Shown: one piece after another, positions 1 to 64,000 of the stretch
How positions within the stretch are numbered: the first letter of the stretch is position 1
Layout of the letters: each line of letters opens with the position of its first letter
Program-made: the position numbers and the translations under genes
Notes under the pieces: generated by a model
Database searches by the model: none
What the model saw: the letters and a program-made list of their open reading frames with translations, nothing else
Told to the model about the DNA's origin: nothing
From: a virus
Taxonomy: Duplodnaviria; Caudoviricetes
IMG/VR virus record: IMGVR_UViG_3300033068_001172
Location: 4,935 to 68,934 of that record
DNA: 64,000 bases
Strand: one strand, 5' to 3'

Positions 1-1
1 G

Positions 2-3000
2 CCCGCACAGGGCGAAACGTCAACAGCAGAAATTCAACCCACCCAAGACCATGCCGCTGGAACAAAAAACATCGAGGAAGGCGTTCGTGCAGAACCTGCG
101 CCAGGAGATCAAAGCCGGGAAGTCGAAAGCCCAGAGTCTCGCGATAGCGTACTCCGTGCAGAGGAAGAACGAGCACAAGAAGTAGCTCCGAAAACCTTCC
201 GTCGGCTGACGACCGAAGAAACGAAAGGCCTCCAAGACATGGCCCTGCATCGTTTCAACGTTGATCCCGAGATTCTTCAACGTATTCGCGACAAATTGGG
301 CTTCGACATCAGCCCGGACCAAGCGGCTGCCGTGGCCGTCGAGTTTGTGCAGCAAGCCCGTGAGCGGGGGGAGATGGCACTGATCGGCGACGCATTGGCG
401 GATCAGCCTGAATGGGCTTACCGCGACGCGTGGAAAGCTCTGAACCCTCCTGCCAACATCAACGTGTGGGCTCCGCAGATCAACGAGCCTGCTGCGGCCA
501 ATATCAATGGCCATACGGTCGTCGGCACTGTCGGCGCTCCACTGCCGGGGGGAAAGACCAATTTCCACTACAACTGGAACGGCAAGCCTCAGACCGCCAC
601 TGTGCCAGTCAGTCAACTCTCGCGCCCCGTCACCGCGCTGTCCGAAGCCCCGCGCTACATCTACACGCAGGAGCAGAACAGCCGCAAAGCGGGCAAGCAC
701 ATTCCAGTTACGCCGGGGGTGCATGAAAACTTCAACTTCCGTCAGGCGTTCGCCTCGATGGCCGAAGACAAGTCGCTCTCACGCATCTATCAGGAGATCG
801 CCCGCATCCTGTCCAAGATGCCGCAGTTCACCAACATGGACCTGCACATCGTCGCCGATGGCCGCCGACCCTACGCTGGTGAGTACACTCACACCAACGG
901 CAGGTCCGCCATCGCCATCAACCTGCGGCAGGTCGCCCGTGGCAAGGTGGATGCGCTCGGCACTTTGCTGCACGAAGCACTGCATCACGTCACGCTGGCC
1001 AAGGTCCGCGATCCGCAGGGCGACGTGGAGCTGGACGCCGCGCACGCTCTCAACAGCATCCGTCTGAAGCTGGCCAAGGTGGCCGGAGCAGAACGGTTCG
1101 GCTACGAGCTGGGCAGCAACGAAGAGTTCATCACCGGCGTGTTCACCCACCCCGGCTTTCAAGACTTCCTCGCGTCACTGCCGGAGGACTTTTCTCCCGG
1201 GTCGCACGCGGGCAAGTTCCGTTCGCTGCTCAGTGAGATTTTCCGCCGCATCGCCGAACTGGTCACAGGCAAGCACGTAGCCAAGGGCAGCACGTTGGAA
1301 CAGTCCATGGCTTCCATCCTGGCGCTGTTCGAAACACCCCACCGTGTGCTCGATCTGGGGCCGTTGCAGAAGCTGGGCCCAGTGCAGAGCCGAGCCGAAG
1401 GCTACCGCTCCCCCGCCGACCTGCTGGCCGAGACCGCTGCCAAGATGCGCGGCGAGAAGTCTGAAAAGCCTGCGGGCCTCAACAGCATGTTCAACCCGAA
1501 GCCGGGTCGTCCGGCCACCGGTGAGCGTACGCTGTTCGAGACGCCGAAGAAACCTGCCATCAACCTCACCACCGCCTACCAGAAAGCGCAGACTGGCCGC
1601 AGCACGGCATGGGTGCCCATCAAGGACGTGTACGAGCAGGCCAAGGCATCTGACCCGTCACTGACGCCCGAGGCGTTCATGGCTCACATCAACGAGCAGA
1701 ACGACACCGGCGGCATCATGGTCAGTCCTGTGGAGCAGGTGTCCACGGTGGAGGCTGCCAGACCGTTTGTCGTTGGCGCGGCTGGCGTGGAGATGCTGGT
1801 GCCTGAGATGACTCCAAAGAGCGAGGCTGAGAGCAACGTCACACCTGAGCAAGACGCCGAGTATATGCAGGCCGTGAAAGACGGCGATGTCGCCAAGCAG
1901 CAGGCCATGGTGGATGCGGCGGCGAAGGCTGCGGGGTATGACAAACTGCTCCACCACGGCACACCTGAGAGCACTTATACGCCGGGCGAGTGGGTTGGAG
2001 GTGATGCCTCGAACAGGTCGAAGTTGGAAGAAATGGCGTCTCGTTTCGGTATCAATGGATTCGATGCAGTAGCGAGCGTTCTTGAGCGGTGGAAAGAGTC
2101 TGGGATTCTTTCCAAGAAAGGCGCAACCGATGAAGACGTTGCCAATGCTAGAACATGGCAGAATCAGGCCAAAAGCGGATACCAATCCAGAGGAACCCAC
2201 GCGCTGAACTTTAATGAGTTCGAGATGCCAAGCGGCGAGCAGGAATTAGGCACCCATCTTGGCACCGTGGAGCAAGCCCTAAACTTTGGGGAGTACGCTC
2301 ATCCGTTTTTTGTAAAACTTGGGCGCGAAGTCAGGCTGGCAGATTTAGGCACTTGGGATTATCAAGCCGTTATGATGGCCCTCAGAAAGAAGGGGGTTAA
2401 AATCTCTGACGCGGAGTATGAGGCTGTTTACAACGCCAATGATAACAACCAAGCATTGAGAGAATTACTTATCAGCAAAAGCGTAAATTCCATCGTTTAT
2501 AAAAACGAAGCGGAGGCGAGAGGGGACAGCTACATCGTCTTCAACCCCAACCAGATCAAATCCGCCGACCCCATCACCCGCGATGCCGATGGCAACGTGA
2601 TCCCGCTCTCGCAACGGTTCAATCCCGAGAGCAACAGTACGCTTTACAGTCTGGCCGAGGAGCAAGGTCCCCCCGGCGTCACTGACATCGGCGGCGAGGC
2701 CGAGCCTGCCGATGGCAAAGGCACCCAGCTTCACCAGAAGGAGCCTACCGCCATCGGCTCGACGTACACCACTCCCGCTGACATCACGCTGCAAGAGAAG
2801 CGCACTCAAGAAGAGACGCTGGCGAAGGCACGCACCATCATTGGTGAAAGCATCAAAGCCGATGGTCCGATCAAGGGTCGTCGTGCCGCACTTGATCGCT
2901 TTCGTCTCGACACCAGCATCCCGCCCGAAGTGCGTGCAGCGGGCACCGGCATGATTGCCCAGCAGTCCGACATCATGGCGAACCTCGAAACAGGTCCGCA

Positions 3001-6000
3001 GCAGTTGCTGCTCGACGAGATGACGGACGAAGCGGCCAAGCTCTCCGGCGTCATCGCCTCCGACCCCGACTCCTTCCAAAACCTCAAGGCCGACGCCAAC
3101 CTCAACATCGACAAGATGGCCGAGGAGGCCGGACGAACCCTGAACATTTTCAACGTGTTCCGCCGTCTGACTCCTGAAGGATTCCTCCGCCGTATGACGC
3201 GTAAGTACAACGACACTGTGCGTGAGAAGGTGGGACAGAATTTTGATGTGCCGGTTGAGAAGGTGGAGAGTGAGATCGCTCTGCTGCGTCGCATGGCGCG
3301 GGAGTCCACGTCGCCGGAACGGCGCAAGGCAATCCTGGCCGCGATCAAAGCTTACAAGCAGCACGACATCGACGCCAAAAAGCTGATCGAGGCCCTGTTC
3401 CCGCAGGCCGGGTTCCGCGCCCGCATGAACAAGGGTGGTGAATCGCTGGTGCGAGACTTCTTCCAGATGATGGCTGGCCCCCGTGATGGCAAAGGCCCGC
3501 TGGCCGAGTTCGACGAGACCATTCAAGGCGCTCTGTCCAGCATGCTGCGCAAAGTGATGGAGGCGCAAGGTCTTGTCGCCAAGAACGCCAGCAACCAGAT
3601 GACCGACATCGACAAGATGGTGCGCGCCGTCAGCGGTGATGAACTGCGCTTCGACAAGATCGCTGCCGCCGATGACGCGATGCAGCAGGAGCTGGCCAAG
3701 ATCCAAGACCCCGAACGCCGCACCACGTTGCAGCAGGCGTGGGAGGAGGCCACGTCCAAGATGTTCACCAACATCGCTTCAGATGCCACCGTGCGCCGCG
3801 CCATCAACGCTGAACTGAAAAGTGCGAACGTCGATTGGACGAAGATGTTCGACACCAACCAGCAGCCGACCGCCATTCGCGGCAGGGTGGTGGACGCCGT
3901 GATGGGTAAAATAGAAGCACTGCTCACCGATCCAACGGACCCGACCGTGAAGCGCAATCTCAGCATGCTGCGCGACGAGGTGTCGAAGGCGTTCGACTTC
4001 ATCTCGGACGTGAAGCACAACCAATGGCTGGCCCAGCGTGAAGCCGTGGAAGCTCGCCGCCGGGTGGCCGAGCACCGTGCCGCGTTCATGGCAGCCTTGC
4101 GCAACCAAGGTGTCGCGGAGCAGACCATCAACCGCATCAGCGAGAAACTGGCAGGACCGCAGCGCGGCAAGCCAGATCAGAACCCCGTGTCCGCTCTCGT
4201 TGGCGAGCACATGAAGGAGGAAGTGCCCGACTTCGTGGACAAGATGGTCGCTCTCGACGTGGACCGCGCCACCGCCGAGAAGCTGGACAAAGCCGCCAGC
4301 ACTCTGCGCACGGAGATCGCCGCTGCCGAGAAGCTCAAAGCCGCTGACCGCGCTGTGGCGGCACTCATGAAGTCTCTCAAGCCGAAGCCCCGCGCTCCTC
4401 GCGAGAAGATCGAGAAGTCTCTCAAAACCCTCTTCACCGCCGACGCTGTGGGCGCGCTCGATGACCAGGCTTTCTTCGATGCGTTCGGCGAAGCTTTTGG
4501 CATGCCACCGCTGAACGGCGAACAGCAGACCAAGATCAAGAAGCTGATTCGCGAAATCAACTCGCTGCCCAAAGGCCCCGCCCGTCTCGACAAGCAGCAG
4601 GACCTCGACGAAGAACTTGCCCTGTGGAAAGGCATCGCCGCCCGTGACGTGCTGCTCTCCGCGTGGTATGCCAACATCCTCTCCGGCGTCTCCACGCAAG
4701 GCATGGGCATGCTGGGCAACCTGCTCAACTTCGTCCCGCGCTCGCTGTTCAACGCCATCGCCAATCCCCGCAGCGCCGGTGCCTACTTCAAAGGTGCGTT
4801 CGGTGAAGGGCTCGCCACCGGCATCGAAGAAGCCAAGGCTGCGCTGAAGGGCCGGGGTCTCTACAAAGTCTCCAAGTATGGGGACAAGAATCTGGTCAGC
4901 GCCTTGGAACTGCTGCGCAAGAAAGGCCCGTCCACGCTGCCCGAGTGGGTGGCCTACATCGCCAGCGGCGGCACCCGTCTCCGCTACGTCTTCCGCATCA
5001 TGCAGGCCATCGACGCCCTGGCGTGGAACACCGCCCGCGAAGGGCATGCTTATCTCGCTGCACACCGTGCGCTGCTTGCGCAGGAGAAGGAGTCCGGCCA
5101 GAAGCGCAGCCCTGAAGAGTTTTACAAGGCGTTCATCGACAGCCTCGGCGGCGACACTGCTCAAATTGAGGAGGACCTGCGCGCCGCCCGCCAGACACTC
5201 ATTGACGCGGGACAGACTCCTGCCCTGCTCACCGTGGACCGCATGGCCCGCGATGCGCGCAACGCCCGTCGTGCGGCTGGTGGCGTCAAAGCAGGCAACC
5301 GTTTTGCTGACCGCATTGTGCTGCAACAGGAACCGGAAGGCTCGGGCAGGTTCATCAGCAGTCTGATCGACGTGTTCCAGAAGAAGGGGAACATCCTTGG
5401 CCTGCCTGTGGGGCAGATGCTGATCCCCTTCAACAAGATCGTCTCCAACCTGTTCGAGCAGTCGCTGGACTACACGCCAGTCGGTGCTCTGCGCGCCTAC
5501 CTCGGCGGCCATCTGTCGGACGTGAAGGGCATCAACAGCAAAGGCCATGCCGAGTTCAAGGAGGGCGCACAGCTTTTCGACCAGATGGAACGTCGCGAGC
5601 GCGCCATGGCCGCCACCGCCGGCATGGCTGCATCCGCCATCATCTACGCACTGGCGCACGCCTACAAGGATGAGCCGGACGAGGACGTGCCGTTCATGGT
5701 GTACGGCTGGGGTCCTGAGAGCAAGAACAAGCGCAGCCAGATGCCCAAGGGCTGGGTGCCCTACTCGATCAAGATGGGCGACCACTACGTCAAGTTTTCA
5801 GAAATGCCCTTCGGCATGATGTTAGCCGCCGCTGGCACTGCGATGGACGCCATGCGCTACAAGAACATGGACAAGAAGACATCCTCCGAGCGTCTGGCCT
5901 ATGTCCTCAAAGCGTCGGCCAAAGGGTTCATGAACCAAGGCGTCATGTCGTCACTCGACACCGCCATGGAGACCATGATGTTCCAGGCCTCCGACAAGAA

Positions 6001-6580
6001 AATTGCCGACATCCCCGTCAACGCCGTCAAAGGCTTCGTGCCTGCACAAGGCCTGCTGCGCGACATCAGCACCATCTTTGACCCGTCGAAGGTGTCCAAC
6101 GAGTCGCTGACCTCTGCCCTGCTGCGCGACATCCCGTTCGCCAAAGGTCTGGCCACCAAACCGGATCTGAACGTGTTTGGCGAACCGATCAAGATGGACG
6201 GCTACCCCATCATTCGCCGCATCGTCACCCACCGCGAGCCGCACGCCGTTGCAGACTATCTCGGCCGCAACGATCTGCACATCCCCGGCATGGAGCAGAC
6301 CATCGAGATTGGCAAGTATCTGCCGAAAGCCGCCCATGACCGCATCCAAAGCCGGGCGCTGGAACTGGGAGCCATGGAGAACGGCCTGTTCACGCCGGAG
6401 CAGAACTATGAGTTCAAGAAGCGTGCGGGCGAACTGACCAAGGCTGCCGTGCAGGACATCATGCGGGAGATCCCGAAGGTTACTGACGACAAGCAGCGCA
6501 AGCATGTGCAGAGCGTCATCGACAAGAGGGTTGAAAATGCACGCAAGCGCGCCATGTTGGAAGCAGTACCATTGAAATGA
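2..6580 (+). CDS. Giant polyvalent internal virion / DNA-ejection protein, 5'-truncated by the window (>2190 aa). Contains a zincin-like HExxH metallopeptidase, an ADP-ribosyltransferase-like module and a long helical C-terminal region
   Basis: The frame of the 239..6580 ORF has no stop from base 2 (PAQGETSTAEIQ...KGLQD-MALHRF), so the true start lies upstream. Motifs: GTLLHEALHHVT...NEEFITGV; LLHHGT...SYIVFNPNQIKSADPITRD..GNVIPLSQRFN; C-terminal GWVPYSIKMGDHYVKFSEMPFG resembling large-polyvalent-protein C-terminal domains. Confidence 0.8.
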   Translation, partial: PAQGETSTAEIQPTQDHAAGTKNIEEGVRAEPAPGDQSREVESPESRDSVLRAEEERAQEVAPKTFRRLTTEETKGLQDMALHRFNVDPEILQRIRDKLGFDISPDQAAAVAVEFVQQARERGEMALIGDALADQPEWAYRDAWKALNPPANINVWAPQINEPAAANINGHTVVGTVGAPLPGGKTNFHYNWNGKPQTATVPVSQLSRPVTALSEAPRYIYTQEQNSRKAGKHIPVTPGVHENFNFRQAFASMAEDKSLSRIYQEIARILSKMPQFTNMDLHIVADGRRPYAGEYTHTNGRSAIAINLRQVARGKVDALGTLLHEALHHVTLAKVRDPQGDVELDAAHALNSIRLKLAKVAGAERFGYELGSNEEFITGVFTHPGFQDFLASLPEDFSPGSHAGKFRSLLSEIFRRIAELVTGKHVAKGSTLEQSMASILALFETPHRVLDLGPLQKLGPVQSRAEGYRSPADLLAETAAKMRGEKSEKPAGLNSMFNPKPGRPATGERTLFETPKKPAINLTTAYQKAQTGRSTAWVPIKDVYEQAKASDPSLTPEAFMAHINEQNDTGGIMVSPVEQVSTVEAARPFVVGAAGVEMLVPEMTPKSEAESNVTPEQDAEYMQAVKDGDVAKQQAMVDAAAKAAGYDKLLHHGTPESTYTPGEWVGGDASNRSKLEEMASRFGINGFDAVASVLERWKESGILSKKGATDEDVANARTWQNQAKSGYQSRGTHALNFNEFEMPSGEQELGTHLGTVEQALNFGEYAHPFFVKLGREVRLADLGTWDYQAVMMALRKKGVKISDAEYEAVYNANDNNQALRELLISKSVNSIVYKNEAEARGDSYIVFNPNQIKSADPITRDADGNVIPLSQRFNPESNSTLYSLAEEQGPPGVTDIGGEAEPADGKGTQLHQKEPTAIGSTYTTPADITLQEKRTQEETLAKARTIIGESIKADGPIKGRRAALDRFRLDTSIPPEVRAAGTGMIAQQSDIMANLETGPQQLLLDEMTDEAAKLSGVIASDPDSFQNLKADANLNIDKMAEEAGRTLNIFNVFRRLTPEGFLRRMTRKYNDTVREKVGQNFDVPVEKVESEIALLRRMARESTSPERRKAILAAIKAYKQHDIDAKKLIEALFPQAGFRARMNKGGESLVRDFFQMMAGPRDGKGPLAEFDETIQGALSSMLRKVMEAQGLVAKNASNQMTDIDKMVRAVSGDELRFDKIAAADDAMQQELAKIQDPERRTTLQQAWEEATSKMFTNIASDATVRRAINAELKSANVDWTKMFDTNQQPTAIRGRVVDAVMGKIEALLTDPTDPTVKRNLSMLRDEVSKAFDFISDVKHNQWLAQREAVEARRRVAEHRAAFMAALRNQGVAEQTINRISEKLAGPQRGKPDQNPVSALVGEHMKEEVPDFVDKMVALDVDRATAEKLDKAASTLRTEIAAAEKLKAADRAVAALMKSLKPKPRAPREKIEKSLKTLFTADAVGALDDQAFFDAFGEAFGMPPLNGEQQTKIKKLIREINSLPKGPARLDKQQDLDEELALWKGIAARDVLLSAWYANILSGVSTQGMGMLGNLLNFVPRSLFNAIANPRSAGAYFKGAFGEGLATGIEEAKAALKGRGLYKVSKYGDKNLVSALELLRKKGPSTLPEWVAYIASGGTRLRYVFRIMQAIDALAWNTAREGHAYLAAHRALLAQEKESGQKRSPEEFYKAFIDSLGGDTAQIEEDLRAARQTLIDAGQTPALLTVDRMARDARNARRAAGGVKAGNRFADRIVLQQEPEGSGRFISSLIDVFQKKGNILGLPVGQMLIPFNKIVSNLFEQSLDYTPVGALRAYLGGHLSDVKGINSKGHAEFKEGAQLFDQMERRERAMAATAGMAASAIIYALAHAYKDEPDEDVPFMVYGWGPESKNKRSQMPKGWVPYSIKMGDHYVKFSEMPFGMMLAAAGTAMDAMRYKNMDKKTSSERLAYVLKASAKGFMNQGVMSSLDTAMETMMFQASDKKIADIPVNAVKGFVPAQGLLRDISTIFDPSKVSNESLTSALLRDIPFAKGLATKPDLNVFGEPIKMDGYPIIRRIVTHREPHAVADYLGRNDLHIPGMEQTIEIGKYLPKAAHDRIQSRALELGAMENGLFTPEQNYEFKKRAGELTKAAVQDIMREIPKVTDDKQRKHVQSVIDKRVENARKRAMLEAVPLK
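51..185 (+). CDS. Small basic protein (44 aa) nested out of frame inside the giant gene
   Basis: Reads MPLEQKTSRKAFVQNLRQEIKAGKSKAQSLAIAYSVQRKNEHKK*. It resembles a common small phage protein pattern (MPL..G.S....S.NI..E.KAGK...QA.AIAYS), and the ATG has the A/C-rich context used by other genes here. Confidence 0.55.
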   Translation: MPLEQKTSRKAFVQNLRQEIKAGKSKAQSLAIAYSVQRKNEHKK

Positions 6581-7218
6581 AACGCCCTGCCAACGAATCC
6601 GTAGTGCCGCCAGGCGCACGCTGGAAATACCTCGACACCCTCACCGGCATCCCGTTTTCCACCAGCAACCTGACCGTGCTGCTGCAAGAGGTGCGGACGC
6701 AGCGCCGGGCCAACGGGTTCGAGATCGAGAGCGGCTGGGAGGCCGTGGTGCTGCATGAGATGTGCGAGCAGAATCCCAGCATCCCGTGCATCGAGGCCGG
6801 GCAGCAGGAGATCCCGATGACCGGGGATGACATAAAGCGGTTCCTGCTCACGCTCGAAGAGCAACTGGGCAAAGAGCTGGTCAGTGAGGAGGAGCACAGC
6901 CGCCGCGCCGACATCTGCCTGACTTGCCCGAAACTGGGCTACGTGTCATGCGTGTTCCCCTGCGGCTGGGTGAGCCGGAAGCTGACTGAGCTTCTCGGTG
7001 GTCGGCGGATTCACAGGCCGGCGGAGTTCTTCAAGAGGGGTTGTACCGCGTGCCACTGCGACGTTACGAGCAAGACGTACTACCCGCTCGACGTGCTCAA
7101 GACTGTTGACCAGAAGCTGGGGAAAAACCCTGACTACTGGGAGCACTGCTGGATGCGTGAGCCAGCGAAAGAAATTACCTCCGAAGAGCAGCGTCTTATC
7201 GACAAGCAGGAGAGCTGA
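6577..7218 (+). CDS. Cys-rich hypothetical protein, probable zinc binding
   Basis: 213 aa; ATGA overlap with the giant gene; CLTCPK, CVFPCG, CTACHC and EHCW motifs. Confidence 0.7.
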   Translation: MKRPANESVVPPGARWKYLDTLTGIPFSTSNLTVLLQEVRTQRRANGFEIESGWEAVVLHEMCEQNPSIPCIEAGQQEIPMTGDDIKRFLLTLEEQLGKELVSEEEHSRRADICLTCPKLGYVSCVFPCGWVSRKLTELLGGRRIHRPAEFFKRGCTACHCDVTSKTYYPLDVLKTVDQKLGKNPDYWEHCWMREPAKEITSEEQRLIDKQES

Positions 7219-7227
7219 GTTGGTATT

Positions 7228-7310
7228 TGGTACCATCGCTTGGACTCGAACCAAGAACTTTGACGCAATGTACACTTGCGGCCCGCCTCTACCAATTGGG
7301 CTACGATGGT
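7228..7310 (-). tRNA. Atypical tRNA or tRNA-like gene, encoded CCA, GTA (Tyr) at the anticodon position, over-long anticodon arm
   Basis: Minus strand: ACCATCG/CGATGGT 7-bp acceptor stem + A + CCA; D-arm GCC-CAATTGGTAGA-GGC; T-arm CTTGG-TTCGAGT-CCAAG; CGCAA-GTGTACA-TTGCG hairpin with 6 extra nt around it. Confidence 0.75.
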
Positions 7311-7315
7311 TTCTG

Positions 7316-7449
7316 GAAAACAGAGTTCAGCAGACCAGACGATCCATTACCCAGCGCACAAAAAGATAATTCAGTCAGGCTTGTTCGCATTTTCAGCACC
7401 CGAACACTTCTCTGTCTGGCGTCATTCCAATCCGCTGAACTCTGTTTTC
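7316..7449 (-). ncRNA. Candidate structured non-coding RNA domain B
   Basis: Perfect 16-bp inverted repeat GAAAACAGAGTTCAGC (7316-7331) / GCTGAACTCTGTTTTC (7434-7449) enclosing nested CCAGAC/GTCTGG and TGTTCG/CGAACA stems. No credible ORF. Strand inferred from neighbours. Confidence 0.5.
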
Positions 7450-7457
7450 TTGAAGAG

Positions 7458-7586
7458 AGCCACCGCTCGGTTTCCCGATTACGCATGCACACGGCGGCAT
7501 TTTCTCACATTTAAATCTACATCCGGTTTGCTTCCCTGTCGGCTCCCGTGGACCTGCCTTGCGGCGTGACAGCATGTGGTGTGGCT
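7458..7586 (-). ncRNA. Candidate structured non-coding RNA domain A
   Basis: Closing stem AGCCAC/GTGGCT, inner CTGTC/GACAG, and two GNRA tetraloop hairpins on the minus strand (GCC-GCAA-GGC, TCGG-GAAA-CCGA). Confidence 0.5.
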
Positions 7587-7596
7587 ACTTCATATG

Positions 7597-7619
7597 GGTA
7601 AAGGTTCCGTGAGGAATTG
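7597..7619. repeat. 23-bp direct repeat, copy 1
   Basis: GGTAAAGGTTCCGTGAGGAATTG, identical to 7956-7978. Confidence 0.9.
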
Positions 7620-7658
7620 GAACCTCATGATGCGCGCCAAAGTGGGAACGTCAACTGT

Positions 7659-7952
7659 TTATTTTCTTCCACCAGTGACGGGTTCAATCCGACCATCAGC
7701 TTCCCGTCGGACAATAACCGTGGAAAAGTTGAAGCCAATTACGTCAGGCAGTTTGTCTTTCTTGAGGAGCGCCTTGATCTTGCCTCCCAGGCGCTCAGCG
7801 TCACTGGCGAAGTATCGGTCCAACGGCCTGTCCGGGAACACGTACGGAGTGATCTTCTTTTTCGGCACAGGCAGCGCAGCCCGAATGCTTTCGACCGGGG
7901 CAAGTGCCAAGGCGGCCAGCCGTTTGAATAATCCACGTCTGTTGGTGTTCAT
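7659..7952 (-). CDS. Hypothetical protein with twin-arginine-like N-terminus
   Basis: 97 aa; MNTNRRGLFKRLAALALAPV. Confidence 0.6.
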   Translation of the reverse strand: MNTNRRGLFKRLAALALAPVESIRAALPVPKKKITPYVFPDRPLDRYFASDAERLGGKIKALLKKDKLPDVIGFNFSTVIVRREADGRIEPVTGGRK

Positions 7953-7955
7953 AAT

Positions 7956-7978
7956 GGTAAAGGTTCCGTGAGGAATTG
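7956..7978. repeat. 23-bp direct repeat, copy 2
   Basis: Identical to 7597-7619; lies immediately 5' of the ATG of the 97-aa ORF on the minus strand. Confidence 0.9.
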
Positions 7979-8247
7979 AACAGCCTCCGCTCTGAACCCT
8001 TCCTGCGGCATATCAGACTACCACGATGTCAATTCAGTTTGGAGGCAGTTCGCCAAGTTCGGCGGGTCGTCCGCCTGAAGGGCCAAATGGCTTGCCCAAA
8101 GCGTATAGGTAATGAAGTGCTCACTCACCCTCTCGTAAGAGAAGCTTTTCAAGTATCCTGATCTACTTGCCAGTATTTCTTTGTCTTACGGGGATAACGG
8201 GATGCTGCTAGCGCCTTGAGCATAGTATGCAGAAACTTCTCAGTCTG

Positions 8248-9540
8248 TCAATCCGTTGTGATTGGAATCGTGCTCTGCACCCATCCCGCCGCAGCCACGA
8301 TGTAGCCGTTGGTGGCGAACGTGCCGACCAGCGTGGCCACATCGGTCTTGAGCTTGGCGGCCAGGTCCGTGATCCGCATCTTCTTGCCGCTCAGGGCCTT
8401 CTCGATATCAGCACGGGTGATCGTTGTCACATTGGCAGGTTCTGTGGCCTTGGTGGCGGTGTGAGGCTTCGGCTTGGGCGCGGTCACGGGGATGACCGTC
8501 TCAGGCTCAGGAGCTTGGGCAGGTTGCTTGTCCTCATCGCCCCAGAAGCCGTCGTCTGCGGCAGCGTCCAGATCGTCGGACAGCTTCGTCGCTTCTGCGA
8601 TGGTGGGAACCCCGGCAGGACTCCTATCCACTCCCCACCCGACCAGTGCGGAGTTCTTGCCGACAGGCAAGACAGCCCCCTTCGTCATAGCGACTTCGTC
8701 TTTGATGATGTAAGGTTCCCACTCCTTTGCGAGAGTCGGAGGAAACTTGGTGCCGCCCAGCACGATCTTCGCCAGCGACCCGTCTTTGCAGCCATGGATC
8801 AGTAGCGCCTGTTTCGGCACCAGTCCGCCACGGGCGCGCACCACACGGTCGCCATGGTCAACCGACTGGCAGTGGATGCGTCCGAGAATATCCTTCTCAT
8901 AATCCTCCACTCCATAGTTCTCCGTGGCCCACATGTCGGCGATGAGCGGAGTGTCGGCCACGCCGATGATCTTGATCGCCCAGCGCAGGTAGATGTCCCA
9001 TGGGATGCGCGGGTTGAGCCATGCCGGCTTGCCCAGATCGGCGATGAGAGGTTTGATGCGCTCGTCGCGCTCCATGTGCGCCGGATAGACGCCGCAGCCC
9101 ATCATCATGGTGTCGTTCTCCTTGAACACCAGCTTGCCGTTGTCTTCGAACGGCGTCGGCACGACGTTGCCCATGAACGGTGCGCCGCGCATGCGGTAGT
9201 CCTCCAGCAGCTTGTCGGGCCAGCGGTGTGCGCCGGGGGCCGGGAGCATGTCAGGCTCCATCAACAGGAAGGGCTCGGTGTTGCCCATCAGGCCGAGCGC
9301 GTTGACGACTGCGGCGAAGTGGTTGTTGCAGGCCACCGGCGCGCCGTCACCGAAGTCCTTGTCAAGGGGATGGGTCTGCGCGCCGAGCTTCTCGGCAACC
9401 TCGTAGGCGGCGTCCTTGGCGGAGAGCGTGGGGAAGTAGATCACCTGATGTTCCTCCAAGCCGCCGAGCTTGAGAAGGCAGTCGGCTTGGGCGGGGAGGA
9501 GGTGCTTGTCGTGGGCGGATGTGGGGATACAAATTTTCAT
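8248..9540 (-). CDS. Putative glycosyltransferase-like protein with a low-complexity linker and a C-terminal HTH-like tail
   Basis: 430 aa; MKICIPTS start, FLLMEPDMLP (DXD-like), LLIHGCKDG; lies in a cluster with a GT-B gene and a methyltransferase. Confidence 0.5.
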   Translation of the reverse strand: MKICIPTSAHDKHLLPAQADCLLKLGGLEEHQVIYFPTLSAKDAAYEVAEKLGAQTHPLDKDFGDGAPVACNNHFAAVVNALGLMGNTEPFLLMEPDMLPAPGAHRWPDKLLEDYRMRGAPFMGNVVPTPFEDNGKLVFKENDTMMMGCGVYPAHMERDERIKPLIADLGKPAWLNPRIPWDIYLRWAIKIIGVADTPLIADMWATENYGVEDYEKDILGRIHCQSVDHGDRVVRARGGLVPKQALLIHGCKDGSLAKIVLGGTKFPPTLAKEWEPYIIKDEVAMTKGAVLPVGKNSALVGWGVDRSPAGVPTIAEATKLSDDLDAAADDGFWGDEDKQPAQAPEPETVIPVTAPKPKPHTATKATEPANVTTITRADIEKALSGKKMRITDLAAKLKTDVATLVGTFATNGYIVAAAGWVQSTIPITTD

Positions 9541-9842
9541 GAGAAGAAGTCGGGAGATTTTTTGGGTTCGAGGGTGGAGGTGGTCGGCGCATCTGGGTAG
9601 CCTAAAAATTCTGCACTTTTGCCGTCTGCACGCATACCGAACCTGACGGTGTGTTCAGGGAATTGCTTACCACGTACTAGACGCAGGAGTTCGAGGTAGA
9701 AGTTATCCATGGCCCAGCGTTTCTCTTCGACACTGTCCGGGCAGAACTCTGAACTGTGCAGGTTGCACTGCTGCCCGTCTTCCGATTGGATCAAAGCAGT
9801 CAGGAGGTTGGGGTGCTCAACAATGGTAAGAGTAAATTTCAT
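9537..9842 (-). CDS. Hypothetical protein
   Basis: 101 aa; start and stop overlap both neighbours. Confidence 0.6.
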   Translation of the reverse strand: MKFTLTIVEHPNLLTALIQSEDGQQCNLHSSEFCPDSVEEKRWAMDNFYLELLRLVRGKQFPEHTVRFGMRADGKSAEFLGYPDAPTTSTLEPKKSPDFFS

Positions 9843-11437
9843 AGTCCGTAATTCCTCATGGTCTGGTTGTATCGTTGAAGCTGCATCGCCTCGCCACGGT
9901 CGGTGAAGAACTGCGGGCAGCGTTCGACGTTGGCGTTGTACACGCGGTTGCGCACTTCTTCGAGGGGCAGGTTTTCTTCCGTTTTGGCAACCATTCTTAC
10001 CACGTGGTCAAAGATCGGTGAGGCCTCGTAGCTGCCATACTGCCACAACTGTGGTGGCGTGATGTGCGTCTTGCGGTCTGCGGCAGGACGTTTGCTCTTG
10101 ATCACGGTGCCATCGGGCAGCGTGACCACACCGTCGGCGACATACTGCGCGCCCGTGTTGCCGGGATAGATGCAGTCGGGTTGCCACAAGCAGGTCTCCT
10201 GGATGCGCGGGTGCTTCAACCCTTCGGCCACGGCCATGCAGGAGGACTGGTTGCCGATGAACAGGTCAGAGCCTGCGATCATGCGGGCCACTTCGAGGAA
10301 GTCCTTGGGTAGTTCAAAGTTAACTTGCCCAAAAGATTCGCAGAACTTGCTCCACTCATCTTGCAAACCGATGAAGGTGATGCGCTCGCCGTAGTGACGC
10401 ACGATCTCGGCCCACGGGAACCGGTCATTGTTGTAGCGGGAGCTGCGGTTGACGATGACGCGGCCGGCGTAGCTGGTGTCAGGCTCCACGGTGAGCCACG
10501 GCGAAGCCACGTCCGGCATCTCTTTGATGAAGCCATCCTTGACCGCTGCCTGGGCATGGTTGTGGGCGAGGTTCATCCGGTTGTTGACGAAGCCGTAGCC
10601 CCGGAACCGCTCGGACTCCCAGTGCAACGTCTCACGCTTCCAGATGCGAACGGCGTTCACGTAGGGCTGCGCTTCGATCAGCGGCTTGATCAGGTGGGCA
10701 CGGTGCAGGATGCCTGCTGTTGCCGGGCTGTCGCGGAGGTAGATGTCGCACGGCTTGCCTGTCGCCTTCAACGTGGCCAGCATCACCACGATGTCACCAA
10801 GATCCCCGTTGGTGGAAACGTTGAGCACGTCGTTCTCAAATCCTTCGCCGGGAAGGATGAGCGGCATCAGCGTCTGCTTCTGGTCCTTGTGAAAGAGCAC
10901 CGCCTTGTCACCGATGACGGCCATGTCGCGGGGGAACTCGTGAAGGGTGGCGTCGCCATTCGCGTCGTAGCTGCCGTAGCTGTGGCGGATCAGGTCGGTG
11001 CGGCCAACCTGATCGGGGAAGTGGGTCACGATCCACTCGTCAAAGCCACCAGTGGTGAAGCCTACTGGCGCGTGCTCGAAAGCGTTTGGACCCTGGACCC
11101 CGATGCCCGTGAAGTTGTCAAACGGCGGGTTCATCTGCGCTGGGTAGAGATACTCTTTGCCGACGCGGTGATACTCGTCAGTGATCTTCTGCGCCCATCC
11201 GGCGACGAGCGGCGGGGAGTCGGCCTCGATCCATATGAACGCTTGGCCTTTCATCTGCTCCGCGACGTAGCGGAAGGACCAGTTGGCCACCTCGGGGTAG
11301 CGCATGTTCTCGGGCTCGGGTGCCGTGAAGACGCGGACCTCGGTGCCGTCGAGTTCGCGGCAGAAACGTACCAGACGTTCGACTGCACGGCGTTCGTGAG
11401 GCGCTTGGAAAAGGACGACGGGGAGGCAGGGGTTCAT
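9839..11437 (-). CDS. Two-domain glycosyltransferase; C-terminal half GT-B / heptosyltransferase (GT9)-like
   Basis: GDLGDIVVMLATLK and FLEVARMIAGSDLFIGNQSSCMAVAEGLKHPRIQE are GT9-like; N-terminal half has FIWIEADSPP (DXD-like). Start moved to the ATG at 11437. Confidence 0.7.
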   Translation of the reverse strand: MNPCLPVVLFQAPHERRAVERLVRFCRELDGTEVRVFTAPEPENMRYPEVANWSFRYVAEQMKGQAFIWIEADSPPLVAGWAQKITDEYHRVGKEYLYPAQMNPPFDNFTGIGVQGPNAFEHAPVGFTTGGFDEWIVTHFPDQVGRTDLIRHSYGSYDANGDATLHEFPRDMAVIGDKAVLFHKDQKQTLMPLILPGEGFENDVLNVSTNGDLGDIVVMLATLKATGKPCDIYLRDSPATAGILHRAHLIKPLIEAQPYVNAVRIWKRETLHWESERFRGYGFVNNRMNLAHNHAQAAVKDGFIKEMPDVASPWLTVEPDTSYAGRVIVNRSSRYNNDRFPWAEIVRHYGERITFIGLQDEWSKFCESFGQVNFELPKDFLEVARMIAGSDLFIGNQSSCMAVAEGLKHPRIQETCLWQPDCIYPGNTGAQYVADGVVTLPDGTVIKSKRPAADRKTHITPPQLWQYGSYEASPIFDHVVRMVAKTEENLPLEEVRNRVYNANVERCPQFFTDRGEAMQLQRYNQTMRNYGL

Positions 11438-11441
11438 GATT

Positions 11442-11669
11442 TTATTTCCAAAGTTTCCATTCACTGGACCACGATAAATCTTCAACCGTGGAAGGCCCTG
11501 CCCACCAACCACAATCAAACCAGTGGTGGATACTGCGCAGCAGCAAACATGGCTGCCACAAAATCCAGCAGATGCCTGCCGACAGAATCGCTGGCACCGC
11601 CAAAGTGACCTCGAAAAATATCACGCACAAACGCAATATGTTGACAAAGAAGTTTAGGACAAATCTCAT
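11442..11669 (-). CDS. Small hydrophobic (membrane) protein
   Basis: 75 aa; fills the gap between flanking genes; long hydrophobic N-terminal half. Confidence 0.45.
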   Translation of the reverse strand: MRFVLNFFVNILRLCVIFFEVTLAVPAILSAGICWILWQPCLLLRSIHHWFDCGWWAGPSTVEDLSWSSEWKLWK

Positions 11670-11672
11670 AAA

Positions 11673-12269
11673 TCAGATTTTGCAAAACACGATGCAGAGT
11701 TGCGCCAGTGCCCCGTGCTGGGTGGCGTCCCATTCACGGTCGTTCCATTTCTCCCATGGAAAGTTGTCCACCTCCATCCGCAGATCCACCAATGACAGTC
11801 CGGCCTGTGCGCCAAGCTGCACGATCTCCTTGTAGCCGAAGTGGCGATGGTTCTGTGGACGGTCAACGAGGTTGATCAGGTCCCAGCTTGTCTTGTGATC
11901 CGGGTTGAACTTGCCCGCGTTGGGCGTGCCGTGCTGGAAGTCCTTGAACTTCTCATAGCAGGAGTAGAGGGGGACCAAGATATACATCGAGCCACCCTCG
12001 CGGAGAACCCGTGCCCAGTTTTGCAGGGCAGTCTCAGGGTCGTGCAGATGTTCGAGACAGTGGGCGCTTACCACCGTGTCGAAGATCCTGTCCTCCAATG
12101 TGGCGAGGTGGGTGGCGTCGCCGTCTGCCATGTCCCACCCGCGCACGGCGGATGGTGGTGGCAGTTTGATGGCGTCAGGGCCACAACCGATGTCAAGCAC
12201 CGAGCCTTTCAGCCAGGCGTAGTCTCCAGCGCGTTCGCGGGCGGGGTGTGATTTGGTCATTTCGTCCAT
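11673..12269 (-). CDS. Class I SAM-dependent methyltransferase (small-molecule or sugar type)
   Basis: VLDIGCG motif I; FDTVVSAHCLEHLHDPETALQNWARVLREGG. Confidence 0.85.
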   Translation of the reverse strand: MDEMTKSHPARERAGDYAWLKGSVLDIGCGPDAIKLPPPSAVRGWDMADGDATHLATLEDRIFDTVVSAHCLEHLHDPETALQNWARVLREGGSMYILVPLYSCYEKFKDFQHGTPNAGKFNPDHKTSWDLINLVDRPQNHRHFGYKEIVQLGAQAGLSLVDLRMEVDNFPWEKWNDREWDATQHGALAQLCIVFCKI

Positions 12270-12273
12270 AAGA

Positions 12274-12528
12274 TCAGATTTGATCGACAAGTTTTTGGGC
12301 GAGTTTTTTCATGCAGGGTTTGCAGAGATCGGGAGGACCGCCGAAGCCCGAACTGTGCAATCTGAATCCGAAGCGTAGCGACGTAGTAATGACACACTGC
12401 TTCATGGAGTTGGTGGGACTGCCGCTGTCCACCCCGAGGTAGGGTTTTCCCCACTTGGTTTCGGTTTCCAGTTTAGCGTTGTTGTCTTCGGCAGGCGCTT
12501 CGCAGAGATCGCAGAATTTCTTGGTCAT
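12274..12528 (-). CDS. Hypothetical protein with two CxxC pairs
   Basis: FCDLCE ... DLCKPCM. Confidence 0.6.
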   Translation of the reverse strand: MTKKFCDLCEAPAEDNNAKLETETKWGKPYLGVDSGSPTNSMKQCVITTSLRFGFRLHSSGFGGPPDLCKPCMKKLAQKLVDQI

Positions 12529-12532
12529 GGGT

Positions 12533-12934
12533 TTAGACAGGTTCGAGTTTGTCATTCGTCAGTTTCTGCACCAGCCCCGGCAGCTTGGCCGCCAGCACGT
12601 CCTCCTGCACCGCACCGTCGTCAGACGTGAACGCCTCGATGCCTATGTGAGCGCCGCACTGGTCGATGATGCTGCGGTAATACTCGGCACCATGGGCGTA
12701 GTGCGCTGCCGTCTGCATGAAGAACGCGATGCGCTTGGCCACGGCTGCGGCGAGTGTCGGGTTGCACGGGATGGTCTTGGTCTCCTCGTCCTGCCAGCAC
12801 ATCAGAGCGAACTGGCTGGACTCGGCGGCGTAGTCGTAGGGCTTCTCGTCTTGCGGCACGCCGGACAGGTCCGGCAGCGTTTTGGTCTGGGCAGGCACGT
12901 CGTGGGTGCCACCGTTGGGGAGGTGGAGGATCAT
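12533..12934 (-). CDS. Hypothetical phage protein
   Basis: 133-aa ORF with tight packing to neighbours. Confidence 0.65.
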   Translation of the reverse strand: MILHLPNGGTHDVPAQTKTLPDLSGVPQDEKPYDYAAESSQFALMCWQDEETKTIPCNPTLAAAVAKRIAFFMQTAAHYAHGAEYYRSIIDQCGAHIGIEAFTSDDGAVQEDVLAAKLPGLVQKLTNDKLEPV

Positions 12935-13263
12935 GCTTCAGAGGTGGTTTGAAAGTACGCTCGGGCACGAAAGAACCCATGCTCTCCCAGCGGGTTTGTG
13001 TCACGGTTCAGGATGTTCAACCAATACACTTCAAGAGCGACTGCGTCCTCGCCGCCAGAGCGACATTGAAGTTTCAGGAGGGAACAAGTGTTGTCGAGAA
13101 CGGCTCCAAATTGCTTGGTGTAACCCAAGTCCACCAAGCAGACAATGGGGTGATCCAGAATCTCGATTCGCACGCCTTCAGCAATGGAATCTTGTCCGAA
13201 AGACATGGTGTGTGCAAAGGCGCACAAGAATTTGTCGAGCTTTTCTTTTTCGATGGGTTTCAT
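12931..13263 (-). CDS. Hypothetical protein
   Basis: ATG at 13263 (MKPIEKEKL) overlaps the upstream stop; stop overlaps the downstream start. Confidence 0.55.
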   Translation of the reverse strand: MKPIEKEKLDKFLCAFAHTMSFGQDSIAEGVRIEILDHPIVCLVDLGYTKQFGAVLDNTCSLLKLQCRSGGEDAVALEVYWLNILNRDTNPLGEHGFFRARAYFQTTSEA

Positions 13264-13703
13264 GATATTCTGGTAAACTGAATGAACCCTGTGGACTTCG
13301 GCACCTGTGAAGATGCCGGGCGCAGGCCGGGGTAGTGCCATGAGCCGGTGACGATGAACTCGGGATTGGTTGGGACGCTGTTCTGAATGAAGTGCAGCCA
13401 CTGTTGCAGGGGCCACTTGATGATGCAGTCAGGGTCAATGTTGTCTTCGGGAAACAGGTAAGGTTCGCCAGAACCTTGGCAGTGTGCATTCAGCGGCGTG
13501 ATGAGCAGCAGGGTCTTAGCCGCTTTTTTGAGGAGGTCTCTCAGCGTTGGACCAAGCTCGGCGGGGTGAAGCTTCTCCACTCCTTCAAACACCAGATGGT
13601 CGTAGGTCTTCTTCGGTGATGACTTCTTGACCTTGAAGATTGTGTCCCCTTCAGCCGCACGTAAGGCGCGTCGCAGATTAAGCAGGTGTTGAGATTCAGC
13701 CAT
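13260..13703 (-). CDS. Hypothetical protein, possibly a degenerate methyltransferase-fold fragment
   Basis: ATG at 13703 (MAESQHLL); YDHLVFEGVEKLHPAELGPTLRDLL..LLLITP loosely resembles the post-motif-I half of class I methyltransferases. Confidence 0.45.
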   Translation of the reverse strand: MAESQHLLNLRRALRAAEGDTIFKVKKSSPKKTYDHLVFEGVEKLHPAELGPTLRDLLKKAAKTLLLITPLNAHCQGSGEPYLFPEDNIDPDCIIKWPLQQWLHFIQNSVPTNPEFIVTGSWHYPGLRPASSQVPKSTGFIQFTRIS

Positions 13704-13710
13704 GGTGGTG

Positions 13711-13983
13711 TTACTTGAGTTCTCGGACGGAGGATTGCGCAGAAACGGTGATCTGCTCCACCCACGCTTTGATAAGGGCGCTTTCTTCCACACTGTCGTA
13801 ACCTTGCAGGAGAGATTGCAACAAGACCGCATCAGTCAAATCCCTCTCACCCAGTGTCATCGGGTCAGGGATATTCACTTCTGGACGGACAAAAGTGCCG
13901 TCTGGACGCTTGACCACTCCTTGCATTTTCCACAACACTCTGGAGTGAGTGTCGCTGCCGGAGAGATGTTCAAATTCAGCCAT
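13711..13983 (-). CDS. Hypothetical protein
   Basis: 90-aa ORF with ATG start, in operon order. Confidence 0.55.
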   Translation of the reverse strand: MAEFEHLSGSDTHSRVLWKMQGVVKRPDGTFVRPEVNIPDPMTLGERDLTDAVLLQSLLQGYDSVEESALIKAWVEQITVSAQSSVRELK

Positions 13984-13985
13984 GG

Positions 13986-14195
13986 TTATTGATCTGATTT
14001 GGAAATTTTGCGCGGCTCAACCACACGTTTGCGGCTTTGATCTATTGACACCAGACCGTCGTGCCGAACTGTGAAGAAGCGGTTTTCGGGTATGCTGAAT
14101 TTCTTCCTCACCCGTTCAAGAGCACTTTCATGGTCAGATCGGAAATCCGAGGTCTGACGGTGGAAGTGTTCATTTTCTGTCGGGCTAAGCGTCAT
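13986..14195 (-). CDS. Hypothetical protein
   Basis: ATG at 14195 (MTLSPTENE). Confidence 0.45.
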   Translation of the reverse strand: MTLSPTENEHFHRQTSDFRSDHESALERVRKKFSIPENRFFTVRHDGLVSIDQSRKRVVEPRKISKSDQ

Positions 14196-14229
14196 GAGAA
14201 TTGGTCTGTCGGAGATGATAGGCTGAATG

Positions 14230-16248
14230 TCAACTGAATCTTGTCTGATCCGCAAATCCGCCCACGCTGCTCAGTGTAGGAGTGTTGAGGTCGGAGTACC
14301 GGGCCTTCCCCGTGCGCCCCGACAGCGTAGCCTCCAGAGCGGCCTGACGATCCGCCATGCGGTTGGAGGGTGCAGACGGCATCGGCGTGCGCGGAGCCGC
14401 CCTGGACAGCGAGGAAAAGCCGTGGCGGCGACGGGCGATCTCGATGCAGCCGAAGAAGGCGTCGGCGCGGTCAGGGCTGCGCCCGTTGGTCCGCTGCTTC
14501 ATGATCTTCTTGGACTCGACTTCGACCTTCTCACGCTCCACTCGTTTGTACATTCTGGCACACATCTGGATGCAGGTTTCAGGGTCCAGCCCCCGGATCT
14601 GGCCGGCCTTTAAAAAGTCTTTGCCGACGTACCACAACTCGGTCACGCGATTGGAGAAACGGTCTTTGCCAAGGCGCGAGTTGGTGGTGCCCACGGTCTT
14701 GTCAGACGGCGCACCAGCGAAGCTCACCATCTGGAATCCCCGCCCCATGGTGACAGCCATGAGAGTGGCGAAGGGGTCCCCGGCACCAGTGCTGTCCGAG
14801 CCCCGGTCTTCGTTGACGACGCCGCGCTTGACGCATTCCTCGTGATACAAGTTCACCAGTTGCTGGTTGCGGTCCACCTCCCTGTTGCTGGCGTCCACCT
14901 TGGCCATGAGGTTGATCGTCTCCACCCGCTCGATGCCTTTGACGTTGCGCTGGTGGATCGGAGAATAGTAGGTGCCGAGACGGCAGAAACAGGCTGGCGC
15001 TTCATCGCCGCCATGGCTGAACGCGGGGTCGAGGAACGCGATCATCACTGGTGAGTCCAGCCACGTCGTCACCTTCTGCTGACTGCCGCTGGATACGATT
15101 TCCACCTCGGTGTAAATGGCGTAGGCATCGCCATCGGGGGAGAGGAAGCCGCGCACCATGCGGTAATACTCAGGCGACTTGGGGCCGAGGCTCTCGCGCA
15201 GATCCGTGACCGTGCGCAGACTCAATATTCCTTTCCACACCTCACGCCCCGCAAGAACATTGGGAGACTTTTCACCGTCAAAGCGGATGCAGTAGCCGCG
15301 CTTGGTCTTCCAGCCGTCAAAGGTTTCATCGACACTGGCCCAGCCCTCCTCCGGCTCCATGAACACGCCGAGCGGGTCGAACGCGCTGGTCGGGTTGCCG
15401 ATGCCGATGAATTGCAGGTAGTCATTGGACTGCAAGTTCGTGATGGCCGTGTTGTAGAGCGCATGCGTCAGCAGGGGCAGCTCGTCCGCGATGAAGATCA
15501 CGCAGCGGTTCTTGAAGCCGATCTTGGTCGAGGCGTCCTTGTCCTGTCCCTTGCCGCCGGCCACCAACGTGATGCCTGAAAGCTGGTTCTGGCGGCCGTC
15601 AGAATTGATTCGCACGATCTTCCCGGTGGAGGAGATCAGCTTGGCCTGCATGTACTGCTCACCGCCGAAGAAGCGGCAAATCTCCGCCCAGTAGCCTTCG
15701 ACCACACCCCAGATACGACCACGGGATTCGTCCAGCGAGGTGGAGGTGATGAACACCTTCACGTACTCAGGCGACGCCACCGGCACGGCAGGCGAGCCGG
15801 CAGTCTCAGGAAAGCGGGCACCAATGAGGAACCGGCCAATGGCGTAGAGGGCGAAAAACTCAGACTTGGAGCATGAGGCGTGACCGGCGACCGCGAGGAA
15901 GTTGTTCTTGTAGGCCTCCTCCAGCATCCGCATGGCGTAGGGGTTCCACTCGAAGCGGTAACGCGGGTTGGTCTCGGGCCGGTCCAGCATCAGCGAGATG
16001 AACCTGCGGAAGTGCCAGGTCCACGGGTTCAACTGGCTGCCAGGCAGGTTGACCAGCGCGTCGTAGTTGCCGCAGATGTACTTCTCGATCTGCACCTCCT
16101 GCAACAGGTCGTACCCGGCAGAGGTTTTGGGTGCTCCCGGCAGCCGCTTCCACCAGCGCCCGTAGCGGGCGACGTGGGTGCGCTCGCTGACCTGCGGCTG
16201 CGGTGCTGCGGCGGCAGGACGTTTGGCGGGCTTGGAGGGGGGAGGCAT
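14230..16248 (-). CDS. terL: Terminase large subunit
   Basis: Walker A-like AVAGHASCSKSE, Walker B FIADELP, coupling motif GIGNP, RNase H-like nuclease FLDPAFSHGGDE and SPDRADA. Confidence 0.85.
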   Translation of the reverse strand: MPPPSKPAKRPAAAAPQPQVSERTHVARYGRWWKRLPGAPKTSAGYDLLQEVQIEKYICGNYDALVNLPGSQLNPWTWHFRRFISLMLDRPETNPRYRFEWNPYAMRMLEEAYKNNFLAVAGHASCSKSEFFALYAIGRFLIGARFPETAGSPAVPVASPEYVKVFITSTSLDESRGRIWGVVEGYWAEICRFFGGEQYMQAKLISSTGKIVRINSDGRQNQLSGITLVAGGKGQDKDASTKIGFKNRCVIFIADELPLLTHALYNTAITNLQSNDYLQFIGIGNPTSAFDPLGVFMEPEEGWASVDETFDGWKTKRGYCIRFDGEKSPNVLAGREVWKGILSLRTVTDLRESLGPKSPEYYRMVRGFLSPDGDAYAIYTEVEIVSSGSQQKVTTWLDSPVMIAFLDPAFSHGGDEAPACFCRLGTYYSPIHQRNVKGIERVETINLMAKVDASNREVDRNQQLVNLYHEECVKRGVVNEDRGSDSTGAGDPFATLMAVTMGRGFQMVSFAGAPSDKTVGTTNSRLGKDRFSNRVTELWYVGKDFLKAGQIRGLDPETCIQMCARMYKRVEREKVEVESKKIMKQRTNGRSPDRADAFFGCIEIARRRHGFSSLSRAAPRTPMPSAPSNRMADRQAALEATLSGRTGKARYSDLNTPTLSSVGGFADQTRFS

Positions 16249-16808
16249 CAGGCAGTCTGCATTGGAGGAGGCCGGTTGTCCACCAGCGTCCCATACTGGC
16301 GGGCGTCGAGAACGATGCCACAGCCAGCCGCCGCACAGCCGAGGTGGTGGGCACCTGTGTCAGGGTCGATGTCCTCGCCGTTGAGAAACTTGTCGATGTG
16401 GCGCTTCATGGCACCGAGGTAGGTCATCACCTCCACGTTGTTCTTGCGCCAGTTGAACACTCCATACTTCTCGGCCCCGCGTGCAAGGGCTTTGGCAGTC
16501 TCGTCGTTCAGTGCTGGCGGGATGAGCTGAAGCTGCGGCTTCTTGTCGCCTTGAGACTTCTTGGGGTCGGAGCTAAACACGACGGTGCTGTTCTCATCGG
16601 TCAATGGCAGGGCAGGCGTCTGCACTGGCACGGCGTACCAATAACTTTGGCGTGGCTCTGGCAATTTCTCATAACCATTGATAGCCCACATCCATCCCAC
16701 GCGGGGCACATCCACCCATACCTTTGTATCAATCGGCACCGGGTCGGGCACGTCCTTACCCAGCATCACTTCATGCCCTTCAGGCGGCGTCGGTTTCTTG
16801 GTGTTCAT
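16248..16808 (-). CDS. dATP/dGTP diphosphohydrolase-domain protein (DUF5664-like)
   Basis: GDKKPQLQLIPP...LARGAEKYGVFNWRK...YLGAMKRHI..FLNGEDIDPDTGAHHLGCAAA. Confidence 0.8.
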   Translation of the reverse strand: MNTKKPTPPEGHEVMLGKDVPDPVPIDTKVWVDVPRVGWMWAINGYEKLPEPRQSYWYAVPVQTPALPLTDENSTVVFSSDPKKSQGDKKPQLQLIPPALNDETAKALARGAEKYGVFNWRKNNVEVMTYLGAMKRHIDKFLNGEDIDPDTGAHHLGCAAAGCGIVLDARQYGTLVDNRPPPMQTA

Positions 16809-16842
16809 GTGTGGTGAATTTTTACACTGCTATCTGGTTTCG

Positions 16843-18354
16843 TCAACCCCAGAAAGCCTCCTCGTCGAAGTCGGATGGCAGGTTCCCTTTTTCGTCGCTG
16901 CGGGCTTCCCACGATCCATAAGACATCACACCCTTGTCTTCCTCCTCGGGCTCGGATGGTGCGATCTTGATTGGTGGCCGCCCTTTGCGATCCCCTTCAA
17001 GCAGCATCAGGGCGGCGAGCAGCCGGTCTTCCGTGCTGCGTTTCTGCTCCAGCACCTCGGCCACCACGTCGTCCACGGTGCCTGGCACCATGAGGCGATA
17101 AACCATGACCACTTCTTTCTGCCCTCGGCGGTAGAGCCGTGCAATGGTCTGGCCATACTGCTCCTGTGAGTAGGTGAGAGACATCCACACCATGGTCTGT
17201 GACCCCATCTGAAGGTTCAGCCCGTGGCCCATGGACAGCGGGTGTCCGACCAGCATGGGGATCTGCCGTTTATTCCATTGTGAGATGAGCTGCGTCTGGA
17301 GTGCGGGGGATTTGGCGTCGGCGAAGAACCGGGCCTGCGGGAATTTGCGTCTGATGCGGTCCTGCTCGTGCTTGAAATCGCAGATCACCAGCAGCGGGTC
17401 TTTGGTCTGCTTCACCAGCTTGGCGAGAGCCTTCATCTTCTCGTCGTGGACATCGTGTGTGCGCTTTTCTGCGTCGTAGATGCAGCCCGAGGTGAACTGC
17501 AACAACTTGCGCACCAGCACTGCTGCATTGGCTGCGGTGATTTGTACCTCCTGCCGCAGCTCCAGGATTAGCTCCTTCTTGAATTCCTCGTACTGATCCA
17601 TGACGTGCGCTGGCAGCTTGACCTCCACATCTTCAACGTGGAAATCGGGCAGGTCCTTGAGCCAGTCGGAGGTTTTCATGGTGAGGGTGATGTCGGCGAT
17701 GCGGGCTTCGATGCGATCCTGCGCCCCGGCAATCGGTTCCCAATTGTACTGCTGATAGTCGGTGGCCGCGAAGTAGGTCTTCTTGAAATGGTCGAAGCTG
17801 CGACCGAGGCGATGACCATCGTCCAGCAGACGCACCTGTGCGAACAGATCGAGCAGGCTGTTACTCGCAGGAGTGCCTGTAAGATTGACCCGGTGCTTCA
17901 CGGCAGGCACCTCACGGCGCAGCAGGTTTATGCGCTTGCTGGCAGGGTTCTTGGCTTTGCTCGATTCATCGTACACCACCATCTGGTAAGGGACAGTGCC
18001 TCCGCGTTTCTCCACCAGCTTCACCAGATTGGGTATGGCCTCGTAGTTACAAAGGTAGATGTCCCCTTGACCAGCGATGAATGCACGGCGGCCAAGCGGA
18101 GTGCGCAGGTTAGCCACTTTCAGGTGATTAAACTGATCCCACTGTTGTACCTCCATGGGCCAAGTTAAATTGCAAACACGCAGCGGTGCGATGACCAGCA
18201 TGGCGTCCACTTCGAGGTCCTCCTTCATCTGGCAGAACGCGGCGAGCACGCTGCTGGACTTGCCCAAACCCATTCCCAAGATGAGGTAGGCGATGTCGTG
18301 CTTCAGCAGGAAGTCGATGGCGATCTTTTGTGGTGGTGCGGGGATGAACTTCAT
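16843..18354 (-). CDS. SNF2-family (SF2) helicase
   Basis: LGMGLGKS Walker A, VVYDESS, NLTGTPASNSLLDLFAQ, GHGLNLQ, QTIARLYRRGQ. C-terminus SDFDEEAFWG. Confidence 0.9.
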   Translation of the reverse strand: MKFIPAPPQKIAIDFLLKHDIAYLILGMGLGKSSSVLAAFCQMKEDLEVDAMLVIAPLRVCNLTWPMEVQQWDQFNHLKVANLRTPLGRRAFIAGQGDIYLCNYEAIPNLVKLVEKRGGTVPYQMVVYDESSKAKNPASKRINLLRREVPAVKHRVNLTGTPASNSLLDLFAQVRLLDDGHRLGRSFDHFKKTYFAATDYQQYNWEPIAGAQDRIEARIADITLTMKTSDWLKDLPDFHVEDVEVKLPAHVMDQYEEFKKELILELRQEVQITAANAAVLVRKLLQFTSGCIYDAEKRTHDVHDEKMKALAKLVKQTKDPLLVICDFKHEQDRIRRKFPQARFFADAKSPALQTQLISQWNKRQIPMLVGHPLSMGHGLNLQMGSQTMVWMSLTYSQEQYGQTIARLYRRGQKEVVMVYRLMVPGTVDDVVAEVLEQKRSTEDRLLAALMLLEGDRKGRPPIKIAPSEPEEEDKGVMSYGSWEARSDEKGNLPSDFDEEAFWG

Positions 18355-18959
18355 GAGTGCAAAAGCCGGGAGGTGACAATTTGTCCGCACCACGTAAAAG
18401 TGGTCGAGGTGGTGTAGCGCACCGGGATGGACTTGATCTTGAACTGCCAGCCGCCCTCGATGTATCCGGCACGCTGCGACCCGTGCATTGTCTTGCGGTC
18501 GAACGTCGCCGGGTGCTCAGCTTCAAACATCTTGAACTTCTTCACCGGCTTGTCTCCGATGGCGTCCATCACTCCACCCAAGGTGGTGATCAGCAGGGAT
18601 GGTGGAGTGCGCAGCATAGACTGCACCACGGCAGCACCAGACGCGGCTTTGATTGTGCAGTCGTGCAGCACGAACACGTAAAAGTAGTCACGGCCTACGG
18701 TGGCCAGTTCTTTGTCGGCCCGCCATTTATAGATCAGCGCCGAACGGCTGCGGCCAATGCTCTTGACCTCCACTGGCCTGCCATCCCACAGCGCATCAGC
18801 GCACATTTTCTTGCGGCCATCGACGTGCAGGCGCTCCATGCCCAGCGCCCGACAGGCAAACTCCTCCGCCACTTCACCGATGGCGTTGCGCACGGCGGCA
18901 GGTTTGAGCACGACACGGTCGTAGCTGCTCATCATGTCGAATAGGAAGGGCGTGCTCAA
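18351..18959 (-). CDS. Putative PD-(D/E)XK restriction-endonuclease-like protein
   Basis: EVAEEFAC...CADALWDGRPVEVKSIG (E...D...ExK spacing). Confidence 0.5.
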   Translation of the reverse strand: MSTPFLFDMMSSYDRVVLKPAAVRNAIGEVAEEFACRALGMERLHVDGRKKMCADALWDGRPVEVKSIGRSRSALIYKWRADKELATVGRDYFYVFVLHDCTIKAASGAAVVQSMLRTPPSLLITTLGGVMDAIGDKPVKKFKMFEAEHPATFDRKTMHGSQRAGYIEGGWQFKIKSIPVRYTTSTTFTWCGQIVTSRLLHS

Positions 18960-19390
18960 AATGGGTCAGGCTCCGGTGAATGGTTTCTAATCTTGGCGTC
19001 AACGTGTCGCTGCCGGCGCTCCGCGTTTTCCTTCTGCACGTTCTCGGTGCAGGTCAGCACCTGGATGTTGCCATCCACGTAGCCGAGGTGCGTCTCGATG
19101 CGGTCGATGTGCAGGCAGTGGCGCTCGCGCCCGCTTTCGTCCATGTAGCGGGTGGGCTCGATGACGGCCTTGAAGTGGGCCAGGGTCAGAGTGAACGCGA
19201 TCTTGCGCTTGCGTGCGCTGGCACGGAGATTGTCATAGGCCGCATGCACGGGGTTGTTGGCACGCCACAGTTCTTTGTGGTGGGTGCCGCAGAGCTGGGT
19301 GCTGTTCGGACGGTGCTTCAGATCACGCGGCGCTTTGCGGCAACGACGGACCGGGCAGCGACCGGGGATGGGTTTGTTGCGGAAGTTCAT
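18956..19390 (-). CDS. HNH-type endonuclease
   Basis: ARKRKIAFTLT...CLHIDRIETHLGYVDGNIQVLTCTENVQK. Confidence 0.75.
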   Translation of the reverse strand: MNFRNKPIPGRCPVRRCRKAPRDLKHRPNSTQLCGTHHKELWRANNPVHAAYDNLRASARKRKIAFTLTLAHFKAVIEPTRYMDESGRERHCLHIDRIETHLGYVDGNIQVLTCTENVQKENAERRQRHVDAKIRNHSPEPDPF

Positions 19391-20490
19391 CCCCAGAAGT
19401 CTTTCTCGTTGAACTCTTCAACACCACACCGGGCCTGTGCAATTTGGAAATACCCGGCGTCTTGTTCCATGCCGATGAACTCGAATCCTTCCAGTTTCGC
19501 CGCTTTGCCCGTGCTGCCGCTTCCCATCCATGGGTCGAGCACGGTGCCTCCGGGAGGTGTGACGAGGCGGCAAAGATACCGCATGAGCGCGACAGGCTTC
19601 AGAGTCGGATGGTTGTTCTTCGACGGGCTGAACGGGCGGTTATCGCGCTCTGGCACGGCTGCTCCATCGCCGGACCAATCTTTGTCGGGCAGATGTTCAA
19701 GCCCTTCATTCCTTTCCTTGGCGCTAACTTTGGCCGCGTAGAAGAACCGAGCAGCAGAACCTCCTGCATCCTCATGGCCTTGCGTGACGTGAGCTTTTTC
19801 ATGCCCCTTGGCCACAGACTTGAAAGCTCCGTTGTTTCGCGGCTTTGCGGAACTTGGGCCTGTTGTGGGAAACAGCGCCATCACTTCATCGCTGCCATCG
19901 TGAATCACATTGGCGGGCCAGCGTCCCGTCACCGGCCTTGCCTCGCCGCCTTTGCACAAACCTGAATTTTCTGCGTTCCACGTATCTCCTCCAGCAGCAG
20001 AACCGCCCCATCCAGTCACTTCATTGGAAGGCACTCTGCATAGGTCAATCTGCAACTCAGACTTCCCAGGTTTCCGCGCAAGCGTAATTGGCTCCAACGC
20101 TGGTTTAAGCACGGTCTTTACTTTCGGGAACCCGCTGCCGTAAATCCATGCCACCAAGTCGCGGATCTCGAACCCGGCGATGCGCAGGCCAAGCGCCATC
20201 AGGTCTTGTGTGCGTGTCCCGGCAAACGCGAGAACGTGTCCACCCGGCTTCAACACGCGGAGACATTCTTTCCATTGCGCAGGCTGCGGGACAAAGTTGT
20301 CCCACTCCTTGCCCATGAAGCCCTTTTTGCTTTTTACGTCATGGTGCCCGAAGTCCATCCAGTCCCGCAACATGGCGAGAGCGTCAGGCTCTTTGCCAAG
20401 GCCGTACGGCGGGTCGGTGACGATGGAGTCCACGCTGTTGTCGGGCAACGTGCGCAGCAGGTCGAGGTTGTTGCCGAGTAGAAGCCTCAT
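19387..20490 (-). CDS. DNA N6-adenine/N4-cytosine methyltransferase (beta arrangement)
   Basis: SIVTDPPYG near the N-terminus, NNHPTLKP, VLDPWMGSGSTG near the C-terminus. Ends EEFNEKDFWG. Confidence 0.9.
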   Translation of the reverse strand: MRLLLGNNLDLLRTLPDNSVDSIVTDPPYGLGKEPDALAMLRDWMDFGHHDVKSKKGFMGKEWDNFVPQPAQWKECLRVLKPGGHVLAFAGTRTQDLMALGLRIAGFEIRDLVAWIYGSGFPKVKTVLKPALEPITLARKPGKSELQIDLCRVPSNEVTGWGGSAAGGDTWNAENSGLCKGGEARPVTGRWPANVIHDGSDEVMALFPTTGPSSAKPRNNGAFKSVAKGHEKAHVTQGHEDAGGSAARFFYAAKVSAKERNEGLEHLPDKDWSGDGAAVPERDNRPFSPSKNNHPTLKPVALMRYLCRLVTPPGGTVLDPWMGSGSTGKAAKLEGFEFIGMEQDAGYFQIAQARCGVEEFNEKDFWG

Positions 20491-20828
20491 CTCCAGAAGC
20501 CCTCCCGTTCAATGTTCTTCTCGCCTGCACGGATCAGCCGGTCCACGAAAGCTTTGCCGCCCTCCACATTGTCACACCACTCGGCCACACAGCCCATGTC
20601 TCTCCGGTGTTGCATGCGCAGGTATTGAAGTTTGGTCGGCTCTTTCCCTCCGCGCTTCACTTCGAGAAAACCCACGGCCCCTCCGGGCGCGGTGACGAGG
20701 CGGTCGGAGACTCCGCGCTTGCCCGGACTGACAAACTTCTCGAAGTCGCATCCTTGCGCTTCGGCATACTCACGGATTTTCTTCTCGATTTCCTTTTCGA
20801 GGGGCGGGCGTTTAGACAGTTTCGACAT
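20487..20828 (-). CDS. VRR-NUC domain nuclease
   Basis: EKEIEKKI...KFVSPGKRGVSDRLV...FLEVKRGG..PTKLQ. Ends IEREGFWR. Confidence 0.85.
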   Translation of the reverse strand: MSKLSKRPPLEKEIEKKIREYAEAQGCDFEKFVSPGKRGVSDRLVTAPGGAVGFLEVKRGGKEPTKLQYLRMQHRRDMGCVAEWCDNVEGGKAFVDRLIRAGEKNIEREGFWR

Positions 20829-20880
20829 AGACGTAGTGGGGAGTCAAAAGGTTCGATGGGGATCTGACAGGCTCGACAGT

Positions 20881-21408
20881 TCATGACAAGTTAAGGCAGT
20901 GCCTCCGTGCAATGGCGATGAGGTGGTTGGCTTGGTAGATGGCGTCGTCGAGCGCATTATGTGCAGTTCCTACTGATGCCACTTGGACTTTGGGGAAGAG
21001 GTTCTTGATGGTGCGGTAGCAGCGGTTGCCGGTAAACTTCCACGGCACCCCAAGACCGGCCGCACGGTAGGCTTCTTCGAGCAGCACGTTGTCGAAATCA
21101 GATCCGTTGCCCCAGATGCGGATGATGTCGGTACCACAGAACTCGGTGAAAGATGACAGCACGTCGCGCAGCTTCTCGGTTCCCGAGAAGGCCGCTGTTT
21201 GGGCTTCGGAAGACTGGACGGCCCACCATGACCGCGTGTCCACGTCACTGGTGAGCCCAAGTGCGACGGAGTTCTCCTCACTGATGGCACGGTAAAATTT
21301 TTCCGTCACTCCAAGTTTGCTGAACTTCACGGCCCCGATGGTGAGTATAATGCTCCCCGGTTTTGTTCCGAGGGTTTCGAGGTCGATCATGATGTGCTGA
21401 ATATTCAT
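20881..21408 (-). CDS. DEDD-type 3'-5' exonuclease/exoribonuclease
   Basis: IMIDLETLG, WGNGSDFDNVLL, HNALDDA. Confidence 0.85.
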   Translation of the reverse strand: MNIQHIMIDLETLGTKPGSIILTIGAVKFSKLGVTEKFYRAISEENSVALGLTSDVDTRSWWAVQSSEAQTAAFSGTEKLRDVLSSFTEFCGTDIIRIWGNGSDFDNVLLEEAYRAAGLGVPWKFTGNRCYRTIKNLFPKVQVASVGTAHNALDDAIYQANHLIAIARRHCLNLS

Positions 21409-21410
21409 AG

Positions 21411-23849
21411 TTATTTCGTGTAGTAGGGTACAACGGCTCCGCTGGTGCTGACGGGTAAACCTTCACACCATGCAGGCACGTCTTCAAGGCAGTCTTGAAA
21501 ATCTCTCAAACTTTGATGCGGTCCATCGAATGCGGCCAACGCTTCATCGTGAATCAGCGAGTAAATGCGGTAGCCAGCAGCGGCTGCTTTCAAGGTGCCG
21601 TTGGCCATGATGTCAAAGGCAATCGCCTGGCATGCGTTTTCAGTGGCCTTCCCGCCGTATAGGCTGACGTGCCCCCACTTGGTGGACTTGGCACCGGTGG
21701 GGCCGGGGATCTGCCCATAGTAGGACAACGAGGACTTCACATACTGGCGTCCTGTCTTCTTGCTGGTGGCCTCCACCTCGGTGATCTTGGGATCACGATA
21801 GGCCAGCTTCCGCCCAGACGGCAGGCGCATGAACAGGTAGTTGGCACCGGCGGCGCGGGCGCTGAAGAAGGTGAGCTTGCCCACTTCCATCATCTGCCCC
21901 GGCAGTTTCACCGCTCGGATGGCCGCACGTTCGCAGGCATACCAGAAGTCAGCGATCATTGGGTTGGCTGCGCGCCACTTCTCCACGATGGGGGTCAACT
22001 CTTCTTCCGTGATGCCCATGTCAAGGGCACCAAACTTACGCAGGGCACCTTCTGCACCTTGGTAGCCGCAGTTGTGGACCAGCACACCGGACACAGTGAA
22101 ACGGTTGCGCGGTCCGCAGTTCATGATGTCATATACTTTGGTTGCCCCTTGCGCCAACGGGAAGCGTTTGCCCCACTTAGGGCGTCCGTCACCACGCAAC
22201 AGTCGCTCCCGGTGGGCTATGGCATCCCCGAACTCCCATTGCTCTCCCTTTGAGTTCCAAACCACATGGTCGGTAGTGGCAGTCAAACCTTGGTACGTGA
22301 CAACCGGCTTTTCTCCACGAGCGACGACGCCTTCATGGGAGTACCATCCTTCACCATCCCACACTTTCATGCCCAGCGTTACCTGCTCAATCGGCACCAG
22401 TCCGTGGTCCGTGGTGACAAGCTGCCCTTCGGCGATACACGCAAGTTCGGCCACCTTGCCCGTCTTGCGCATCGGGTGATGCTTGCCATGCTTGGTCTTG
22501 TAGTCCTCAAACTCCTGCATGGGTATGCCAAACATCTGGCTGGCTGACATCTCATAAATTTTCTTGTGCGTGCGGAACACTTCAAGCCGCCACTCCTCCC
22601 CCGCCAGCCACGCCAAAATCATCGCCTCGATGGCGGTGTAGTCGGCGGAGAGCATCGGCCCCTGCTTGTCCTGAATGAAGTGGCGGATGCAGTTGGCCAG
22701 AATGGAAAAGATGGGGCGGCCATACCACCATTCAAGTTCTTCCTTGCTCTCGCCGTTGCACAAGTCAGCATACATCTTGCCAGTTAGCGACTCGGCCCAC
22801 TCCTCGGGGGACTTGAAGTTCTGCGGCTGATGCAGCTTGCCACTCCAGCGCATCGTCGAAGCCCCGTGAAATTCCAGCGATCCACGGATGAAGTTGTCAT
22901 CGGGACCTACGCAATCCAGCATGGTGCGGATCTTCTTCACCGAGGCAAAGCCGATTTTCTGCATCAGCTCAATGGCGAGCCGGGCCTTCTCCTGACCGGG
23001 GACCACGGGCTTCTCGACCACCGCTTCCAAGGTCTCACCCTGTAAGTTGTCCAGCGTCAGGCCATTGGCGTTGATCCACGCCTTCACTTTGGCGTTCTGC
23101 GTGGGATTCAGGCCGGTCAGTTCACGAAACTGTGCAAAAGCAGGGCCGGTCTCCTCCTCAATCATGAGGTCAGCTTTGCGCAGGGCGTCGAGATTGAGGG
23201 GCATGCCGCGACAATTCATCTCGATGCTCGCAAGGAAAATGTCGAGCACCCAGCCACGCATCTCGAACGGTTTCAACGGCCCAAGCATTTCACTTTCCAC
23301 AAGTGTATCCTGCCGACAGTACTCCACGAACTGTTTGAAGGCCGTGGAGTCGTGACGGGGGTGAATGAACTCCTTGGTCTCCTCCTGTGGTATGCAGAAC
23401 TTCTTGATCAGACGGCTGCCTGCGGAGTCCTTCTGCTGGGGCATGCCAAGGGCTTCTGCGGCCTTTGCCAAGGACGCTGGGATGTTGGCACGGCGGGCAA
23501 GGACCATGGTGCAGCGCCAGCGTCTGCGGTTGGGCATCGGGAACCCGTAACGACGGCACAACACATGCTCGGTAATCGCTATCTCGAACAGCACATTGAA
23601 TGCGTTCAACGGTTCGTCAGACAGCATGGCCTCAGTGAGCAGTTCCTTTGCGCCAGGGTCACTGACCACATCGCCGAACACGTCGCAGCGCGTCTCGAAC
23701 TCGGGTGGAATCCACACCAGCACCGGGCCTTTGTCCTTGCGAATGGATACGCACAGCACCTCGGTGTCAGGGTCTCTGGCGTAGCGGAAAGTTCCTACCT
23801 CGGTCAGGTCGGCTTTGGCCCTTGATTCGTAGTCTATGGAAAATCCCAT
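21411..23849 (-). CDS. polA: Family A DNA polymerase with 3'-5' exonuclease, interrupted by an intein
   Basis: IDYES, YCRQD (exonuclease); motif A SADYTAIE; motif B RKTGKVAELA|CGYQG; motif C IHDE. Confidence 0.92.
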   Translation of the reverse strand: MGFSIDYESRAKADLTEVGTFRYARDPDTEVLCVSIRKDKGPVLVWIPPEFETRCDVFGDVVSDPGAKELLTEAMLSDEPLNAFNVLFEIAITEHVLCRRYGFPMPNRRRWRCTMVLARRANIPASLAKAAEALGMPQQKDSAGSRLIKKFCIPQEETKEFIHPRHDSTAFKQFVEYCRQDTLVESEMLGPLKPFEMRGWVLDIFLASIEMNCRGMPLNLDALRKADLMIEEETGPAFAQFRELTGLNPTQNAKVKAWINANGLTLDNLQGETLEAVVEKPVVPGQEKARLAIELMQKIGFASVKKIRTMLDCVGPDDNFIRGSLEFHGASTMRWSGKLHQPQNFKSPEEWAESLTGKMYADLCNGESKEELEWWYGRPIFSILANCIRHFIQDKQGPMLSADYTAIEAMILAWLAGEEWRLEVFRTHKKIYEMSASQMFGIPMQEFEDYKTKHGKHHPMRKTGKVAELACIAEGQLVTTDHGLVPIEQVTLGMKVWDGEGWYSHEGVVARGEKPVVTYQGLTATTDHVVWNSKGEQWEFGDAIAHRERLLRGDGRPKWGKRFPLAQGATKVYDIMNCGPRNRFTVSGVLVHNCGYQGAEGALRKFGALDMGITEEELTPIVEKWRAANPMIADFWYACERAAIRAVKLPGQMMEVGKLTFFSARAAGANYLFMRLPSGRKLAYRDPKITEVEATSKKTGRQYVKSSLSYYGQIPGPTGAKSTKWGHVSLYGGKATENACQAIAFDIMANGTLKAAAAGYRIYSLIHDEALAAFDGPHQSLRDFQDCLEDVPAWCEGLPVSTSGAVVPYYTK
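22071..22439 (-). mobile_element. Mini-intein (123 aa, no endonuclease) in polymerase motif B
   Basis: Starts CIAEGQLV, block B TATTDH, block F VYDI, ends VLVHN followed by Cys+1. Removing it restores ELACGYQG. Confidence 0.9.
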
Positions 23850-24148
23850 GGGTCAGAAAATGATCGGGTGTGTTTAACGAGATGGTTCTTGATTTTACAC
23901 TAGCACGACAACCTCGTATTGTCGTTGCACAGGACAGCGATACCTGCATCTCCCAAAAGTGGTTGGTGCGCCCGCATGTTTCATGACCTGGAGTAGAAAA
24001 CAGGCATCGCAGGATCTCCCTGCGCATCATGTGCGCGGGCTTTTGAGGATAAGCCATAACCCAAGCGTTGAAGCTGAATCGGCACCCTCCCCCGTTTCCG
24101 TCAAACAACCGGCGATGGTTTATTGTCGGGGAAGGGATGCCAAAGCGG

Positions 24149-24880
24149 TTACATCATGTCGTCGATGGACAGTTCCTTCTTCGCTGCCGCAGGTTTGGCC
24201 GGGGCTGGCGTGCTCTCGGAGTCTTCGTCCAGATCGACACCTGCGAAGTCGGAGTCAACGTCCACGGTGCCTTTACCGAAAGGCTCGCCGTGTTTGTCAA
24301 AAATGACGGCGCGGAGTTCAGCATTCACACGTTTGCCGAAGTCATTGTCCTGCGCCCACAGACGGACACTGGCCACCACGTAGCAGCCTGCGTAAGGGTA
24401 GTGAGACTCTTCAGGGCGGATGTCCTGGCGGCTTTTGTCCACCACACGCGGAGCACCGTCGCTCTCCTTGCGGGAAGAACTGACGTACATGACGTGGTCG
24501 CCATAACCATCCTTGTCGGCCTTCTCCTCGCCATCGTGGAGACACGTTCCGAGCAGCACGACGCGCTCGGCTTTCGGGTTGGGCTGATCGACGACCTTTT
24601 CGGACTGGCCTTTGACGGTGACGATCTTGCCTTTCCACTGCTCACCGGCGATACGACCGATGAGGGCGCGGACGGCCTTGATCTGGTCGGCGGCGGTGTC
24701 CTTGTCGAGAATGATGCTGGCACCGTACTTGTCGCCGGAACCTCCGCCATCACCGTCGCCGGGCTTTTTTTTCACGCGCTTTTTCTGTTCCTCAAGCTGC
24801 TTGAGATTGAGGGTGGGATAGCTCAGGCGTCCGCGAAGGACGATGATGTTGGGGTCTTGCTGGGGTGCTTGGGTGCTCAT
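24149..24880 (-). CDS. ssb: Single-stranded DNA-binding protein (DUF2815 / gp2.5-like)
   Basis: GRLSYP..., KYGASIIL, YAGCYVVASVRLWAQDNDFGKRVNAELRAV, acidic tail. Confidence 0.85.
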   Translation of the reverse strand: MSTQAPQQDPNIIVLRGRLSYPTLNLKQLEEQKKRVKKKPGDGDGGGSGDKYGASIILDKDTAADQIKAVRALIGRIAGEQWKGKIVTVKGQSEKVVDQPNPKAERVVLLGTCLHDGEEKADKDGYGDHVMYVSSSRKESDGAPRVVDKSRQDIRPEESHYPYAGCYVVASVRLWAQDNDFGKRVNAELRAVIFDKHGEPFGKGTVDVDSDFAGVDLDEDSESTPAPAKPAAAKKELSIDDMM

Positions 24881-24963
24881 GGTATCAGTTATTTACTGGT
24901 TCTCGGTTTTGCGTTTTGGCCTCGCTGTGAGGTAGGTTGAAAATCCACACTATCGGCGGAGAG

Positions 24964-26208
24964 TCAACCCCAAAAATCTGTTTCTTCCCCGCCGAGATCC
25001 ACGCCGGCGAAGTCGCTGGTCATGTCGTTCTCGTAGGGCGCGCGTGGGTCGTTCTCGGGCACGGCGATGGGCTGGCCCGGCGGCTTCACGATGAGGCGTT
25101 GAAGCTCGATCATCTTCGGCCCCTTCATCTTGTCGGTGAGCTTCTCCGCCTGTGCAGGGGTGATCACGTCAGACGGCGGGAACACGTCGTCGAAAGGCAG
25201 TTTAAGACTGAGCAGCAGGTCGCCCGCTTTGATGGGATCGGTCCAGCGGCGGTGGCCGCCACGACTGAGCACCAGCTTGACGCCTGGCAGCTTCCTGCCG
25301 GAGAGCATGCGTCCGTTGACGAACTTCTCGATCTCTTTGACCCGGTCGGCCAGACGGTCGCGGGCGTTGAACATGCGCACAATCTCCTCGTCGCTGATGG
25401 TGGCCACAGGGCGCGGCTCTTTGTGCTCCAGCACAGTCTCGACCTCATCCTTGAAGTCTTCCAGCATGGCGTCGTTGTGCGCCACACAGATCGCAGCACC
25501 ACGGCACCACTTGCAAATCTTCGGGCCGCACTTGAACACACCGGGATCGCCGCGCAGGATGGACTGAGCTTTCGGGGTGATCCGCTCATCAGTGAACGTC
25601 TTCAACTCCCCCCACGTGGTGGTCCAGGTGACGTGATCCACCTCCAGCCGGGGTTGGAAGATGGTCATGGTGACGGGGAAGCTGTCGGCTGGTGCGGCCA
25701 TCCAGAACCCGTCGAACATGTCCTCAATCAGGCTGCGGGCGTAGATCGCCATTTGCAGGTTCTCCTCGGAGTCCACCGGGTCGTAGCCGTACTTGTAATC
25801 GACGAGGTGGACGCCGGTCTTGGTGATGGCGTGAAAGTCCACGGTGCCGCACTCGCTGGGCAGGTAATACAGCGGAGCGCGATACTCGGCACCCCAGCGG
25901 ATCACGTCACGTTTTGGCCCCATGATCTCATGGCAGAACTCCGCGTAGGCTTTGCCGTGGCGCAGCTTCTCCTTGGCCTCCTTGGTCTTCTCCAAGATCC
26001 ACCGTGGCAGTTTGCGGTCGAGCAGCAGATACTCGGCGACCGTGTGGGCCTTGGTGCCCTCCATGGCTGCTGGTCCAGGCTTGTCCGGCGGGAGGCGGTG
26101 CTCGTTGGCCTTGACGAAGGTGAGCGCCGCCGTGCATTCGGTCCATGTGTGGGCCTTGGACGGGGAGAGGCGGGAGTGCTCGGGAGCGGGAGTGGGTGTG
26201 GGGGTCAT
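24964..26208 (-). CDS. DUF2800-family Cas4-like PD-(D/E)XK exonuclease
   Basis: HSRLSPSKAHTWTEC, EGTKAH, GTVDF...VDYKYG, NLQMAIYA, CKWCRGAAIC. Ends GGEETDFWG. Start moved to the ATG at 26208. Confidence 0.85.
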   Translation of the reverse strand: MTPTPTPAPEHSRLSPSKAHTWTECTAALTFVKANEHRLPPDKPGPAAMEGTKAHTVAEYLLLDRKLPRWILEKTKEAKEKLRHGKAYAEFCHEIMGPKRDVIRWGAEYRAPLYYLPSECGTVDFHAITKTGVHLVDYKYGYDPVDSEENLQMAIYARSLIEDMFDGFWMAAPADSFPVTMTIFQPRLEVDHVTWTTTWGELKTFTDERITPKAQSILRGDPGVFKCGPKICKWCRGAAICVAHNDAMLEDFKDEVETVLEHKEPRPVATISDEEIVRMFNARDRLADRVKEIEKFVNGRMLSGRKLPGVKLVLSRGGHRRWTDPIKAGDLLLSLKLPFDDVFPPSDVITPAQAEKLTDKMKGPKMIELQRLIVKPPGQPIAVPENDPRAPYENDMTSDFAGVDLGGEETDFWG

Positions 26209-26432
26209 TTGTTCAATTCGGCGATGAGTGCGTCTGCCAGCTTGACGGAAAGCTCGGCCACTTCTTTGAAATGGTCCGGGTTCGCCAAGCGGACGTTGGG
26301 ATCGGCCATTATCCCTTGCATGGCGGTGGCGGCGAGGTACTCCCGCTTGGTCAGACCATTGTAGGGCCATACAAAATCTCCACTGGGAGCAGTGAAGGGA
26401 GGCACGGGGAAAGCGGGATCGTCTTTACTCAT
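26205..26432 (-). CDS. Small conserved-type phage protein
   Basis: MSKDDPAFPVPP...GLTKREYLAATAMQG...ADALIAEL. Confidence 0.7.
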   Translation of the reverse strand: MSKDDPAFPVPPFTAPSGDFVWPYNGLTKREYLAATAMQGIMADPNVRLANPDHFKEVAELSVKLADALIAELNK

Positions 26433-26445
26433 AATCTTGTACCCC

Positions 26446-26476
26446 AAAAGCCGTCACCCCTCGCGGAGTGACGGCT
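26446..26476 (-). terminator. Intrinsic terminator-like hairpin
   Basis: AGCCGTCAC-loop-GTGACGGCT followed by T residues on the minus strand. Confidence 0.55.
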
Positions 26477-26494
26477 GATCTTCGAGGAAGGTTT

Positions 26495-26911
26495 TTACAT
26501 CTCCACTTCGGCCTCGGGATCAGTGTCGGTGGCACCGATCTTGACGGCGGCGGCATGGATGTCACCACGGTGCTCGGCGGCGATCTCGGCCATGGTGTTG
26601 TAGCCGAACTTCTTCACGAAGTAGGCTTTCAGCTTGGCCTTGCCTTCGTTGGGCAAGGTCATCACCGTGGCCTTCAGACGGGCTTCGCTGATCTCGGGAG
26701 CAGCCGGTTCGTCGGCAGCTTCCTCGACCGGGCTGACTGGAGGAGCGGCAGCCTTGGCGGCTTTGGCAGCTTTCGCGGGTTTCTCGGCAGCAGGTGCCGG
26801 AGAGTCAGCGGCAGGAGCAGCGCAGCCACCCTTGGAGGCGGTGTTGCGGTCGATGGCGTCGATCAGGGGTTTGATGAGGGTTTCAAAGATGGACTGGAGC
26901 ATGTCTTTCAT
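26495..26911 (-). CDS. Ala/Pro/Lys-rich hypothetical protein typical of DUF2800-SSB-polymerase modules
   Basis: ATG at 26911 (MKDMLQSIF) in an A/C-rich context. The frame stays open upstream to a GTG at 27166. Confidence 0.65.
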   Translation of the reverse strand: MKDMLQSIFETLIKPLIDAIDRNTASKGGCAAPAADSPAPAAEKPAKAAKAAKAAAPPVSPVEEAADEPAAPEISEARLKATVMTLPNEGKAKLKAYFVKKFGYNTMAEIAAEHRGDIHAAAVKIGATDTDPEAEVEM

Positions 26912-27162
26912 AGGTGTTGGTGTTTGGGTGTGTTGTTTTTCTACCATCACCGGACTGCCGGTGACGGATTGAAAGTCGAAAGGGAGGGCGCGGATGATGC
27001 AGTTCTCGGCGTGGTTGTAAAGGCGGAAGAACTCGGGCTGTGCGTGGCAAAGAACAAGCAGGCGGCGCTGAGATTTAAGACCTTTGGCGTAGGCGCGGCT
27101 GTCGTCGGAGCGGTCGAAGTACCAGTCATGCTGCTGGAGCAGGGCGATGAAGTCGGCGGGAG

Positions 27163-27402
27163 TCACGACACCTGAAGATTGACACGTTGGACAGCAGCAC
27201 ACCAGCTTGGTGCCACCACAGCAAAGCGACGACCGGCAGCCAGTGCGTCAGGTTCAACCACGAACACCCGATTCGCTGGAGCAGCTTCTCCCGGCGACGG
27301 CGCTGCCCGTGGTGCGTTCGGCGGGTTGAAGGCGTAGCGGGGCCAGGAACCTCCGCGTTTGCGGATGTAGGCTTTGACGGGATCGAGGACGGGGTTGTGC
27401 AT
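27163..27402 (-). CDS. Hypothetical protein
   Basis: MHNPVLDPVK..., 79 aa. Confidence 0.45.
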   Translation of the reverse strand: MHNPVLDPVKAYIRKRGGSWPRYAFNPPNAPRAAPSPGEAAPANRVFVVEPDALAAGRRFAVVAPSWCAAVQRVNLQVS

Positions 27403-27407
27403 GGTGG

Positions 27408-27629
27408 TTAGCGGAGGAACCAAGCGAAGGATTCTTTGATGATGGAGAGCGTAACCTCTTGGCAGATAAACCACTTCAGCCATGCCAGCGGGGCAAAGAA
27501 GAAATCCACAATGGCCCAAAAGATGGAACCGTGGATGTGCATTCCGATGTTGGCGGTTGCCAGACAAATGAGTGCCCAAACGAAAGAGCGGGGGCCACAA
27601 CCGATGCTAACAGTATTGCGTGTTTTCAT
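27408..27629 (-). CDS. Small membrane protein
   Basis: 73 aa with two hydrophobic stretches. Confidence 0.6.
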   Translation of the reverse strand: MKTRNTVSIGCGPRSFVWALICLATANIGMHIHGSIFWAIVDFFFAPLAWLKWFICQEVTLSIIKESFAWFLR

Positions 27630-27630
27630 A

Positions 27631-28047
27631 TTACTTGGTAAGCTGGTCCTTAAGCGCCTTCACCGCTGCATTGTAGATGTCGGGCAGGTCCTGCTGAACG
27701 ACTTTGCTGTGCGCGATCTCGGGGATGATGACCATCATGGCGATGGTGTTGCTGGACGGCGCTAGCACCGAAACCGCCAGCGAAAAGAGAAATCCGCAAA
27801 GAGTCTTTTTCAGAAAGCGCATCGACGAATCTCGCTGCACCTCCGACTCCTGCATCTCCACCAACCACCCGTCGTTGTTGGATTTTTTGTTTTTTGCTGC
27901 ATACTTGGCGGCATCTGAACTGCTCCCCATATGCACGATAAAGAGAACTAGGGAAACGACTCCGAGAAGAACCGAAATTGTGGCAAATGGTGGGACCAAT
28001 CTGTCCGCCAACTGCCAAAGATATATCGTGAGAGGTGAGATGTTCAT
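27631..28047 (-). CDS. Membrane protein
   Basis: 138 aa with two hydrophobic segments. Confidence 0.65.
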   Translation of the reverse strand: MNISPLTIYLWQLADRLVPPFATISVLLGVVSLVLFIVHMGSSSDAAKYAAKNKKSNNDGWLVEMQESEVQRDSSMRFLKKTLCGFLFSLAVSVLAPSSNTIAMMVIIPEIAHSKVVQQDLPDIYNAAVKALKDQLTK

Positions 28048-28053
28048 AGAGGA

Positions 28054-30651
28054 TCACACATTGGATGAATTTTCAGCCCTCTGCAACAACAATTCCACAG
28101 GATTTTCACCGTGCAGCCGGTCCAGCCGAGCCCACACGCTCTGCCGCGACGCTCCCACTGGGTGCTTCCCGAACGGAGCGAACCCGGCGTTGCGTAGGGC
28201 GTGGGTCAGCCGGGCCTTGGTGACGTTCTTCAACCCACCAAGGTCAATGGCGGTCTGCAACGCGCCAAACGCGAGCACGTCGTTGCCGATGAGCGGACTG
28301 CTGCCCTCCTCCCAGGCTTCGGTGATCGCGGCAGTCACCTCGTCGCTGGTGTCCGTGACCATCTCCTGCAAGTAGGTGGTGGCGGGTGCCGGTCCTGACG
28401 GTTTGAAGTTCGACGAGATGGTGCGGTTCTCGAAAAAGTGACGGTAGCCGCCGGCGTGGGTGGCATGGCTCTCGGCGAAGCGGGCGAAATACTCAGGGTC
28501 CTTGTCCACGATGGCCCGGATCTGATCTTTGTGCTGGAGCGCAGACTTCACCACCCACCAGCGGCGGCTGTCCTCTCCAACAACGATGGCGTCGTGGTGA
28601 TTGGTGAAAGCCATGTAGTTGGTCCGGTTCTGCACGTTGCGCGTGTTCTTGGCGCGCTCATTCACAGGCACGTAGTCGTTGGTGATCGGTTCTTTCAGGG
28701 TGTTCATCACCTCGTGACGGTTCTGCCCGGCAACACGCAGCTCCTCGATGCACACCACCTGGCTGCCAAAAGCCCACTCGTTCCATCCTTTCTTGATCGT
28801 GTCACTGTTCACAATTTTGGTGTTGTCGTTGCCCAGCGCCGAGCGCAGCGCATAGAACAGCACGGTCTTACCGCAGCCCTCGCCGCCCTGCACCAGCAGC
28901 GCATGGCGGATCTTGCTGCCGGGGTACTGCACGTTGTAGGCCATCCAGTCGAGCAGGTGGGTGCGGTAGATGGGCTCGGCGATGAGGTTGCAGAGTTGAT
29001 CGCAGATGAGGTCCTCGGCGTAGCTGGAGAGCGCGGGATCGGCCTCGCGATAGCTGCGGCGGTAGATGTTGACGTAGAGCTTGCCGTCCTCGCGGACGAT
29101 GATGTCTTCCGGCGCGGCCGGGTTGTAGGTCACATCGTCCACCGTCTGGCATTTGAGGTGGTTGAGCAGGTAGAGCGACGGCAGGAACTTGGGGGTGCTG
29201 AGCGTGGCCTCGTTCACGTCGCGGTCCAGCGCCTGCAACTCGTCCGCCGTGGGCAGCAGCTTGCGCGAAAACACGCTGTCCAGCACGATGCGTTTGTACT
29301 CCTGCCGCGTGCGGTGCCGCAGGAAGGTGTCGGTGGCGGCCACATAGACGAAGCCCAGGGACCATGGCGGATGCACCACCTCCGAGGACTCGTGCTTCTT
29401 GACGATGAGCGACTCCTTGAGCTTCTTGAGATCGCGCTTCACGTTGATGAGCGGCAGCGGCTGGGAAAAGTCCTGCCGGCTGCGCATCACCAGTGTTTGC
29501 AGCAGCGCCCCTTCCTCCGTGGAGGTGAGCAGCGGGGCGGCAGCGATGCGCTTGACCCCTTCGTTCATGAGCTGGCGGGAGGTGGACGCCTCGAACATCA
29601 GCCATTTGGAGATGGCGTCGAATGCGCTCTCTTTCACCTTGTCACTGTTCCAGCCGCCTTCGACGGCACGCTTCAGCAGCGAGTGAACGGTGATCGGTCT
29701 GCGCCCTTTGGGCTGCTCGGCGTAGGACTTCCACACGGTGGCCGTGTCCTTGTCGGACTCGTACTTGCTGCCGTGGGAGGACCATTCGTCGAACAAGGTG
29801 TAGGCATCATCGTCCTGCGTTGCGCCGAACTGGTGCTTCAGTGCTGCGGCGATGTTGATCCAGTCCGGGCGGGAGCAGTCCGGCTCCACAAAATCCAGCG
29901 CCTCCTTCACCTGCTCCAAGGTGAGGCCGGGCACCGGGGACTGGTAGAACAGCAGGAAATCGTCGAGGGTGTTGGAACTGGTGCTGGAGATGCGTGCAGG
30001 CTTGCCGCCGCTGGTGATGCCGGGCAGTGACTCCGCGTCTGTGGAGATGTCAGACTCCTTGAACGGCTGCCCGTCGAAGTGAGTCACCAGCATCGGGTGC
30101 TCCAGGTCGGGGTCTTGGTCGGCGAAGACGGTTGGGCGGAACATCGCTTGGACTGCGATCACCGACTCTCGCGTTACCTCGGACAAACCGAGCAGCGCGC
30201 AGACCGTGAGCACGGCGTCTGGGTAGCGATCAACGGGGATGGCGTGAGCCTCCACCATGATGCGCAGGCGGGGGTTCTCCGGCGTGGAGGAAAGCGTCTG
30301 GTAGGCGGCGAAGTTGAAAGGTTTCAGCAACTGAATCAGCCTGCCTGGGTCTTCTACGAACTGGCGAGCGTCATCAGAATTGTCGAGATCGACTATCAGC
30401 AGTGAACAAGCTTGGGCGTGCTCCAGCTTTCGTCCTTCCCACGGACTTTTGGGGAATGTGCATGGCACGCAGTATCCGACCTGCTTGGCAACGGAACGCT
30501 CCTTCTTTCCCATCGCCCAGTACTCTTCCCGCGTTACCGAGAGGGGTACAGGCAGGTTGATGAATTGCTGGATGAAATCGAAGAAAGTGGCAGCCGGGGA
30601 GGCGACCAAAGTATGGCTGGAAACACTTTTGCCGGTGAAGAACTTTGGCAT
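28054..30651 (-). CDS. Primase-helicase: AEP/Prim-Pol-like N-terminus, PriCT-2, SF3 helicase
   Basis: LIVDLD and YQTLSSTPENPRLR (AEP-like); PDCSRPDWINIAAAL...FDEWS..GSKY (PriCT-2); LLVQGGEGCGKT (P-loop); CIEE. Confidence 0.85.
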   Translation of the reverse strand: MPKFFTGKSVSSHTLVASPAATFFDFIQQFINLPVPLSVTREEYWAMGKKERSVAKQVGYCVPCTFPKSPWEGRKLEHAQACSLLIVDLDNSDDARQFVEDPGRLIQLLKPFNFAAYQTLSSTPENPRLRIMVEAHAIPVDRYPDAVLTVCALLGLSEVTRESVIAVQAMFRPTVFADQDPDLEHPMLVTHFDGQPFKESDISTDAESLPGITSGGKPARISSTSSNTLDDFLLFYQSPVPGLTLEQVKEALDFVEPDCSRPDWINIAAALKHQFGATQDDDAYTLFDEWSSHGSKYESDKDTATVWKSYAEQPKGRRPITVHSLLKRAVEGGWNSDKVKESAFDAISKWLMFEASTSRQLMNEGVKRIAAAPLLTSTEEGALLQTLVMRSRQDFSQPLPLINVKRDLKKLKESLIVKKHESSEVVHPPWSLGFVYVAATDTFLRHRTRQEYKRIVLDSVFSRKLLPTADELQALDRDVNEATLSTPKFLPSLYLLNHLKCQTVDDVTYNPAAPEDIIVREDGKLYVNIYRRSYREADPALSSYAEDLICDQLCNLIAEPIYRTHLLDWMAYNVQYPGSKIRHALLVQGGEGCGKTVLFYALRSALGNDNTKIVNSDTIKKGWNEWAFGSQVVCIEELRVAGQNRHEVMNTLKEPITNDYVPVNERAKNTRNVQNRTNYMAFTNHHDAIVVGEDSRRWWVVKSALQHKDQIRAIVDKDPEYFARFAESHATHAGGYRHFFENRTISSNFKPSGPAPATTYLQEMVTDTSDEVTAAITEAWEEGSSPLIGNDVLAFGALQTAIDLGGLKNVTKARLTHALRNAGFAPFGKHPVGASRQSVWARLDRLHGENPVELLLQRAENSSNV

Positions 30652-30656
30652 GTGGG

Positions 30657-31175
30657 TCAGTCCTGCGCGGTTCTCAACCTGTCAAAGATTTCCTTCACAA
30701 AATGCTCTGCCCACTTCGGCAGCGTGATCCGGTCGGCATTCTTGGTGTAATACTCTTCGGCAGTGTCACCAAAGGTCAGTCCCATCGCCATCCAGTCGCA
30801 GATCATGCAGACGCAATGGCAGGTAAGCTCGTTGGGGAAGGACTCGTCCGTGATGGCGGTCCAGTTCTCCCAGTGGTGCGGGTTTTCCCTTTTGTGATGG
30901 GTCCATGCACCTTCAAAAATTTGATCCGCCTGCCCAGTGCCTGGCACCGGGAAGAACCTGCGTTGGTATTGGATGAACTCTTGGCGCGACACCTTCGACA
31001 TGTCGTGGTCTGTGATCATGCCGTCGATCACGGACCAGAGATGATCATCGGTGAACGGATGCATGCCTGCGCAGGCTTTCTGAAGCACCTGCCACGACTT
31101 CTGCACCTTGCGGATGTGGTCTTCGAGATAGTCACAGTAGGCGCGGATTCGGTCGATGTGCGGTAGAACATTCAT
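30657..31175 (-). CDS. HD-like phosphohydrolase (DUF5662-like)
   Basis: EDHI...HDMSK...AWTHHKRENPHHWENW...MICDWMAM. Confidence 0.7.
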   Translation of the reverse strand: MNVLPHIDRIRAYCDYLEDHIRKVQKSWQVLQKACAGMHPFTDDHLWSVIDGMITDHDMSKVSRQEFIQYQRRFFPVPGTGQADQIFEGAWTHHKRENPHHWENWTAITDESFPNELTCHCVCMICDWMAMGLTFGDTAEEYYTKNADRITLPKWAEHFVKEIFDRLRTAQD

Positions 31176-31180
31176 ATCAG

Positions 31181-31390
31181 TTAAAATTTAAAAGTTTCCT
31201 TCTCTCCCAGCGCCGTGAGCAGTGCAACCAGCGTGCTCACGCGGAAATCGGTCAGGTCGTTCTCGGCATCACTGATGGTGCCCAGCGCGACACCCGACCT
31301 CTCGGCAAGCTGGGGGATGGTGAGGCCGGCAGTCTGGCGGTAGCGCAGCAGCTTCGCGCCCAGGGTCTCAGGTTTGGCGGAGCGGCTCAT
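31181..31390 (-). CDS. XRE-family HTH protein
   Basis: LRYRQTAGLTIPQLAERSGVALGTISDAEN. Confidence 0.85.
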   Translation of the reverse strand: MSRSAKPETLGAKLLRYRQTAGLTIPQLAERSGVALGTISDAENDLTDFRVSTLVALLTALGEKETFKF

Positions 31391-31518
31391 TGGTCCATCA
31401 AAAAGTTCTTCGCCCGGAATGAGGCAAGGGCTTCATCCGCCGTTTCCTTGGCGAGAGGTTTCCCGGCCGCGACTTGCTCCAAGGCTTTTATCAGAAGCCG
31501 GACATCCTCTTTCTTCAC
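31387..31518 (-). CDS. Small protein (43 aa) not in the ORF track
   Basis: MKKEDVRLLIKALEQVAAGKPLAKETADEALASFRAKNFLMDQ; GTGA and ATGA overlaps with both neighbours. Confidence 0.55.
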   Translation of the reverse strand: MKKEDVRLLIKALEQVAAGKPLAKETADEALASFRAKNFLMDQ

Positions 31519-31727
31519 GCAGACGGGAGGCATCTCCACAACCTCCTGATCTTTCGACCCTCTTCAAGCAGAAAAGCCCGATGCTCGCGGAGCGCGAGTG
31601 CCGCCAGCTTGCGCATACCCTCCATCGGACCCCATGCCTGCAAAGCGTCCAAGGCTGTTGCCAGATTGGCCGAGTCCTTGCGGGCTCTGTCACGTTGCAG
31701 CTTTAACTCGGCGGGGGTGGGTTTCAT
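31515..31727 (-). CDS. Hypothetical protein
   Basis: 70 aa; coupled overlaps. Confidence 0.55.
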   Translation of the reverse strand: MKPTPAELKLQRDRARKDSANLATALDALQAWGPMEGMRKLAALALREHRAFLLEEGRKIRRLWRCLPSA

Positions 31728-31981
31728 GCTTGACGATTCTCCTGTTTGAGCAACTCAACGTGTGCAGTGAGTGATGAATCTGCCATGTCGCGAAACGCCT
31801 TGCACAACCCCACATCCTGAAAACAATCCAAGGCTTCAGCCATGAGTTCGGCATCCTTGCGGGCGGCGTCGCGTTGCTGCTCAAGACGGCGGGCAAAGTT
31901 GGAGTCTATGATTTCTCCTCGGTATCCTTCCCAGTCCGGCATCCAGCAGGCGGCGTCAGTTTCTGGCGTGGGAGTGCTCAT
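31724..31981 (-). CDS. Hypothetical protein
   Basis: 85 aa; MSTPTPETDA, coiled-coil-like. Confidence 0.6.
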   Translation of the reverse strand: MSTPTPETDAACWMPDWEGYRGEIIDSNFARRLEQQRDAARKDAELMAEALDCFQDVGLCKAFRDMADSSLTAHVELLKQENRQA

Positions 31982-32017
31982 GGTGTTTCGCCATAGTGAA
32001 ACTGCACCGGATGTCCG

Positions 32018-32641
32018 TCAACCCCAAAAATCGGCGTCCTCGTCTTTTTCCGCGAGCAGGGCTGGCACGGCGGCTGCGGGTGCCAGGAACTCGGGGACAA
32101 CAGCTTCCTTCAGTTTAAAGAAACGCCGTGCTCCCGGCTCCATCTTGATCGCGTCATGATCGGCGCTGGTGATGAGAAATTGATCGTACTTTGCAGGCTT
32201 ATCGTACATACCCGACAACAGGCCCATGTCCTCCACGCCCCAGCGGGTGCACCCGTCGTGCTGAGCCAGCCGGTTCTGCAATGTCGCGATGTCACCTTTG
32301 GCCTTCCTCGGGAAATACGCATACATCACGTACCGCGCTGCATGCACCTTGTCCGCCAGGATCACATCGACCAGCGCCACCGAGTGGGTGCCTGTCACCT
32401 CATCGACGAACTTGACGGCATGCTCCAGCGGCACGAACAGGTGCAGCACCGGGTCGTCCATGAGAACGTCCTCGGCGTGGTCGGTGAGCGTGCCAAGCTG
32501 TGTGACCTTGTGCGCGGCTGCGGCTTCGCCCAGATAGACAGAAAAGCCGTTGGACTCGTGCAGCAGGTGCAGGGTTGCGCGGGGTGCTGCGGCGCGCATG
32601 GCATCGAGCTTGGACTTGAAGAGGGAGTGGAAGAAGTTCAT
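32018..32641 (-). CDS. Hypothetical protein ending in acidic-FWG
   Basis: About 207 aa; C-terminus EKDEDADFWG. Confidence 0.7.
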   Translation of the reverse strand: MNFFHSLFKSKLDAMRAAAPRATLHLLHESNGFSVYLGEAAAAHKVTQLGTLTDHAEDVLMDDPVLHLFVPLEHAVKFVDEVTGTHSVALVDVILADKVHAARYVMYAYFPRKAKGDIATLQNRLAQHDGCTRWGVEDMGLLSGMYDKPAKYDQFLITSADHDAIKMEPGARRFFKLKEAVVPEFLAPAAAVPALLAEKDEDADFWG

Positions 32642-33108
32642 CAGCAACCAAGGTTTTCCAGGGTTTCGTCGAGCTTCTTCACGGCCTCGGCATTGGAGAG
32701 CAAAGCTTTCACGCGGGATGCCTCATCATCTCCGAGGGCTGCAATGATTTCACGCTTGGCTCGGGGAGAATCAAAATCGCGGATGTCGGGTAGTTTGCGC
32801 AGTTCTTCCTGGAGCTTCTTCAGACCAGCAGGGATGACTTTGATGGTGAACTCCAGCTCCGGTGTGTACTGCGCCGAACTGAGACGCACGTCGAAGTTGT
32901 GCGGGCTCACGGCCATTTCGGATTTCAGGAACTCGGCGATCTCCGCACGTTTTGCCTCCCGTTTTTGGTCAGCCTGCTTTTTTACTTCATAGTGTTTGGC
33001 GGCAGCACGCTCAACCAGTGCAGCAATGATGTCAGCTTTGCGCGGTCTCGGTTGATTGGCTGGAAGCGAGGATGTGGCGAGGGCAAGAGTTGTCGTTTTG
33101 GGTTTCAT
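32641..33108 (-). CDS. Hypothetical helical protein
   Basis: 155 aa with ATG start. Confidence 0.65.
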   Translation of the reverse strand: MKPKTTTLALATSSLPANQPRPRKADIIAALVERAAAKHYEVKKQADQKREAKRAEIAEFLKSEMAVSPHNFDVRLSSAQYTPELEFTIKVIPAGLKKLQEELRKLPDIRDFDSPRAKREIIAALGDDEASRVKALLSNAEAVKKLDETLENLGC

Positions 33109-33317
33109 GTGCGGGCGGTGTTGTGGGTTGAAAAGGGAAAAGTTGTCCCGCCGCTCCGTGGATTGCCGAAAGCAGGCGGCTGGGTGCTGCTCCTATGCCC
33201 GTCTGCACCACAAGGAAAAATGCGCGGCGGTCGGGCATTGGACTCTTTGACGGGCCTTGCGGCCCCACGGCTTATCCTTTCCCAGCCCACACGGCGAGAC
33301 TGGAAAACTTGTCGGGG

Positions 33318-33638
33318 TTATCCCCAGAAATCTGGATCTTCGGCAACGGCGAGGCCGTTCTTTATCTTCTCGCGCAGCAGTCGCATGCGTTGCCCCATCC
33401 ACTGCGGATGGGCCTTCTGGCGTTTGGCATTCCATGCCGCGCTCTTGGTCAGGTCGATCAGCTCGTCACGGATCTTGGGCTTGCTGCCGCTGCCCGGCTT
33501 GCGCGGGGCTTTGGGCTTGCCCATCTCCAGCCGGTGGCGCAGCACGGTGTTGGGGTGGCAGCCGACGATTTCGGCGATCTCGTCGTTGCGCATCTTGGAC
33601 CAGGCGATGGTGCGTGGGTATTTTACTTTGTCGGACAT
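33318..33638 (-). CDS. HTH protein of a locally expanded family, ending in acidic-FWG
   Basis: IAWSKMRNDEIAEIVGCHPNTVLRHR; C-terminus VAEDPDFWG. Confidence 0.7.
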   Translation of the reverse strand: MSDKVKYPRTIAWSKMRNDEIAEIVGCHPNTVLRHRLEMGKPKAPRKPGSGSKPKIRDELIDLTKSAAWNAKRQKAHPQWMGQRMRLLREKIKNGLAVAEDPDFWG

Positions 33639-34036
33639 TGCGGGGTGTGGGTGTCGCCGGCGGGATGGAAGCTGTATGGGTCGAAGGTCAGCAGGAACGC
33701 TTTGGCACGTTGTGCTGCGGTGGCTGAACGGAAGGGTGCAACCGCGTAAAGATCGAACTGGGGGAACTGGTTGTTGCGAACAACGTCCCACGGGTCTTGC
33801 GTCGGGATTGGCGTGTCGGTGACAACGACCCAGAGCCATTTGGAATAGAGGTATTCGTCGAGAGCAGTGTGCAACTCCATCTGGAAAGCACCGTTGAGGT
33901 CTTCATCGGGAGGACCGGTGACGGCACCAGTTGCCCAGAGCCATTGCTCTGGCTCGCCTTCAAAGATTACTGCCCGCCGCAGACCTGTCGGTTTGAAGAT
34001 GACAGCGATTTTCTGGCGTTGCTGGTCAGGAGTCAT
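33623..34036 (-). CDS. Hypothetical protein
   Basis: 137 aa; ATGA overlap with the upstream gene. Confidence 0.6.
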   Translation of the reverse strand: MTPDQQRQKIAVIFKPTGLRRAVIFEGEPEQWLWATGAVTGPPDEDLNGAFQMELHTALDEYLYSKWLWVVVTDTPIPTQDPWDVVRNNQFPQFDLYAVAPFRSATAAQRAKAFLLTFDPYSFHPAGDTHTPQCPTK

Positions 34037-34221
34037 GGCTGCGCCTCCTTGGTGGGGAAAATGAGATGCCCGTCGTTAATGGCCGAGACGATGTAGGACA
34101 CCAAGGTTTTGTCGCCATTGGTATGGGGCGACTTGGTACGGCAAAGCTCATCACCATTCCTGTCGGTCACGACAAAACAGTCAGCATACTGCTCGTAGGT
34201 GTAGTCGGCGGTCTGGGGCAT
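34033..34221 (-). CDS. Hypothetical protein
   Basis: 62 aa. Confidence 0.55.
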   Translation of the reverse strand: MPQTADYTYEQYADCFVVTDRNGDELCRTKSPHTNGDKTLVSYIVSAINDGHLIFPTKEAQP

Positions 34222-34265
34222 GAGGGTAAGATGGGTTAAGGTTTAACAGTTGGCAAGGGGAAAGA

Positions 34266-34517
34266 TCACTTGGATGGGGTGAAAGAGACGGAGCCTTCCA
34301 CAAAGTCGAAAGCTTCGCGGTACCAAGCCAAAGATACATATCCCACTGCGAAGGCCAAGGTGTCACTGGCAATGACAAACCCCTCCACAAAGCCGTCAGA
34401 CTCCCGGCCCGTCCAAACAGCCATGAGAGTAATCGGGTCACGGTTGCCGCGTAGAAAGCGAGTGCGGCGCGCAATGGGGTCGGCTTTGCGCCATTCGAGG
34501 TACTGTTCTTGGGTCAT
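34266..34517 (-). CDS. Hypothetical protein
   Basis: 83 aa. Confidence 0.55.
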   Translation of the reverse strand: MTQEQYLEWRKADPIARRTRFLRGNRDPITLMAVWTGRESDGFVEGFVIASDTLAFAVGYVSLAWYREAFDFVEGSVSFTPSK

Positions 34518-34523
34518 GGCAGT

Positions 34524-34775
34524 TTAATTTCGGCGTTTCTCAAACCGGCGGTACCACTTGGCACCACGGTTGCGGCGTTCGTAGGCCGACTCCTTCGGAA
34601 TGAAAAGCTGCTCGGCAGCCTGTTCTGGCTCAGTGGTGAAATCCTGCTCGATGGAGTCCAGATCAATCGCTGGCCCGTGGTAGGTGCGAACGCCCATGCC
34701 ATCCGCCAAAGCCAGCAGGATCATCGTGGTCTCCATCTCCGTTTTGCCGGTGCTGTGTGGGCGCAGGGTGATCAT
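34524..34775 (-). CDS. Hypothetical protein
   Basis: 83 aa; ATGA overlap. Confidence 0.5.
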   Translation of the reverse strand: MITLRPHSTGKTEMETTMILLALADGMGVRTYHGPAIDLDSIEQDFTTEPEQAAEQLFIPKESAYERRNRGAKWYRRFEKRRN

Positions 34776-35089
34776 GGCAGTTGTGCGCAGCAGGTTCGTT
34801 GTTTGATCGCGGCCACCTCGTCACGCTGCAAGGCGTTGCCGGGGTCCTCGGACCACAGGAATGCCCACACGGCTTCGAGGCGTTTGACCCTGGCGCGCAT
34901 GGTGAGAGCCTTCATGGGTCGTCCGGTCCTGTCGTATTTGCCACTGCCGGGGGAGCGTGGTCCCGTTGGCAGTTTGCGGCGGTAGCGGTACTGGCTGATC
35001 CGTTTGATGGGGAGGCCGGTCTCGGCCGCAATGGCGGCGTTGGACTTTTCAGCCCAGCCGGTGACGTTGAACAGGGGGTTGGCGGTCAT
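34772..35089 (-). CDS. HTH protein of the locally expanded family
   Basis: TGWAEKSNAAIAAETGLPIKRISQYR...PTGPRSPGSG. Confidence 0.65.
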   Translation of the reverse strand: MTANPLFNVTGWAEKSNAAIAAETGLPIKRISQYRYRRKLPTGPRSPGSGKYDRTGRPMKALTMRARVKRLEAVWAFLWSEDPGNALQRDEVAAIKQRTCCAQLP

Positions 35090-35235
35090 AGTCCGTTCTC
35101 CTGCCAAAGGTGTTCCACGAAGTTGGTTGCCTCGGCGACTCTGCGCCACCGTTTGCGAAACTGTTCGCGGCGGTCGGTCTCCCGCCGGGCCGGCAGGAAC
35201 ACGCGATGAAGGATGAGGGCGGGAGGTGTTTTCAT
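35086..35235 (-). CDS. Small hypothetical protein
   Basis: 49 aa; MKTPPALI; overlaps both neighbours. Confidence 0.45.
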   Translation of the reverse strand: MKTPPALILHRVFLPARRETDRREQFRKRWRRVAEATNFVEHLWQENGL

Positions 35236-35525
35236 GGTGCAAGGGTAAGTTCGGCCAGCCGCAGCGCCATCAGACGGGCGTTTTGTGAATCCCAGTTTTG
35301 GTCCTCCCACCATCCGATGCGCCCATCCCGATGCATGGGACGAAAGAGGTAATCGAAATATGCTTCGGCTTTGTCGGACATCTGGCGATCCTTTTTCGAT
35401 GCTTTGGCAATGCAGTCGCAGCAGAACTTGGACCAGTGATCCTGCTTCTCCGACATGCGGAGGAGTTTTTGGGCGCGTTGGAAAATGCGCCTGATGGCTT
35501 GTCTGTCAGAGTCTGGTAGGTTCAT
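35232..35525 (-). CDS. Hypothetical protein
   Basis: 97 aa; MNLPDSDRQ. Confidence 0.55.
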   Translation of the reverse strand: MNLPDSDRQAIRRIFQRAQKLLRMSEKQDHWSKFCCDCIAKASKKDRQMSDKAEAYFDYLFRPMHRDGRIGWWEDQNWDSQNARLMALRLAELTLAP

Positions 35526-35698
35526 GCTGGTTTGTCTTTCTGGGTTTTCAAAATCTGTTTTGCGCGGATGCCCGCCGCACGCCTGGCCGCGCCTTCCGTG
35601 GCGTAGCCTTCGCCGATCCAATGACCGTCGAGGACGTAGCGCCACAACACGGCATACGTGGATTGCAGCAGGGGCATTTTCTCGATGAGGGTTTTCAT
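35522..35698 (-). CDS. Small protein (58 aa) not in the ORF track
   Basis: MKTLIEKMPLLQSTYAVLWRYVLDGHWIGEGYATEGAARRAAG...; directly downstream of a promoter. Confidence 0.55.
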   Translation of the reverse strand: MKTLIEKMPLLQSTYAVLWRYVLDGHWIGEGYATEGAARRAAGIRAKQILKTQKDKPA

Positions 35699-35705
35699 GG
35701 CTCGT

Positions 35706-35733
35706 ATGCTAGGCAGAATTTAAACTGTGTCAA
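35706..35733 (-). promoter_or_regulatory. Sigma70-like promoter
   Basis: TTGACA-16 nt-TAGCAT on the minus strand. Confidence 0.55.
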
Positions 35734-35779
35734 TTAGAACTTGTACCCGGCCTGAGTGAGCGCGGCCTTGACCTTTTGA

Positions 35780-36376
35780 TCATGGCCGATGTGGTTGAAT
35801 ACCAAGCTGGACAGCCAGACGACGGAGCAGGCACATCCGCAAGCCGGTTTGTTCGTGCGTCGGGGTGCCGAGCTGGTCGAGCCATTGGTGCAGGGTTTTC
35901 CGCTCCTCCGCGTGGATTGCGGCCTGCGCCTGCTCTGTCTGGCGTTTGCCGGGCTTTCTGGGCGCTTTGACTCCTTTGGAGTATCGAGACCTTGCCGAGG
36001 ATACTGCACCACGCGAGAGGCCACGGGCTTTCGCAATCTGGCTGTCGTGCTGCGTCCAGTCTTGGCCAGCCCATGCAAAATTAGTGTGACGCGGGCGTTG
36101 GAGGTGCCGGGCATACTCTTTACGCTTGGCCGCCACGCATGACCGGGAGCACCCTAAAGCGGTTGCTATGGCGGCGTCATTCTGCGTTTCCCATGGCTGT
36201 TCCCGCCAGTCCACGACAATGCGTTTGTGGGGTGTCACCGGGGCAATCTTAGCTTGGTGCCTGCGACGGCAAATGTTTGATGCATGACAGCCGATTTCTC
36301 GCGCAATCTGCGTATCCGATTTGCTCCAATCAATTTCGGAGTTTTTGGGTATCTTGTTCCGCTTGGTGTATTTCAT
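35780..36376 (-). CDS. Protein with three tandem HTH repeats
   Basis: IDWSKSDTQIAREIGCHASNI; PWETQNDAAIATALGCSRSCV; QDWTQHDSQIAKARGLSRGAV. Confidence 0.75.
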   Translation of the reverse strand: MKYTKRNKIPKNSEIDWSKSDTQIAREIGCHASNICRRRHQAKIAPVTPHKRIVVDWREQPWETQNDAAIATALGCSRSCVAAKRKEYARHLQRPRHTNFAWAGQDWTQHDSQIAKARGLSRGAVSSARSRYSKGVKAPRKPGKRQTEQAQAAIHAEERKTLHQWLDQLGTPTHEQTGLRMCLLRRLAVQLGIQPHRP

Positions 36377-36442
36377 ATTGTGGTCTGCCCTGCTTATGGG
36401 TTGGGTGTATTCAATTTATCGGCGCGGCGCTCGTTCATGATC

Positions 36443-36721
36443 TCAGAATGTGAGGTGACAGAGCGGCAGCGCTTTAGCCCGCATGTTGATAGTTGCCTGC
36501 TTGGCACAGGCCACGTTTTCGGGCAGTGCATACCATTCATACCAGCGTTTGGCCAGCACGCGAGGTCCGCCACGGTCGGACTCGTTGTACCTGTAGTACA
36601 CTTGATCTTGTGGCAGCAGTTTCTTTTGTGCATAGCTGATCTTCAGCAGACGGGCTTTGTCAGGGCTTTCTGCAATCGGACGGTTTTCGGTTTGGGGGCG
36701 ATGGCCCACGAGTTTAGGCAT
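36443..36721 (-). CDS. Hypothetical early protein
   Basis: 92 aa; preceded by the repeated leader module. Confidence 0.55.
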   Translation of the reverse strand: MPKLVGHRPQTENRPIAESPDKARLLKISYAQKKLLPQDQVYYRYNESDRGGPRVLAKRWYEWYALPENVACAKQATINMRAKALPLCHLTF

Positions 36722-36879
36722 ATTGTTGTCTCCTGTTTTTAGTTTGCTCTGCTTGTGCTTCTAACGTGGCCAGCGTCTCCCGCTGGAAATTTGTCTGAGT
36801 AACCTGCTCACATCCGCCCCCCGGCCCGTGATGGCTGTTCATGCCATAGACGGCGGGGCGGTGGTGGGCGGGCTGGTAC

Positions 36880-37206
36880 CTAGGCCGGGCGGCGCTTGAT
36901 CCGATAGGTGCCACCTTCGTTCTCACGGTAGGTCTTGAGCTGTGCGAGTGCTTCCTTGTGGGTGCTCTCAACGCACAGGTCCTCCCATCCGTGAGCGCCA
37001 TAATTGCCCTGCAACACATGCTCATACTGCGCAATGTAGGCGGTACCGGCTGGCATGCGCTGCACGGGTGCAAGACCATCGTGAGCACGGCAGGAATTAT
37101 AATCCCAGAGTGCCTTCACACGATAAGATTCACGGCCTCCCGTGCTGACTGTGGTTGTGTAGCTGCCGACTTCGTCGGTCGGTGGAACTTTGACGATGTA
37201 TTTCAT
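36880..37206 (-). CDS. Hypothetical early protein
   Basis: MKYIVKVPP...; ATG at 37206 preceded by the repeated leader AAAAACAGGAAAGCAGATT. Confidence 0.6.
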   Translation of the reverse strand: MKYIVKVPPTDEVGSYTTTVSTGGRESYRVKALWDYNSCRAHDGLAPVQRMPAGTAYIAQYEHVLQGNYGAHGWEDLCVESTHKEALAQLKTYRENEGGTYRIKRRPA

Positions 37207-37319
37207 AATCTGCTTTCCTGTTTTTGTGTTGTTATCCTGCTCTGCTTCTGGCGGTCTCGTCAGTGAGGGCCTGACCCCCAGACCGCCCCGCGTAGGCGGG
37301 GACGGTTTCGACCTGTGGT

Positions 37320-38055
37320 TTATTGGATCTCGCTCAACTGCTCCAGCTCTGCTTCCGTGAAGAAGGCCCGCAGGCGCTTGGCGAACGCGGAGCAGCGGCG
37401 GAACATTTGCAGGGCTTTGATGCTGTCTTGGCTGTCCCCATACTCGGAGCACCAGTCCGCGAACGTGGCGGGGGGTGTACGCGTCGCCGCTGATGCAGGC
37501 GAGCACGTCGTACGGTTTGACGGTCTGAATGTCCTTCTCCGCGTCTGCGATGCTGCCCCAGAAGTCGAACGTGAGACGGGTTGAACCTGGCGCAGAGCAA
37601 AGCCTTTCACCTGTTTGAGGGGCTGGGGGTTTGCTGAGCGTCACCCGGTAATGGTGACCATGTTTGCCGTTGTCACTCCATGCCGGGGTTTTGCTGTCGC
37701 TGAGCGTGGCGCGGAACTTGATCCCGTTGGACGTGAGGAAGGTTTCGGCCTGATCATTGTAGAACGAACGGGCGGGGTATCGAGTGCAATACTCTTGTAC
37801 TCTTGAAACCATACCCTCTCCTGCCTGCTTCAAGTGCAGGTGTTCGTGCCAGTCTGCCAGCACTTCCACCTCGGAGTCTTCTGAGTATGCCTTCGCGATA
37901 CTGTCGATGCACTGACCGCTTGAGCCGTCATAATGACCGCTGGCGGTGAACTCGGCATACCCGTTGCGGTAGTTGATGCCAAAGTCAATTTGTGCCTTGC
38001 CGTCCGGGGTTTTGTAGGAGCCGGAGATGTCTTGTGCTGCCTGTGTCGTTTTCAT
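37320..38055 (-). CDS. Hypothetical early protein interrupted by a +1 frameshift in a C6 tract (244 aa if joined)
   Basis: Frame 1 ...YDVLACISGDAYTP continues as ATFADWCSEYGDSQDSIKALQMF only if one C of the run at 37470-37475 is skipped. Confidence 0.6.
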
Positions 38056-38177
38056 ATGTTTTGCTTTTGACGTTTTGAGCGGGTGTCGCCCCCGTTGGTT
38101 TCTGTCTCTGTCGGCCAGCGTTCACCGCTGGAAATTCTGCCGGTTTATGGGGAGAGCCGGAGTCCCTGTGTCTTTTC

Positions 38178-38663
38178 CTATTCCTGAGCCACGAGCCCGG
38201 CCAATTCGTTCACCGCCTCCACCTGTCCGGCCACATGCTGAGCGATAGCTTGCTCCACATTGGCGAGATATTCACGGCTGGCCTGCTCTGCGTGTGCTGC
38301 ATAATCATCCGCCGCCTTGATAGCTGCCACCAGCTGAGCCGGTGTAACCGCTTGCAGCACCATCGGAGCCCGGTGGAAGATATAGGACCGTCCCCCGAAT
38401 TGGTTTTCCTCTGCCCTGCGGGCGCTCTGCGATGATGGCAGGCAGTCGCCATGTAGCACGTCGTACAGAGCGTCTGGGATGCCCGGCACTGGAGGCAAAG
38501 CTGGCATGGTCACATCGTGCGGCACGTTGACGGGGGCTCCGTCGTGCCGGTAGCGTGTTTTTGTGGCTGCATTGGAGGCTGCTACAAACCGTTTGTCCGC
38601 TTTGGCAAGACGGTTTGCCACTTGGTCGGGGGTGATTTTGCTGATTTTTTCGTATGTGTTCAT
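38178..38663 (-). CDS. Hypothetical early protein
   Basis: MNTYEKISK..., 161 aa; preceded by the repeated leader module. Confidence 0.6.
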   Translation of the reverse strand: MNTYEKISKITPDQVANRLAKADKRFVAASNAATKTRYRHDGAPVNVPHDVTMPALPPVPGIPDALYDVLHGDCLPSSQSARRAEENQFGGRSYIFHRAPMVLQAVTPAQLVAAIKAADDYAAHAEQASREYLANVEQAIAQHVAGQVEAVNELAGLVAQE

Positions 38664-38700
38664 ATTCTGCTTTCCTGTTTTTGTGGTTTTGCTTGTGCTC

Positions 38701-38832
38701 CTAACACCAGCGTTCACCGCTGGAAATTGTTTTAACGTACCCGTTGCGGTACGTAATACCGAAGTCAATCTGCGCTTTGCCGTCCGGGGTTTTGTAGGAG
38801 CCGGATATGTCTTCTGTGTTTGTCGTTTTCAT
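38701..38832 (-). pseudogene. Truncated duplicate (43 codons) of the 5' end of the 38055 gene
   Basis: MKTTNTEDISGSYKTPDGKAQIDFGITYRNGY vs MKTTQAAQDISGSYKTPDGKAQIDFGINYRNGY; upstream DNA is also duplicated. Confidence 0.7.
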
Positions 38833-38892
38833 GTTTTGCTTTTGACGTTTTGAGCGGGTGTCGCCCCCGGTTTGTTTTCTGCTAACGGAAAG

Positions 38893-38920
38893 AGTATAGG
38901 CTGAATCTAAACAGTGTCAA
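38893..38920 (-). promoter_or_regulatory. Sigma70-like early promoter
   Basis: TTGACA-16 nt-TATACT. Confidence 0.75.
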
Positions 38921-39042
38921 GAGTTAATGCGCGTACCCAAGCACCACGGACAGAAAGGCCAGGGCGAACAGGAGCACGATTGCAAACTGGACAAGGGCGG
39001 ACGGCTCGCCGGGGTTTTTTTTTGTCGAAGGTGTTCATGGCG

Positions 39043-39258
39043 TTAGTTTTTGCGGTATCCGTTTGCAAGAAGAGGCTCGCCGTTGTGCGGCACATCCGCA
39101 GGCCAGGGGTGAAGCTGCCAGGTGGTGAACTCGGTTGTGCATGCCTGCATGAAGTTGCAGGCTGCCGCGTGGTTCATGGGGCGCAGGTCGTAGCGTGGCG
39201 GGAGTTTGCGCGTGATTCCTGCGCAGGTTGTTGTAGCGGTGACGGCGAAGAGCTTCAT
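39043..39258 (-). CDS. Hypothetical early protein
   Basis: MKLFAVTATT..., 71 aa. Confidence 0.5.
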   Translation of the reverse strand: MKLFAVTATTTCAGITRKLPPRYDLRPMNHAAACNFMQACTTEFTTWQLHPWPADVPHNGEPLLANGYRKN

Positions 39259-39464
39259 AGTTTCGCTGGGTGTTCCTTGTTCTCCGGCGCGGTCATGTCG
39301 AGGAACGCGCCATTGGTTGGATTGCAGGGAAACCACTCCCCGGTCTGGTGATTCTGGCGCTCGGCATAGGCCGCACCATGGTTTGCGAGCGCCGACCGGA
39401 GCAGGGTCATGCTTGAGAAGCTGGCGCTGACCTGCCCCTGGTTGTAGTTGATTCGGGTTGTCAT
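39255..39464 (-). CDS. Hypothetical early protein
   Basis: 69 aa; ATGA overlap. Confidence 0.55.
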   Translation of the reverse strand: MTTRINYNQGQVSASFSSMTLLRSALANHGAAYAERQNHQTGEWFPCNPTNGAFLDMTAPENKEHPAKL

Positions 39465-39490
39465 GGTGTTAGTTTTGAGGGTGCGGGGTT

Positions 39491-39748
39491 TTAGTTGAAA
39501 TGCATGGCCTTTGCGCGTTCGCGGTGCTGCGGGTTTGCCGTCAGGAAAAGCTCAATCTCGGCGGCCAGTTTGTCGATATGAGCTTGATACACGACGTACG
39601 GCGGCCCAAATGAAGCCTGCGCACGTTTGGTGCGTGTCCATTCGCGGATTTTATCGAATGCGGGTTTGAAGCTAGTCGGAATCCATTCGTCCGCGTAATC
39701 GGTGGGAGCAGAAATCATGGTCTCGTTTGTGTAGGGGCAGGTTTTCAT
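39491..39748 (-). CDS. Hypothetical early protein
   Basis: 85 aa. Confidence 0.55.
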   Translation of the reverse strand: MKTCPYTNETMISAPTDYADEWIPTSFKPAFDKIREWTRTKRAQASFGPPYVVYQAHIDKLAAEIELFLTANPQHRERAKAMHFN

Positions 39749-39822
39749 AATGTCTGATTGTAGGTTTAAATATTCGGTAGTGGGTCAGTTTGAAATTCCG
39801 GTTTCATGATGTGAATTTGGAT

Positions 39823-40014
39823 TCATGGCTTCTTTTTCTTTGGCTTTTTTGCGAGGCTTGAAATGATCCATGCATGTGTCCATACCGGGGGCGTGCGGCG
39901 GTCTGCTAGCCATTCCTCCACGGTGCGCACGCTCAACTCTGGCGAGACCGCCTCGGCAACCTCTCTCGCGGAGAGGTTGCCTTTTGAGGCGCGGAGGTCG
40001 TTGGCGAAGCTCAT
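39823..40014 (-). CDS. Small HTH protein
   Basis: LSAREVAEAVSPELSVRTVEEW...PPVW. Confidence 0.7.
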   Translation of the reverse strand: MSFANDLRASKGNLSAREVAEAVSPELSVRTVEEWLADRRTPPVWTHAWIISSLAKKPKKKKP

Positions 40015-40213
40015 GATTTCTCCTGCTGGCAGTGGTCACACAGGGTGAGTTTGCCTTTCTCTGGGCCGTCCGTTACGCCATTGCATCCATCTTTCCAGTT
40101 GGCGCATAGCGTTGTTGGCTCAGCGCCGTCTGCTTGTGTGCCTTCGAGTTCTTTGGCTGAGGGGATTTGAGTTGTCATGTTTTCAATTGGTTTGTTGTTT
40201 CTCTGACATGAGG

Positions 40214-40241
40214 ATTATACGTCAATGCCGTATAAAGGCAA
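40214..40241 (-). promoter_or_regulatory. Sigma70-like promoter
   Basis: TTGCCT-16 nt-TATAAT. Confidence 0.6.
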
Positions 40242-40371
40242 GGACGATTTTAATTTATTTTCAAACTGACCCACTACCAAATATTCACAGTGTCAAGGTT
40301 TGTCTTTTCAGATTCTCACTTCCGCCCCGCTCTCGTTTTGAGGCGGGGCAGGGTTTGAGCGTCAAACCGGG

Positions 40372-40707
40372 TCAAAGCTCCCAAAGTCTGCCGCGATGCA
40401 CTACAAGCAGACTCTGACGCATTGCCTGCAAGGCTGGCAGGGTTTCCCGCGGTGCGTCAACGTGTGCAAAGCTTTTGCCGCTGGCGATGTGCCGCCAGCC
40501 GATTGAGCGCGCCCGGTACGTGATTGCGTTTGCCGTGTTCACGTAGTTAAAGCAGGAATCCTTTTCGATCTTGTAGCCGATTGCGGCGGCGCGGTTCACA
40601 AGCTCCGCCGGCGTGACCTGCTCACAACCAGCGGCGATGTAGCGCGCCACTTCAAGCGCGGTTTCTTGATTGAGATACGAAGCTGGAAAATCTTTGTCGG
40701 TTTTCAT
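40372..40707 (-). CDS. Hypothetical early protein
   Basis: MKTDKDFPA..., 111 aa. Confidence 0.55.
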   Translation of the reverse strand: MKTDKDFPASYLNQETALEVARYIAAGCEQVTPAELVNRAAAIGYKIEKDSCFNYVNTANAITYRARSIGWRHIASGKSFAHVDAPRETLPALQAMRQSLLVVHRGRLWEL

Positions 40708-40711
40708 GAGG

Positions 40712-40972
40712 TTAACTGATTTGAAGAGGGATTGAGCGGAGCATGTACTTTTTCGCCAGTCGCACGAATGCTGCTTTCCTGGGAAGCATGGCGGCGGTTG
40801 AGGCAAAGCGCGTGATTTCGCCATTCTTGAACGTGCCGTGCATGTGAGCGGTGAAGCGCGCCCCGTCACGTTTGCAGATTTCAAAGCAGAACTCGCGCAC
40901 GCCGTCGGCGATGTAATCGAGTCCTACGATAGGGACGGTTTTAGCCAGTTGTTTTTGCAGTTCTGTTTTCAT
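40712..40972 (-). CDS. Hypothetical early protein
   Basis: 86 aa. Confidence 0.55.
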   Translation of the reverse strand: MKTELQKQLAKTVPIVGLDYIADGVREFCFEICKRDGARFTAHMHGTFKNGEITRFASTAAMLPRKAAFVRLAKKYMLRSIPLQIS

Positions 40973-41004
40973 ATCAGTTTATGGTATGCGGTTTGTCTTT
41001 TGCG

Positions 41005-41051
41005 GAAAGGTGCCGGTTTGTGGATTGCCGGGATCCGTTTGGGGTTTTAGC
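41005..41051. repeat. 47-bp exact direct repeat, copy 1
   Basis: GAAAGGTGCCGGTTTGTGGATTGCCGGGATCCGTTTGGGGTTTTAGC, also at 41654-41700. Confidence 0.9.
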
Positions 41052-41610
41052 TGGACAGACTGAAGTAGATCTCACCTGCTTCCGTCTTGAAGAGGTTGGA
41101 GGAACACTGTCCCGCTTCGCAGCGATTTTTGTATTCCTGCCAGTCAATTTCGTCCAGCGAGTCTGCCCGTTTTGTCCGGTTGTGCCCGACAACCTCGTCA
41201 CTCGCGACTTTGTACGCTTCGTGGCGGGAATTGTGCGGCCCATCTTCCATGCCGTTTGCTTTATCCGCCGGCGTCTGGAAGTACCAGTAGCCGGGATGGC
41301 GCTCCTCAAACTCGATTCCTTCGAGCCGGGCCGGGCATTCCCGAACGTCGCCAGCGATCCATTGAAGGAAAAGAGCGTTGATCTCTTGTGCGCTCCATGC
41401 TGCAATTTCTTCCCGAGTCCAGCCGCCGGAGCTTTTGGCGAAATCGCGCATGGCTTCCAGCTTTTCTTCCGTGTCCAGCAAGACGGTTTCCTTTGCTGCT
41501 TCAAGAGAAGCGCGCCAGGTTTCCGGCCCTGCATTCTGACCGCCTTCAGCCCGAGAATGTGAACGCTTGAACTGGTTAACAGCCATGAGTGAAGTGATAT
41601 TGATTTCCAT
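41047..41610 (-). CDS. Hypothetical early protein flanked by the 47-bp repeats
   Basis: MEINITSL..., 187 aa. Confidence 0.65.
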   Translation of the reverse strand: MEINITSLMAVNQFKRSHSRAEGGQNAGPETWRASLEAAKETVLLDTEEKLEAMRDFAKSSGGWTREEIAAWSAQEINALFLQWIAGDVRECPARLEGIEFEERHPGYWYFQTPADKANGMEDGPHNSRHEAYKVASDEVVGHNRTKRADSLDEIDWQEYKNRCEAGQCSSNLFKTEAGEIYFSLSS

Positions 41611-41653
41611 ATTATTAAGGTTTGCGTGTTTTGTCTTGAGCGTCTGCCGCTCT

Positions 41654-41700
41654 GAAAGGTGCCGGTTTGTGGATTGCCGGGATCCGTTTGGGGTTTTAGC
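41654..41700. repeat. 47-bp exact direct repeat, copy 2
   Basis: Identical to 41005-41051. Confidence 0.9.
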
Positions 41701-41956
41701 AGCGATTAAAGCGCGCACCCATTTTTGGGCCGGTTGCCACTTCAAGGTCAGGATACATATCCGTCACGTCTTCATGTGTGCCGCGCCAGACAAGCAGGCT
41801 TGCCTGGCACTCATCACTGCCGACTCGTGAATGCGTATCCTGCCAGCGCTCCAAGGCGTTGCGCAGTTGACGCTTGCTGGTGGCGTGCTGCACGTCAGTA
41901 CCTTCAGGACTGCTAAAAGAGCCGCTTTCGCTCATTGTCTGATATGTGTAGTTCAT
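41696..41956 (-). CDS. Hypothetical early protein (first gene of the leftward operon)
   Basis: 86 aa with ATG start. Confidence 0.6.
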   Translation of the reverse strand: MNYTYQTMSESGSFSSPEGTDVQHATSKRQLRNALERWQDTHSRVGSDECQASLLVWRGTHEDVTDMYPDLEVATGPKMGARFNRC

Positions 41957-42246
41957 AAGTGTGTGAGTTGGTTAACGTTTGAACCTTAACAGTGCTTTCG
42001 TTGATTCGTCAAATACATATTTTATATATTTCTTCTTTGGGGTTGAGGGGTGGAGGGTTGAAACTCACAAGAGTTTATAATTATAAGCATTTACAAGAGA
42101 GTGAGTCTTGTAAAAGTACTGTACTACTCTGTCATAAGGAAAATGTTTTTCGAGTAAAAGGTATATAATACCACAGAATATGGTGCTAAAGCTAAGAGCA
42201 GTTGCCTCTTTTTACTGGACAGAATTAGAAGGGATGAATTTAACTC

Positions 42247-42275
42247 TTGCAAGAGGTGTATAAAAGGTGCATAAT
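42247..42275 (+). promoter_or_regulatory. Sigma70-like promoter overlapped by a palindrome
   Basis: TTGCAA-17 nt-CATAAT; the -35 sits in the 12-bp palindrome CTCTTGCAAGAG. Confidence 0.55.
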
Positions 42276-42284
42276 ACTTACGCT

Positions 42285-43010
42285 ATGAAAATTATACGCC
42301 TTACCATATATGATCCCACTCACATTCGCCTCAGCAAAGCTCTTTTGCCTGCGGGGATGAATCTAACCCGCTGGATTAATCAAGCCATGTGCGAAAAGCT
42401 TGATCGCGATTGCCCCTCAACCATTGGTTTGATTGCCTCCAGCGCGGAGAAACTGGAGCCGGAGCGACAGCCTATCGACCCGCAGGCCATCCTGGCGGAA
42501 ATGAAGAAACAGGATGCGGAGAAAAACCGGCCCGACTTTGGGCCGTACGTGGCTCGATACAAGGACAGCCATCCCAGCGACTACGCTATCGCTTTGGCGA
42601 ATCACAAGCGAAATGGCAAAACCGGCGATTCTTTGGGGATTGAAGGAGAGCTAGAAAAATGGATGAAGCAAGATTCACGGCTGGCGTTAAGTGAGGAAGA
42701 GAAGCGCGAAATTATGGCGGAGCATGGCAGGAAGCAGGCGGAGCAGGTGCAAGCGGCTGCCGCCGTAGATCCTGATGCCATCCCCGACCATGTGAAGGGG
42801 CATCCCCTGCTCTATCAGGAGTGGCGCGACAAACGTGACGCGGAGCTTGCAGGCATCAAGGTGCCGGAGGTTTCGCCCACTGGTGAGTTGTCGGACACTG
42901 CGGAGTACCTGGAACTGTGCAAGCCGGTAAAGACTGCCAAGCCGGCAGAGGATGAGGAGGATTCATTTTGGGGAGGGTACGACAAGATCAAGAGTGCAGC
43001 GCGCAAATAA
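42285..43010 (+). CDS. Hypothetical protein, possible ribbon-helix-helix N-terminus
   Basis: MKIIRLTIYD...MNLTRWINQAMCEKL; near-terminal EDEEDSFWGG. Confidence 0.65.
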   Translation: MKIIRLTIYDPTHIRLSKALLPAGMNLTRWINQAMCEKLDRDCPSTIGLIASSAEKLEPERQPIDPQAILAEMKKQDAEKNRPDFGPYVARYKDSHPSDYAIALANHKRNGKTGDSLGIEGELEKWMKQDSRLALSEEEKREIMAEHGRKQAEQVQAAAAVDPDAIPDHVKGHPLLYQEWRDKRDAELAGIKVPEVSPTGELSDTAEYLELCKPVKTAKPAEDEEDSFWGGYDKIKSAARK

Positions 43011-43031
43011 TGGCACGCTGGCGAGTGATTA

Positions 43032-43062
43032 GGGGCTGCACGTTAACCCGTGCAGCCCCTTT
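43032..43062 (+). terminator. Intrinsic terminator
   Basis: GGGGCTGCAC-8 nt-GTGCAGCCCC-TTT. Confidence 0.7.
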
Positions 43063-43268
43063 CGTGTATAAAATATATACATTAGGGGGTTGCCACTGAG
43101 TACCCAGCTCACGGCATCAAGGTCAAAGTCGGCAATGGTTCTTTCCGCGATCGCGTGGAACTGAATCAAAAGCTACGCTCTCAACTCTTCCCCACCATGA
43201 CAACGGGGCAGCGTAAAGGCTACTGGCTCGTTACGTTCGTATTCTAGCTCCCGGCCTGCCAGCCGATT

Positions 43269-43303
43269 AAAGCCGCTGCTCTCACAAGGGGCGGCGGCTT
43301 TTT
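43269..43303. terminator. Bidirectional terminator-like hairpin
   Basis: AAAGCCGCTGCTCT-CACA-AGGGGCGGCGGCTTTTT. Confidence 0.55.
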
Positions 43304-43351
43304 CGTGCCTGCGTGAATCGCGGCATGGCAGCCATGCACTCAAACGACAAG

Positions 43352-43381
43352 TTGACACTTTGGGGCTGGTGCGGGTATTCT
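43352..43381 (+). promoter_or_regulatory. Possible sigma70-like promoter
   Basis: TTGACA-18 nt-TATTCT, 11 nt before the ATG at 43393. Confidence 0.4.
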
Positions 43382-43392
43382 GCCGTCACATT

Positions 43393-43938
43393 ATGGCCTA
43401 TCCACAAGCAACTGAGCACTGGCAAGAAATCCAGAACCTAGCCGAGCAAGGCGTAGATGTGTCCACACTGAGCGAGAAGTTTGGGGTGAAGGAGAAAACT
43501 ATATATGATAGATCGGCTCGTGAAGACTGGCAAACCCCTCTCAGGGTTAAGGCGAAACTAAAGACTTTGTCGGACAAAGCCCGAATTGACCGCTCTAACC
43601 CGCTTTTCGGGGGCAGGACGCCTTCCGAATTTTCCGATTCTGTCTTGCTTGAAACCTGGGAAACCCGTGCCGCAGACCTGCGTAACCTGTCATACTCTGT
43701 TGCAGTTGAGGCCATTAAGTCTGCCAAGGGTCAAATCGTGCTAGAGTCTGCCGGCGATCTCAAACACGCCGTACACGTTGCCAGGCAAGCCACTGGCCTC
43801 CTGGACACTGACGCGCCTCAAATCCAGCTCTCGCTGTTCGGGAATGGGGACATTTGCGGCCCCGCGATTATGGAGAATGACAGTCAACCAGTGATAGAGT
43901 TACAGCAGGATCAAGAGCTTGATGGGTTTTGGGGGTAA
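43393..43938 (+). CDS. Putative terminase small subunit
   Basis: N-terminal HTH (HWQEIQNLAEQGVDVSTLSEKFGVKEKTIYDRSAREDW) followed by helices. Ends DQELDGFWG. Confidence 0.6.
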   Translation: MAYPQATEHWQEIQNLAEQGVDVSTLSEKFGVKEKTIYDRSAREDWQTPLRVKAKLKTLSDKARIDRSNPLFGGRTPSEFSDSVLLETWETRAADLRNLSYSVAVEAIKSAKGQIVLESAGDLKHAVHVARQATGLLDTDAPQIQLSLFGNGDICGPAIMENDSQPVIELQQDQELDGFWG

Positions 43939-44444
43939 TTGTGGTGGCTCGGAGAATGTGACGGCGCGACAAGGGAAAAAAGGTACGTACTACTGAGCTA
44001 GTTGGTAGTTTCATGGTATGCCGTGCCATGAGAGTGGATCAGTCAGGCCGGCAAGCTGATGCTGGTGCCGGGTGGTGGCGTGCTGCACTGGTGCTGAGGC
44101 GACGTGCACACGTGCTGCGGGGTGACGGCAGCAGGGACGGCGGCGCGGGTGCCGTCCGAGGGGTTGACGCGATCCTCCCTCACGCTCTCTAGGGGCGTAC
44201 GTGAAATCACCTCAAAAATTATACTCTACTTCTGAATATCAACTGTTAAGTTTCAAACCTTAACTCCCAGACGCCGGCATGGGTGTATCAGCCACTGGGA
44301 CCCTTCGACCTCGACCCGTGCGCCGGGAAGGCTGCGGAAATCGCAAAGACGAACCACCGGCGCAGCCCCACTCCCCAAAAATTTCACACCACTCCGGAAA
44401 CTCGACTGTTGACATTCACGTAACACCGTGACAAGAGTGGATCT

Positions 44445-44789
44445 ATGGACACTCCACTCGAACCAGCACCAAAACTATATCGCTACCACAGCTACCGGGT
44501 GGCCACAGGTATGAGCTACGACGGTGAGTACGCTGGCAGCCAAGCAGCGGCGTATTTGCAGGAGTTCAAAGTGATTAAGACCACCAAGCAGGGCCGGCGT
44601 ATTGACATAGGTGGAAGCTCCTTTCACCCAGACACAAGGTGGGTGTCCAACACCTCTCGCAAACGCTACGCTCACCCCACCAAAGCAGAAGCTTGGACAT
44701 CCTTCCTTGCACGGAAACGTCGGCAGGTGTCAATCCTGAAAGCTCAACTGAGAAACGCAGAAGAAGCCCTCACTCTGAAACAGCCATGA
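44445..44789 (+). CDS. Hypothetical protein
   Basis: 114 aa. Confidence 0.65.
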   Translation: MDTPLEPAPKLYRYHSYRVATGMSYDGEYAGSQAAAYLQEFKVIKTTKQGRRIDIGGSSFHPDTRWVSNTSRKRYAHPTKAEAWTSFLARKRRQVSILKAQLRNAEEALTLKQP

Positions 44790-45262
44790 ACGACGCCACC
44801 CCACCCGCGCCACGCCGCCACCCCGTCACCGACCAGCCCCGCCGCAACCGCACCAGCTTCAAGGATCTGACGGGCCGCACGTTTGGCCGCTGGTCTGTCC
44901 TTGCCGAGGTGCCCAAGACGCGCCCAGGCCAGACTCTGTGGCAATGCCGGTGCTCCTGCGGCACGGAGAAGACCGTGCTCTACGGCAGCCTCATGGACGG
45001 AGACAGCAGGTCGTGCGGCTGCCTGAAGGTCGAGAAGCTCGCCGCCGTGACCAAGCCGCTGCATGAGAGGCACAGCCGCAGCAACCCGACATGGCGGAGC
45101 TGGAGCAACCGCCGTCACCAGATGCCGCTCGAATGGCTCAGCAACTTCGACCAGTTTCTCAAGGACATGGGGCCGCGTCCCGAGGGTGCCCGGCTGCACT
45201 CACGCGATGGCCGCCGCTGGGACAAGGAGAACTGCGAGTGGAGGGTCACGGCAAAACCATGA
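44786..45262 (+). CDS. HNH homing-endonuclease-like protein, possibly degenerate
   Basis: DLTGRTFGRW...CRCSCG...SRSCGC...FDQFLKDMGPRP...ENCEW. The expected DRID..GY segment is not intact. Confidence 0.7.
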   Translation: MNDATPPAPRRHPVTDQPRRNRTSFKDLTGRTFGRWSVLAEVPKTRPGQTLWQCRCSCGTEKTVLYGSLMDGDSRSCGCLKVEKLAAVTKPLHERHSRSNPTWRSWSNRRHQMPLEWLSNFDQFLKDMGPRPEGARLHSRDGRRWDKENCEWRVTAKP

Positions 45263-46419
45263 GCACTGACTTCGACGCAGACGCCTTCTGGGGCACACCA
45301 CCAACTTCATGCACTACTACAACGAATACGACAAAAACGCGGCAGCGTGGCTCAGGGAACTCATCGCACGGAAACTCATCCCCGCGGGAGAAGTCGATGA
45401 GCGGAGCATCGTTGACGTGCGCCCCGGCGACCTCAAAGGGTTCACCCAGTGCCACTTCTTCGCAGGAATCGGCGGATGGTCCCGCGCTCTCCAGCTTGCA
45501 GGATGGCCCGAGGACAAACCGGTCTGGACCATGTCATGCCCGTGCCAGCCATTTTCCACAGCAGGCCAAGGGGCAGGAACCGCAGACGAAAGACACCTCT
45601 GGCCTGTCGCCTTTGAACTCGTCCGCCAGTGCAGACCTCCAGTCGTGTTCGGAGAACAAGTCGCCTCTGCTCTCGTCGTTGGCTCGGTCAAACGACCTGT
45701 CCGCAAGGATGGGCAAAATCCTCCAGAGGAGGCTCCTGTCTGGCTCGATGGAGTATTCGTTGACCTGGAGTCAGCGCACTACGCCTGCGGGGCGGCTGTT
45801 GTGGCAGCAGCGAGCGTCGGCGCACCGCACATCCGGCAGCGGTTGTACTGGGTGGCCTACGACCAAGGCCAAGGACGGGAGGGAGTGGAGTCCCAACGCA
45901 CCGCCGGGAAGCTCATCGGGGCACGGGTTGGGAGCGGTGGCGCAGATGGCGGGATGGGCGACACCAGATACCTGCGCGGGAGGGACAGGGCCGAGCCAGA
46001 CGGACAGAAATTCGATGAGGCTCCAAGACCAAGTATTGGGATGGACAACTCCGAATGCCCGCGACTGGAAAGACATGGCTTCCCCGGAAGTACTGATCCG
46101 GGCGATGGATGGGGCCAAAGGGTCTGCCAATCTCCCAAGACAAGCGGCAACAATTTCTGGTCCAGATACGAACTCGTCCCCTGCCGGGACGGCAAAGCGA
46201 GGCGCATTGAACCCGGCTCTCAGCCGCTGGTTGATGGGCTACCCCGTGGAATGGTGCCAGTCGGCTCTCCAAGCGTTCAGGACGCTCAAGCAACAGGGGA
46301 AGCGCGGGTCGCCCGGCTCAAGGGATATGGAAACGCCATCGTCCCGCAAGTCGCCGCGCAGTTCATCCTCGCCGCCGAAGAAGCTTGGCACGACAGAACT
46401 GGAGAACTTCTGGGAGTAA
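45259..46419 (+). CDS. Second (beta-like) subunit of a split C5 methyltransferase, overprinted on the catalytic subunit
   Basis: 386 aa open frame; repeats GWPTTKAKD / GWATPDT / GWTTPNARDWK and LNPALSRWLMGYPVEW (motif IX-like); ATGA-coupled start; begins MSTDFDADAFWG and ends ELENFWE. Confidence 0.7.
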   Translation: MSTDFDADAFWGTPPTSCTTTTNTTKTRQRGSGNSSHGNSSPREKSMSGASLTCAPATSKGSPSATSSQESADGPALSSLQDGPRTNRSGPCHARASHFPQQAKGQEPQTKDTSGLSPLNSSASADLQSCSENKSPLLSSLARSNDLSARMGKILQRRLLSGSMEYSLTWSQRTTPAGRLLWQQRASAHRTSGSGCTGWPTTKAKDGREWSPNAPPGSSSGHGLGAVAQMAGWATPDTCAGGTGPSQTDRNSMRLQDQVLGWTTPNARDWKDMASPEVLIRAMDGAKGSANLPRQAATISGPDTNSSPAGTAKRGALNPALSRWLMGYPVEWCQSALQAFRTLKQQGKRGSPGSRDMETPSSRKSPRSSSSPPKKLGTTELENFWE

Positions 46420-46427
46420 AGCCATGA
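45309..46427 (+). CDS. DNA cytosine-5 methyltransferase catalytic subunit
   Basis: FFAGIGG (I), SCPCQPFS (IV), GEQV (VI), HIRQRLYW (VIII), RLKGYGNAIV (X). Confidence 0.9.
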   Translation: MHYYNEYDKNAAAWLRELIARKLIPAGEVDERSIVDVRPGDLKGFTQCHFFAGIGGWSRALQLAGWPEDKPVWTMSCPCQPFSTAGQGAGTADERHLWPVAFELVRQCRPPVVFGEQVASALVVGSVKRPVRKDGQNPPEEAPVWLDGVFVDLESAHYACGAAVVAAASVGAPHIRQRLYWVAYDQGQGREGVESQRTAGKLIGARVGSGGADGGMGDTRYLRGRDRAEPDGQKFDEAPRPSIGMDNSECPRLERHGFPGSTDPGDGWGQRVCQSPKTSGNNFWSRYELVPCRDGKARRIEPGSQPLVDGLPRGMVPVGSPSVQDAQATGEARVARLKGYGNAIVPQVAAQFILAAEEAWHDRTGELLGVKP

Positions 46428-46732
46428 CACCCACCAACCCCATCCCCTTCGACCAGATGTGCCACCACGCGGAGGACTCGTGCAGAGTCAACGGTCTCGT
46501 GCCCGTCGCCTATCGCTGGGGCGATGAGGTGCTCAAGGCGTTCAGGGCATGGCTCATCACCTGCCCGGCCCACACGAGCACCAACTACAACGTGCTGCCA
46601 CCGATGCCCGCCGGAGCAGTGATGATCTATGGCGGGCTGCCCGTCTATCGCATGCAAGCCAACGGCGTTGCCTGCATTGGCCGGCGCGAGAAGCTGCTGC
46701 TCGGCATCAAACCGTTTCCACCGCCGTACTGA
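46424..46732 (+). CDS. Hypothetical protein
   Basis: MTPTNPIPF...; ATGA overlap. Confidence 0.6.
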   Translation: MTPTNPIPFDQMCHHAEDSCRVNGLVPVAYRWGDEVLKAFRAWLITCPAHTSTNYNVLPPMPAGAVMIYGGLPVYRMQANGVACIGRREKLLLGIKPFPPPY

Positions 46733-46733
46733 C

Positions 46734-46910
46734 ATGAGCACTCACTGGATCAAAACCGGCAAGGTGTGGAGCAACCGCTACCACCCGCCCATCTATCGCC
46801 CCGCCAGCACGGCGGCACATGCCAAGAAGAAACCCGGCTGGTTGAGCCAGATGACCGGCGCACGGGTGAGGCTGGAGAAAGTTTTGAACCCACAACTGGA
46901 GACCGTATGA
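46734..46910 (+). CDS. Small hypothetical protein
   Basis: MSTHWIKTG..., 58 aa. Confidence 0.45.
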   Translation: MSTHWIKTGKVWSNRYHPPIYRPASTAAHAKKKPGWLSQMTGARVRLEKVLNPQLETV

Positions 46911-47182
46911 AACCCACCACATCCGAACCCCCATGCCCCGCCTGCGGCGGCACCCCGGCGTCCCTGATCGAGGACTGCATCTCAACCGACCTCACCCCGT
47001 GGTGGCGCTACTACGCGCAGAAGCTCAATCCGTTCAAGAGGCGGCAGCGGATGGTTCCGGCTGACGACGTGAAACCTTTGGTGATTGCACTGCACCACAT
47101 CGCCAACAGAGGAGGTCAGTACCTCGATGTGGCAGAAAAAGCTTACAACGATTTCATCGCCAAATACCCCACCGTCCCATGA
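46907..47182 (+). CDS. Hypothetical protein
   Basis: MKPTTSEPPCPACGG...; coupled overlaps. Confidence 0.5.
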   Translation: MKPTTSEPPCPACGGTPASLIEDCISTDLTPWWRYYAQKLNPFKRRQRMVPADDVKPLVIALHHIANRGGQYLDVAEKAYNDFIAKYPTVP

Positions 47183-47481
47183 CCACTCTCGACCCCGAAA
47201 ACCTCTACGTCCTGATCGGTATCTGCATCCTGCTGTTCTTCGGCTGGGCCGTCCGTGAACTCTACGTCTCGCTGACCACCACGCACGAGCAGCGTGTCCG
47301 CGTCGAGGCGCAGCGCCGCATCCTGCGCTTCTGCAAAAACCCCACCAGGCGCAACTACATCAGCGCGTGGAACTTCATCGACGACGAGCATGTGCGCCTC
47401 GGCGATCTTGACTGGCCGCTGGTGCAGCGGTTCAGCCGGATGGCGGTGCAGGCCAGCTTCGCACCGGAGGCACGGGGATGA
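47179..47481 (+). CDS. Membrane-anchored protein
   Basis: N-terminal hydrophobic helix LYVLIGICILLFFGWAV. Confidence 0.65.
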   Translation: MTTLDPENLYVLIGICILLFFGWAVRELYVSLTTTHEQRVRVEAQRRILRFCKNPTRRNYISAWNFIDDEHVRLGDLDWPLVQRFSRMAVQASFAPEARG

Positions 47482-47819
47482 ACCAAATCAACATCCTCAA
47501 AAACGGCGAGCAATTCGCCCGAACGATTCCGCCATTCTGCGAAGAAGATGCTCAAAACGTCGCCACGATAATCAGGCACCTTCAAAGCGGAAGCTGGGTT
47601 GTTGGCAACGGTGTTTTGCAGATCGTAAACTCTGGAATGGGTGATGAACTCCTGATGGATATGATCAATTTCAATGGTCAAGTGGATCAGGTTTCGTACA
47701 TCATGGCGCATCTATCGGCGATTCAAATACCGCCAAGCAAAGACGAGTGGAGCTTTGTAGAGGAATCTACCCCGTCCGCCGCCCCTTCCGCCCCGGCAGA
47801 AACCCCGGCACAGGTTTGA
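47478..47819 (+). CDS. Hypothetical protein
   Basis: 113 aa. Confidence 0.55.
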   Translation: MNQINILKNGEQFARTIPPFCEEDAQNVATIIRHLQSGSWVVGNGVLQIVNSGMGDELLMDMINFNGQVDQVSYIMAHLSAIQIPPSKDEWSFVEESTPSAAPSAPAETPAQV

Positions 47820-48126
47820 TCTTGTTCGCGGCACGCAGCCGTTTGTAGTGGGACTTCACCGTCTGCACGCCCACTGCCAGCATGGCGGCGATCAGCTTCG
47901 GCCCGAGGGTCCAGTCGAGCTGCTCCCACACCTGCTTGTGCGTGAACTTCTTTTTGCACCCAAGGCTGCGACGCTTCCACGCGGCACGGGCTTCGATGTG
48001 TTTTTCGCAGTAGCCCCGCTTCGGTGAACGGGGCGAAGGTTTACCACCGCAGCAGGGACAGAGCCCCAGACCTTTCTTGATAATCTGGTTGCGGTATTGA
48101 GGTGAAGCATTGTTAAACTTTATCAT
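47767..48126 (-). CDS. Zinc-finger + HTH protein
   Basis: LCPCCGG...YCEKH; QLDWTLGPKLIAAMLAVGVQTVKSH. Confidence 0.6.
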   Translation of the reverse strand: MIKFNNASPQYRNQIIKKGLGLCPCCGGKPSPRSPKRGYCEKHIEARAAWKRRSLGCKKKFTHKQVWEQLDWTLGPKLIAAMLAVGVQTVKSHYKRLRAANKIKPVPGFLPGRKGRRTG

Positions 48127-48207
48127 TTGACCTTATATAGGCTGTATGCCATCATGGATCAATAGTCTATTGCGCCGATGGGCAATGTAGGCTTTTGTCC
48201 CGGCACC

Positions 48208-50517
48208 ATGTCAACTGCCACCACACTCCTCGCCAAGCTCCCCACTGAGAAGTCTCCTCCGGTCCCGGACGTGACGGCATCCACCCGCATCAAACGTGCG
48301 TGCGATGTGGTGGGGCAATACCAGACGCTGTTCAACGAGGACTACATCGCCAGCCGCGACCGCGCCGTGGTGCAGTCCATGGCCGACCGCAACGCCCCGT
48401 ACAGCGACATCATGCTGCGCTCGCTGGGCATCTCCGGCATCACCAACGTCAACTGGGGCGACCTCGGCATTGCCCAGCAGGAGGCCGAGCAGCCGTTCAA
48501 TTCAATCCTCAACTCGATGTCCAACTTCGGCATCGTGCCGTTCAAGAACGGAGCCCTGCCCGACACCGAGGCCGAGGAGAAGGAGGCCATCGTCGCCGAG
48601 GAGTTGCACCGCATGATCATGCGCAACCGTGACTTCCGCTTCAACTGGAAGCTCAAGGCGCACTACTTCACGATGTGGGGTGTGGCCTTCACCTACCGCG
48701 ACGACGAACTCGACTGGCGCTACAAAGTCTCCAGCCTTCAGGACGTGAAGATCCCTCGCGGCACCAAGGCCAGTGTCAACGTGGTGGACCGCATCTTCCT
48801 CAAGGCGGACATGCCGCCCTCCGACCTCTTCAGCAAGATCCAGGACCCCGCGATGGGTAAACTGGCCGGGTGGAACGAGAACGCCATCCGCCGGTCCTGC
48901 ATCAATGCACAGCCCAAGCCGCTCAACACCGCCTCGCCCGAGGAGATGGAGGCGATGTGGAAGGACAACTCGGTTTACAGCGGCAACACCAACGTCGTGG
49001 TGCAAGTGGTCCACGGCTTTGTCAAAGAGGTGGACAACACGGTCAGCCACTACATCGCGGACTACACCCTCAACTCTGACGATGCCGAGTTCCTCTACGA
49101 GAAGAAGGGCAAGTACGCCAGCATGTCGGAGTTCCTCAATGCCTACCTCTTCGGTGTCGGCACCAACGGCGATTTCCACTCGATCCGAGGCAACGCCTTC
49201 AACCTGTTCCCCTCGGCCTCCGCACTCAACAAGCTGCGCTGCAAGCTGGTGGACAAAGCCAACGACGAGGCCAACACCTTCCTCGCGACCGACAACGAGG
49301 ACGCCACCATTGACAACATGATTGTCCCCCGTGGTCCCTACTTCCAGCTCACCACCGGGGTCAACTTTGTTGAGCGCCCCACGCCCCCGGTCGCAGGCAA
49401 TCTGGTGCCAGCCATTCAGGCGATGTCTGACGTGTTCCGCACGCAGTCCTCGGGCATGGCTCCGCGCTCCACCTCCCAAGGTGAGCAGGGGCAGAAGACA
49501 AAGTACGAGCTTCAGCGCAAGGACGAGATGGATTCGACGGGCACCAGTGACACGATGGACATGTTCATCGAGTCGTGGCATTGGGACTACCGCGAGATCG
49601 TGAAGCGCGTCATCAACCCCGAGCTTCAGCCTGAGCACCCCGGCGGCGCGGAGGCATTCGACTTCCGCCTGCGCTGTGAGCAACGGGGAGTTCCCTTTGA
49701 GCTGCTCCGTCAGCTCGACTACGACAACATCAACATCAACACGGGCATCGGTCGTGGCTCATCCGCCGAACGGCGGTCAGTGCTGAGCAACCTGAACGAG
49801 ACCATCTTTGGTCGTCTTGATCCTGAAGGGCAGAACATCCTCACCCGCGACACCATCGCCGCGCAGACCGACTACCGCTATGCGATGCTGCTGGTGCCGC
49901 GTCAGGCTGGTCAACGCCCACCAGTTGATAAACAGATCGCCAACGACGAGAACCAGATTCTCAAGCTGGGCGGCGACGCCGTGGTGGTGCAGAACCAGAA
50001 TCACAGCGTCCACGTCAGCACCCACCTCGAACTGCTGCAAGCCTTTGACGATGCACTGGCGCAGGTGCAAATCGAGTTGAAAGATGCCATCCCGGTGATG
50101 CAGAAAGCCTCGGAGCATTGCAACGAGCACATGAAGTTCATCGACCCTGAGAGCGAGCCCTACCGCCAGTTTAAGCAGGCGCTGCAACAACTCAATGAGG
50201 TCATCACCAACGGCGCGAAACATCTGGAAGCCGACCAGCGCAAGGAGCAGGAAGCCGCTGCCAAGGGCGAAGCGGCACCCGACACCAGCGAAACGCCCCC
50301 CGGCGTGTTCGGCCAGGCGGTGGACGCCCGTGCGCGGCTGGCCATGCAGTCGCAGGAGCACCAGACGGATCAGGAGATCAAGAAACGCGACGCCGATCAG
50401 AAGCTGCTCATCAACGACGCCTTTGCCAAGCAGAAGCTTCAGCATGAGCAGGCCAGGTTTGAGCTTCAGACCTCCCAGCAACAGCAGAAATCAACCCAGC
50501 CCAAACCCACCGCATGA
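48208..50517 (+). CDS. Portal protein
   Basis: About 770 aa; first gene before scaffold and capsid; Gln-rich coiled-coil C-terminus typical of podoviral portals. Confidence 0.75.
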   Translation: MSTATTLLAKLPTEKSPPVPDVTASTRIKRACDVVGQYQTLFNEDYIASRDRAVVQSMADRNAPYSDIMLRSLGISGITNVNWGDLGIAQQEAEQPFNSILNSMSNFGIVPFKNGALPDTEAEEKEAIVAEELHRMIMRNRDFRFNWKLKAHYFTMWGVAFTYRDDELDWRYKVSSLQDVKIPRGTKASVNVVDRIFLKADMPPSDLFSKIQDPAMGKLAGWNENAIRRSCINAQPKPLNTASPEEMEAMWKDNSVYSGNTNVVVQVVHGFVKEVDNTVSHYIADYTLNSDDAEFLYEKKGKYASMSEFLNAYLFGVGTNGDFHSIRGNAFNLFPSASALNKLRCKLVDKANDEANTFLATDNEDATIDNMIVPRGPYFQLTTGVNFVERPTPPVAGNLVPAIQAMSDVFRTQSSGMAPRSTSQGEQGQKTKYELQRKDEMDSTGTSDTMDMFIESWHWDYREIVKRVINPELQPEHPGGAEAFDFRLRCEQRGVPFELLRQLDYDNININTGIGRGSSAERRSVLSNLNETIFGRLDPEGQNILTRDTIAAQTDYRYAMLLVPRQAGQRPPVDKQIANDENQILKLGGDAVVVQNQNHSVHVSTHLELLQAFDDALAQVQIELKDAIPVMQKASEHCNEHMKFIDPESEPYRQFKQALQQLNEVITNGAKHLEADQRKEQEAAAKGEAAPDTSETPPGVFGQAVDARARLAMQSQEHQTDQEIKKRDADQKLLINDAFAKQKLQHEQARFELQTSQQQQKSTQPKPTA

Positions 50518-50879
50518 ACACGGCAGTACTCACCAGCCCCGCCATCCACGATTTCAGAAACTCCGCAGTGCTGCGGGAATCCTTGGCGGAGGAACTGAAA
50601 CTGCCCGGCATCTCGGCCGCACTGGAGGCGCTGGCCCGGAACATCTCAGATTTCTCCACGCCCGAGCCCATCCCCGGTCTGCATCCCGACTCGGTGGTGG
50701 CCCGCGAGTTCTGCACCAAGCGCGGCAACCAGCAGATCCTGAACACTTTGAAGGCCATGACCGTGCCCGTGGGCAAGCATGCGCTTGAGACCGAGATCGC
50801 CGGCATGCCTGCCGCATTCGTCGGCAACCTGCCAGCCGAGTACCAAGATCCTCGCCCGCCGAGCCAGCGGACCAAGTAA
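50514..50879 (+). CDS. Hypothetical head-module protein
   Basis: 121 aa between portal and scaffold. Confidence 0.65.
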   Translation: MNTAVLTSPAIHDFRNSAVLRESLAEELKLPGISAALEALARNISDFSTPEPIPGLHPDSVVAREFCTKRGNQQILNTLKAMTVPVGKHALETEIAGMPAAFVGNLPAEYQDPRPPSQRTK

Positions 50880-50892
50880 AGCCTGAATTTTT

Positions 50893-52104
50893 ATGGACCC
50901 TACCACCACTGCCGAAGCACCCGTCGATCTCGACATGGGCGCACTCTCCGCCGCCCTCGCCGCCAGCCAACCTCAGATCAACCAGCCCGCTGGTGCCGCC
51001 GAGCCGCTGCCAACTCCTGAGCCGCCGAAGCCAGCCGAGGCAGCACCCGTCGAAAAGCCTGCGGATACCAAACCTGCTGAACCTGCCAAGACTGCGGCGG
51101 AAAAGAAGAAGGGTCTCGACGCGCTCACCGGTGAAAAGAAACCTGACGCCAAGCCGGAGGACAAGAAGCCCGACGAAGCACCCGCCGAGCCCGAGGTGGA
51201 CATCTCCAAGATGGGCAAGCAGCAGCAGGAGGCGTTCATCGCCATGCGGCAGGCCAACAAGCGTGCGCTGGAGCAGGCCAAAACTGCACAGGTCAAGGCC
51301 GAGAAGCTGGAGAGGGAGTTGCAGGAGGCACGCAGCAACCCCAAGGACCGTCCCGAGACCTTGGAAAAGCTCAAGCGTCTGGAGACGTGGGAGAAAGCGC
51401 AAGAACTGCAAAAGTCCGACGACTGGCGCACCACCATCACCGAGCCCGTGCGGCGTTCGCTCGCCACCCTGTCCAAGATCGCCGACCGCGCCAAGATCGA
51501 CCCGGCGAAGCTCGAAGAAGCCACCGACATCGAGGACGAGTTCGACCGTCTCGACGCCATCACCGCTCTGTTCGACGCCGCCGAGGCACCCGTCCCGGCG
51601 CATCTCGTCACCAGCGCCATTCAGGAAGCGGCCAAGCTGCATCCGATCTACGCCAAGGCCGCGGAGTTGAAGAAGAATGCCCAGGAGACGTTGTCCAGCC
51701 TGAACCATCAGACCTCGCAGCAGAAGGAGGCCGCCGCCAAAGCCGCCGAGGCCGAGTATTCCCAGCACCACGATCACATCTATGGTCAGTTGACCGAGAA
51801 GATGCCGTCGCTGTTCCGCGATGAGGAGTTTGCCGCCGAGGTGAAGGCCGCACGCCCTGGCACCGACCCCGCCGACCGCGCCTACGAGGCACAGGCCGCC
51901 GCCATCCTGCCCAAGGTGTGGGAGCTGCTGCTCGCCGAGAAGGAAAACTCCGAGCGGGAGAAGAAGGCCAAGCTGGCTTTGCTGGGCACCCGCACCACCA
52001 TCACACCGACCACCGTTTCGACCAAGCCCGTCAGCGCGGACGACGTGGAGCTGGACGAGGATGGTCTCACCAACGCCCTGAACTCTATCAAAGGGCAGCG
52101 GTAA
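50893..52104 (+). CDS. Capsid scaffolding protein
   Basis: Pro/Ala/Glu/Lys-rich disordered N-terminus, long charged coiled coil, position between portal and capsid. Confidence 0.65.
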   Translation: MDPTTTAEAPVDLDMGALSAALAASQPQINQPAGAAEPLPTPEPPKPAEAAPVEKPADTKPAEPAKTAAEKKKGLDALTGEKKPDAKPEDKKPDEAPAEPEVDISKMGKQQQEAFIAMRQANKRALEQAKTAQVKAEKLERELQEARSNPKDRPETLEKLKRLETWEKAQELQKSDDWRTTITEPVRRSLATLSKIADRAKIDPAKLEEATDIEDEFDRLDAITALFDAAEAPVPAHLVTSAIQEAAKLHPIYAKAAELKKNAQETLSSLNHQTSQQKEAAAKAAEAEYSQHHDHIYGQLTEKMPSLFRDEEFAAEVKAARPGTDPADRAYEAQAAAILPKVWELLLAEKENSEREKKAKLALLGTRTTITPTTVSTKPVSADDVELDEDGLTNALNSIKGQR

Positions 52105-52131
52105 ACTTTCAACCCCATACCACACAATATT

Positions 52132-52338
52132 ATGACATACGAACCTCACCAGCAAAGAGTTATCGACGAGAAAGCTGAACTCGACGACAAAGCAAAGAAG
52201 CTCAGCGCATTCATCAGCGAGAACCCTCTCTTCGAGAAACTGGACGCGGTAGAGCAAGAACGCATGAAGGTCCAGAATGATCTCATGTGGCAATACTCGG
52301 AAGTTCTCGGACAACGCATCGCAGCATTCACTGCGTAA
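52132..52338 (+). CDS. Small helical phage protein (crAss001_48-like pattern)
   Basis: HQQRVIDEKAELDDK..KL.AFI...QERM..Q...M.QYS.VL..RIAAF. Confidence 0.65.
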   Translation: MTYEPHQQRVIDEKAELDDKAKKLSAFISENPLFEKLDAVEQERMKVQNDLMWQYSEVLGQRIAAFTA

Positions 52339-52344
52339 ACTTTT

Positions 52345-52542
52345 ATGAACACTGACACAGGATACCTCGTACCGGATTACCAATCCATCCCCGCAGAGAT
52401 GAAGGACAAATTCATCCCGGTTTCCCGCGATCTGACGATGCGGGAAATGCTCAATAAACACATCAATATCTACTCTCCCTGTGCTTGCGGCAGCGGGAAG
52501 AAGTTCAAGTTTTGCTGCAAAACCACACCCACACCACCATGA
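52345..52542 (+). CDS. SEC-C zinc-binding motif mini-protein
   Basis: SPCACGSGKKFKFCC. Confidence 0.8.
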   Translation: MNTDTGYLVPDYQSIPAEMKDKFIPVSRDLTMREMLNKHINIYSPCACGSGKKFKFCCKTTPTPP

Positions 52543-52853
52543 GCAACGAAAGCACCCCAACACCAGACCAACAAGAAGCATATGTTTTTCAGACGAAGCA
52601 ATGGCGCAAAGACCTCGACGAAGTTCTTCAGCGCATCAAGCAAGGCAGCGACAAAAATTTCACCGGGCTGCGTGACCCAGATCACCCCGTGCGTTCCAGT
52701 CGCGAGCGCAGCCTGTCTGTGACGAAAATCGAGGAAGCCATCATGTGGCTGGGTATGGACTTGAAGGCGCAGAACACACCGAATCCCTACCCTCAGAGTT
52801 ACAATCCTGGCTCCACCGCCATTGAACCAACTGCGGACGGGCTGAAGATGTAA
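52539..52853 (+). CDS. Putative Tad1/Acb2-like helical protein
   Basis: SRERSLSVTKIEEAIMWLG resembles the C-terminal helix of Tad1-type nucleotide sponges. Confidence 0.5.
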   Translation: MSNESTPTPDQQEAYVFQTKQWRKDLDEVLQRIKQGSDKNFTGLRDPDHPVRSSRERSLSVTKIEEAIMWLGMDLKAQNTPNPYPQSYNPGSTAIEPTADGLKM

Positions 52854-53122
52854 ACTTTCGCCCTTGCTTTTTGAGCAGGATCGGGCCATCGTTTGGCAGG
52901 TAGCTGTTGGTTTTTACACTTCCCTCCTTTCAACATCGCGGGTCGGCTCTGGGTAGCCCTGGCACGGATGGGACGGTAGCTACCTTTTTGCGGTCATGCG
53001 ATGCAACTCGATCTGTCCACTGAAGTCCGGTTGTCCAAGTGTGAACTCTCCCGAGGCCCAGTGACGGGGAGGATGCAGGAGGACGACCGGGCTTCTCACT
53101 TTTCGGGTGCAAATATTTTTGT

Positions 53123-53150
53123 TTGACACTTTATAGCAAGTATATATAAT
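53123..53150 (+). promoter_or_regulatory. Consensus sigma70-like promoter for the capsid operon
   Basis: TTGACA-16 nt-TATAAT with a T-rich upstream tract. Confidence 0.85.
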
Positions 53151-53324
53151 ACCTCATATTGAAGCGTAAAAAGCGCCCGACCTTCAACGGGCATCCAAGT
53201 TAGATCGGAGCGTAAACTACGCCAGGCCACCTCCCCTGACACCAAGCAACTTGCCTTGCTTCGCGTCATCGGGGTTTCACCACGGTCGTTGAGCAGGCAC
53301 ACCCACCTCTCACTATCCACGACC

Positions 53325-54503
53325 ATGGCTGCTCCACTTCTCGACCAGTATTTCATTTCCGACGCCGCCCGTATCCAGGGCAAGATCGACCAGATCATGC
53401 GCGTCGAAGGCCGCATCTCCGCCCTCGTAAAGAAGGATGTCCTGCCTGACGGCATGGGCTTCAACTTCAGCACGGTGATCACCAAGCGTTCCACCGGTGT
53501 CGGTGGTGGCTGGGTGGCCGTCTCCACTCCGAACGGCACCGGCAACAACTGCGTTCCCACCCCGACCATCGTGTCTCCGGCCCGCACGCAGATCAGCTAC
53601 TCGGCCACGCAGACGACTGTGTACTCGGAAGACATCTGCTTCCGCGATCTCGCCGCCGCCTACGACGCCCGTGACCAGCTCAAGACTGACCGCGACAACT
53701 TCGTGGCGAACATCAAGGATCTCTGGGACATCCAGGACAAGGAACAGTTCACCTACTGGGCCGGGCACAAGATCGTCTTCAACGGTTCCCTCACGGAGAC
53801 GACCAACGGCACCACGATGCCCGCGACTGTGGCCACCAGCACGATCAACCAAGGTCTGCTTGATGCGCTCTACAACCGCGCCACTCAGGACGGTGCCGGC
53901 AGCGAAGCGTCCTACGCCAAGCGCCAGGGTGCCCCCATCCTGCCGCTGATCCTCTCTCAGGAAGCCCACCGCACGATCATCAAAGGTGATGACTCGATCC
54001 GCAATGACTTCCGCTGGGCTGACTCTGGCAAGTCTGACGGTGCTGTCCTGCTCCAGTCCTGGGGCATCGACCGTGAATACGGCGGATACCACCACATCAT
54101 CGACCAACGTATGCCCCGCTGGGACTTCGTCAACGGTGCCTGGGTCAACCGTCCGTTCTACGCCAACGTCGCCACCACCATCGGCAACGAGGCGGACGTG
54201 AACCCCGACTACCTTGCCGCCCAGTTCGAGGACTTGTACCTCTTCAATCCTGATGTGATGACGCGCCAGGTGCCGAAACCCGCGACCAGCTTTGGTTCCG
54301 GCTCCAGCGCCAAGGCCATCAGCTTCAACGGTGAAGTGGTCTGGCTCAACATCCCGAACAAGACGGACAACCCGTTCAGCGACATCGGCTTCTTCGCCGC
54401 CCGCCTCTACGCCGCCTACAAGCCCCGCAAGGTGCAGTATGGCTACGTGGTCCGTTTCCTCCGCTGCCCGAACGTTTCCGGCACCGTCTGCCCCGCCTAC
54501 TAA
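53325..54503 (+). CDS. Major capsid protein
   Basis: 392 aa, strongly biased codon usage, own consensus promoter and strong terminator, follows the scaffold gene. Confidence 0.8.
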   Translation: MAAPLLDQYFISDAARIQGKIDQIMRVEGRISALVKKDVLPDGMGFNFSTVITKRSTGVGGGWVAVSTPNGTGNNCVPTPTIVSPARTQISYSATQTTVYSEDICFRDLAAAYDARDQLKTDRDNFVANIKDLWDIQDKEQFTYWAGHKIVFNGSLTETTNGTTMPATVATSTINQGLLDALYNRATQDGAGSEASYAKRQGAPILPLILSQEAHRTIIKGDDSIRNDFRWADSGKSDGAVLLQSWGIDREYGGYHHIIDQRMPRWDFVNGAWVNRPFYANVATTIGNEADVNPDYLAAQFEDLYLFNPDVMTRQVPKPATSFGSGSSAKAISFNGEVVWLNIPNKTDNPFSDIGFFAARLYAAYKPRKVQYGYVVRFLRCPNVSGTVCPAY

Positions 54504-54529
54504 GAACAGGCCGGTAGCGGCAAAATCTG

Positions 54530-54568
54530 AGGCGGGAGCTTGCATCATGCGAGTTCCCGCCTTCTTTT
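54530..54568 (+). terminator. Intrinsic terminator after the capsid gene
   Basis: AGGCGGGAGCTTGCAT/ATGCGAGTTCCCGCCT hairpin followed by TCTTTT. Confidence 0.8.
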
Positions 54569-54590
54569 AAACTCTCACCTCTCAAACACC

Positions 54591-54842
54591 ATGGCTCAGA
54601 TGATTCTCATCCCCCTTCCCAAAGGCTTCGACACCACGCAACACAAGGAGGGGGAGACATTCGACATCCCCGTCACGGTCCATCTGACACCCCAGGGGCT
54701 GGAAGTGGAGGCCGTCGATGGTGTGCCCGTTGAGTCCAACGAGTCTCCACAGGAGGAGGCCGCCGAAACCGACATGGACGAAGAAGGTCTGCAACGCGCC
54801 ATGGGTCGTGGCCAACCACCGATGGAGGAGGGCATGGCATGA
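54591..54842 (+). CDS. Acidic hypothetical protein
   Basis: MAQMILIPLP..., 83 aa. Confidence 0.6.
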   Translation: MAQMILIPLPKGFDTTQHKEGETFDIPVTVHLTPQGLEVEAVDGVPVESNESPQEEAAETDMDEEGLQRAMGRGQPPMEEGMA

Positions 54843-54970
54843 CCGTCACTGACATCACCGGACCCTCCCAAGATGCCGCAGCACTCGCGGTCATCGGGGC
54901 CACCGCCTTCGCCGACACTGAGGTGGGGCTGCTCCAACAACTTCTCGTCGCAGTTGCCAATGCGCCATGA
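54839..54970 (+). CDS. Small protein (43 aa) related to the fibre N-terminal anchor
   Basis: MTVTDITGPSQDAAALAVIGATAFADTEVGLLQQLLVAVANAP; ATGA overlaps on both sides. Confidence 0.6.
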   Translation: MTVTDITGPSQDAAALAVIGATAFADTEVGLLQQLLVAVANAP

Positions 54971-55509
54971 TTCTCTCCACTCTGTACGGCCTCACTCAAG
55001 CCAACGCCGCCCGCGCTCTGATCGGCGGCGACGTTCTTGCTGATACCCGCAACGAACTGCTCAAGCAGTTGGTCGTGGCTGTGGCCAACAAGGCTGGTGG
55101 AGGTGGTGGACTCCCCGCTGGCAGCACGATCACCGACATTATCAATCAGGTGGTCAGCCCGACTGAATATTCAGTTGGTTATCTCGGCATCCCACAGAAC
55201 AGCAAGTCTGCCGACTACACCACAATCCTCACGGATTCAGGTAAGCACATATACCACCCGTCAGCGGACGCAGTTTCTAGAACGTGGACCATTGCAGCCA
55301 ACGCCAGCGTGGCCTACCCCATTGGAACGGCTCTTACTTTCGTCAATGACACTTCTGCGGGTGACATCACCATTGACATCAATGCCGATACCCTGACTCT
55401 CGCCGGTGCAGGCACCACAGGACCTCGAACTCTCGCCGCAAGCGGCATGGCCACGGCGATCAAAGTCACCTCAACCCGCTGGATGATCTCTGGCAGCGGA
55501 CTCACTTGA
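54967..55509 (+). CDS. Short fibre / decoration protein
   Basis: Shared N-terminal anchor, poly-Gly hinge, beta-rich C-terminal domain. Confidence 0.65.
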   Translation: MILSTLYGLTQANAARALIGGDVLADTRNELLKQLVVAVANKAGGGGGLPAGSTITDIINQVVSPTEYSVGYLGIPQNSKSADYTTILTDSGKHIYHPSADAVSRTWTIAANASVAYPIGTALTFVNDTSAGDITIDINADTLTLAGAGTTGPRTLAASGMATAIKVTSTRWMISGSGLT

Positions 55510-55513
55510 ACCA

Positions 55514-55969
55514 ATGGGCGCTACTCAACAGGCTCTACTGGCAACCCCGATAACCGGGTCATCGGATGCTCCAGTGATCACGGGCTGGGGTGAAGGCTTC
55601 GATGGCTCCAACTTGGGCAGCTTCTACGAAGAGGCGGTAAATCTTGCGTGGGACTTTGTGATTGGCGCTGATGAGTATAAGCTTTACAGAGCAACAGCTC
55701 CTGATTCTTCATCCCCTCTTGGAGCTTACACATTCTTTTCAGAGTTTCCAGATGCTCTCTACCGAGATTCTTCCGTGAACTGGGCTTCTGGCGCAAGCTA
55801 TGGATATAAAGTCACCGCTCACATTGGTTCTTCTGAATCAGGGTTTAGCAACTCACTCAGATTCGATGTCACGGTTCCACCACCTCCTTCTTCAAGCTAC
55901 TACCTGCGCCCTGACGGCGTGAGCTATTACCACAGACCTGACGGCACTAGCCGCTACACCCGACCTTAA
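55514..55969 (+). CDS. Virion protein with an Ig/FN3-like domain
   Basis: VNLAWD..GADEYKLYR...YGYKVTA...ESGFSN; C-terminal YxRPDG repeats. Confidence 0.55.
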   Translation: MGATQQALLATPITGSSDAPVITGWGEGFDGSNLGSFYEEAVNLAWDFVIGADEYKLYRATAPDSSSPLGAYTFFSEFPDALYRDSSVNWASGASYGYKVTAHIGSSESGFSNSLRFDVTVPPPPSSSYYLRPDGVSYYHRPDGTSRYTRP

Positions 55970-55973
55970 TACC

Positions 55974-57314
55974 ATGTCCGACTTCACAGTTTCAGCAGAC
56001 ATCGACACCTTCATGCAGGCGGCGGATGCCGCAGCCGCAAGGGCGACCCTTGGTCTTGGCACCTGCGCGACAGTTAATGCCGGAGCTGGAGTCGGCACAG
56101 CCCTCGGTGTGGATCTTGGTTCCGCAGGCTCTGTTCTCGTCACTGACTATGCCGCCGACGCCGGCAGCACTGATGCCTATGTCGCCACACTGAACCCAGC
56201 GCCCGCGACCCTCGTCGTTGGAGCGCATTACCGCTTCATGGCAAACACGGCCAATACTGGAGCGGCAACGATCAATTTCAATGGCCTGGGCGCGAAGACC
56301 ATCGTTAAAGCGGCGGGAGGCATAGCGACTCCGCTCGCTGATAATGACATTCGAGCAGGTCAGTGGGTTGATGTTGTCTATGACGGAGTCAACATGCAGA
56401 TGCAATCAACTCTTGGAAATGCGTCTGGTGGAGGTGGTTTGGCTAACATCACCGAGACTCTGCTGACAGCCTCTCCAAATGACACGGTCAATGTAGTCCA
56501 GTTGGCTGCGTCAGGCGGCACCACAAATGTTGACATCTGCCTGACACCTAAAGGATCAGGAGCCTTTATCATTGGGCCTCCTCCAGACGCAGGAACCACT
56601 GGTGGGAATAAGCGAGGGGCTAATGCTGCTGATTTTACATACGACAGAACATCAGCTACACAAGTCGCGTCTGGCATGGGGGCTTTGTGCGGAGGTAGGC
56701 GAGCTACTGGGTCAGGCACTGAATCAATAGCCTGGGGATTTTCCTGCACAGCAGTAGGATCACAGGCGATAGCCATGCAAGCATTCACGACAGCCAGTGG
56801 TGATTATGCCGCTGCTTTGGGGTTGGAGTCGCAGGCGACTGCTCAAAATACCTTTGCAACAGGTTATGGGTCAAAGGCAGATAGGTACTCGATGTCGTCG
56901 CATGCCAGTGGTTACTTTTCAGCAACTGGAGATGCGCAAGCTGTGAGATTTGTTCTGCGCACTAAAACCACCACCAATGCCGCCGTTGAGATGTTTCTCG
57001 ATGGTGCTTCTACGCGGCTTACCATCCCCGCAGGCAAAGGGCTCTACGGCATCGTGAAAATAATCGGCATAAAAAGTGATGGCAGCGTGGCTGCAACTTA
57101 CACGCGGCAAGTTGCCATCAAAAATGTGTCGGGAACAACCGCTCTAATCGGCACAGTCAATACCATCGGCACCGACGAGACTGGCAGCACCTCCCTTTCC
57201 ATCACCGCCGATGATACCAACGATGCGCTGAACATTTCCCCCACCGGAATCACCTCCGAAGTCTGGCGCTGGGTGGCAACCTTTGAAGGCGTTGAAATAG
57301 CTTACGGATCTTGA
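55974..57314 (+). CDS. Tail fibre / adhesin-like protein
   Basis: Gly/Ala/Thr-rich; about 14-residue beta-roll repeats (A.G..S.A.G) like trimeric adhesin heads. Confidence 0.7.
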   Translation: MSDFTVSADIDTFMQAADAAAARATLGLGTCATVNAGAGVGTALGVDLGSAGSVLVTDYAADAGSTDAYVATLNPAPATLVVGAHYRFMANTANTGAATINFNGLGAKTIVKAAGGIATPLADNDIRAGQWVDVVYDGVNMQMQSTLGNASGGGGLANITETLLTASPNDTVNVVQLAASGGTTNVDICLTPKGSGAFIIGPPPDAGTTGGNKRGANAADFTYDRTSATQVASGMGALCGGRRATGSGTESIAWGFSCTAVGSQAIAMQAFTTASGDYAAALGLESQATAQNTFATGYGSKADRYSMSSHASGYFSATGDAQAVRFVLRTKTTTNAAVEMFLDGASTRLTIPAGKGLYGIVKIIGIKSDGSVAATYTRQVAIKNVSGTTALIGTVNTIGTDETGSTSLSITADDTNDALNISPTGITSEVWRWVATFEGVEIAYGS

Positions 57315-57317
57315 TCT

Positions 57318-57806
57318 ATGAAAACGATTGGACTCATACCCTCACTGGCCCTGGCATCCCTTGAGCAGGATGCCAAAAACAATTGGCTCAATGTGCCTGC
57401 GGGCCAGACTGTGGTGCCGCTGGTGAAGATTGAAAAGCCCGTTATTTCCGCAGGCATTGGCTACGAGCCAAAGCTTGTCTGGTTTTCGGATCGAGTCGAA
57501 CGCCAATGGAATCAGATTGTCCCCGTGATTACGGTGCCTGAATCCGTATCCAAGGTGGGAGTGCTTCTCGCGATGGCTGAAAAAGGCCTCTACACCCCTG
57601 ATGATCCAACATCCGCGCTCACTGCCGCAATCGCCAGCATGTCTGACCCTACACAGAAAGCGGCCACGCAGATTTTCTTCCAATTCGAAACAGTTGTGAA
57701 GCGATTCCACCCCGTAGTGCTTGGATTGCAGAAGACCTTGGGGCTGGACGATGCGGCTGTCGATGCCCTGTTTGTGGCGGCGAAAGCGAAGGATAACCAA
57801 CCATGA
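57318..57806 (+). CDS. Putative fibre assembly / accessory protein
   Basis: Follows the fibre gene; C-terminal FQFETVVKRFHP.V...LGLDDAAVDALF.AA pattern. Confidence 0.5.
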   Translation: MKTIGLIPSLALASLEQDAKNNWLNVPAGQTVVPLVKIEKPVISAGIGYEPKLVWFSDRVERQWNQIVPVITVPESVSKVGVLLAMAEKGLYTPDDPTSALTAAIASMSDPTQKAATQIFFQFETVVKRFHPVVLGLQKTLGLDDAAVDALFVAAKAKDNQP

Positions 57807-58777
57807 GTCTCTCCACCCCCTATGGCCTCACACAAGCCAATATCACCCGCGCTCTGATCGGGGGTGATGTGATCGCGGACACACGCAACGAGCTGCTCAA
57901 GCAGTTGATCGTCGCAACCGCCAACAAGACCGGCGGGGGTGGCGGTGGCACAGGTAATGTCGTCGGCCCAGCTTCCTCGACTGACGGCGCTGTGGTGCTG
58001 TGGGATGGCCTCACGGGCAAGCTGCTCAAGGATAGCACGGCGTTCATCACCGGTTCCGGTACTCTCGCGTTCGGGGTTGGTCCGTTCACGCTCACAGTGC
58101 CAGCCACAGGCACGGCGGCGCTCCTCGAAGTTTCCAACATCTTCACATTAGGGCAGACGATTCAGGCTCCGGTGGGCGCTTCGGCGCTGACGCTGACAGG
58201 TGGGACTCAGACGGCCAACTTCCCGGTTCTGGCTGCGACGCAGACGTGGGATAACGCGGCTGTGGCGTTCAGGGGGATTCAGCTCGATGTCACCAATACT
58301 GCAAGCGATGCCGCAAGTCGCATCCTGTATCTACGAGTCAATGGCATCAGTCAGTTCACTGTTTCGGCTGCTGGTGCGCTCAGAATTGGGGATACAACGG
58401 TAGGTGACACACTGAATTTCAGGAGTGACATTGGATTTCTGAACATCAATGGTTTTGGTGGGCAGTCGGGCACAGCTATTGGTGGTGAGACTTATCTGTC
58501 GGGCATCAACTTCGGCAAAAATTCCGGCATACGGTGGACGAATGATGGAACCGCATCGACTCCAGACCTTCTCCTGAGTCGCGATGCCGGTGGAATTATG
58601 TTCCTGTCCGATGCAAATTCAGGCGGAGCCACGCTCCAGATGGCAGAACAGACCGCCCCCGCCGCCCCCGCCGCCAGTCAAGTGCGTATCTATGCCGCGA
58701 ACAATGGCGCAGGGAAAACTCAACTCATGGCCTTGTTCTCCAGCGGGGCCGCACAACAAATCGCAATCCAGCCGTAA
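57803..58777 (+). CDS. Fibre protein with the shared N-terminal anchor
   Basis: First ~45 aa nearly identical to the 54967 protein; beta-rich remainder. Confidence 0.7.
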   Translation: MSLSTPYGLTQANITRALIGGDVIADTRNELLKQLIVATANKTGGGGGGTGNVVGPASSTDGAVVLWDGLTGKLLKDSTAFITGSGTLAFGVGPFTLTVPATGTAALLEVSNIFTLGQTIQAPVGASALTLTGGTQTANFPVLAATQTWDNAAVAFRGIQLDVTNTASDAASRILYLRVNGISQFTVSAAGALRIGDTTVGDTLNFRSDIGFLNINGFGGQSGTAIGGETYLSGINFGKNSGIRWTNDGTASTPDLLLSRDAGGIMFLSDANSGGATLQMAEQTAPAAPAASQVRIYAANNGAGKTQLMALFSSGAAQQIAIQP

Positions 58778-58986
58778 TGAACAAGCCCGACACCACCACC
58801 CAACGCGCCATCATTGAAAATGCGATCAAGTCCATCGAGGCCGAATGCTACTCGCTCACCCTCTCCGGCGAGGCGATGAAGACCATCGGCCTGGTAGAGA
58901 AAGCGACGGAACTTGGCGAGCAACTGGCCAAGTCCATGAAGCTTCACGCTTTCTACACGGTCAAGCTGAACGAACTTCCCCAATGA
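58777..58986 (+). CDS. Small hypothetical protein
   Basis: 69 aa; coupled overlaps. Confidence 0.6.
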   Translation: MNKPDTTTQRAIIENAIKSIEAECYSLTLSGEAMKTIGLVEKATELGEQLAKSMKLHAFYTVKLNELPQ

Positions 58987-59603
58987 TCCTCCCCATGGGA
59001 CCGCCCACCGCCATTCTCACAATGCCAGAAACTCACAAAGCTTTGGGCGTCGATCCCTCCGAATGGAACGCCTGGATCGGTCTTGGAGTCGCCCTCGGCT
59101 CGGGGGCTTTGTGGTTGTGGCGTCACAGTCTGGGAGCACTCTTCATGTGGGGATGGAACTTCGTGCGCGCACCCCTGCTGATCAAGGAGCAGAACGTCCT
59201 GATCCACTCTCTGCTCGAAGAGATGAACAAGGTGAAGCACCAAGCTGAATACGCCGTGGCCATGTCCCGCGTTTCGTGGTCCTTCGTGGAGCGCCCTGTG
59301 CTGCAATGCGACGCTCTCGGTCTATGCGTCTTTGCCAATGACTTTTCCGTGCGCCTGCTGGTGCGCCAGCAGGACGAGTTCTGCGGCTCCGGCTGGCTGA
59401 CTCTGGTACATTCGGAGGATGCCGAGCGGGTGGAGCGGCTGTGGCGGCAGTGTGTTGCCGACAAGCGCAACTTCGCCCACACCTTTCGTCTGGTGGATCG
59501 CAGTGGAAGATCCACCCGTGTTTTTGACCGGGCCGAGATCCTGTATGACCGTGACAACGTCGTGCTCGGGTGGTATCATCTGATGTCGGTCGCCGACTCC
59601 TGA
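58983..59603 (+). CDS. Transmembrane + PAS-domain protein at the holin position
   Basis: Hydrophobic WIGLGVALGSGALWLW, short coiled coil, then DALGLCVFAN...EFCGSGWLTLVHSEDAERV...F.HTFRL...G...V...A....D (PAS/PAC pattern). Confidence 0.75.
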   Translation: MILPMGPPTAILTMPETHKALGVDPSEWNAWIGLGVALGSGALWLWRHSLGALFMWGWNFVRAPLLIKEQNVLIHSLLEEMNKVKHQAEYAVAMSRVSWSFVERPVLQCDALGLCVFANDFSVRLLVRQQDEFCGSGWLTLVHSEDAERVERLWRQCVADKRNFAHTFRLVDRSGRSTRVFDRAEILYDRDNVVLGWYHLMSVADS

Positions 59604-59604
59604 C

Positions 59605-60579
59605 ATGAAAAAACCCCCCGTCATCATTGCCATCAACGGCATCCGCACCAAGCAGATTTACTCTGCGTGGCCACGCCGGTTCGACTGGTGGCTCGATGCC
59701 AACCTCGACGAGATCGCGGTGGCCGAACGCTACGAATATGAGTGCTCGGCGTTGTTCAGGTTCAAGGGCCAGCGCGCCCGAGTCGATGAACTGATCGAAA
59801 TCGTCAACGGCTATAAGAACAACGATCAGGACATCATCTTGGTGGGGCACAGCAACGGCTGCGACATCATCCAGCGGATACTCAACATGGGTATCCACGT
59901 CAGGGAGGTCCACTGCTTCGCCCCTGCCGCGTTCGAGGCTGACTTCTCCCGCGCTATCGAGCGCAAGGCCTGCAAGCGCATCTTCATCTACGGCAGCACC
60001 AATGACCGGGCTCTGCGTCTGGCCCGCGACACGCAGTTCCTCACCCGCACACTGTCTTTTCTGCTGCGCCCCTTTGGAGTGCCCCAGCTTGGGTACGGCT
60101 GGCTTGGGCTCAACGCCGCAGCGTTCGCTGCCCAGCACCCGGACATCGTTACTGATTGCAGCAACAACCGCTTCGACCACAGTACTTGGTTCGAGGAACA
60201 GTATTTTGACAGCACCATGCTCTTGTTCGAGGCCAACTACACGTCAAAACAAGGGTTGGCTCCCGTCTCTCCCCCACCTATTCTCGTACCGCCCACTCCA
60301 ACAACCGATATGAAAACAACCCTCCTCTCCCTCCTCGCCCTCTGTCTCGTCTCCTGCGCAAACGGACCATTGACCAAACAGCAGGCCGCTGCTGACGCCC
60401 TCTCTGTCGCCGCTGCCGCCGCCAATGGCTTCCTCGCTGGTGGAAAGGCAGGCGCGCTCCTCGGCCTCACCACGCAAGAAGTCGCTAACCTCAGTGCCCT
60501 GGCTGCCAAAGCCAAGGTCACGGCCAATGCGACTTCGCCAGCCCCGGCACCCGTTCCAGCAGCACCCCCTGTGAAGTAA
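59605..60579 (+). CDS. Alpha/beta-hydrolase (lipase/esterase-like) fused in frame to a lipoprotein-like C-terminal part
   Basis: ILVGHSNG nucleophile elbow, NDRAL, FDHSTWF; Pro-rich linker; then MKTTLLSLLALCLVSC. Confidence 0.7.
   Translation: MKKPPVIIAINGIRTKQIYSAWPRRFDWWLDANLDEIAVAERYEYECSALFRFKGQRARVDELIEIVNGYKNNDQDIILVGHSNGCDIIQRILNMGIHVREVHCFAPAAFEADFSRAIERKACKRIFIYGSTNDRALRLARDTQFLTRTLSFLLRPFGVPQLGYGWLGLNAAAFAAQHPDIVTDCSNNRFDHSTWFEEQYFDSTMLLFEANYTSKQGLAPVSPPPILVPPTPTTDMKTTLLSLLALCLVSCANGPLTKQQAAADALSVAAAAANGFLAGGKAGALLGLTTQEVANLSALAAKAKVTANATSPAPAPVPAAPPVK
60310..60579 (+). CDS. Putative lipoprotein from an internal in-frame start
   Basis: MKTTLLSLLALCLVS-C (type II signal peptide with lipobox); ATG preceded by A/C-rich sequence. 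Confidence 0.6.
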   Translation: MKTTLLSLLALCLVSCANGPLTKQQAAADALSVAAAAANGFLAGGKAGALLGLTTQEVANLSALAAKAKVTANATSPAPAPVPAAPPVK

Positions 60580-60586
60580 TATTGCC

Positions 60587-61168
60587 ATGCACGCCTACAA
60601 AGCACTTCTTGCTCCAGTGAGCAACCGGGGTCGTCCTCCGGTTGCGTTCTTGGACGCGCTGGTGTCGTGGCTGCGCACTGCACCCGAAGACATCTTCGCG
60701 TCCAACAAGGACCCCGAGGATGTGTTCAACCGGCTGGCCCCGCTGCTGGGTCCGTGGAACTCCCCTCTGCACCGTCGCGCCGCCATGGGCGAACTGCTGC
60801 GCTGCCTGGCAGGTTTTGAAAGTTCATGGCGCTGGAACTGCGGGGTGGACACCACCAACAAGACCAGCATGCGCCTCATCACCGGGCAGGAGACGGGCAT
60901 TTTTCAAGTGTCGTGGGATTCACTCGGCCTCGATCTGGCAGGCACGGACGACGTGGACGACCTGCATCAGTGCGTGCTGCGCTACTGTGGCAGTCTGAAG
61001 GTGCAGACCTTTATCAGCCTGATGAAGTCCAACCACCTTTTTGCCCTTGAGTACTGCGCACGTCTGCTGCGAAACTCATTTTTCTGGGATGGTCCGATCA
61101 AGCGGCACGAAATTGACTCCTCCCTCACCCGCGAAGGCGTGGAAGAACTTCAACAGCTCCTCACCTAA
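60587..61168 (+). CDS. Putative lysozyme-fold endolysin (transglycosylase-like)
   Basis: LAGFESSW (catalytic Glu-Ser pattern) and ETGIFQVS (GxxQ pattern). Confidence 0.6.
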   Translation: MHAYKALLAPVSNRGRPPVAFLDALVSWLRTAPEDIFASNKDPEDVFNRLAPLLGPWNSPLHRRAAMGELLRCLAGFESSWRWNCGVDTTNKTSMRLITGQETGIFQVSWDSLGLDLAGTDDVDDLHQCVLRYCGSLKVQTFISLMKSNHLFALEYCARLLRNSFFWDGPIKRHEIDSSLTREGVEELQQLLT

Positions 61169-61174
61169 ACCATC

Positions 61175-61627
61175 ATGGCCAAGAACCTCTACCTCATCCG
61201 CCTAGACGGCACCTACGCCCGCTATACAGGCATTGTTTCGGACCCTGTGCTTACTCCATTGGCCGCCGATCCATTGGCCCCCGATCCGGGGGCCATGCAA
61301 GGCATGGGCGAGCCCTACCGCGACATTCCGGTCTGCGGCACCACGCTCAGTGAAGACTCGGTCTCCGTGCAGTCCAACACGGGAGTGACCTTCACCGCCC
61401 CCGCATTCATCTCCTCCATTCCCGGCCCGGCAGGATTCTCCGGCACCTTGGGCATCGTGGAGCCGGATGATGTAGCGCACGTCGCGCCACGCCAAGCCGT
61501 TCAGACTTACACGTTCTGGAAATTCGATTTTGGGGTAGTGGCGGGCTCGCCTCAATACGCCTACGCCGAGTTTCGCCGTGGCGACATCATCGCGGACACC
61601 GCGCCAAACACCGATCCAGCAGTCTGA
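61175..61627 (+). CDS. Hypothetical structural protein
   Basis: 150 aa in the late operon. Confidence 0.6.
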   Translation: MAKNLYLIRLDGTYARYTGIVSDPVLTPLAADPLAPDPGAMQGMGEPYRDIPVCGTTLSEDSVSVQSNTGVTFTAPAFISSIPGPAGFSGTLGIVEPDDVAHVAPRQAVQTYTFWKFDFGVVAGSPQYAYAEFRRGDIIADTAPNTDPAV

Positions 61628-62481
61628 TGTCCTCGTTCAAACCATCGAACCCGCCGAAGTCTCAAGCCACTCCGTCCAAACGGGATGAGGGGCATTACTT
61701 TGGCATGGTGCCCACGCCGAACCCTCGCGAGATGGCGTTCATCGTGAAGGAGACGGCGGCCACGTTCAACCCGGAGCAGGTGCCTGAGGTCGGCACCGCC
61801 TACAAGGACAGCGCCTTCTTGAAGGTGAGGCCGCGCATTCAGTTGCAGGGATTCGAGGACTATCAACTTTTGAACGTCGGACGCGATGGCGACTACCTGT
61901 GGTTCAAGTATGGCAAGAACAAGGTGCAGAGCGATCAAGGTACCAAGTTCCGCACCTACTTCACTAACCGCCGCTTCACGTGGCCGGCGGTGCTGGAGGA
62001 TTTGTATGTGGTGCAGACCAGCCAGTTCGTGCAGGCTGTGTTCGACGGCAGCACCACTCAGACCGAGCCTAGCTATTTCCCACGCTACACTTTTCGCCCC
62101 GCTGCCTCGGTCAGCTCGGTGGTCATGATCGAGCAGTTCCTGTCCCCCGTCGAATGGTCCAAGGCTGATGTGACGCACCGCCAGCCTATCCCCACCAGCG
62201 TCCATGCGAGCTGGGTGGGTCTGGAGTTTGACTTCCAAGAGTGCTTGCACCCCGACATCGTCATTCCTGAAAAAGTGCCCGGCGCAAAGGTGGTGCCCGG
62301 CGTTGGCGTGCTGGCGTCTCCCACGGCGCGCAACCTCCAGCGGAAGTTCATCCCGCAGACCAACTTCACTGATTGGGCTCCGTTCATTTACGACGATGCC
62401 GTTGAGCCCACTGACGGGTTCTGGCTGCGCGAACGCGTCACCTACTTTCCACCGATTCGTCCACCCGACGTTTACACATGA
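61627..62481 (+). CDS. Hypothetical structural protein
   Basis: 284 aa, beta-rich, late operon. Confidence 0.65.
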   Translation: MSSFKPSNPPKSQATPSKRDEGHYFGMVPTPNPREMAFIVKETAATFNPEQVPEVGTAYKDSAFLKVRPRIQLQGFEDYQLLNVGRDGDYLWFKYGKNKVQSDQGTKFRTYFTNRRFTWPAVLEDLYVVQTSQFVQAVFDGSTTQTEPSYFPRYTFRPAASVSSVVMIEQFLSPVEWSKADVTHRQPIPTSVHASWVGLEFDFQECLHPDIVIPEKVPGAKVVPGVGVLASPTARNLQRKFIPQTNFTDWAPFIYDDAVEPTDGFWLRERVTYFPPIRPPDVYT

Positions 62482-63122
62482 TCACGACCACGGCAGGAAC
62501 CTTCCAACCAGACAGCCCTTTCCAGCGGAGAAGTGTTCCGCAAGGATATGGCGGCGTGGGTGTGGACTTCTCCCGTTCGGGTGATGGGTTCCACGTGGTG
62601 CCGCGTCCGAAGGTGAGTTCATCTCAGTCGGGAGCGGGTGCTCGCGGAGCGTCGGGGCCTACCGGCCCCGCTTCTACTGTTCCAGGCCCCACAGGCCCTA
62701 CCGGGTTGCAAGGAATTCAAGGCATTCAAGGTCCCACAGGTGCGGCCTCCACTGTTCCAGGCCCCACCGGCCCGATGGGGCAGCAGGGACCTGGGGGCGT
62801 ACAGGGACCCACTGGCCCAAAGGGGAGTTTCGTGAAGACCGAGTCGGGCATCTACGAATTGGCTTGTGCAGAAGGTACGCGTCCATATTTTTTCCATGTG
62901 CGGGCCATCCCCGAACCCATCCCGGCCGCCTTCCTCCAAACCATCACGGGCGAGTTGCTGCGATTCCCCTCCCACGATGGCAGGCACGAGCTTTGTCTTG
63001 CTGTCCGCAAAGAATTTCCAGACTGGTTCATGCCGCAGTCCAACGAAAAACAGCGGCTGCACTCAGTGCAATGGTGGGGTAATGAATACCTGCCTCCCGA
63101 TCAGCGAGGACCTTCCGCATGA
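62478..63122 (+). CDS. Collagen-like (Gly-X-Y) protein
   Basis: GPTGP/GIQ triplets with two ASTVP interruptions. Confidence 0.8.
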   Translation: MITTTAGTFQPDSPFQRRSVPQGYGGVGVDFSRSGDGFHVVPRPKVSSSQSGAGARGASGPTGPASTVPGPTGPTGLQGIQGIQGPTGAASTVPGPTGPMGQQGPGGVQGPTGPKGSFVKTESGIYELACAEGTRPYFFHVRAIPEPIPAAFLQTITGELLRFPSHDGRHELCLAVRKEFPDWFMPQSNEKQRLHSVQWWGNEYLPPDQRGPSA

Positions 63123-63751
63123 GCACTTCTACTGGCGACAACGAGAAACCCTACTGCGTGGCTTTGGTTGCCATGGGACCGAGCCATGCCGAGTACGTGA
63201 ACGAGTGCCTCCATAAATCGTCCCGCTTTGCCGTGGCTGACGAGACGTGGGCGATCAACGCCATGGGAGGAGTCATCAACCACGACCGTCTCATATGCAT
63301 GGACGCGCTGCCCTACTTCGCCAAGGCTGCCCGCTCCAAAAACCCCGCGCTCGCGGGATATGGCGACTGGCTGCACCGGCATGCCGGACCCATTTACACC
63401 CAGCGTGCCTATGAAGGTTTCCCCGGATCGGTTGAGTACCCCCTGAAGGAGGTGCTGCAAGCCTGCGGCTATGCCTATTTCAACAACACGGTGGCCTACG
63501 CCGTGGGTCTAGCCATCCTCATGCAGGTGGAGCATCTGAAGCTCTACGGTTGTGACTTCACCGCAGGTCAACATGCCGATGGGCAGAGCGGCAGAGCATG
63601 TGTAGAGTACTGGCTGGCCATCGCCTGCACCCGTGGGATGAAAGTCACCATCGCTGCCACCTCCACCCTTTGCGATCAGAAAAGCGGGCAAGTGCTCTAT
63701 GGTTATTCCACTCCTCCCGATTTGACTCCCGCCCAGAAACCCATACCCTGA
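63119..63751 (+). CDS. Glycosyltransferase-like protein (sialyltransferase/Maf-type GT-A variant)
   Basis: VALVAMGPS...TWAINA...NTVAYAVGLAILMQVEHLKLYGCDF. Confidence 0.55.
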   Translation: MSTSTGDNEKPYCVALVAMGPSHAEYVNECLHKSSRFAVADETWAINAMGGVINHDRLICMDALPYFAKAARSKNPALAGYGDWLHRHAGPIYTQRAYEGFPGSVEYPLKEVLQACGYAYFNNTVAYAVGLAILMQVEHLKLYGCDFTAGQHADGQSGRACVEYWLAIACTRGMKVTIAATSTLCDQKSGQVLYGYSTPPDLTPAQKPIP

Positions 63752-63758
63752 GCCCATT

Positions 63759-64000
63759 ATGTCCGCCCCACACACAGAAGAGATCCGCCGCAAGCGGATG
63801 GAAGCCGAACAGCAAGGTGGTCATCTGCTCGGATACGCCCCCAACGGCGGAGCGCCGATGCACCGGTCCACAGGGTATTACAAAGCTCCGTACAGCGACA
63901 TCGACTACAACAAACTCTTGAACGCTGGAATGCGCGAAGAGGAGGCATTGGCGGAAGCTCAACGTCTGCATCGCGAGGGGAAACGAATTGACCCTGACGG
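63759..64000 (+). CDS. 3'-truncated ORF, unknown product
   Basis: MSAPHTEEIRRKRMEAEQQGGHLLGYAP... remains open to the window end. Confidence 0.6.
   Translation, partial: MSAPHTEEIRRKRMEAEQQGGHLLGYAPNGGAPMHRSTGYYKAPYSDIDYNKLLNAGMREEEALAEAQRLHREGKRIDPD

What the first reader, a model, noticed from the sequence alone, without database searches (positions are those of the whole stretch)
7228..7310. tRNA-like gene with an anticodon arm about 3 bp too long
Seen in sequence: perfect acceptor and T stems, canonical TTCGA loop, encoded CCA and a D-arm. There are 29 nt between D-stem and T-stem instead of about 23. It folds as G26 + GGCCGCAA / GTGTACA loop / TTGCGTCA + AAGTT: five perfect pairs, then one mismatch, a G-C pair and a G-A. 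The loop centre is GTA (Tyr), but there is no long variable arm as in bacterial tRNA-Tyr. Inference: it may not decode normally and could be a tRNA mimic, for example a decoy for anticodon nucleases or tRNA-sensing defences, or a ribosome or synthetase ligand.
Basis: partly seen in the sequence, partly recalled or inferred. Interest (0 to 1): 0.7.

Follow-up and report, generated by a model that had tools for sequence, protein, structure and literature searches.

The report
Remodelled tRNA ending a phage RNA operon
A phage carries one tRNA-shaped gene with an intact leucine-tRNA body but six extra bases and an abnormal loop around its anticodon; it closes a conserved non-coding RNA operon in which related phages carry other altered tRNA shapes, so it probably serves as an RNA processing and stability module, not as a codon reader.

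Summary
The gene is real. It lies on the minus strand at 7310..7228, is 83 nt long and encodes CCA. ARAGORN calls it tRNA-Tyr(GUA). The Rfam tRNA model gives 37.2 bits, but only by skipping the anticodon arm.

There are 29 nt between the D and T stems instead of 23. That these extra bases form a longer helix is not shown: 43% of random flanks pair as well, and the minimum-energy fold re-pairs the 5' extras with the D stem.

The body is not tyrosine-type. Its D arm and T loop match short (type I) tRNA-Leu letter for letter, and it keeps the known leucine identity elements. The loop has G32 and C37, each found in about 1% of 371 reference tRNAs.

No homologue shares the insertion, so it is a singleton.

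Context is the main new result. The gene ends a promoter-driven non-coding operon that related phages also carry. It replaced their stem-closed 3' module. Other relatives hold different remodelled tRNA shapes there.

Best reading (0.45): a non-decoding tRNA-shaped processing and stability module. Rivals: a decaying tRNA gene, a decoy or synthetase ligand, a weak decoder.

The scan noted similar phage operons of tRNA-shaped RNAs on other genomes, but not this sequence.

The parts
7228..7310 (-). tRNA-like gene, 83 nt. Acceptor 7310-7304 / 7238-7232; discriminator A at 7231; CCA at 7230-7228.
   Evidence: ARAGORN tRNA-Tyr(gta) with the anticodon at position 38. Rfam tRNA 37.2 bits.
7285..7301 (-). 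D arm GCCC-AAUUGGUAG-AGGC, identical to the type I / type II tRNA-Leu family.
   Evidence: Exact-pattern scans: 8 viral, 11 metagenome and 62 genome hits, nearly all tRNA-Leu.
7261..7284 (-). Aberrant region. Connector G, three extra bases GGC, a 5-bp stem CGCAA/UUGCG, the loop GUGUACA (7275-7269; anticodon GUA 7273-7271), then three extra bases UCA.
   Evidence: Sequence, energies of the alternative folds, random-flank control, loop statistics.
7239..7260 (-). Variable loop AAGUU and T arm CUUGG-UUCGAGU-CCAAG.
   Evidence: Infernal alignment. The T-arm motif is enriched in these operons.
7316..7449 (-). Domain B: a structured RNA closed by a 24-bp stem (G-U pairs included). It ends 5 nt before the tRNA 5' end.
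   Evidence: -55.5 kcal/mol, z = -5.0. The same stem sequence occurs in G001, L073, L082/83, L085/86 and L087.
7524..7565 (-). 42-nt core of domain A, identical in five other phage contigs.
7585..7593 (-). Conserved AUGAAGUAG (UAA in some relatives) at the 5' end of the non-coding transcript.
7627..7654 (-). Promoter-like site TTGACG-16-CATCAT in front of the non-coding operon. 'AAAATAAACAGTTGACG' is conserved in relatives.
7209..7223 (-). Remnant of the 3' strand of the ancestral closing stem (CCAACUCAGCUCUCC), just 3' of the tRNA-like gene.
   Evidence: Alignment A4 with L087, L073 and L082.
6577..7218 (+). Convergent 213-aa gene, used as the anchor to find related loci. Its last 18 codons read through the remnant.

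Best explanation
The gene derives from a short (type I) tRNA-Leu. Its acceptor stem, D arm, T arm and discriminator are kept intact. Its anticodon region has been remodelled: three extra bases on each side of the stem, and a loop with G32 and C37.

It is the last module of a promoter-driven, non-coding phage transcript: promoter, AUGAAGUAG, domain A, the stem-closed domain B, then the tRNA shape. It replaced the stem-closed 3' module that related phages carry at that place.

Proposed working (inferred, not shown):
1. Host RNase III cuts the 24-bp stem of domain B.
2. RNase P cuts at A1, five bases downstream of that stem. This fixes the 3' boundary of the upstream RNA and the 5' end of the tRNA shape.
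3. The compact fold with its encoded CCA resists 3' exonucleases.

Only the acceptor/T helix and the D/T elbow are needed for this role, so the anticodon region is free to change. It may even be selected not to decode, because a leucine-accepting body with a tyrosine anticodon would mistranslate.
For: Shown:
1. The body is intact. There are 7/7 acceptor and 5/5 T-stem Watson-Crick pairs, and U8, A14, A15, G18G19, U54-U55-C56, A58, G53-C61, U48 and A73 are present. All four anomalies fall in the 29 nt between the D and T stems: the extra bases 5' of the stem, the extra bases 3' of it, G32 and C37.
2. The body is leucine-type. Compared with its nearest relative, L061, it shows two double compensatory changes, at pairs 5-68 and 49-65.
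3. The operon is conserved in related phages. The 42-nt core of domain A is identical in five other contigs. The domain B stem recurs in six further loci.
4. Alignment A4 shows a clean replacement of the relatives' 3' module. A remnant of its 3' strand is left at 7209-7223.
5. The same slot holds other non-canonical tRNA shapes:
- L073: Rfam tRNA 34.3 bits, inside an 18-bp closing stem.
- L082: a T arm inside a 19-bp stem.
- L085/86: a tRNA-Glu type with a 13-14 nt insertion in the D loop, 3 nt after domain B.
- G003: a 103-nt tRNA shape with a 12-bp anticodon arm and CCA.
6. The canonical T-arm motif occurs 7 times in 5.1 kb of these operons, in 6 of 11 operons. It occurs once in about 660 kb (both strands) of six related phage genomes outside them.

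From the literature:
- RNase P cleaves a tRNA-like module of M. smegmatis YrlA, and its authors propose that the module protects the RNA from nucleases (PMC4201824).
- tRNA-like t-elements are proposed cleavage signals for RNase P and RNase Z (PMC1920247).
Against: - No orthologue of this particular module was found in IMG/VR, JGI metagenomes, GTDB genomes or GenBank phages. Selection on it cannot be tested by covariation.
- A normal tRNA-Pro (69.8 bits) sits in the same operon in L082. Ordinary tRNAs therefore do travel here, and this one could simply be a damaged copy.
- A processing signal does not need a full D arm, leucine identity elements or an encoded CCA. Their retention hints at something more, or at a recent origin.
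- The relatives' modules on 18-19 bp closing stems are not obvious RNase P substrates.
Confidence: 0.45

Rival explanations
1. It is a decaying tRNA gene. A type I tRNA-Leu-family cargo gene was recently hit by a 3-nt slippage insertion (GGC next to GGCG) and by loop mutations, and now has no function. The body looks intact only because little time has passed.
For: - It is a singleton: every sequence relative has a normal arm, with D-to-T spacing 25-28 or type II.
- The pairing of the extra bases is no better than chance.
- The nearest relatives, L061 and L063, already have 7-nt variable loops, so only one 3-nt insertion plus one more base is needed.
- The region is variable cargo in related phages.
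- The terminator downstream is degenerate compared with that of L087.
Against: - All four anomalies fall within 29 of the 83 nt and none disrupts a stem or an invariant base of the body. Under random placement this has a chance of roughly (29/83)^4, about 0.015. This is an inference: which positions can be scored differs between the two regions.
- The same slot in L085/86 holds a second remodelled tRNA, also with an intact acceptor/T helix.
- It is the only tRNA-like gene in a genome estimated to be complete.
Confidence: 0.25
2. It is a tRNA mimic that acts as a ligand or decoy. The leucine-type body is bound, and perhaps charged, by host LeuRS, or by enzymes or toxins that read the acceptor end. 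Alternatively the exposed U33-G34-U35-A36 loop soaks up enzymes that read Tyr-type loops, such as tRNA-guanine transglycosylase or nucleases specific for GUN anticodons. In both cases the abnormal anticodon region keeps it off the ribosome.
For: - It carries the full E. coli-type leucine identity set: A73, A14, A15-U48, G18G19, A20a and the D/T-loop contacts. The anticodon arm is dispensable for leucylation (PMC9976931).
- Type I tRNA-Leu is leucylated in Streptomyces coelicolor (PMC6614811).
- CCA is encoded.
- UGU at positions 33-35 in a 7-nt loop is shown directly by the sequence.
- The loop holds the 6-nt palindrome UGUACA, which 3.1% of random loops would. This would allow loop-loop dimers.
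Against: - No partner gene was found in the genome: no synthetase, nuclease inhibitor, RNA repair enzyme or Ro60.
- The host is unknown.
- The decoy idea predicts conservation of the loop, and there are no orthologues to test this.
- Related slot modules have unrelated loops.
Confidence: 0.13
3. It is a working, if poor, decoder. In the minimum-energy fold it has a 4-bp all-G-C D stem, a 13-nt D loop, a normal 5-bp anticodon stem and an 8-nt variable loop. It would read UAY codons and carry Leu, or less likely Tyr.
For: - That fold is favoured by 2.6 kcal/mol over the best alternative, with pair probability about 0.82.
- U33 and a 7-nt loop are present.
- UAC and UAU make up 26 per 1000 codons in the phage.
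- The Rfam score is above the gathering score.
Against: - G32 and C37 are each found in about 1% of 371 tRNAs, and none has both.
- An unmodifiable pyrimidine at position 37 next to an A36-U pair is a poor decoder (established knowledge).
- There is no base 26, and the D loop is longer than in known tRNAs.
- Bacterial TyrRS needs the long variable arm, which is absent. Leu charging would put Leu at Tyr codons.
- The score is about 17 bits below its Leu relatives.
Confidence: 0.12
4. It is an assembly or chimera artefact in a metagenome-assembled contig.
For: The record is a metagenome assembly, and the reads could not be inspected.
Against: - The extra bases lie in two separate places that flank an intact hairpin.
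- Both flanks of the gene align cleanly with related phages.
- CheckV rates the record as complete.
Confidence: 0.03

Closest known systems
Type I (short variable loop) tRNA-Leu, as in Streptomyces coelicolor tRNA-Leu(CAA) (PMC6614811) and in phage tRNA arrays
   Same: - Identical 17-nt D arm and 11-nt T loop.
- A73, and a 5-nt variable loop ending in U48.
- 7/4/5 stem plan outside the anticodon region.

   Different: - Three extra bases on each side of the anticodon stem.
- Loop GUGUACA (G32, C37) with a Tyr anticodon instead of a Leu anticodon.
- A1-U72 instead of G1-C72.
- Rfam score about 17 bits lower.
t-elements of plant mitochondria (PMC1920247) and, from my own knowledge, the MALAT1 mascRNA: tRNA-like structures used as RNase P / RNase Z cutting signals
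   Same: A tRNA-shaped, non-decoding element at the end of another RNA, with an intact acceptor/T helix. This is the proposed way of working.
   Different: - Here the cloverleaf is complete, with an encoded CCA.
- The setting is a bacteriophage.
- Cleavage has not been shown.
YrlA / Y RNAs with a tRNA-like domain (Rfam RF02553; PMC4201824)
   Same: A tRNA mimic inside a non-coding RNA of bacteria and phages. The mimic keeps the D/T elbow and is recognised by tRNA enzymes.
   Different: - YrlA is circularly permuted, with a closed acceptor hairpin between the T and D arms, and it sits next to a Ro60 gene.
- Here the order is the normal tRNA order and the acceptor end is open.
- There is no Rfam match and no TROVE domain in the genome.
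tRNA-Sec, tRNA-Pyl and allo-tRNAs (natural tRNAs with 6-bp anticodon stems; from my own knowledge)
   Same: More bases than usual between the D and T arms.
   Different: Those tRNAs make up for the extra pair elsewhere and keep canonical loops. Here there is no compensation and the loop is abnormal.
Small stable RNAs co-transcribed with tRNAs in the phage T4 tRNA region (from my own knowledge)
   Same: Phage non-coding RNAs of unknown role that share a transcript with tRNA genes and are matured by host tRNA-processing enzymes.
   Different: No sequence relation. The T4 tRNAs decode.

Membership tests
Canonical elongator tRNA (Rfam RF00005) | Score at or above the gathering score | tested here: met
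   37.2 bits against 29. This was reached by a local skip of the whole anticodon arm, and the gene was missed in the whole-window gathering search.
Canonical elongator tRNA (Rfam RF00005) | 7-bp acceptor stem, D arm with G18G19, and T arm with U54-U55-C56 and A58 | tested here: met
Canonical elongator tRNA (Rfam RF00005) | One base (26) between the D and anticodon stems, a 5-bp stem, and a variable loop that is 4-5 nt or long | tested here: not met
   There are 4 connector bases and a 5-nt loop, or no base 26 with an 8-nt loop and a 13-nt D loop.
Canonical elongator tRNA (Rfam RF00005) | Anticodon loop with Y32, U33 and R37 | tested here: not met
   U33 is present. G32 occurs in 3 of 371 reference tRNAs and C37 in 5 of 371.
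Bacterial tRNA-Tyr | Anticodon GUA and A73 | tested here: met
Bacterial tRNA-Tyr | Long (type II) variable arm | tested here: not met
   Only 5-8 nt lie between the anticodon stem and the T stem, with no hairpin.
tRNA-Leu (type I branch) | D arm and D loop AAUUGGUAG-A, A15-U48, G18G19, A73 | tested here: met
   Exact match to the family signature. 58 of 62 genome hits and 18 of 19 other hits are tRNA-Leu. Identity elements are as listed in PMC9976931.
tRNA-Leu (type I branch) | Leucine anticodon (NAG or YAA) | tested here: not met
   The anticodon is GUA.
tRNA-Leu (type I branch) | Leucylation by LeuRS | not testable with these tools
   Needs an aminoacylation assay.
YrlA-type Y RNA | Rfam match, permuted tRNA-like domain and a neighbouring Ro60 (TROVE) gene | tested here: not met
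   No Rfam match. No TROVE match in the genome at E <= 10. The neighbouring 430-aa gene looks like a glycosyltransferase.
tRNA-like processing element (t-element kind) | Acceptor/T helix able to serve RNase P / RNase Z, placed at the boundary of another RNA | tested here: met
   12 of 12 pairs are intact. The element lies 5 nt after the 24-bp stem of domain B.
tRNA-like processing element (t-element kind) | Cleavage at the element in vivo or in vitro | not testable with these tools
   No RNA data.

The most novel reading that the evidence does not exclude
This clade of phages carries a modular non-coding RNA system: an invariant domain A, modules closed by stems of conserved sequence, and swappable tRNA-derived end modules. 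The window's module would be a leucine-chargeable tRNA mimic that is deliberately unable to decode. The phage would use it as a sponge or decoy for a host tRNA-directed enzyme or defence, or as an aminoacyl donor away from the ribosome.
Probability: 0.13. Interest if true: 0.75.

Novelty: new variant of a known kind. Interest (0 to 1): 0.5.

Why it matters
Phage tRNA genes are usually read as codon-usage helpers or, more recently, as replacements for tRNAs destroyed by host defences. Here the only tRNA-like gene of a complete 69-kb phage genome keeps everything a tRNA needs except a usable anticodon region. It sits in a slot where related phages keep other disabled tRNA shapes.

If these are functional, they add to the small set of bacterial and phage tRNA mimics, of which YrlA is the known example. 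They would also give a tractable case of tRNA-punctuated processing of phage non-coding RNAs.

There is a practical lesson for annotation. ARAGORN labels this gene 'tRNA-Tyr', which is almost certainly wrong about both its amino-acid identity and its function.

Tried and rejected
Searches that found nothing:
- GenBank phages, near and distant modes: no match to the locus.
- Exact 25-mer of the T arm and acceptor in IMG/VR: none.
- D-arm / T-loop pattern with a free spacer in IMG/VR, JGI metagenomes and GTDB genomes: only normal tRNA-Leu, and no second copy with the insertion. L108, which has the same 32-nt spacer, has a different arrangement: a 6-bp stem, a loop without U33 and a 9-nt variable loop.
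- Exact look-up of the window's own 213-aa protein: not on record.
- Rfam on the locus and on relatives: nothing but tRNA.
- Two literature searches for phage tRNAs with extended anticodon stems or decoy roles: no direct precedent.

Ideas rejected:
- Type II tRNA reading (17-nt arm plus an 11-nt variable arm): the stems do not pair.
- Short intron: removing 6 nt at the canonical site leaves no U33.
- attP remnant: no integrase in the genome, and a full-length gene is present.
- YrlA / Ro60 particle: no TROVE domain and the wrong topology.
- A second 'tRNA-like' hit of my own scan, at 37764-37851, has no D arm and lies inside a gene, so I treat it as chance.
- ARAGORN's 'tRNA-Glu(ctc)' in L004 was not seen by Rfam and does not form a good acceptor stem.
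- The G003 tRNA-like has no counterpart in its sister genome G007, so covariation of its long arm could not be tested.

Full report
**1. What is there**

On the minus strand, 7310..7228 encodes an 83-nt cloverleaf. Its parts are:
- acceptor ACCAUCG/CGAUGGU, 7 Watson-Crick pairs;
- U8 and A9;
- D arm GCCC-AAUUGGUAG-AGGC;
- G26;
- a 23-nt stretch;
- AAGUU;
- T arm CUUGG-UUCGAGU-CCAAG;
- discriminator A and an encoded CCA.

ARAGORN calls it tRNA-Tyr(GUA) with the anticodon at position 38. The Rfam tRNA model scores it at 37.2 bits (gathering score 29, E = 4e-6) when the locus is searched alone. It does so only by treating all 23 nt as a local insert in place of the 17-nt anticodon arm. The whole-window search at gathering thresholds missed it. 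Its closest sequence relatives score 53-55 bits. It is the only tRNA-like gene in the 68,934-bp virus record, which CheckV rates as complete.

**2. Is the arm really longer?**

The count is right: 29 nt lie between the D and T stems where the family has 23. The inner part is a normal 5-bp stem (CGCAA/UUGCG) with a 7-nt loop. Three extra bases sit on each side (GGC and UCA). Energies:

| Fold | kcal/mol |
|---|---|
| Canonical D arm, extras unpaired | -21.1 |
| 7-bp arm with one bulged C | -21.7 |
| Extra GGGC pairs with the D-stem 5' strand (13-nt D loop, no base 26, 8-nt variable loop) | -24.3 |

The last fold has a pair probability of about 0.82. ARAGORN's own solution also uses a 5-bp stem and an 8-nt variable loop. 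In 20,000 trials, 43% of random 3+3 flanks extended the hairpin at least as stably as the real flanks. The insertion is therefore real, but a selected longer helix is not demonstrated.

The loop is also abnormal. Among 371 unique tRNAs found in the loci fetched here, G32 occurs in 3 and C37 in 5. None has both, and none has its anticodon beyond position 37. The loop contains the palindrome UGUACA, which 3.1% of random 7-nt loops would.

**3. Whose body is it?**

I scanned for the exact D arm and T loop with a free spacer.
- IMG/VR gave 8 hits: 7 tRNA-Leu and one odd 'Cys'.
- JGI metagenomes gave 11 hits, all tRNA-Leu.
- GTDB genomes gave 62 hits, 58 of them tRNA-Leu.

Most are short, type I-like tRNA-Leu of 75-77 nt. 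This class is known and is leucylated in Streptomyces coelicolor (PMC6614811). The window gene keeps the E. coli-type leucine identity set: A73, A14, A15-U48, G18G19, A20a and the D/T-loop contacts. For LeuRS the anticodon arm is dispensable for charging (PMC9976931). The 'Tyr' label thus rests on three loop bases only, and the long variable arm that bacterial TyrRS needs is absent.

The nearest relative is L061, a Leu-CAA tRNA from a metagenomic tRNA array. It differs at 5 of 23 variable body positions, and these include two double compensatory changes in stems. No donor and no orthologue was found.

**4. Context**

I used the convergent 213-aa gene (6577-7218) as an anchor. This fetched 12 IMG/VR loci, 39 protein homologues and their contigs. 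The relatives share a non-coding unit on the strand of the tRNA-like gene:
- a promoter, AAAATAAACAGTTGACG;
- AUGAAGUAG or AUGAAGUAA;
- domain A, whose 42-nt core is identical in the window, L073, L077, L078, L079 and L080;
- domain B, which has a variable interior of 50-145 nt closed by an 18-24 bp stem of conserved sequence. It occurs in the window, G001, L073, L082/83, L085/86 and L087. In the window it folds at -55.5 kcal/mol, z = -5.0;
- a 3' module.

In L073, L077, L082, L087 and L004 the 3' module is closed by a second long stem, GAAGGUUGARUUGAGCG / CGCUCAACUCAGCYUUC, with compensatory differences between loci. It often encloses a tRNA-type T arm. The L073 interior scores 34.3 bits with the Rfam tRNA model.

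Alignment A4 shows homology between the window and these loci up to the end of domain B. Homology resumes at CAACUCAGCUCUCC (7209-7223). Between these points the window has CAGAA, the 83-nt gene and AAUAC. The tRNA-like gene therefore replaced the ancestral module.

In L085/86 the same place, 3 nt after domain B, holds a tRNA-Glu(UUC)-type gene with a 13-14 nt insertion in the D loop and no CCA. A more distant relative, G003, has a 103-nt tRNA shape with a 12-bp anticodon arm, a long variable arm and CCA after about 260 nt of non-coding RNA. L082 also carries an ordinary tRNA-Pro in the operon.

A strict T-arm motif occurs 7 times in 5.1 kb of these operons. It occurs once in about 660 kb (both strands) of six related genomes outside them.

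**5. What the genome offers as partners**

Pfam and PHROG scans of 57 ORFs found DNA replication, methylation and nuclease genes. They found no synthetase, CCA-adding enzyme, RNA ligase, integrase or Ro60. The gene next to the operon looks like a GT-A glycosyltransferase.

**6. Interpretation**

All four anomalies lie in the anticodon region, and the body has none. The slot repeatedly holds tRNA shapes with intact acceptor/T helices but disabled D or anticodon parts. This fits a module that is used for its tRNA frame and not for decoding.

The mechanism I favour (0.45) is tRNA-punctuated processing and end protection. RNase III cuts the long stem of domain B, RNase P cuts at A1, and the CCA-ended compact fold resists exonucleases. 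This is what is proposed for t-elements (PMC1920247) and discussed for the tRNA-like module of Y RNAs (PMC4201824). These steps are inferred; none is shown here.

The rivals are:
- a recently damaged tRNA gene (0.25). It is a singleton, one slippage insertion would suffice, and ordinary tRNAs do occur in this operon;
- a leucine-chargeable mimic or decoy (0.13);
- a poor decoder in the shifted-D-stem fold (0.12);
- an artefact (0.03).

**7. Novelty and interest**

tRNA mimics in non-coding RNAs are known, and earlier notes of this scan describe similar phage operons of tRNA-shaped RNAs on other genomes. Those notes are leads, not evidence. This sequence and this operon match no Rfam family and no GenBank phage.

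I file it as a new variant of a known kind. Interest is moderate (0.5). The operon as a whole may be more interesting than the single gene. The lack of orthologues and of RNA data limits what can be claimed.

Noticed in passing
window 7524-7593 (-); L073, L077, L078, L079, L080: Domain A of the non-coding operon has a 42-nt core that is identical in six contigs, although the neighbouring protein is only about 75-82% identical among them. It is preceded by a conserved AUGAAGUAG/UAA, where the stop codon varies and the rest does not. No Rfam family matches it.
   Followed up: partly
window 7316-7449 (-); L014 1502-1680; L073; L082; L085; L087: Domain B has an 18-24 bp closing stem of nearly fixed sequence (GAAAACAGAGUUCAGCGG / CCGCUGAACUCUGUUUUC) around interiors that are unrelated in length and sequence. 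In G001 it sits at a different genome position, after a small basic protein gene. It looks like an RNase III-type stem or a swappable cassette.
   Followed up: partly
L073 3690-3795 (-), L077 3370-3580 (-), L082 3085-3210 (-), L087 895-1010 (-), L004 3790-3890 (-): The 3' modules are closed by a second conserved long stem (GAAGGUUGARUUGAGCG...). Its inner end (GAGCGG/CCGCUC) resembles the domain B stem (CAGCGG/CCGCUG). The two module types therefore look like paralogues.
   Followed up: partly
L027 1498-1600 (-) = G003:C1:53050-53152: A 103-nt tRNA shape with a 5-bp D stem and a 4-nt loop without GG, a 12-bp anticodon arm with a 10-nt loop, a long variable arm and an encoded CCA (-40.8 kcal/mol, z = -3.05). 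It is absent from the sister genome G007, which has a second small basic protein gene there.
   Followed up: partly
L085 3088-3174 (-), L086: A tRNA-Glu(UUC)-type gene with a 13-14 nt hairpin insertion in the D loop, G73 and no CCA, lying 3 nt after domain B. Neither ARAGORN nor Rfam detects it.
   Followed up: partly
L089-L150 (GTDB genomes), L019-L026 (IMG/VR): Short (75-77 nt) tRNA-Leu genes with one invariant D arm are widespread in phage tRNA arrays and in genomes of Verrucomicrobiales, Actinomycetota, Deinococcales and others. 47 of the 62 genome hits have the type I spacing.
   Followed up: no
L108 755-814 (+), Chitinophagales MAG contig: Another aberrant tRNA with the leucine-type body and the same 32-nt spacer. 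It has a 6-bp stem, the loop UGGCUGG without U33, a 9-nt variable loop and no CCA.
   Followed up: no
L070 (-) and L071 (+), ending at the GCAGGTTCGAATCCTGCCGCGCTC match found (sequence printed): Two phage contigs of 66-74 kb carry a conserved element of about 120 nt. It ends in a canonical T arm and an acceptor 3' strand but has a large insertion in place of the D and anticodon arms. In L070 it follows two normal tRNAs.
   Followed up: no
window 7160-7218 (+); L087 840-900: The 213-aa gene is 16-18 codons longer than most homologues (195-197 aa), and it reads through the remnant of the RNA module. L087 has a strong terminator hairpin there (-24.8 kcal/mol, z = -5.9). The window's equivalent is degenerate.
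   Followed up: partly
window 7950-7984 and 7590-7625 (-): A direct repeat of about 30 nt (UUC(C)AAUUCCUCACGGAACCUUUACC), each copy preceded by a promoter-like TTGAC box. The first copy leads into a 97-aa ORF (7952..7659). The second leads into the non-coding operon.
   Followed up: no
window 2-6580 (+): The giant ORF runs off the window's 5' end. Homologues on related contigs carry LPD23 and faint ART-PolyVal Pfam hits, so it is a large polyvalent protein.
   Followed up: no

Follow-up and report, generated by a model that had tools for sequence, protein, structure and literature searches.

Proteins that carry the FWG tail

The window, i.e. the whole 64,000-nucleotide stretch of phage DNA that was analyzed, contains six long, non-homologous open reading frames (106-503 amino acids each) that close with an acidic run followed by FWG and a stop codon. 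All six termini lie where an earlier note on this DNA had placed them, i.e. at 16843, 19387, 24964, 32018 and 33318 on the minus strand and at 43927 on the plus strand. A seventh terminus is the FWR variant of a VRR-NUC protein (20487-20498); this variant and the other one named in that note, ELENFWE (46396-46419), are real. Three further proteins carry an acidic FWG internally (p430), near the C-terminus (p207b) or at the N-terminus (frame B). The genes concerned are:

8248-9540, minus strand: p430, in which a disordered linker contains an acidic FWG (8539-8547)
16843-18354, minus strand: SNF2-family helicase (Pfam SNF2-rel_dom, phrog_62)
19387-20490, minus strand: N6/N4 DNA methyltransferase (PF01555, E 2e-34)
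20487-20828, minus strand: VRR-NUC-type endonuclease (phrog_93)
24964-26208, minus strand: DUF2800 / PD-(D/E)XK exonuclease (PF10926, E 2e-53)
32018-32641, minus strand: p207, of unknown function, tail DEDADFWG-stop
33318-33638, minus strand: p106, a small helix-turn-helix-like protein, tail EDPDFWG-stop
42387-43010, plus strand: p207b, with an acidic FWG (42966-42974) 12 residues ahead of the C-terminus
43393-43938, plus strand: p181, with an HTH-like N-terminal region, tail ELDGFWG-stop
45259-46419, plus strand: frame B, a second reading frame over the C5 methyltransferase gene (phrog_1008)

In the SNF2 helicase (tail DFDEEAFWG-stop, 16843-16872) the core extends to about residue 455 and is followed by a disordered linker and then the tail; residues 456-503 have AF2 pLDDT values below 50, with a short helix at 498-502, i.e. 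the tail region is disordered in the predicted structure. The linker varies from 8 to 70 residues across orthologues while the tail is retained, and SNF2 homologues from cultured phages align only up to about residue 450 and have no tail extension. The methyltransferase tail (EFNEKDFWG-stop, 19387-19416) is also retained in orthologues, and the VRR-NUC protein, which ends in GFWR-stop here, ends in FWG, FWK, FWE or FWA in its orthologues. The exonuclease tail (EETDFWG-stop) is confined to G000, L005 and G006, and elsewhere the tail sits on the product of the next gene, a PAPS-reductase-like protein. The p207 protein has no Pfam or PHROG family match and is restricted to the FWG clade, where its orthologues keep the tail; it is absent from distant lineages. 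One p106 orthologue terminates in FWGSN and another has no tail, the p181 orthologues terminate in DADFWG, and the p207b orthologue in G002 and G003 terminates in DFWGAAV. The earlier label of TerS for p181 finds no support, as the protein has no Pfam or PHROG match and no similarity to the TerS of phage phiAxp-2. The internal acidic FWG of p430 recurs in the G001 and G002 orthologues; weak feature and structure matches to GT2 provide a lead that this protein is possibly a GT-A-like glycosyltransferase. Frame B starts with MSTDFDADAFWG (45259-45294), containing an N-terminal DFDADAFWG, and ends in ELENFWE-stop. A free C-terminus is therefore not needed, as internal and N-terminal copies exist together with copies followed by 2 to 12 further residues.

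The tail-bearing proteins, which make up about one tenth of the phage's proteins, are located in the early/middle gene block, and no structural-module protein has an FWG tail. When the tails were trimmed and the remaining bodies compared by BLAST, no significant similarity was found among the carriers. From the composition of the proteome (89 proteins), 0.0038 FWG termini would be expected compared with the six observed (P(>=6) = 3e-18), and the tripeptide FWG occurs nine times compared with 0.86 expected. A second Phe is often found five residues upstream of the FW tip.

Selection on the peptide and signals in the DNA

To the earlier note, the varied codons of the tail pointed to selection on the peptide. 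All of 41 distinct tail instances keep F and W, yet the Phe codons are mixed (TTT/TTC 18/23), and at the acidic positions both D and E occur, with varied codons. FWG is retained also in instances with a TAA stop and no adjoining gene, and the internal FWG copies use GGC, the common Gly codon. The FWG tail is therefore selected as a peptide. The part of the codon argument that does not hold is that the Gly codon is free, as the terminal Gly is encoded by GGA or GGT in 32 of 34 distinct instances compared with a genome share of 35% (P = 9e-13).

What fixes the third base of the Gly codon is overlap with the start of the next gene (ATGA) or with a -35 box (TTGAC). At the methyltransferase, the stop codon shares bases with the ATG of the next gene (GGATGA); at the helicase the overlap is with the following feature:

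16818-16846, minus strand: promoter-like site, the -35 sequence of which (TTGACG) shares bases with the helicase Gly and stop codons

The same overlap of a -35 sequence with the end of a tail occurs at 24962-24967 and 32016-32021, and relatives conserve TTGAC, 17 nt and a -10-like sequence. The overlap that had been raised as a caveat is thus real, but such signals account only for the third base of Gly and for which stop codon is used, and leave the peptide reading intact. That FWG is the chance translation of a DNA or RNA element, e.g. a -35 box, a start/stop overlap or a coupling signal, is an explanation that these start and -35 overlaps and the biased Gly codon favor; they constrain only the last one or two codons, however, and the synonymous variation described above is not explained by them. 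Of the TTYTGGGG sites in seven genomes, 41 of 56 read in frame as FWG (29 of these terminal) and only 3 of 56 fall in the other two same-strand frames. Copies that are off-frame or intergenic occur at chance level (one is the U-tract of a terminator). In addition, FNExxFWG-stop closes both overlapping frames of the C5 methyltransferase gene in G002-type relatives, i.e. two frames of one gene each have a separate tail. The element reading is already largely refuted, and we regard it as extremely improbable.

Tails in related phages and on core replication proteins

Orthologues in at least ten related IMG/VR genomes retain the tail, with two to seven FWx-terminal proteins per genome in G001-G006, L005, L012 and L014-L016. 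The tail has been gained and lost and has shifted between neighboring genes, as in the move from the exonuclease to the PAPS-reductase-like protein. This bears out the proposal that one short linear motif is common to many DNA-acting proteins and is retained in their orthologues. More distant relatives that share the primase/exonuclease/SSB/Pol/VRR-NUC/SNF2 module have common tails of their own in each lineage (NLDDY, DDIC, TDDL or EELL), and in the cultured Achromobacter phage phiAxp-2 DDE[LM] is found on SSB, primase, TerS, helicase and a small protein. Within a genome, identity of the last three residues across families is 0.66 compared with 0.33 when permuted, and none of 20,000 permutations reached the observed value. 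The tail tips therefore co-vary across proteins between lineages, i.e. they show concerted evolution.

Other core and accessory proteins of the phage have different C-termini:

18956-19390, minus strand: endonuclease VII-like/HNH protein (phrog_3322, phrog_1035), acidic end with DPF-stop
21411-23849, minus strand: family A DNA polymerase with an intein (phrog_17)
24149-24880, minus strand: gp2.5-like ssDNA-binding/annealing protein (SSB; phrog_112, PF10991)
26495-27166, minus strand: p223, with a second-class acidic tail, EAEVEM-stop

The SSB ends in LSIDDMM-stop, which is acidic but not FWG, and its orthologues end in IDDM or, in G006, in DDEL. Its tail is of an ancestral class common to SSB and p223, the latter having two small domains with a long Ala/Pro/Lys linker between them. 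In the FWG clade the primase has no tail while SSB and p223 keep the DDM-type tail; in sister lineages one and the same tail is found on the SSB, exonuclease, primase and VRR-NUC protein. The SSB therefore looks like a fellow client of the tail system, as it is in T7, and the suggestion that the usual hub/client polarity may be inverted, made because the SSB has no FWG tail, is not supported. The endonuclease VII-like protein represents a third tail type, with eight orthologues terminating in [DE]xDPF. Alone among the core replication proteins, the polymerase is tailless throughout: its C-terminus, xP[FY]Y[KT]K, is conserved in all lineages and none has an acidic tail. No sliding clamp or clamp-loader families are detectable in this genome.

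A probable docking function for the tail

We think it probable, though well short of certain, that acidic-FWG is a short linear docking motif that tethers DNA-acting proteins to one common receptor. A flexible acidic linker would end in a small hydrophobic plug, Phe-Trp mostly followed by Gly, and this plug would tether the clients (the helicase, three nucleases, several methyltransferases, the PAPS-reductase-like enzyme, the possible glycosyltransferase and the small HTH proteins) to one receptor surface in the replication/DNA-processing machinery, perhaps with the result that DNA-modifying and repair enzymes are held at the fork. The binding, the receptor and the purpose are all things that we infer. 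A common receptor, which the earlier note had also favored, is the reading that we prefer, since the tail types of different proteins change in step from lineage to lineage. The polymerase is our best guess for its identity, being the one core protein on which a tail is never seen, but this assignment is tentative and may well be wrong; the receptor may instead be a different core protein of the phage or a protein of the host. As the SSB/p223 tail differs and the primase has none, the FWG set does not simply repeat the T7 arrangement, and there may be two receptor sites. Against docking, the internal, N-terminal and FWG+2 to +12 copies differ from strict C-terminal recognition, and we know of no reason for HTH proteins or methyltransferases to bind a polymerase. 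The influence of the DNA signals on the Gly codon and stop, and the lack of a clade-specific candidate for the hub, also weigh against it.

If the receptor belongs to the host (its sliding clamp, for example, or some other protein of the replisome or nucleoid), the tail types would follow host lineages and not a phage-encoded pocket. This is consistent with the failure to find a clade-specific non-client replication protein as a dedicated hub, with the phage encoding no recognizable clamp of its own and with the similarity of the T4 clamp-binding tails (gp43 ends in SLDFLFG-stop and gp55 in SLDFLYEAND-stop); methyltransferases, flap/branch nucleases and an SNF2 remodeller may also recall a PCNA-type interactome. 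However, FWG is unlike QL[SD]LF, the bacterial clamp-binding consensus, and when 185,579 species genomes were searched for EEDFWG-TGA all 11 matches were off-frame, i.e. no cellular user was seen. We consider a host receptor unlikely, if worth bearing in mind. A somewhat more doubtful proposal is that there is no common receptor and that the tails work in cis, each of them an acidic mimic of DNA that folds back on the DNA-binding surface of its own protein, which would give autoinhibition or specificity tuning as for T7 gp2.5 and Enc34 ORF6. All of the carriers are DNA-binding proteins, and the T7 gp2.5 tail is reported to compete with ssDNA. The Enc34 ORF6 tail occupies the OB groove of a neighboring molecule and its removal alters DNA selectivity (PMC5686142). 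Carriers with unrelated DNA-binding folds, however, would have no need of one invariant FW tip, and the joint switching of tips within a genome is hard to explain without one common reader; that AF2 leaves the helicase tail undocked on its own core argues weakly in the same direction.

A role as a degron or as a timing tag, through which a protease or adaptor would clear the DNA-metabolism proteins together, is improbable. C-terminal tags can signal degradation and the carriers lie within one early/middle block, but known bacterial C-terminal degrons are non-polar rather than strongly acidic, the homologous tails of sister lineages are carried by SSB and primase, for which T7 sets a precedent of docking and not of degradation, and there are internal and N-terminal copies. 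Sorting into the capsid or a replication compartment, which had been offered alongside docking, is an explanation to which we give hardly any weight. Some phages do package methyltransferase or helicase proteins, as in the P1 Dar system, and one tail is on a protein in a TerS-like position; the absence of structural proteins from the carriers, the poor suitability of nucleases and HTH regulators as cargo, and the T7-type homology of the module, which points to replisome docking, all argue against it.

Comparison with known tails

The principle of docking through acidic tails (T7 gp2.5 and gp4 on gp5; T4 proteins on gp45) is already in print, and the system is therefore not undescribed in the sense that had been proposed; the novel points are how large the client set is, the FWG tip and the versions that co-evolve within each lineage. 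In T7, gp2.5 and gp4 both have acidic-DF ends (DGDF and DTDF); the gp4 tails bind basic patches of gp5 (PMC12593628), and the gp2.5 tail binds the polymerase and the primase-helicase (PMC5686142). As in T7, the tails described here are disordered acidic C-terminal segments with an aromatic residue on non-homologous replication proteins, and the phage has a gp2.5-like SSB, a family A polymerase and a primase-helicase. The FWG system would be this clade's version of the T7 tails, enlarged to about ten clients where T7 has two, for the most part enzymes of DNA modification and repair plus HTH proteins, with FWG in place of the single Phe tip. It differs in that the SSB bears a second tail type and the primase none, in that the motif also occupies internal and N-terminal positions, and in that the polymerase is only a candidate receptor.

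The gp45-binding tails of T4 gp43, gp55 and gp33 likewise place a common acidic/hydrophobic C-terminal peptide on unrelated proteins, in a form close to DFWG-stop and with residues beyond the motif tolerated; however, in this phage there is no detectable clamp or clamp-loader family, and the polymerase, the key client in T4, is tailless. For the bacterial SSB tip (DDDIPF), hydrophobic pockets flanked by basic residues read the acidic tail and the terminal Phe. That system has one tail carrier and many readers, whereas here there are many carriers and presumably one reader. The acidic-DPF end of the phage's endonuclease VII-like protein resembles the bacterial SSB tail.

Replication module of the phage

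The parent IMG/VR record, of which the window covers bases 4935-68934, is 68,934 bp long and is rated complete by CheckV. Gene calling with a codon model gave about 89 genes, and those for replication and DNA processing form a minus-strand block (about 8.2-42 kb) that includes the following:

14230-16248, minus strand: probable large terminase, p672
21411-23849, minus strand: family A polymerase with intein (phrog_17)
24149-24880, minus strand: gp2.5/Enc34-type SSB (phrog_112/PF10991)
24964-26208, minus strand: DUF2800 exonuclease
28054-30651, minus strand: D5-type primase-helicase (phrog_1156)
Elsewhere in the block: a separate exonuclease, VRR-NUC, an N6 methyltransferase, an endonuclease VII-like protein and an SNF2 helicase

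The window holds a gp2.5-like SSB together with a family A polymerase and a primase-helicase, i.e. the combination found in the T7-type module. The same replication module has been reported for Enc34 and the 'Nazgul-like' phages (PMC5686142), and the cultured Achromobacter phage phiAxp-2 is annotated with it; searching the collection of cultured phages for near-identical DNA gave no match.

Identity between clade members is highest (77-89%) for p672; like the other proteins without a firm name, it is designated by its length in amino acids. Pfam, PHROG and PDB sequence searches gave no hit for it, some clusters among its language-model neighbours contain Terminase_6N (16% of members), and the TerL of phiAxp-2 occupies the equivalent position, after the helicase. 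A divergent large terminase, with its gene placed within the replication block, is the probable identity of p672. A 175-aa exonuclease (phrog_255; 20881-21408, minus strand) adjoins the polymerase in only two members of the clade, G000 and L012, the same two genomes that have an intein-sized insertion in the polymerase.

An acidic FWG tail on unrelated proteins

An earlier note on this DNA had described six proteins with an acidic C-terminus closing in Phe-Trp-Gly (the FWG tail). A regular expression for TTY-TGG-GGN-stop recovered exactly six sites that close long ORFs, all six matching in position, and the near variants FWR and ELENFWE proved equally real. The composition of the proteome predicts only 0.0038 FWG termini in 89 proteins (P(>=6) = 3e-18), and the tripeptide FWG occurs nine times in the proteome against 0.86 expected. 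Once the tails are removed, no significant similarity is left between the carriers.

The tails are disordered acidic C-terminal segments added to folded cores and have a conserved aromatic residue at or near the C-terminus, as in T7-type tails. The D/E content is 18-32% in the 22 residues before the tip, compared with 10-15% in the protein bodies. In the helicase, the core ends at about residue 455 and was modelled well by AF2, residues 456-503 had pLDDT values below 50, and the motif itself was modelled as a 5-residue helix; in its orthologues 8-70 variable linker residues precede a conserved F[ND]EExFWG. In 1,896 cultured-phage records the helicase homologues stop aligning at about residue 450-458, and the tail is therefore a clade-specific extension.

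The motif is not confined to C-termini. An internal acidic FWG is present in p430 (at 8539-8547) and is kept in p430 orthologues, p207b has an acidic FWG 12 residues from its C-terminus (42966-42974), and frame B, the second of two reading frames of the C5 methyltransferase gene, begins with an N-terminal copy, MSTDFDADAFWG. Given these internal and N-terminal copies and the variants FWGSN and FWGAAV, a free carboxylate is not essential for the tail.

Conservation of the tail across the clade

The helicase led us to 13 IMG/VR loci; in each of them, and in each of the five full records they come from, 2-7 proteins end in FWx. Orthologues of the helicase, VRR-NUC, p106, p207, p181 and the N6 methyltransferase retain the tail. 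The last residue varies among VRR-NUC orthologues (G/K/R/E/A), and the final residue of the tail is relaxed to D/E/A in the branch formed by genome G006 and locus L005. G000, L005 and G006 alone have a tailed exonuclease; elsewhere the tail is on the product of the next gene, a PAPS-reductase-like protein. Relatives also have the tail on an HNH endonuclease, a phrog_799 methyltransferase and a methyltransferase fusion.

Across the whole of IMG/VR (2.9 million contigs), a scan for [DE]DFWG-TGA gave 88 stretches, with multi-copy use in this clade only; the stretches outside it are off-frame chance matches or single proteins. All 11 matches to EEDFWG-TGA in 185,579 prokaryote species genomes were off-frame, so this search revealed no prophage or cellular user of the tail and no clue to the host. 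In unannotated phage genomes the tail can serve to locate genuine C-termini, and unknown proteins such as p207, p106, p181 and p430 would be assigned by it to a functional group.

Selection on the peptide and on its last codon

The earlier note had cautioned that the motif might be a DNA element, as some of the stop codons overlap TTGAC. In seven clade genomes TTYTGGGG occurs at 56 sites: 41 read in frame as FWG (29 terminal), and just 3 fall into the two remaining frames of the same strand. Within the window, copies that are off-frame or intergenic look like chance. One of them, a GDGFWG in frame past the p223 stop (26442-26449), was considered as a readthrough tail and rejected, as it stems from the U-tract of a terminator-like hairpin (CCGTCAC...GTGACGG, then CTTTT; 26450-26494, minus strand) between p223 and the next gene. 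Phe and Trp are invariant in all 41 distinct tail instances with TTT and TTC used 18 and 23 times, and the acidic positions are a mixture of D and E with varied codons. The extended consensus has F at -8, [ND] at -7, E at -6/-5 and D at -4, followed by FWG. Recent gene conversion as the origin of the similarity was rejected, since codons differ between tails of one genome.

One constraint at the DNA level is real, and the caution about TTGAC in the earlier note was correct, but it accounts for no more than the last codon's third base and which stop is used. In 32 of 34 instances the tail's final Gly is encoded by GGA or GGT, codons with a genome share of 35% (P = 9e-13): GGATGA at the tail end supplies the ATG of the next gene, and GGTTGAC forms a -35 box with a -10-like hexamer 17 nt further on, a layout kept in relatives. 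Internal FWG copies, which lack start-overlap or -35 signals, use GGC. In three tail-bearing genes the stop codon lies inside a TTGAC -35 box:

16841-16846, minus strand
24962-24967, minus strand
32016-32021, minus strand

From their sequence, these sites look like internal promoters placed exactly at the gene ends.

Co-varying tails in distant relatives

Distant relatives with the same module were retrieved by primase alignment (A1) and are 32-40% identical; searching with the polymerase alone yielded more than 7800 homologues. Each of them has a shared tail of its own on several non-homologous proteins.

Shared tails of distant relatives and phiAxp-2
NLDDY: SSB, VRR-NUC and a small protein (distant relatives)
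TLDDF, TMEDF, STDDY: shared tails of distant relatives
[DE][DE][IF]C: primase, exonuclease, VRR-NUC and helicase (distant relatives)
IDLL, TDDL, TDEL: primase, exonuclease and SSB (distant relatives)
EELL, EGLL: shared tails of distant relatives
[DE][DE]E[LM]: SSB, primase, annotated TerS, helicase and a small protein (phiAxp-2)

The identity of the last three residues between different families within one genome was 0.66, compared with 0.33 when genome labels were shuffled within families, and none of 20000 permutations reached the observed value. The tips therefore switch together across the proteins of a genome, as predicted by a shared, co-evolving reader.

An acidic tail is missing from the primase of the FWG clade, where the SSB ends in IDDM(M). 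The SSB and p223 have older-type acidic tails (IDDM, EVEM, or DDEL in G006), and the endonuclease VII-like/HNH protein (18956-19390, minus strand) has a third type, acidic-DPF, that is also present in eight orthologues. This end resembles the bacterial SSB tip (DDDIPF) and may be a mimic of it that gives access to host proteins which bind SSB. The clade thus seems to have two or more tail classes in parallel, which hints at more than one receptor site and argues against the 'inverted polarity' of hub and clients that the earlier note had proposed for the SSB.

Candidate receptors and comparison with known systems

In T7, the gp4 tails dock onto gp5 at basic patches (PMC12593628), and the gp2.5 tail has been implicated in binding both the polymerase and the primase-helicase (PMC5686142; PMC10359462). 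The two tails end in DGDF (gp2.5) and DTDF (gp4), and none of the other T7 proteins compared had such a tail. The SSB and primase-helicase of T7 therefore carry the shared tail, as they do in the sister lineages and phiAxp-2, whereas neither carries it in the FWG clade. Of the core proteins, only the polymerase lacks an acidic tail in every lineage. By analogy with T7, and because it is never itself tailed, the polymerase would be our best guess for the receptor.

Other known layouts were compared as well. T4-type tails, e.g. those of gp43 (SLDFLFG) and gp55 (SLDFLYEAND), have the phage clamp as receptor and include the polymerase among the tailed proteins; here Pol ends in VVPYYTK, no lineage has an acidic-aromatic tail on it, and no sliding clamp (DnaN, gp45, PCNA; PF00712, PF09116, PF00705) matched the genome at E<=1, a threshold that a more divergent clamp could escape. 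In the bacterial SSB-Ct hub the SSB bears one tail read by many proteins, whereas here about ten proteins other than the SSB carry FWG, and the SSB's own tail is of another kind. An ssrA-like degron has a non-polar extreme C-terminus that a protease or adaptor recognises, and is strictly terminal; the FWG tail is strongly acidic and has internal and N-terminal copies too. As for a dedicated hub, gene content compared with four distant complete relatives gave no clade-specific non-client replication protein. Two individual candidates were set aside: p223 (26495-27166) is clamp-sized, but is mostly a disordered linker with an acidic tail of its own, and p672 is the most conserved protein, at 85%, but is likelier to be the large terminase. 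The identity of p181 as TerS, suggested earlier, could not be confirmed.

The best supported reading, and one we hold to be rather probable, is that the acidic-FWG peptide is a docking motif; the tail would then tether its clients to a single site. One tiny peptide would organise most DNA metabolism (helicase, nucleases, DNA-modifying enzymes and regulators), a role like that of PCNA or bacterial SSB in cells with the opposite layout, and the textbook two-tail interaction of T7 would become a general, evolvable addressing system. Our literature searches found nothing relevant on an FWG C-terminal motif in phages, no published description of the FWG tail system and, on acidic tails, only the T7, T4 and SSB systems. 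The FWG system is an enlarged, aromatic-tipped form of a known principle and is not categorically new.

More tentatively, phages with the gp2.5 module might share a co-evolving 'tail code', in which a lineage's own short acidic tip directs as much as a tenth of the proteome to one pocket; the clients would serve to replicate, repair, modify and possibly package the DNA. In this clade the code would be split, with FWG on enzymes and regulators and DDM on the SSB and p223, implying two orthogonal receptor sites in one replisome. Such a code would explain how these phages keep DNA-modifying enzymes at the fork, and its tails would be a natural set of orthogonal docking tags. As a cultured relative with its own tails, phiAxp-2 makes the idea testable at the bench.

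Possible DNA modification and overlapping methyltransferase frames

Two conserved proteins, p430 (8248-9540, minus strand) and p532 (9839-11437, minus strand), have no family hits and a glycosyltransferase-like look; p430 has weak structural neighbours of the GT-A/GT2 type, and the conservation of p532 across relatives lies in its C-terminal 336 aa. Together with several methyltransferases and the PAPS-reductase-like gene in relatives, they suggest that the phage DNA is heavily modified.

The C5 methyltransferase gene (45259-46427, plus strand) is open in two overlapping frames over its whole length, and its counterpart in genome G002 is at 28162-28965 (8162-8965 of locus L023). Frame A contains motifs I-VIII and a GNAIVP box; frame B contains GWPTP repeats and an LNPxFxxWLMGxPxxW box. 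Between G000 and G002 the protein identity is 65% and 45% over two segments in frame A, and 31% over 331 aa (E = 6e-30) in frame B. Genomes of the G002 type have a separate FNExxFWG-stop at the end of each frame, which argues that both are translated. By analogy with M.AquI, a two-subunit methyltransferase, the two frames may encode a split enzyme.

Follow-up and report, generated by a model that had tools for sequence, protein, structure and literature searches.

The window analysed here, a stretch of 64,000 nucleotides from an uncultured phage, carries at 58983–59603 (plus strand) an open reading frame that we regard as a real gene. It encodes a stand-alone PAS protein of 206 a.a. (P0001) with a putative membrane anchor, recognized from the ORF itself, Pfam matches, homologues, a structural model and Foldseek searches. 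Its ATG overlaps the stop codon of the preceding ORF (ATGA), and the ORF after it begins 2 bases past its own stop codon; a scan for promoters and terminators gave only chance-level results. Translation could alternatively start at Met14, which is where some homologues begin. From the N-terminus, an acidic tail is followed by a single helix of weak hydrophobicity, an extended helical stalk and a PAS fold that is complete; there is no output domain. The tail (residues 1–28; 58983–59066) is disordered in the model and ends in a conserved acidic motif, DPxEWN. It is followed by an Ala/Gly/Trp-rich hydrophobic helix (residues 29–46; 59067–59120; defined by hydropathy and alignment), a putative single membrane span of marginal hydrophobicity, and by a basic, Trp-rich juxtamembrane segment (residues 47–63; 59121–59171; WRHSLGAF..W.WNF..A), in which R47, S49, G51, W56 and N59 are invariant. 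The stalk (residues 64–104; 59172–59294) leads into the PAS fold (residues 105–203; 59295–59591), after which there are three residues and the stop codon.

The PAS gene heads a genuine lysis cassette, all on the plus strand. The ORF before it (58777–58986) encodes a small helical protein of 69 a.a. with no Pfam or PHROG match; in most relatives this slot holds a small soluble ORF of 55–112 a.a., with poorly conserved sequences. Directly downstream lies an alpha/beta-hydrolase-like protein (59605–60309) with a GHSNG nucleophile elbow and weak Pfam matches, 68% identical to a separate 225-a.a. gene of relative L004. The ORF that contains it (59605–60579) reads in frame, with no stop between, into a lipoprotein from 60310 (60310–60579; lipobox LVSC), which is 74% identical to a separate 103-a.a. 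lipoprotein gene of L004; in that relative the hydrolase and the lipoprotein are thus two separate genes. The next gene (60587–61168) encodes a lysozyme-superfamily endolysin of 193 a.a. with neither a signal nor a SAR sequence. Its model (pLDDT 89.6) gives a VIA Z of 9.2 to DslA (rmsd 3.8 over 148 aligned residues) and 8.0 to Bombyx lysozyme, followed by about 40 muramidases, transglycosylases and endolysins, and Glu78 (in GFESSW) is invariant in the alignment; some relatives of this protein are fused to PG_binding_1. A PDB sequence search gave no match for either the hydrolase or the lysozyme-like protein, so that the lysozyme identity comes from the fold search only. A preliminary description of this DNA had placed the PAS gene directly upstream of hydrolase, lipoprotein and endolysin-like genes, and this reading was borne out for all three. 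The cassette sits inside the tail-gene block: it comes after the tail-fibre genes, and past it are two conserved genes (61175–62481; 150 and 284 a.a.), which bound the variable cassette at its 3' side in the relatives compared, and a collagen-like fibre.

Several lines of evidence identify the C-terminal half as a PAS fold. Pfam PAS_3 (PF08447) matches residues 126–197 (E-value 1.4e-10; 41.7 bits against a gathering cut-off of 25.6), the Pfam PAS family (PF00989) matches residues 105–197, and the family profile matches ARNT PAS-A in the PDB (E-value 3e-5). The AlphaFold2 model (pLDDT 79.5) shows five strands (106–110, 115–118, 164–171, 177–188 and 194–203) and the usual helices at 106–203, and Foldseek matches it with ARNT PAS-B, LOV and hERG PAS domains (TM-score of 0.70–0.79 on the target). 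Taken together, the Pfam and profile matches, the five-stranded model and the Foldseek matches indicate that the PAS fold is complete and that nothing comes after it, as had been claimed for a PAS/PAC domain free of any output domain. The protein is not a sensor histidine kinase: it has no DHp and no ATP-binding catalytic domain, and the chain stops three residues past the fold. No cofactor motif is evident in its sequence. A LOV photoreceptor was rejected because the Cys of GxNCRFLQ is absent (the aligned segment is GSGW(L/R/Q)TL(V/I)H in 27 out of 27 sequences), and an Aer-type FAD site was rejected for the absence of an Arg like that of the RHPDMP motif.

The putative membrane helix is a highly conserved stretch of 17–18 uncharged residues, rich in small and aromatic residues (A 24%, G 18%, W 17%, L 14%), and the membrane and juxtamembrane segments are together conserved as highly as the PAS domain. 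Its Kyte–Doolittle maximum over 19 residues is, however, only about 1.0–1.7, and a crude Hessa-scale sum gives +3 to +7 kcal/mol. The TM helix of the preliminary description therefore stands as a conserved uncharged segment and as a reasonable inference, but not as a certainty, since its hydrophobicity is marginal by simple scales. In its Ala and Gly content the helix resembles the weakly hydrophobic, Gly/Ala/Ser-rich SAR domains; such domains, which can leave the membrane, have an N-in orientation and occur on endolysins or pinholins. The flanks of the helix are asymmetric in charge: the mean net charge is −1.0 to −1.25 on the N-terminal side and +1.3 to +2.4 on the C-terminal side, and the C-flank exceeds the N-flank in 26 out of 27 and 16 out of 16 sequences (42 out of 43 in all). 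These charges predict an N-out/C-in topology, with the N-terminal tail outside the cytoplasmic membrane and the PAS domain therefore facing the cytoplasm.

This predicted topology also bears on whether the protein could be the inner-membrane subunit of a spanin paired with the downstream lipoprotein, which would account for the long coiled coil after the N-terminal helix and for a lipoprotein gene found downstream in most loci. Such a subunit has to be of type II topology (N-in/C-out), with its coiled coil in the periplasm, but the flank charges are opposite in all but one of the sequences; moreover, the PAS_3 type is cytoplasmic and the lipoprotein is not always adjacent. We rejected this assignment on the predicted topology and consider it barely credible.

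The short coiled coil that had been noticed from the sequence was confirmed. In the AlphaFold2 model residues 25–100 form one continuous helix, and in a two-copy model residues 63–104 pair in parallel, so that the stalk forms the interface. The two-copy score is 0.44, against 0.02 for the best of three controls, a mark reached by 20 out of 30 proteins solved as one-chain pairs and by one out of 23 solved as single chains; the agreement in contacts between runs is at least 56% and the partner pLDDT is at least 77. The score may partly reflect PAS dimers that have already been solved, and we treat the parallel dimer as a prediction.

We collected 31 close homologues (51–75% identity) and at least 14 distant ones (24–36%), all of about 180–260 a.a. 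The nearest ESM Atlas clusters are virus-only and have 50–1142 members, and no relatives turned up when the family alignment was run against 185,579 representative prokaryote genomes; tblastn searches of 50,697 phage records with the PAS protein and with the capsid-like protein gave no match either. The family is confined to phages, is large, and is present in freshwater metagenomes; the host of this phage is probably a member of the Verrucomicrobia. The best similarity of the PAS domain is to PAS repeats in long bacterial multi-PAS kinases, as might be expected of a late-expressed membrane sensor unrelated to lysis, for example one acting in superinfection exclusion, in modulating host physiology or through pairing of its PAS domain with host signalling proteins. 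Yet these kinases align only with the PAS part: the module formed by the N-terminal helix and the stalk is confined to proteins of about 180–260 a.a., and a search for it in proteins of 362–2000 a.a. found none (weak evidence). As the module was not found in proteins longer than about 260 a.a., nothing specific appears to be mimicked, and the suggestion that the protein is a dominant-negative mimic of host sensor kinases found no support, the gene lying in a late structural and lysis block. The lack of any homologue among the prokaryote genomes, as well as of a PADLOC match, likewise argues against a sensor unrelated to lysis. Searches of Pfam, PHROGs, NCBIfam and PADLOC matched the PAS protein to no holin, antiholin or spanin family (PADLOC and NCBIfam gave nothing informative at all), and in the literature we found no description of a phage lysis protein with a PAS domain.

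Genomic contexts could be compared for 16 loci, most of them obtained through exact-protein look-ups, as pattern scans of viral contigs and metagenomes yielded few. A peptidoglycan hydrolase is found within about 2.5 kb downstream of the PAS homologue in 12 out of the 16 loci, which come from related phages, so that the synteny counts are not independent. The link with lysis genes is conserved, and it holds at 25–35% identity with otherwise differing gene orders. Of the lysozyme-like gene, 80 genomic copies were checked, and none has a PAS homologue within 5 kb. The hydrolase varies in type with the phage (lysozyme-like here, CHAP or Peptidase_M15_4 in others), and every one of these hydrolases is free of a signal or SAR sequence, and a hole-former is therefore needed. 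The cassettes contain a lipolytic-type enzyme, lipoproteins, sometimes tiny one-TM ORFs, and the peptidoglycan hydrolase; the lipoproteins and the lipid-active enzyme usually lie between the PAS gene and the hydrolase. The enzyme slot is occupied by the alpha/beta-hydrolase here and by DUF1353 or a Peptidase_C92 amidase in relatives. DUF1353, a family labelled 'tail assembly chaperone' by PHROGs, has been shown experimentally to be a phospholipase A2 family (PMC11525133). Together with the in-frame nested lipoproteins, the lipolytic-enzyme slot suggests a route of outer-membrane disruption unlike classical spanins.

Relatives without a PAS gene place other membrane proteins at exactly the same position: a 136-a.a. 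multi-TM protein in L034, a 103-a.a. protein with an N-terminal TM helix and a coiled coil in L030, and a 99-a.a. protein with a coiled coil and a C-terminal TM helix in L028. Such replacements and the tight packing of the gene between its neighbours in the late block both speak against a sensor unrelated to lysis. On the other hand, the hydrolase was not seen nearby in four of the 16 loci, the PAS protein of L032 occupies the same slot but lacks the N-terminal helix, and in lambdoid and T-odd phages accessory genes typically occur where tail-fibre genes meet lysis genes, all of which favour such a sensor. Accessory genes are usually sporadic, however, and the position of the PAS gene is preserved even among homologues of only 25% identity. 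We consider a lysis-unrelated sensor a somewhat unlikely explanation.

The gene next to the PAS gene deserves separate attention. An alpha/beta-hydrolase, DUF1353 or C92 gene follows immediately in 10 out of the 16 loci, with a start that overlaps the PAS stop codon or is at most 3 bases off, an arrangement that would suit a membrane anchor, inhibitor or activator which restrains the lipid-active enzyme until the end of infection. But the type of enzyme changes while the PAS protein stays conserved, L028 and L030 have DUF1353 without a PAS gene, and a gene intervenes in five loci (L005, L007, L023, L024 and L027), all of which make a dedicated enzyme partner improbable. The placement of the cassette within the tail-gene block, with the collagen-like fibre beyond it, and the marginal hydrophobicity of the helix could also point to an ejection protein or another component of the virion, which would be soluble inside the particle and insert into the host membrane at infection, with the hydrolases serving entry. 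Lipobox lipoproteins and tiny membrane ORFs, though, need host processing and fit lysis, and the hydrolases resemble endolysins in that they are small, stand alone and are exchanged for other types. PAS_3-type domains are, in addition, known from the Pfam family as cytoplasmic sensors. A virion role thus seems very improbable.

The PAS protein is the sole non-lipoprotein membrane protein of the cassette in eight of the 16 loci, this window included, but another such ORF lies within the cassette in seven of the relatives; in the closest one (L002/L009), for example, a 2-TM ORF is directly downstream of the PAS gene. The small membrane ORFs of the relatives have no credible copy in the window by tblastn. 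A search of the window for membrane ORFs found three outside the cassette: an ORF at 47179–47481 (plus strand), which encodes a conserved 100-a.a. protein that shares 61% identity with an ORF of L002 and whose one strong TM helix stands between an acidic N-tail and a basic C-tail, a holin-like charge pattern that makes it a rival holin candidate; an ORF at 27631–28047 (minus strand) in the replication block, encoding a 138-a.a. protein with two TM helices (a match to phrog_3878, function unknown); and a further one at 11442–11669 (minus strand). The earlier remark that no other holin candidate was recognized nearby is correct inside the cassette.

Our preferred reading, for which we judge the evidence to be evenly balanced, is that the PAS protein acts in the membrane to time lysis as part of the late lysis cassette, either as the hole-former or as its partner. 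As to the two forms of this reading, that the protein is the partner of a separate holin, or regulates one, is a possibility that we hold tentatively, and its being the hole-former itself is unlikely. Also weighing against the reading are the four loci with no hydrolase nearby, the PAS protein of L032 with its missing N-terminal helix, the kinship of the phages compared, the PHROGs label of the DUF1353 family and the position of the cassette among tail genes. Of the holin or antiholin proposed in the preliminary description, then, the conserved link with the lysis cassette stands but the identity does not follow, given the lack of a match to any holin family, the weak helix and the other membrane ORFs. 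As a mechanism, insertion into the membrane would leave the short acidic N-tail on the outside and the stalk and PAS domain on the cytoplasmic side, and the stalk and the PAS sheet would make a parallel dimer. The small-residue-rich membrane helix and the Trp-rich juxtamembrane segment would join in, or control, a membrane hole, which would give the signal-less lysozyme (60587–61168) and the neighbouring lipolytic enzyme access to the envelope. The PAS domain may make this step dependent on a cue from the cytoplasm (a metabolite, or a redox or energy state), in which case the signal would run up the stalk to the membrane helix, opposite to the direction in sensor kinases. The fullest form of this mechanism, in which the protein forms the hole itself and a ligand or redox state sensed by the cytoplasmic PAS domain gates its triggering, is likewise an unlikely one.

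Among studied lysis proteins, the closest in plan is LysF1b of the mycobacteriophages Girr (gp35) and NormanBulbieJr (gp33), a 124-a.a. protein with a 22-a.a. outer tail, one TMD, basic residues next to it and a helical cytoplasmic tail; lysis is inefficient without LysF1b, and energy poisons trigger it (PMC13056207). The PAS protein shares with it a short outer N-tail (about 28 versus 22 a.a.), a single N-terminal span followed by basic residues, a predicted N-out/C-in topology with an extended helical cytoplasmic part, and a gene in a lysis cassette that abuts its neighbours, its start overlapping the preceding stop. The likeness is one of architecture only, and the LysF1b-type group is itself defined by architecture, not by sequence. 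There are also differences: LysF1b has a highly charged tail and no folded domain, whereas the PAS protein has a far less hydrophobic helix and a 100-residue PAS fold; its host is Mycobacterium, whereas ours is probably a diderm verrucomicrobium; and its role in lysis was tested experimentally, whereas that of the PAS protein is a proposed one. In plan, the PAS protein may be seen as of the LysF1b type with a PAS domain added.

A second comparison is with the T4 holin T (class III; antiholins RI and RIII), which likewise has about 210 a.a. and combines a single membrane helix with a large, folded domain that is soluble and through which lysis timing is regulated (PMC11413866, PMC8385771). Holin T, however, is N-in with a periplasmic domain, whereas the PAS protein has the predicted reverse topology and a PAS fold. 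Pfam Phage_holin_T does not match the PAS protein, and the weak full-length Foldseek matches to two annotated T-type holins (E-values of 0.011 and 0.067) are not significant. The sensor modules of membrane histidine kinases and Aer-type receptors, built from a membrane anchor, a signalling helix and a cytoplasmic PAS domain, resemble the protein in their PAS_3-type fold, in a helical stalk that runs in parallel and in forming a dimer, here a predicted one; unlike those kinases and receptors, the protein has no DHp, catalytic, HAMP or other output domain, and its family is virus-only. Two UniProt entries annotated as 'PAS domain [uncultured Caudovirales phage]', A0A6J5NY05 and A0A6J5QVN9, have the same size and helix-plus-PAS plan at about 21% identity, and are matched over their full length by Foldseek (E-values of 3e-10 and 5e-9, respectively).

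Lysis timing is known to be controlled by the concentration of the holin, by membrane potential and, in the T4-like phages and a few others, by signals of superinfection that antiholins sense; we know of no studied phage that times lysis with a membrane PAS sensor. If our reading is true, a PAS domain in a membrane protein of the lysis cassette would be a new timing input, responding to oxygen, to a metabolite in the cytoplasm or to the redox or energy state, with lysis put off or brought forward in response, and the small natural module of membrane helix, stalk and PAS domain would be usable for ligand-controlled lysis switches. If the protein is indeed a sensor-gated holin, the moment of lysis would be tied directly to the metabolic state of the host, in a class common to thousands of uncultured phages. 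As the family is large, virus-only and found in freshwater metagenomes, an effect on the timing of the burst would matter for carbon turnover via phages of abundant uncultured bacteria such as Verrucomicrobia.

The gene at 58983–59603 (+) encodes a 206-amino acid (a.a.) PAS protein, P0001, as characterized by ORF calling, Pfam and AlphaFold2; its ATG overlaps the stop of an upstream 69-a.a. ORF, and the downstream ORF begins two bases past its own stop. Residues 126–197 match PAS_3 over the curated Pfam cut-off, and PHROGs has no family for the protein. The AlphaFold2 model, built from 27 homologues (mean pLDDT 79.5), consists of a disordered tail (residues 1–20), a single unbroken helix (residues 25–100) and a complete five-stranded PAS fold (residues 106–203); the nearest solved folds are ARNT PAS-B, LOV domains and the hERG PAS. 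Because nothing follows the PAS fold, P0001 has no output domain, which rules it out as a kinase. The complete PAS domain without output domain that had been described from the sequence is therefore borne out by both Pfam and the model. Conservation falls on the ordinary PAS_3 scaffold residues; P0001 showed no cofactor signature, and the LOV Cys motif is absent from the family alignment.

The short coiled coil of the preliminary description is likewise recovered, as the helix of residues 25–100 and, when two copies were modelled, as a dimer interface made of a parallel coiled coil (residues 63–104) and the PAS sheet. The two-copy model reached the tool's mark (score 0.44 versus 0.02 for the best of three controls; the mark is reached by 20 out of 30 one-chain solved pairs and one out of 23 solved single chains), a pass that may in part mirror solved PAS dimers and denotes likeness, not binding. 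Contact agreement in these runs was at least 56%, and partner pLDDT at least 77.

Residues 29–46 are uncharged, strongly conserved and mainly Ala, Gly, Trp and Leu, in keeping with the transmembrane (TM) helix proposed earlier, but their hydrophobicity is marginal (19-residue Kyte–Doolittle maximum of ∼1.0–1.7 across the family; crude position-independent Hessa sum of +3 to +7 kcal/mol); judged from its sequence, insertion of P0001 in the membrane via this segment is likely but unproven. The 15 residues N-terminal to the helix are net acidic, ending in DPxEWN, and the 15 residues C-terminal to it are net basic (WR/K...), a bias shared by 26 out of 27 close and all 16 distant sequences. By the positive-inside rule this bias predicts an N-out/C-in topology with the stalk and the PAS domain in the cytoplasm, which agrees with PAS_3-type domains being cytoplasmic; the predicted topology would also rule out a spanin subunit. 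The juxtamembrane motif WRHSLGAF..W.WNF..AP.LI is conserved to the same degree as the PAS core, which argues that the N-terminal part may have a role beyond anchoring.

A word-indexed search gave 31 clusters at 51–75% identity to P0001, each of ∼200 a.a. and all metagenomic. Profile searching, exhaustive over 1.84 billion representatives, gave full-length matches (24–36% identity; collected in A3, our alignment of distant homologues) exclusively to proteins of ∼180–260 a.a.; with long bacterial kinases, the similarity was restricted to the PAS part. When the N-terminal 105 residues were searched for by themselves, no longer protein matched. The closest ESM Atlas clusters (50 to 1142 members) are 100% viral, and BFVD holds similar 'PAS domain' proteins from uncultured phages. 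No relatives were found among 185,579 representative prokaryote genomes or among 50,697 phage records.

The gene was described as lying upstream of hydrolase, lipoprotein and endolysin-like genes, and this arrangement is confirmed. The first two form one ORF (59605–60579, +): its first 225 residues, alpha/beta-hydrolase-like with a GHSNG motif, are 68% identical to a stand-alone gene of a relative (locus L004), and its last 89 residues, which open with a lipobox signal, share 74% identity with a stand-alone 103-a.a. lipoprotein gene of the same locus. The product of 60587–61168 (+) has no Pfam match; it is assigned as a lysozyme-superfamily endolysin from its model (pLDDT 89.6), whose structural neighbours are nearly all enzymes of that superfamily: Bdellovibrio DslA (Z 9.2, rmsd 3.8, 148 aligned residues), Bombyx lysozyme (Z 8.0), then muramidases, lytic transglycosylases and phage endolysins. 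Glu78, within the motif GFESSW, never varies, and fusions to PG_binding_1 occur among the 526 relatives of this protein. Lacking a signal or SAR sequence, the endolysin depends on a hole being made in the cytoplasmic membrane. Conserved 150-a.a. and 284-a.a. genes and a collagen-like fibre gene lie 3′ of it.

Sixteen homologue-bearing loci have enough downstream sequence for comparison (the window, L002, L004–L007, L013, L020–L027 and L029), and each places the PAS gene 3′ of fibre-like genes and one small soluble ORF. The downstream set is variable: an enzyme acting on lipids or amides (alpha/beta-hydrolase, DUF1353 or Peptidase_C92), one or two lipobox lipoproteins, tiny one-TM ORFs (32–36 a.a.) in some loci, and a small peptidoglycan hydrolase, free-standing and of a type that differs between loci (lysozyme-like in the window and L020; CHAP in L006, L021, L022 and L026; Peptidase_M15_4 in L005, L007, L013, L023 and L024; a lysozyme-like 182-a.a. 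protein, assigned by motif only, in L029). The hydrolase is at most ∼2.5 kb from the PAS gene in 12 of the 16 loci, which represent related phages, not 16 independent events; gene orders otherwise differ in the distant loci (L024–L027 and L029, 25–35% identity). The gene-neighbourhood survey proposed in the preliminary description thus ties the homologues to lysis genes.

The enzyme slot that follows the PAS gene holds, alternately, the GHSNG alpha/beta-hydrolase (59605–60309 in the window), DUF1353 or Peptidase_C92, a permuted papain fold (other examples are L022 7638–8090, L026 6534–7019 and L034 3156–3665). Work on TtaP has demonstrated that DUF1353 is a phospholipase A2 family (PMC11525133), and its PHROGs label, 'tail assembly chaperone', may be a misnomer. 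The alternation suggests a lipolytic step in lysis, perhaps replacing or aiding spanins. Lipoprotein genes (lipobox plus mature part) repeatedly continue the reading frame of the gene before them without an intervening stop: after the hydrolase in window ORF 59605–60579, and after a two-TM holin-like segment in L002 (10644–11168)/L009 and L024 (6635–7099). A conserved 150–153-a.a. protein that starts with MWPFKSKPK also recurs in cassettes (L013 1004–1465, L006 8633–9094, L030 3913–4365 and others); it has motifs WECEDQARA, H.YVWAI and DPT and a possible Cys-His-Asp triad, gives no Pfam, PHROG or NCBIfam match, and is absent from the window.

The 'holin slot' finds its best support in relatives that lack the PAS gene, which we reached via the conserved 284-a.a. 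gene and via the lysozyme-like gene. At the same position L034, on a contig binned with a Prosthecobacter MAG (endolysin 80% identical), has a 136-a.a. multi-TM protein, L030 a 103-a.a. protein that combines an N-terminal TM with a coiled coil (XhlA is hinted at below threshold), and L028 a 99-a.a. coiled coil with a C-terminal TM. Because these relatives place membrane proteins there, the position is a lysis-cassette slot for membrane proteins. L032 (3277–3810) fills this slot with a 177-a.a. protein that begins with its PAS domain; it lacks the N-terminal helix, and its C-terminal tail is weakly hydrophobic.

Other membrane ORFs speak against simply taking P0001 for the holin. Another non-lipoprotein membrane ORF occurs in seven of the 16 cassettes: two-TM segments running in frame into a lipoprotein (L002/L009 and L024), tiny one-TM ORFs (L004, L006, L021 and L026) and a 71-a.a. 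ORF (L027). Eight others, including the window, have no second such ORF. One-TM ORFs of 32–41 a.a. abut or overlap the endolysin start (L004 9932–10033, L006 9579–9689, L021 8121–8219, L026 7016–7120 and L034 4873–4998), and would be unusually small if holins. The earlier remark that no other holin candidate is nearby holds inside the window cassette; elsewhere the genome has further membrane ORFs. The 100-a.a. ORF at 47179–47481 (+), upstream of a 779-a.a. late gene (48178–50517), has an acidic N-tail, a strongly hydrophobic TM helix and a basic C-terminal half; its product shares 61% identity with an ORF of L002, and these features make it a plausible holin candidate outside the cassette. 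A 138-a.a. two-TM ORF with a match to phrog_3878 (function unknown) lies in the replication block (27631–28047, −). Beyond the window, the initial 5.2 kb of contig sequence added no membrane ORFs.

Making up the final 64 kb of a viral contig of 68,934 bp that was judged complete, the window has a G+C content of 58% and comprises a minus-strand replication block (DNA polymerase, primase, helicase, exonuclease and methyltransferases) and a plus-strand late block with fibre-like genes. One ORF of ∼2,700 a.a. (G000:C1:3406 to window 6580) straddles the window start; its counterparts in relatives have 3,374–4,954 a.a., one with a ResIII helicase match. Several fibre-like genes (window 54839–54970, 54967–55509 and 57803–58777; L002 11169–13049) share an N-terminal motif, …ALIGG….NELLKQ.VVA.AN..GGGG, which looks like a common attachment module on which fibres can be exchanged. 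Copies of the endolysin on Prosthecobacter-, Spartobacteria- and Akkermansiaceae-binned contigs (L034–L036) share 80, 70 and 66% identity with that of the window, a lead to a putative host in Verrucomicrobiota; more distant copies (<51% identity) are scattered across many Gram-negative phyla.

No PAS-containing phage lysis protein turned up in literature searches, and Foldseek matches of P0001 to T-type holins were not significant. T4 holin T is of similar size and also has a regulatory soluble domain, but its topology is opposite (PMC11413866). Among tested architectures the closest is that of LysF1b, from F1-cluster mycobacteriophages, a 124-a.a. protein with a 22-a.a. outer tail, one TMD followed by basic residues, N-out/C-in topology and a helical cytoplasmic part. 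Efficient lysis requires LysF1b, and energy poisons trigger it prematurely (PMC13056207); P0001 shares its plan and adds a PAS fold. A membrane sensor unrelated to lysis is a less likely reading of P0001, and the remaining rivals are minor. Its conserved position and the slot equivalence support P0001 as a membrane component of the lysis cassette. It may be ligand-gated, as the preliminary description proposed. It has an even chance of acting in forming or timing the membrane hole: perhaps as a partner or regulator of a separate holin, and somewhat less probably as the hole-former itself.
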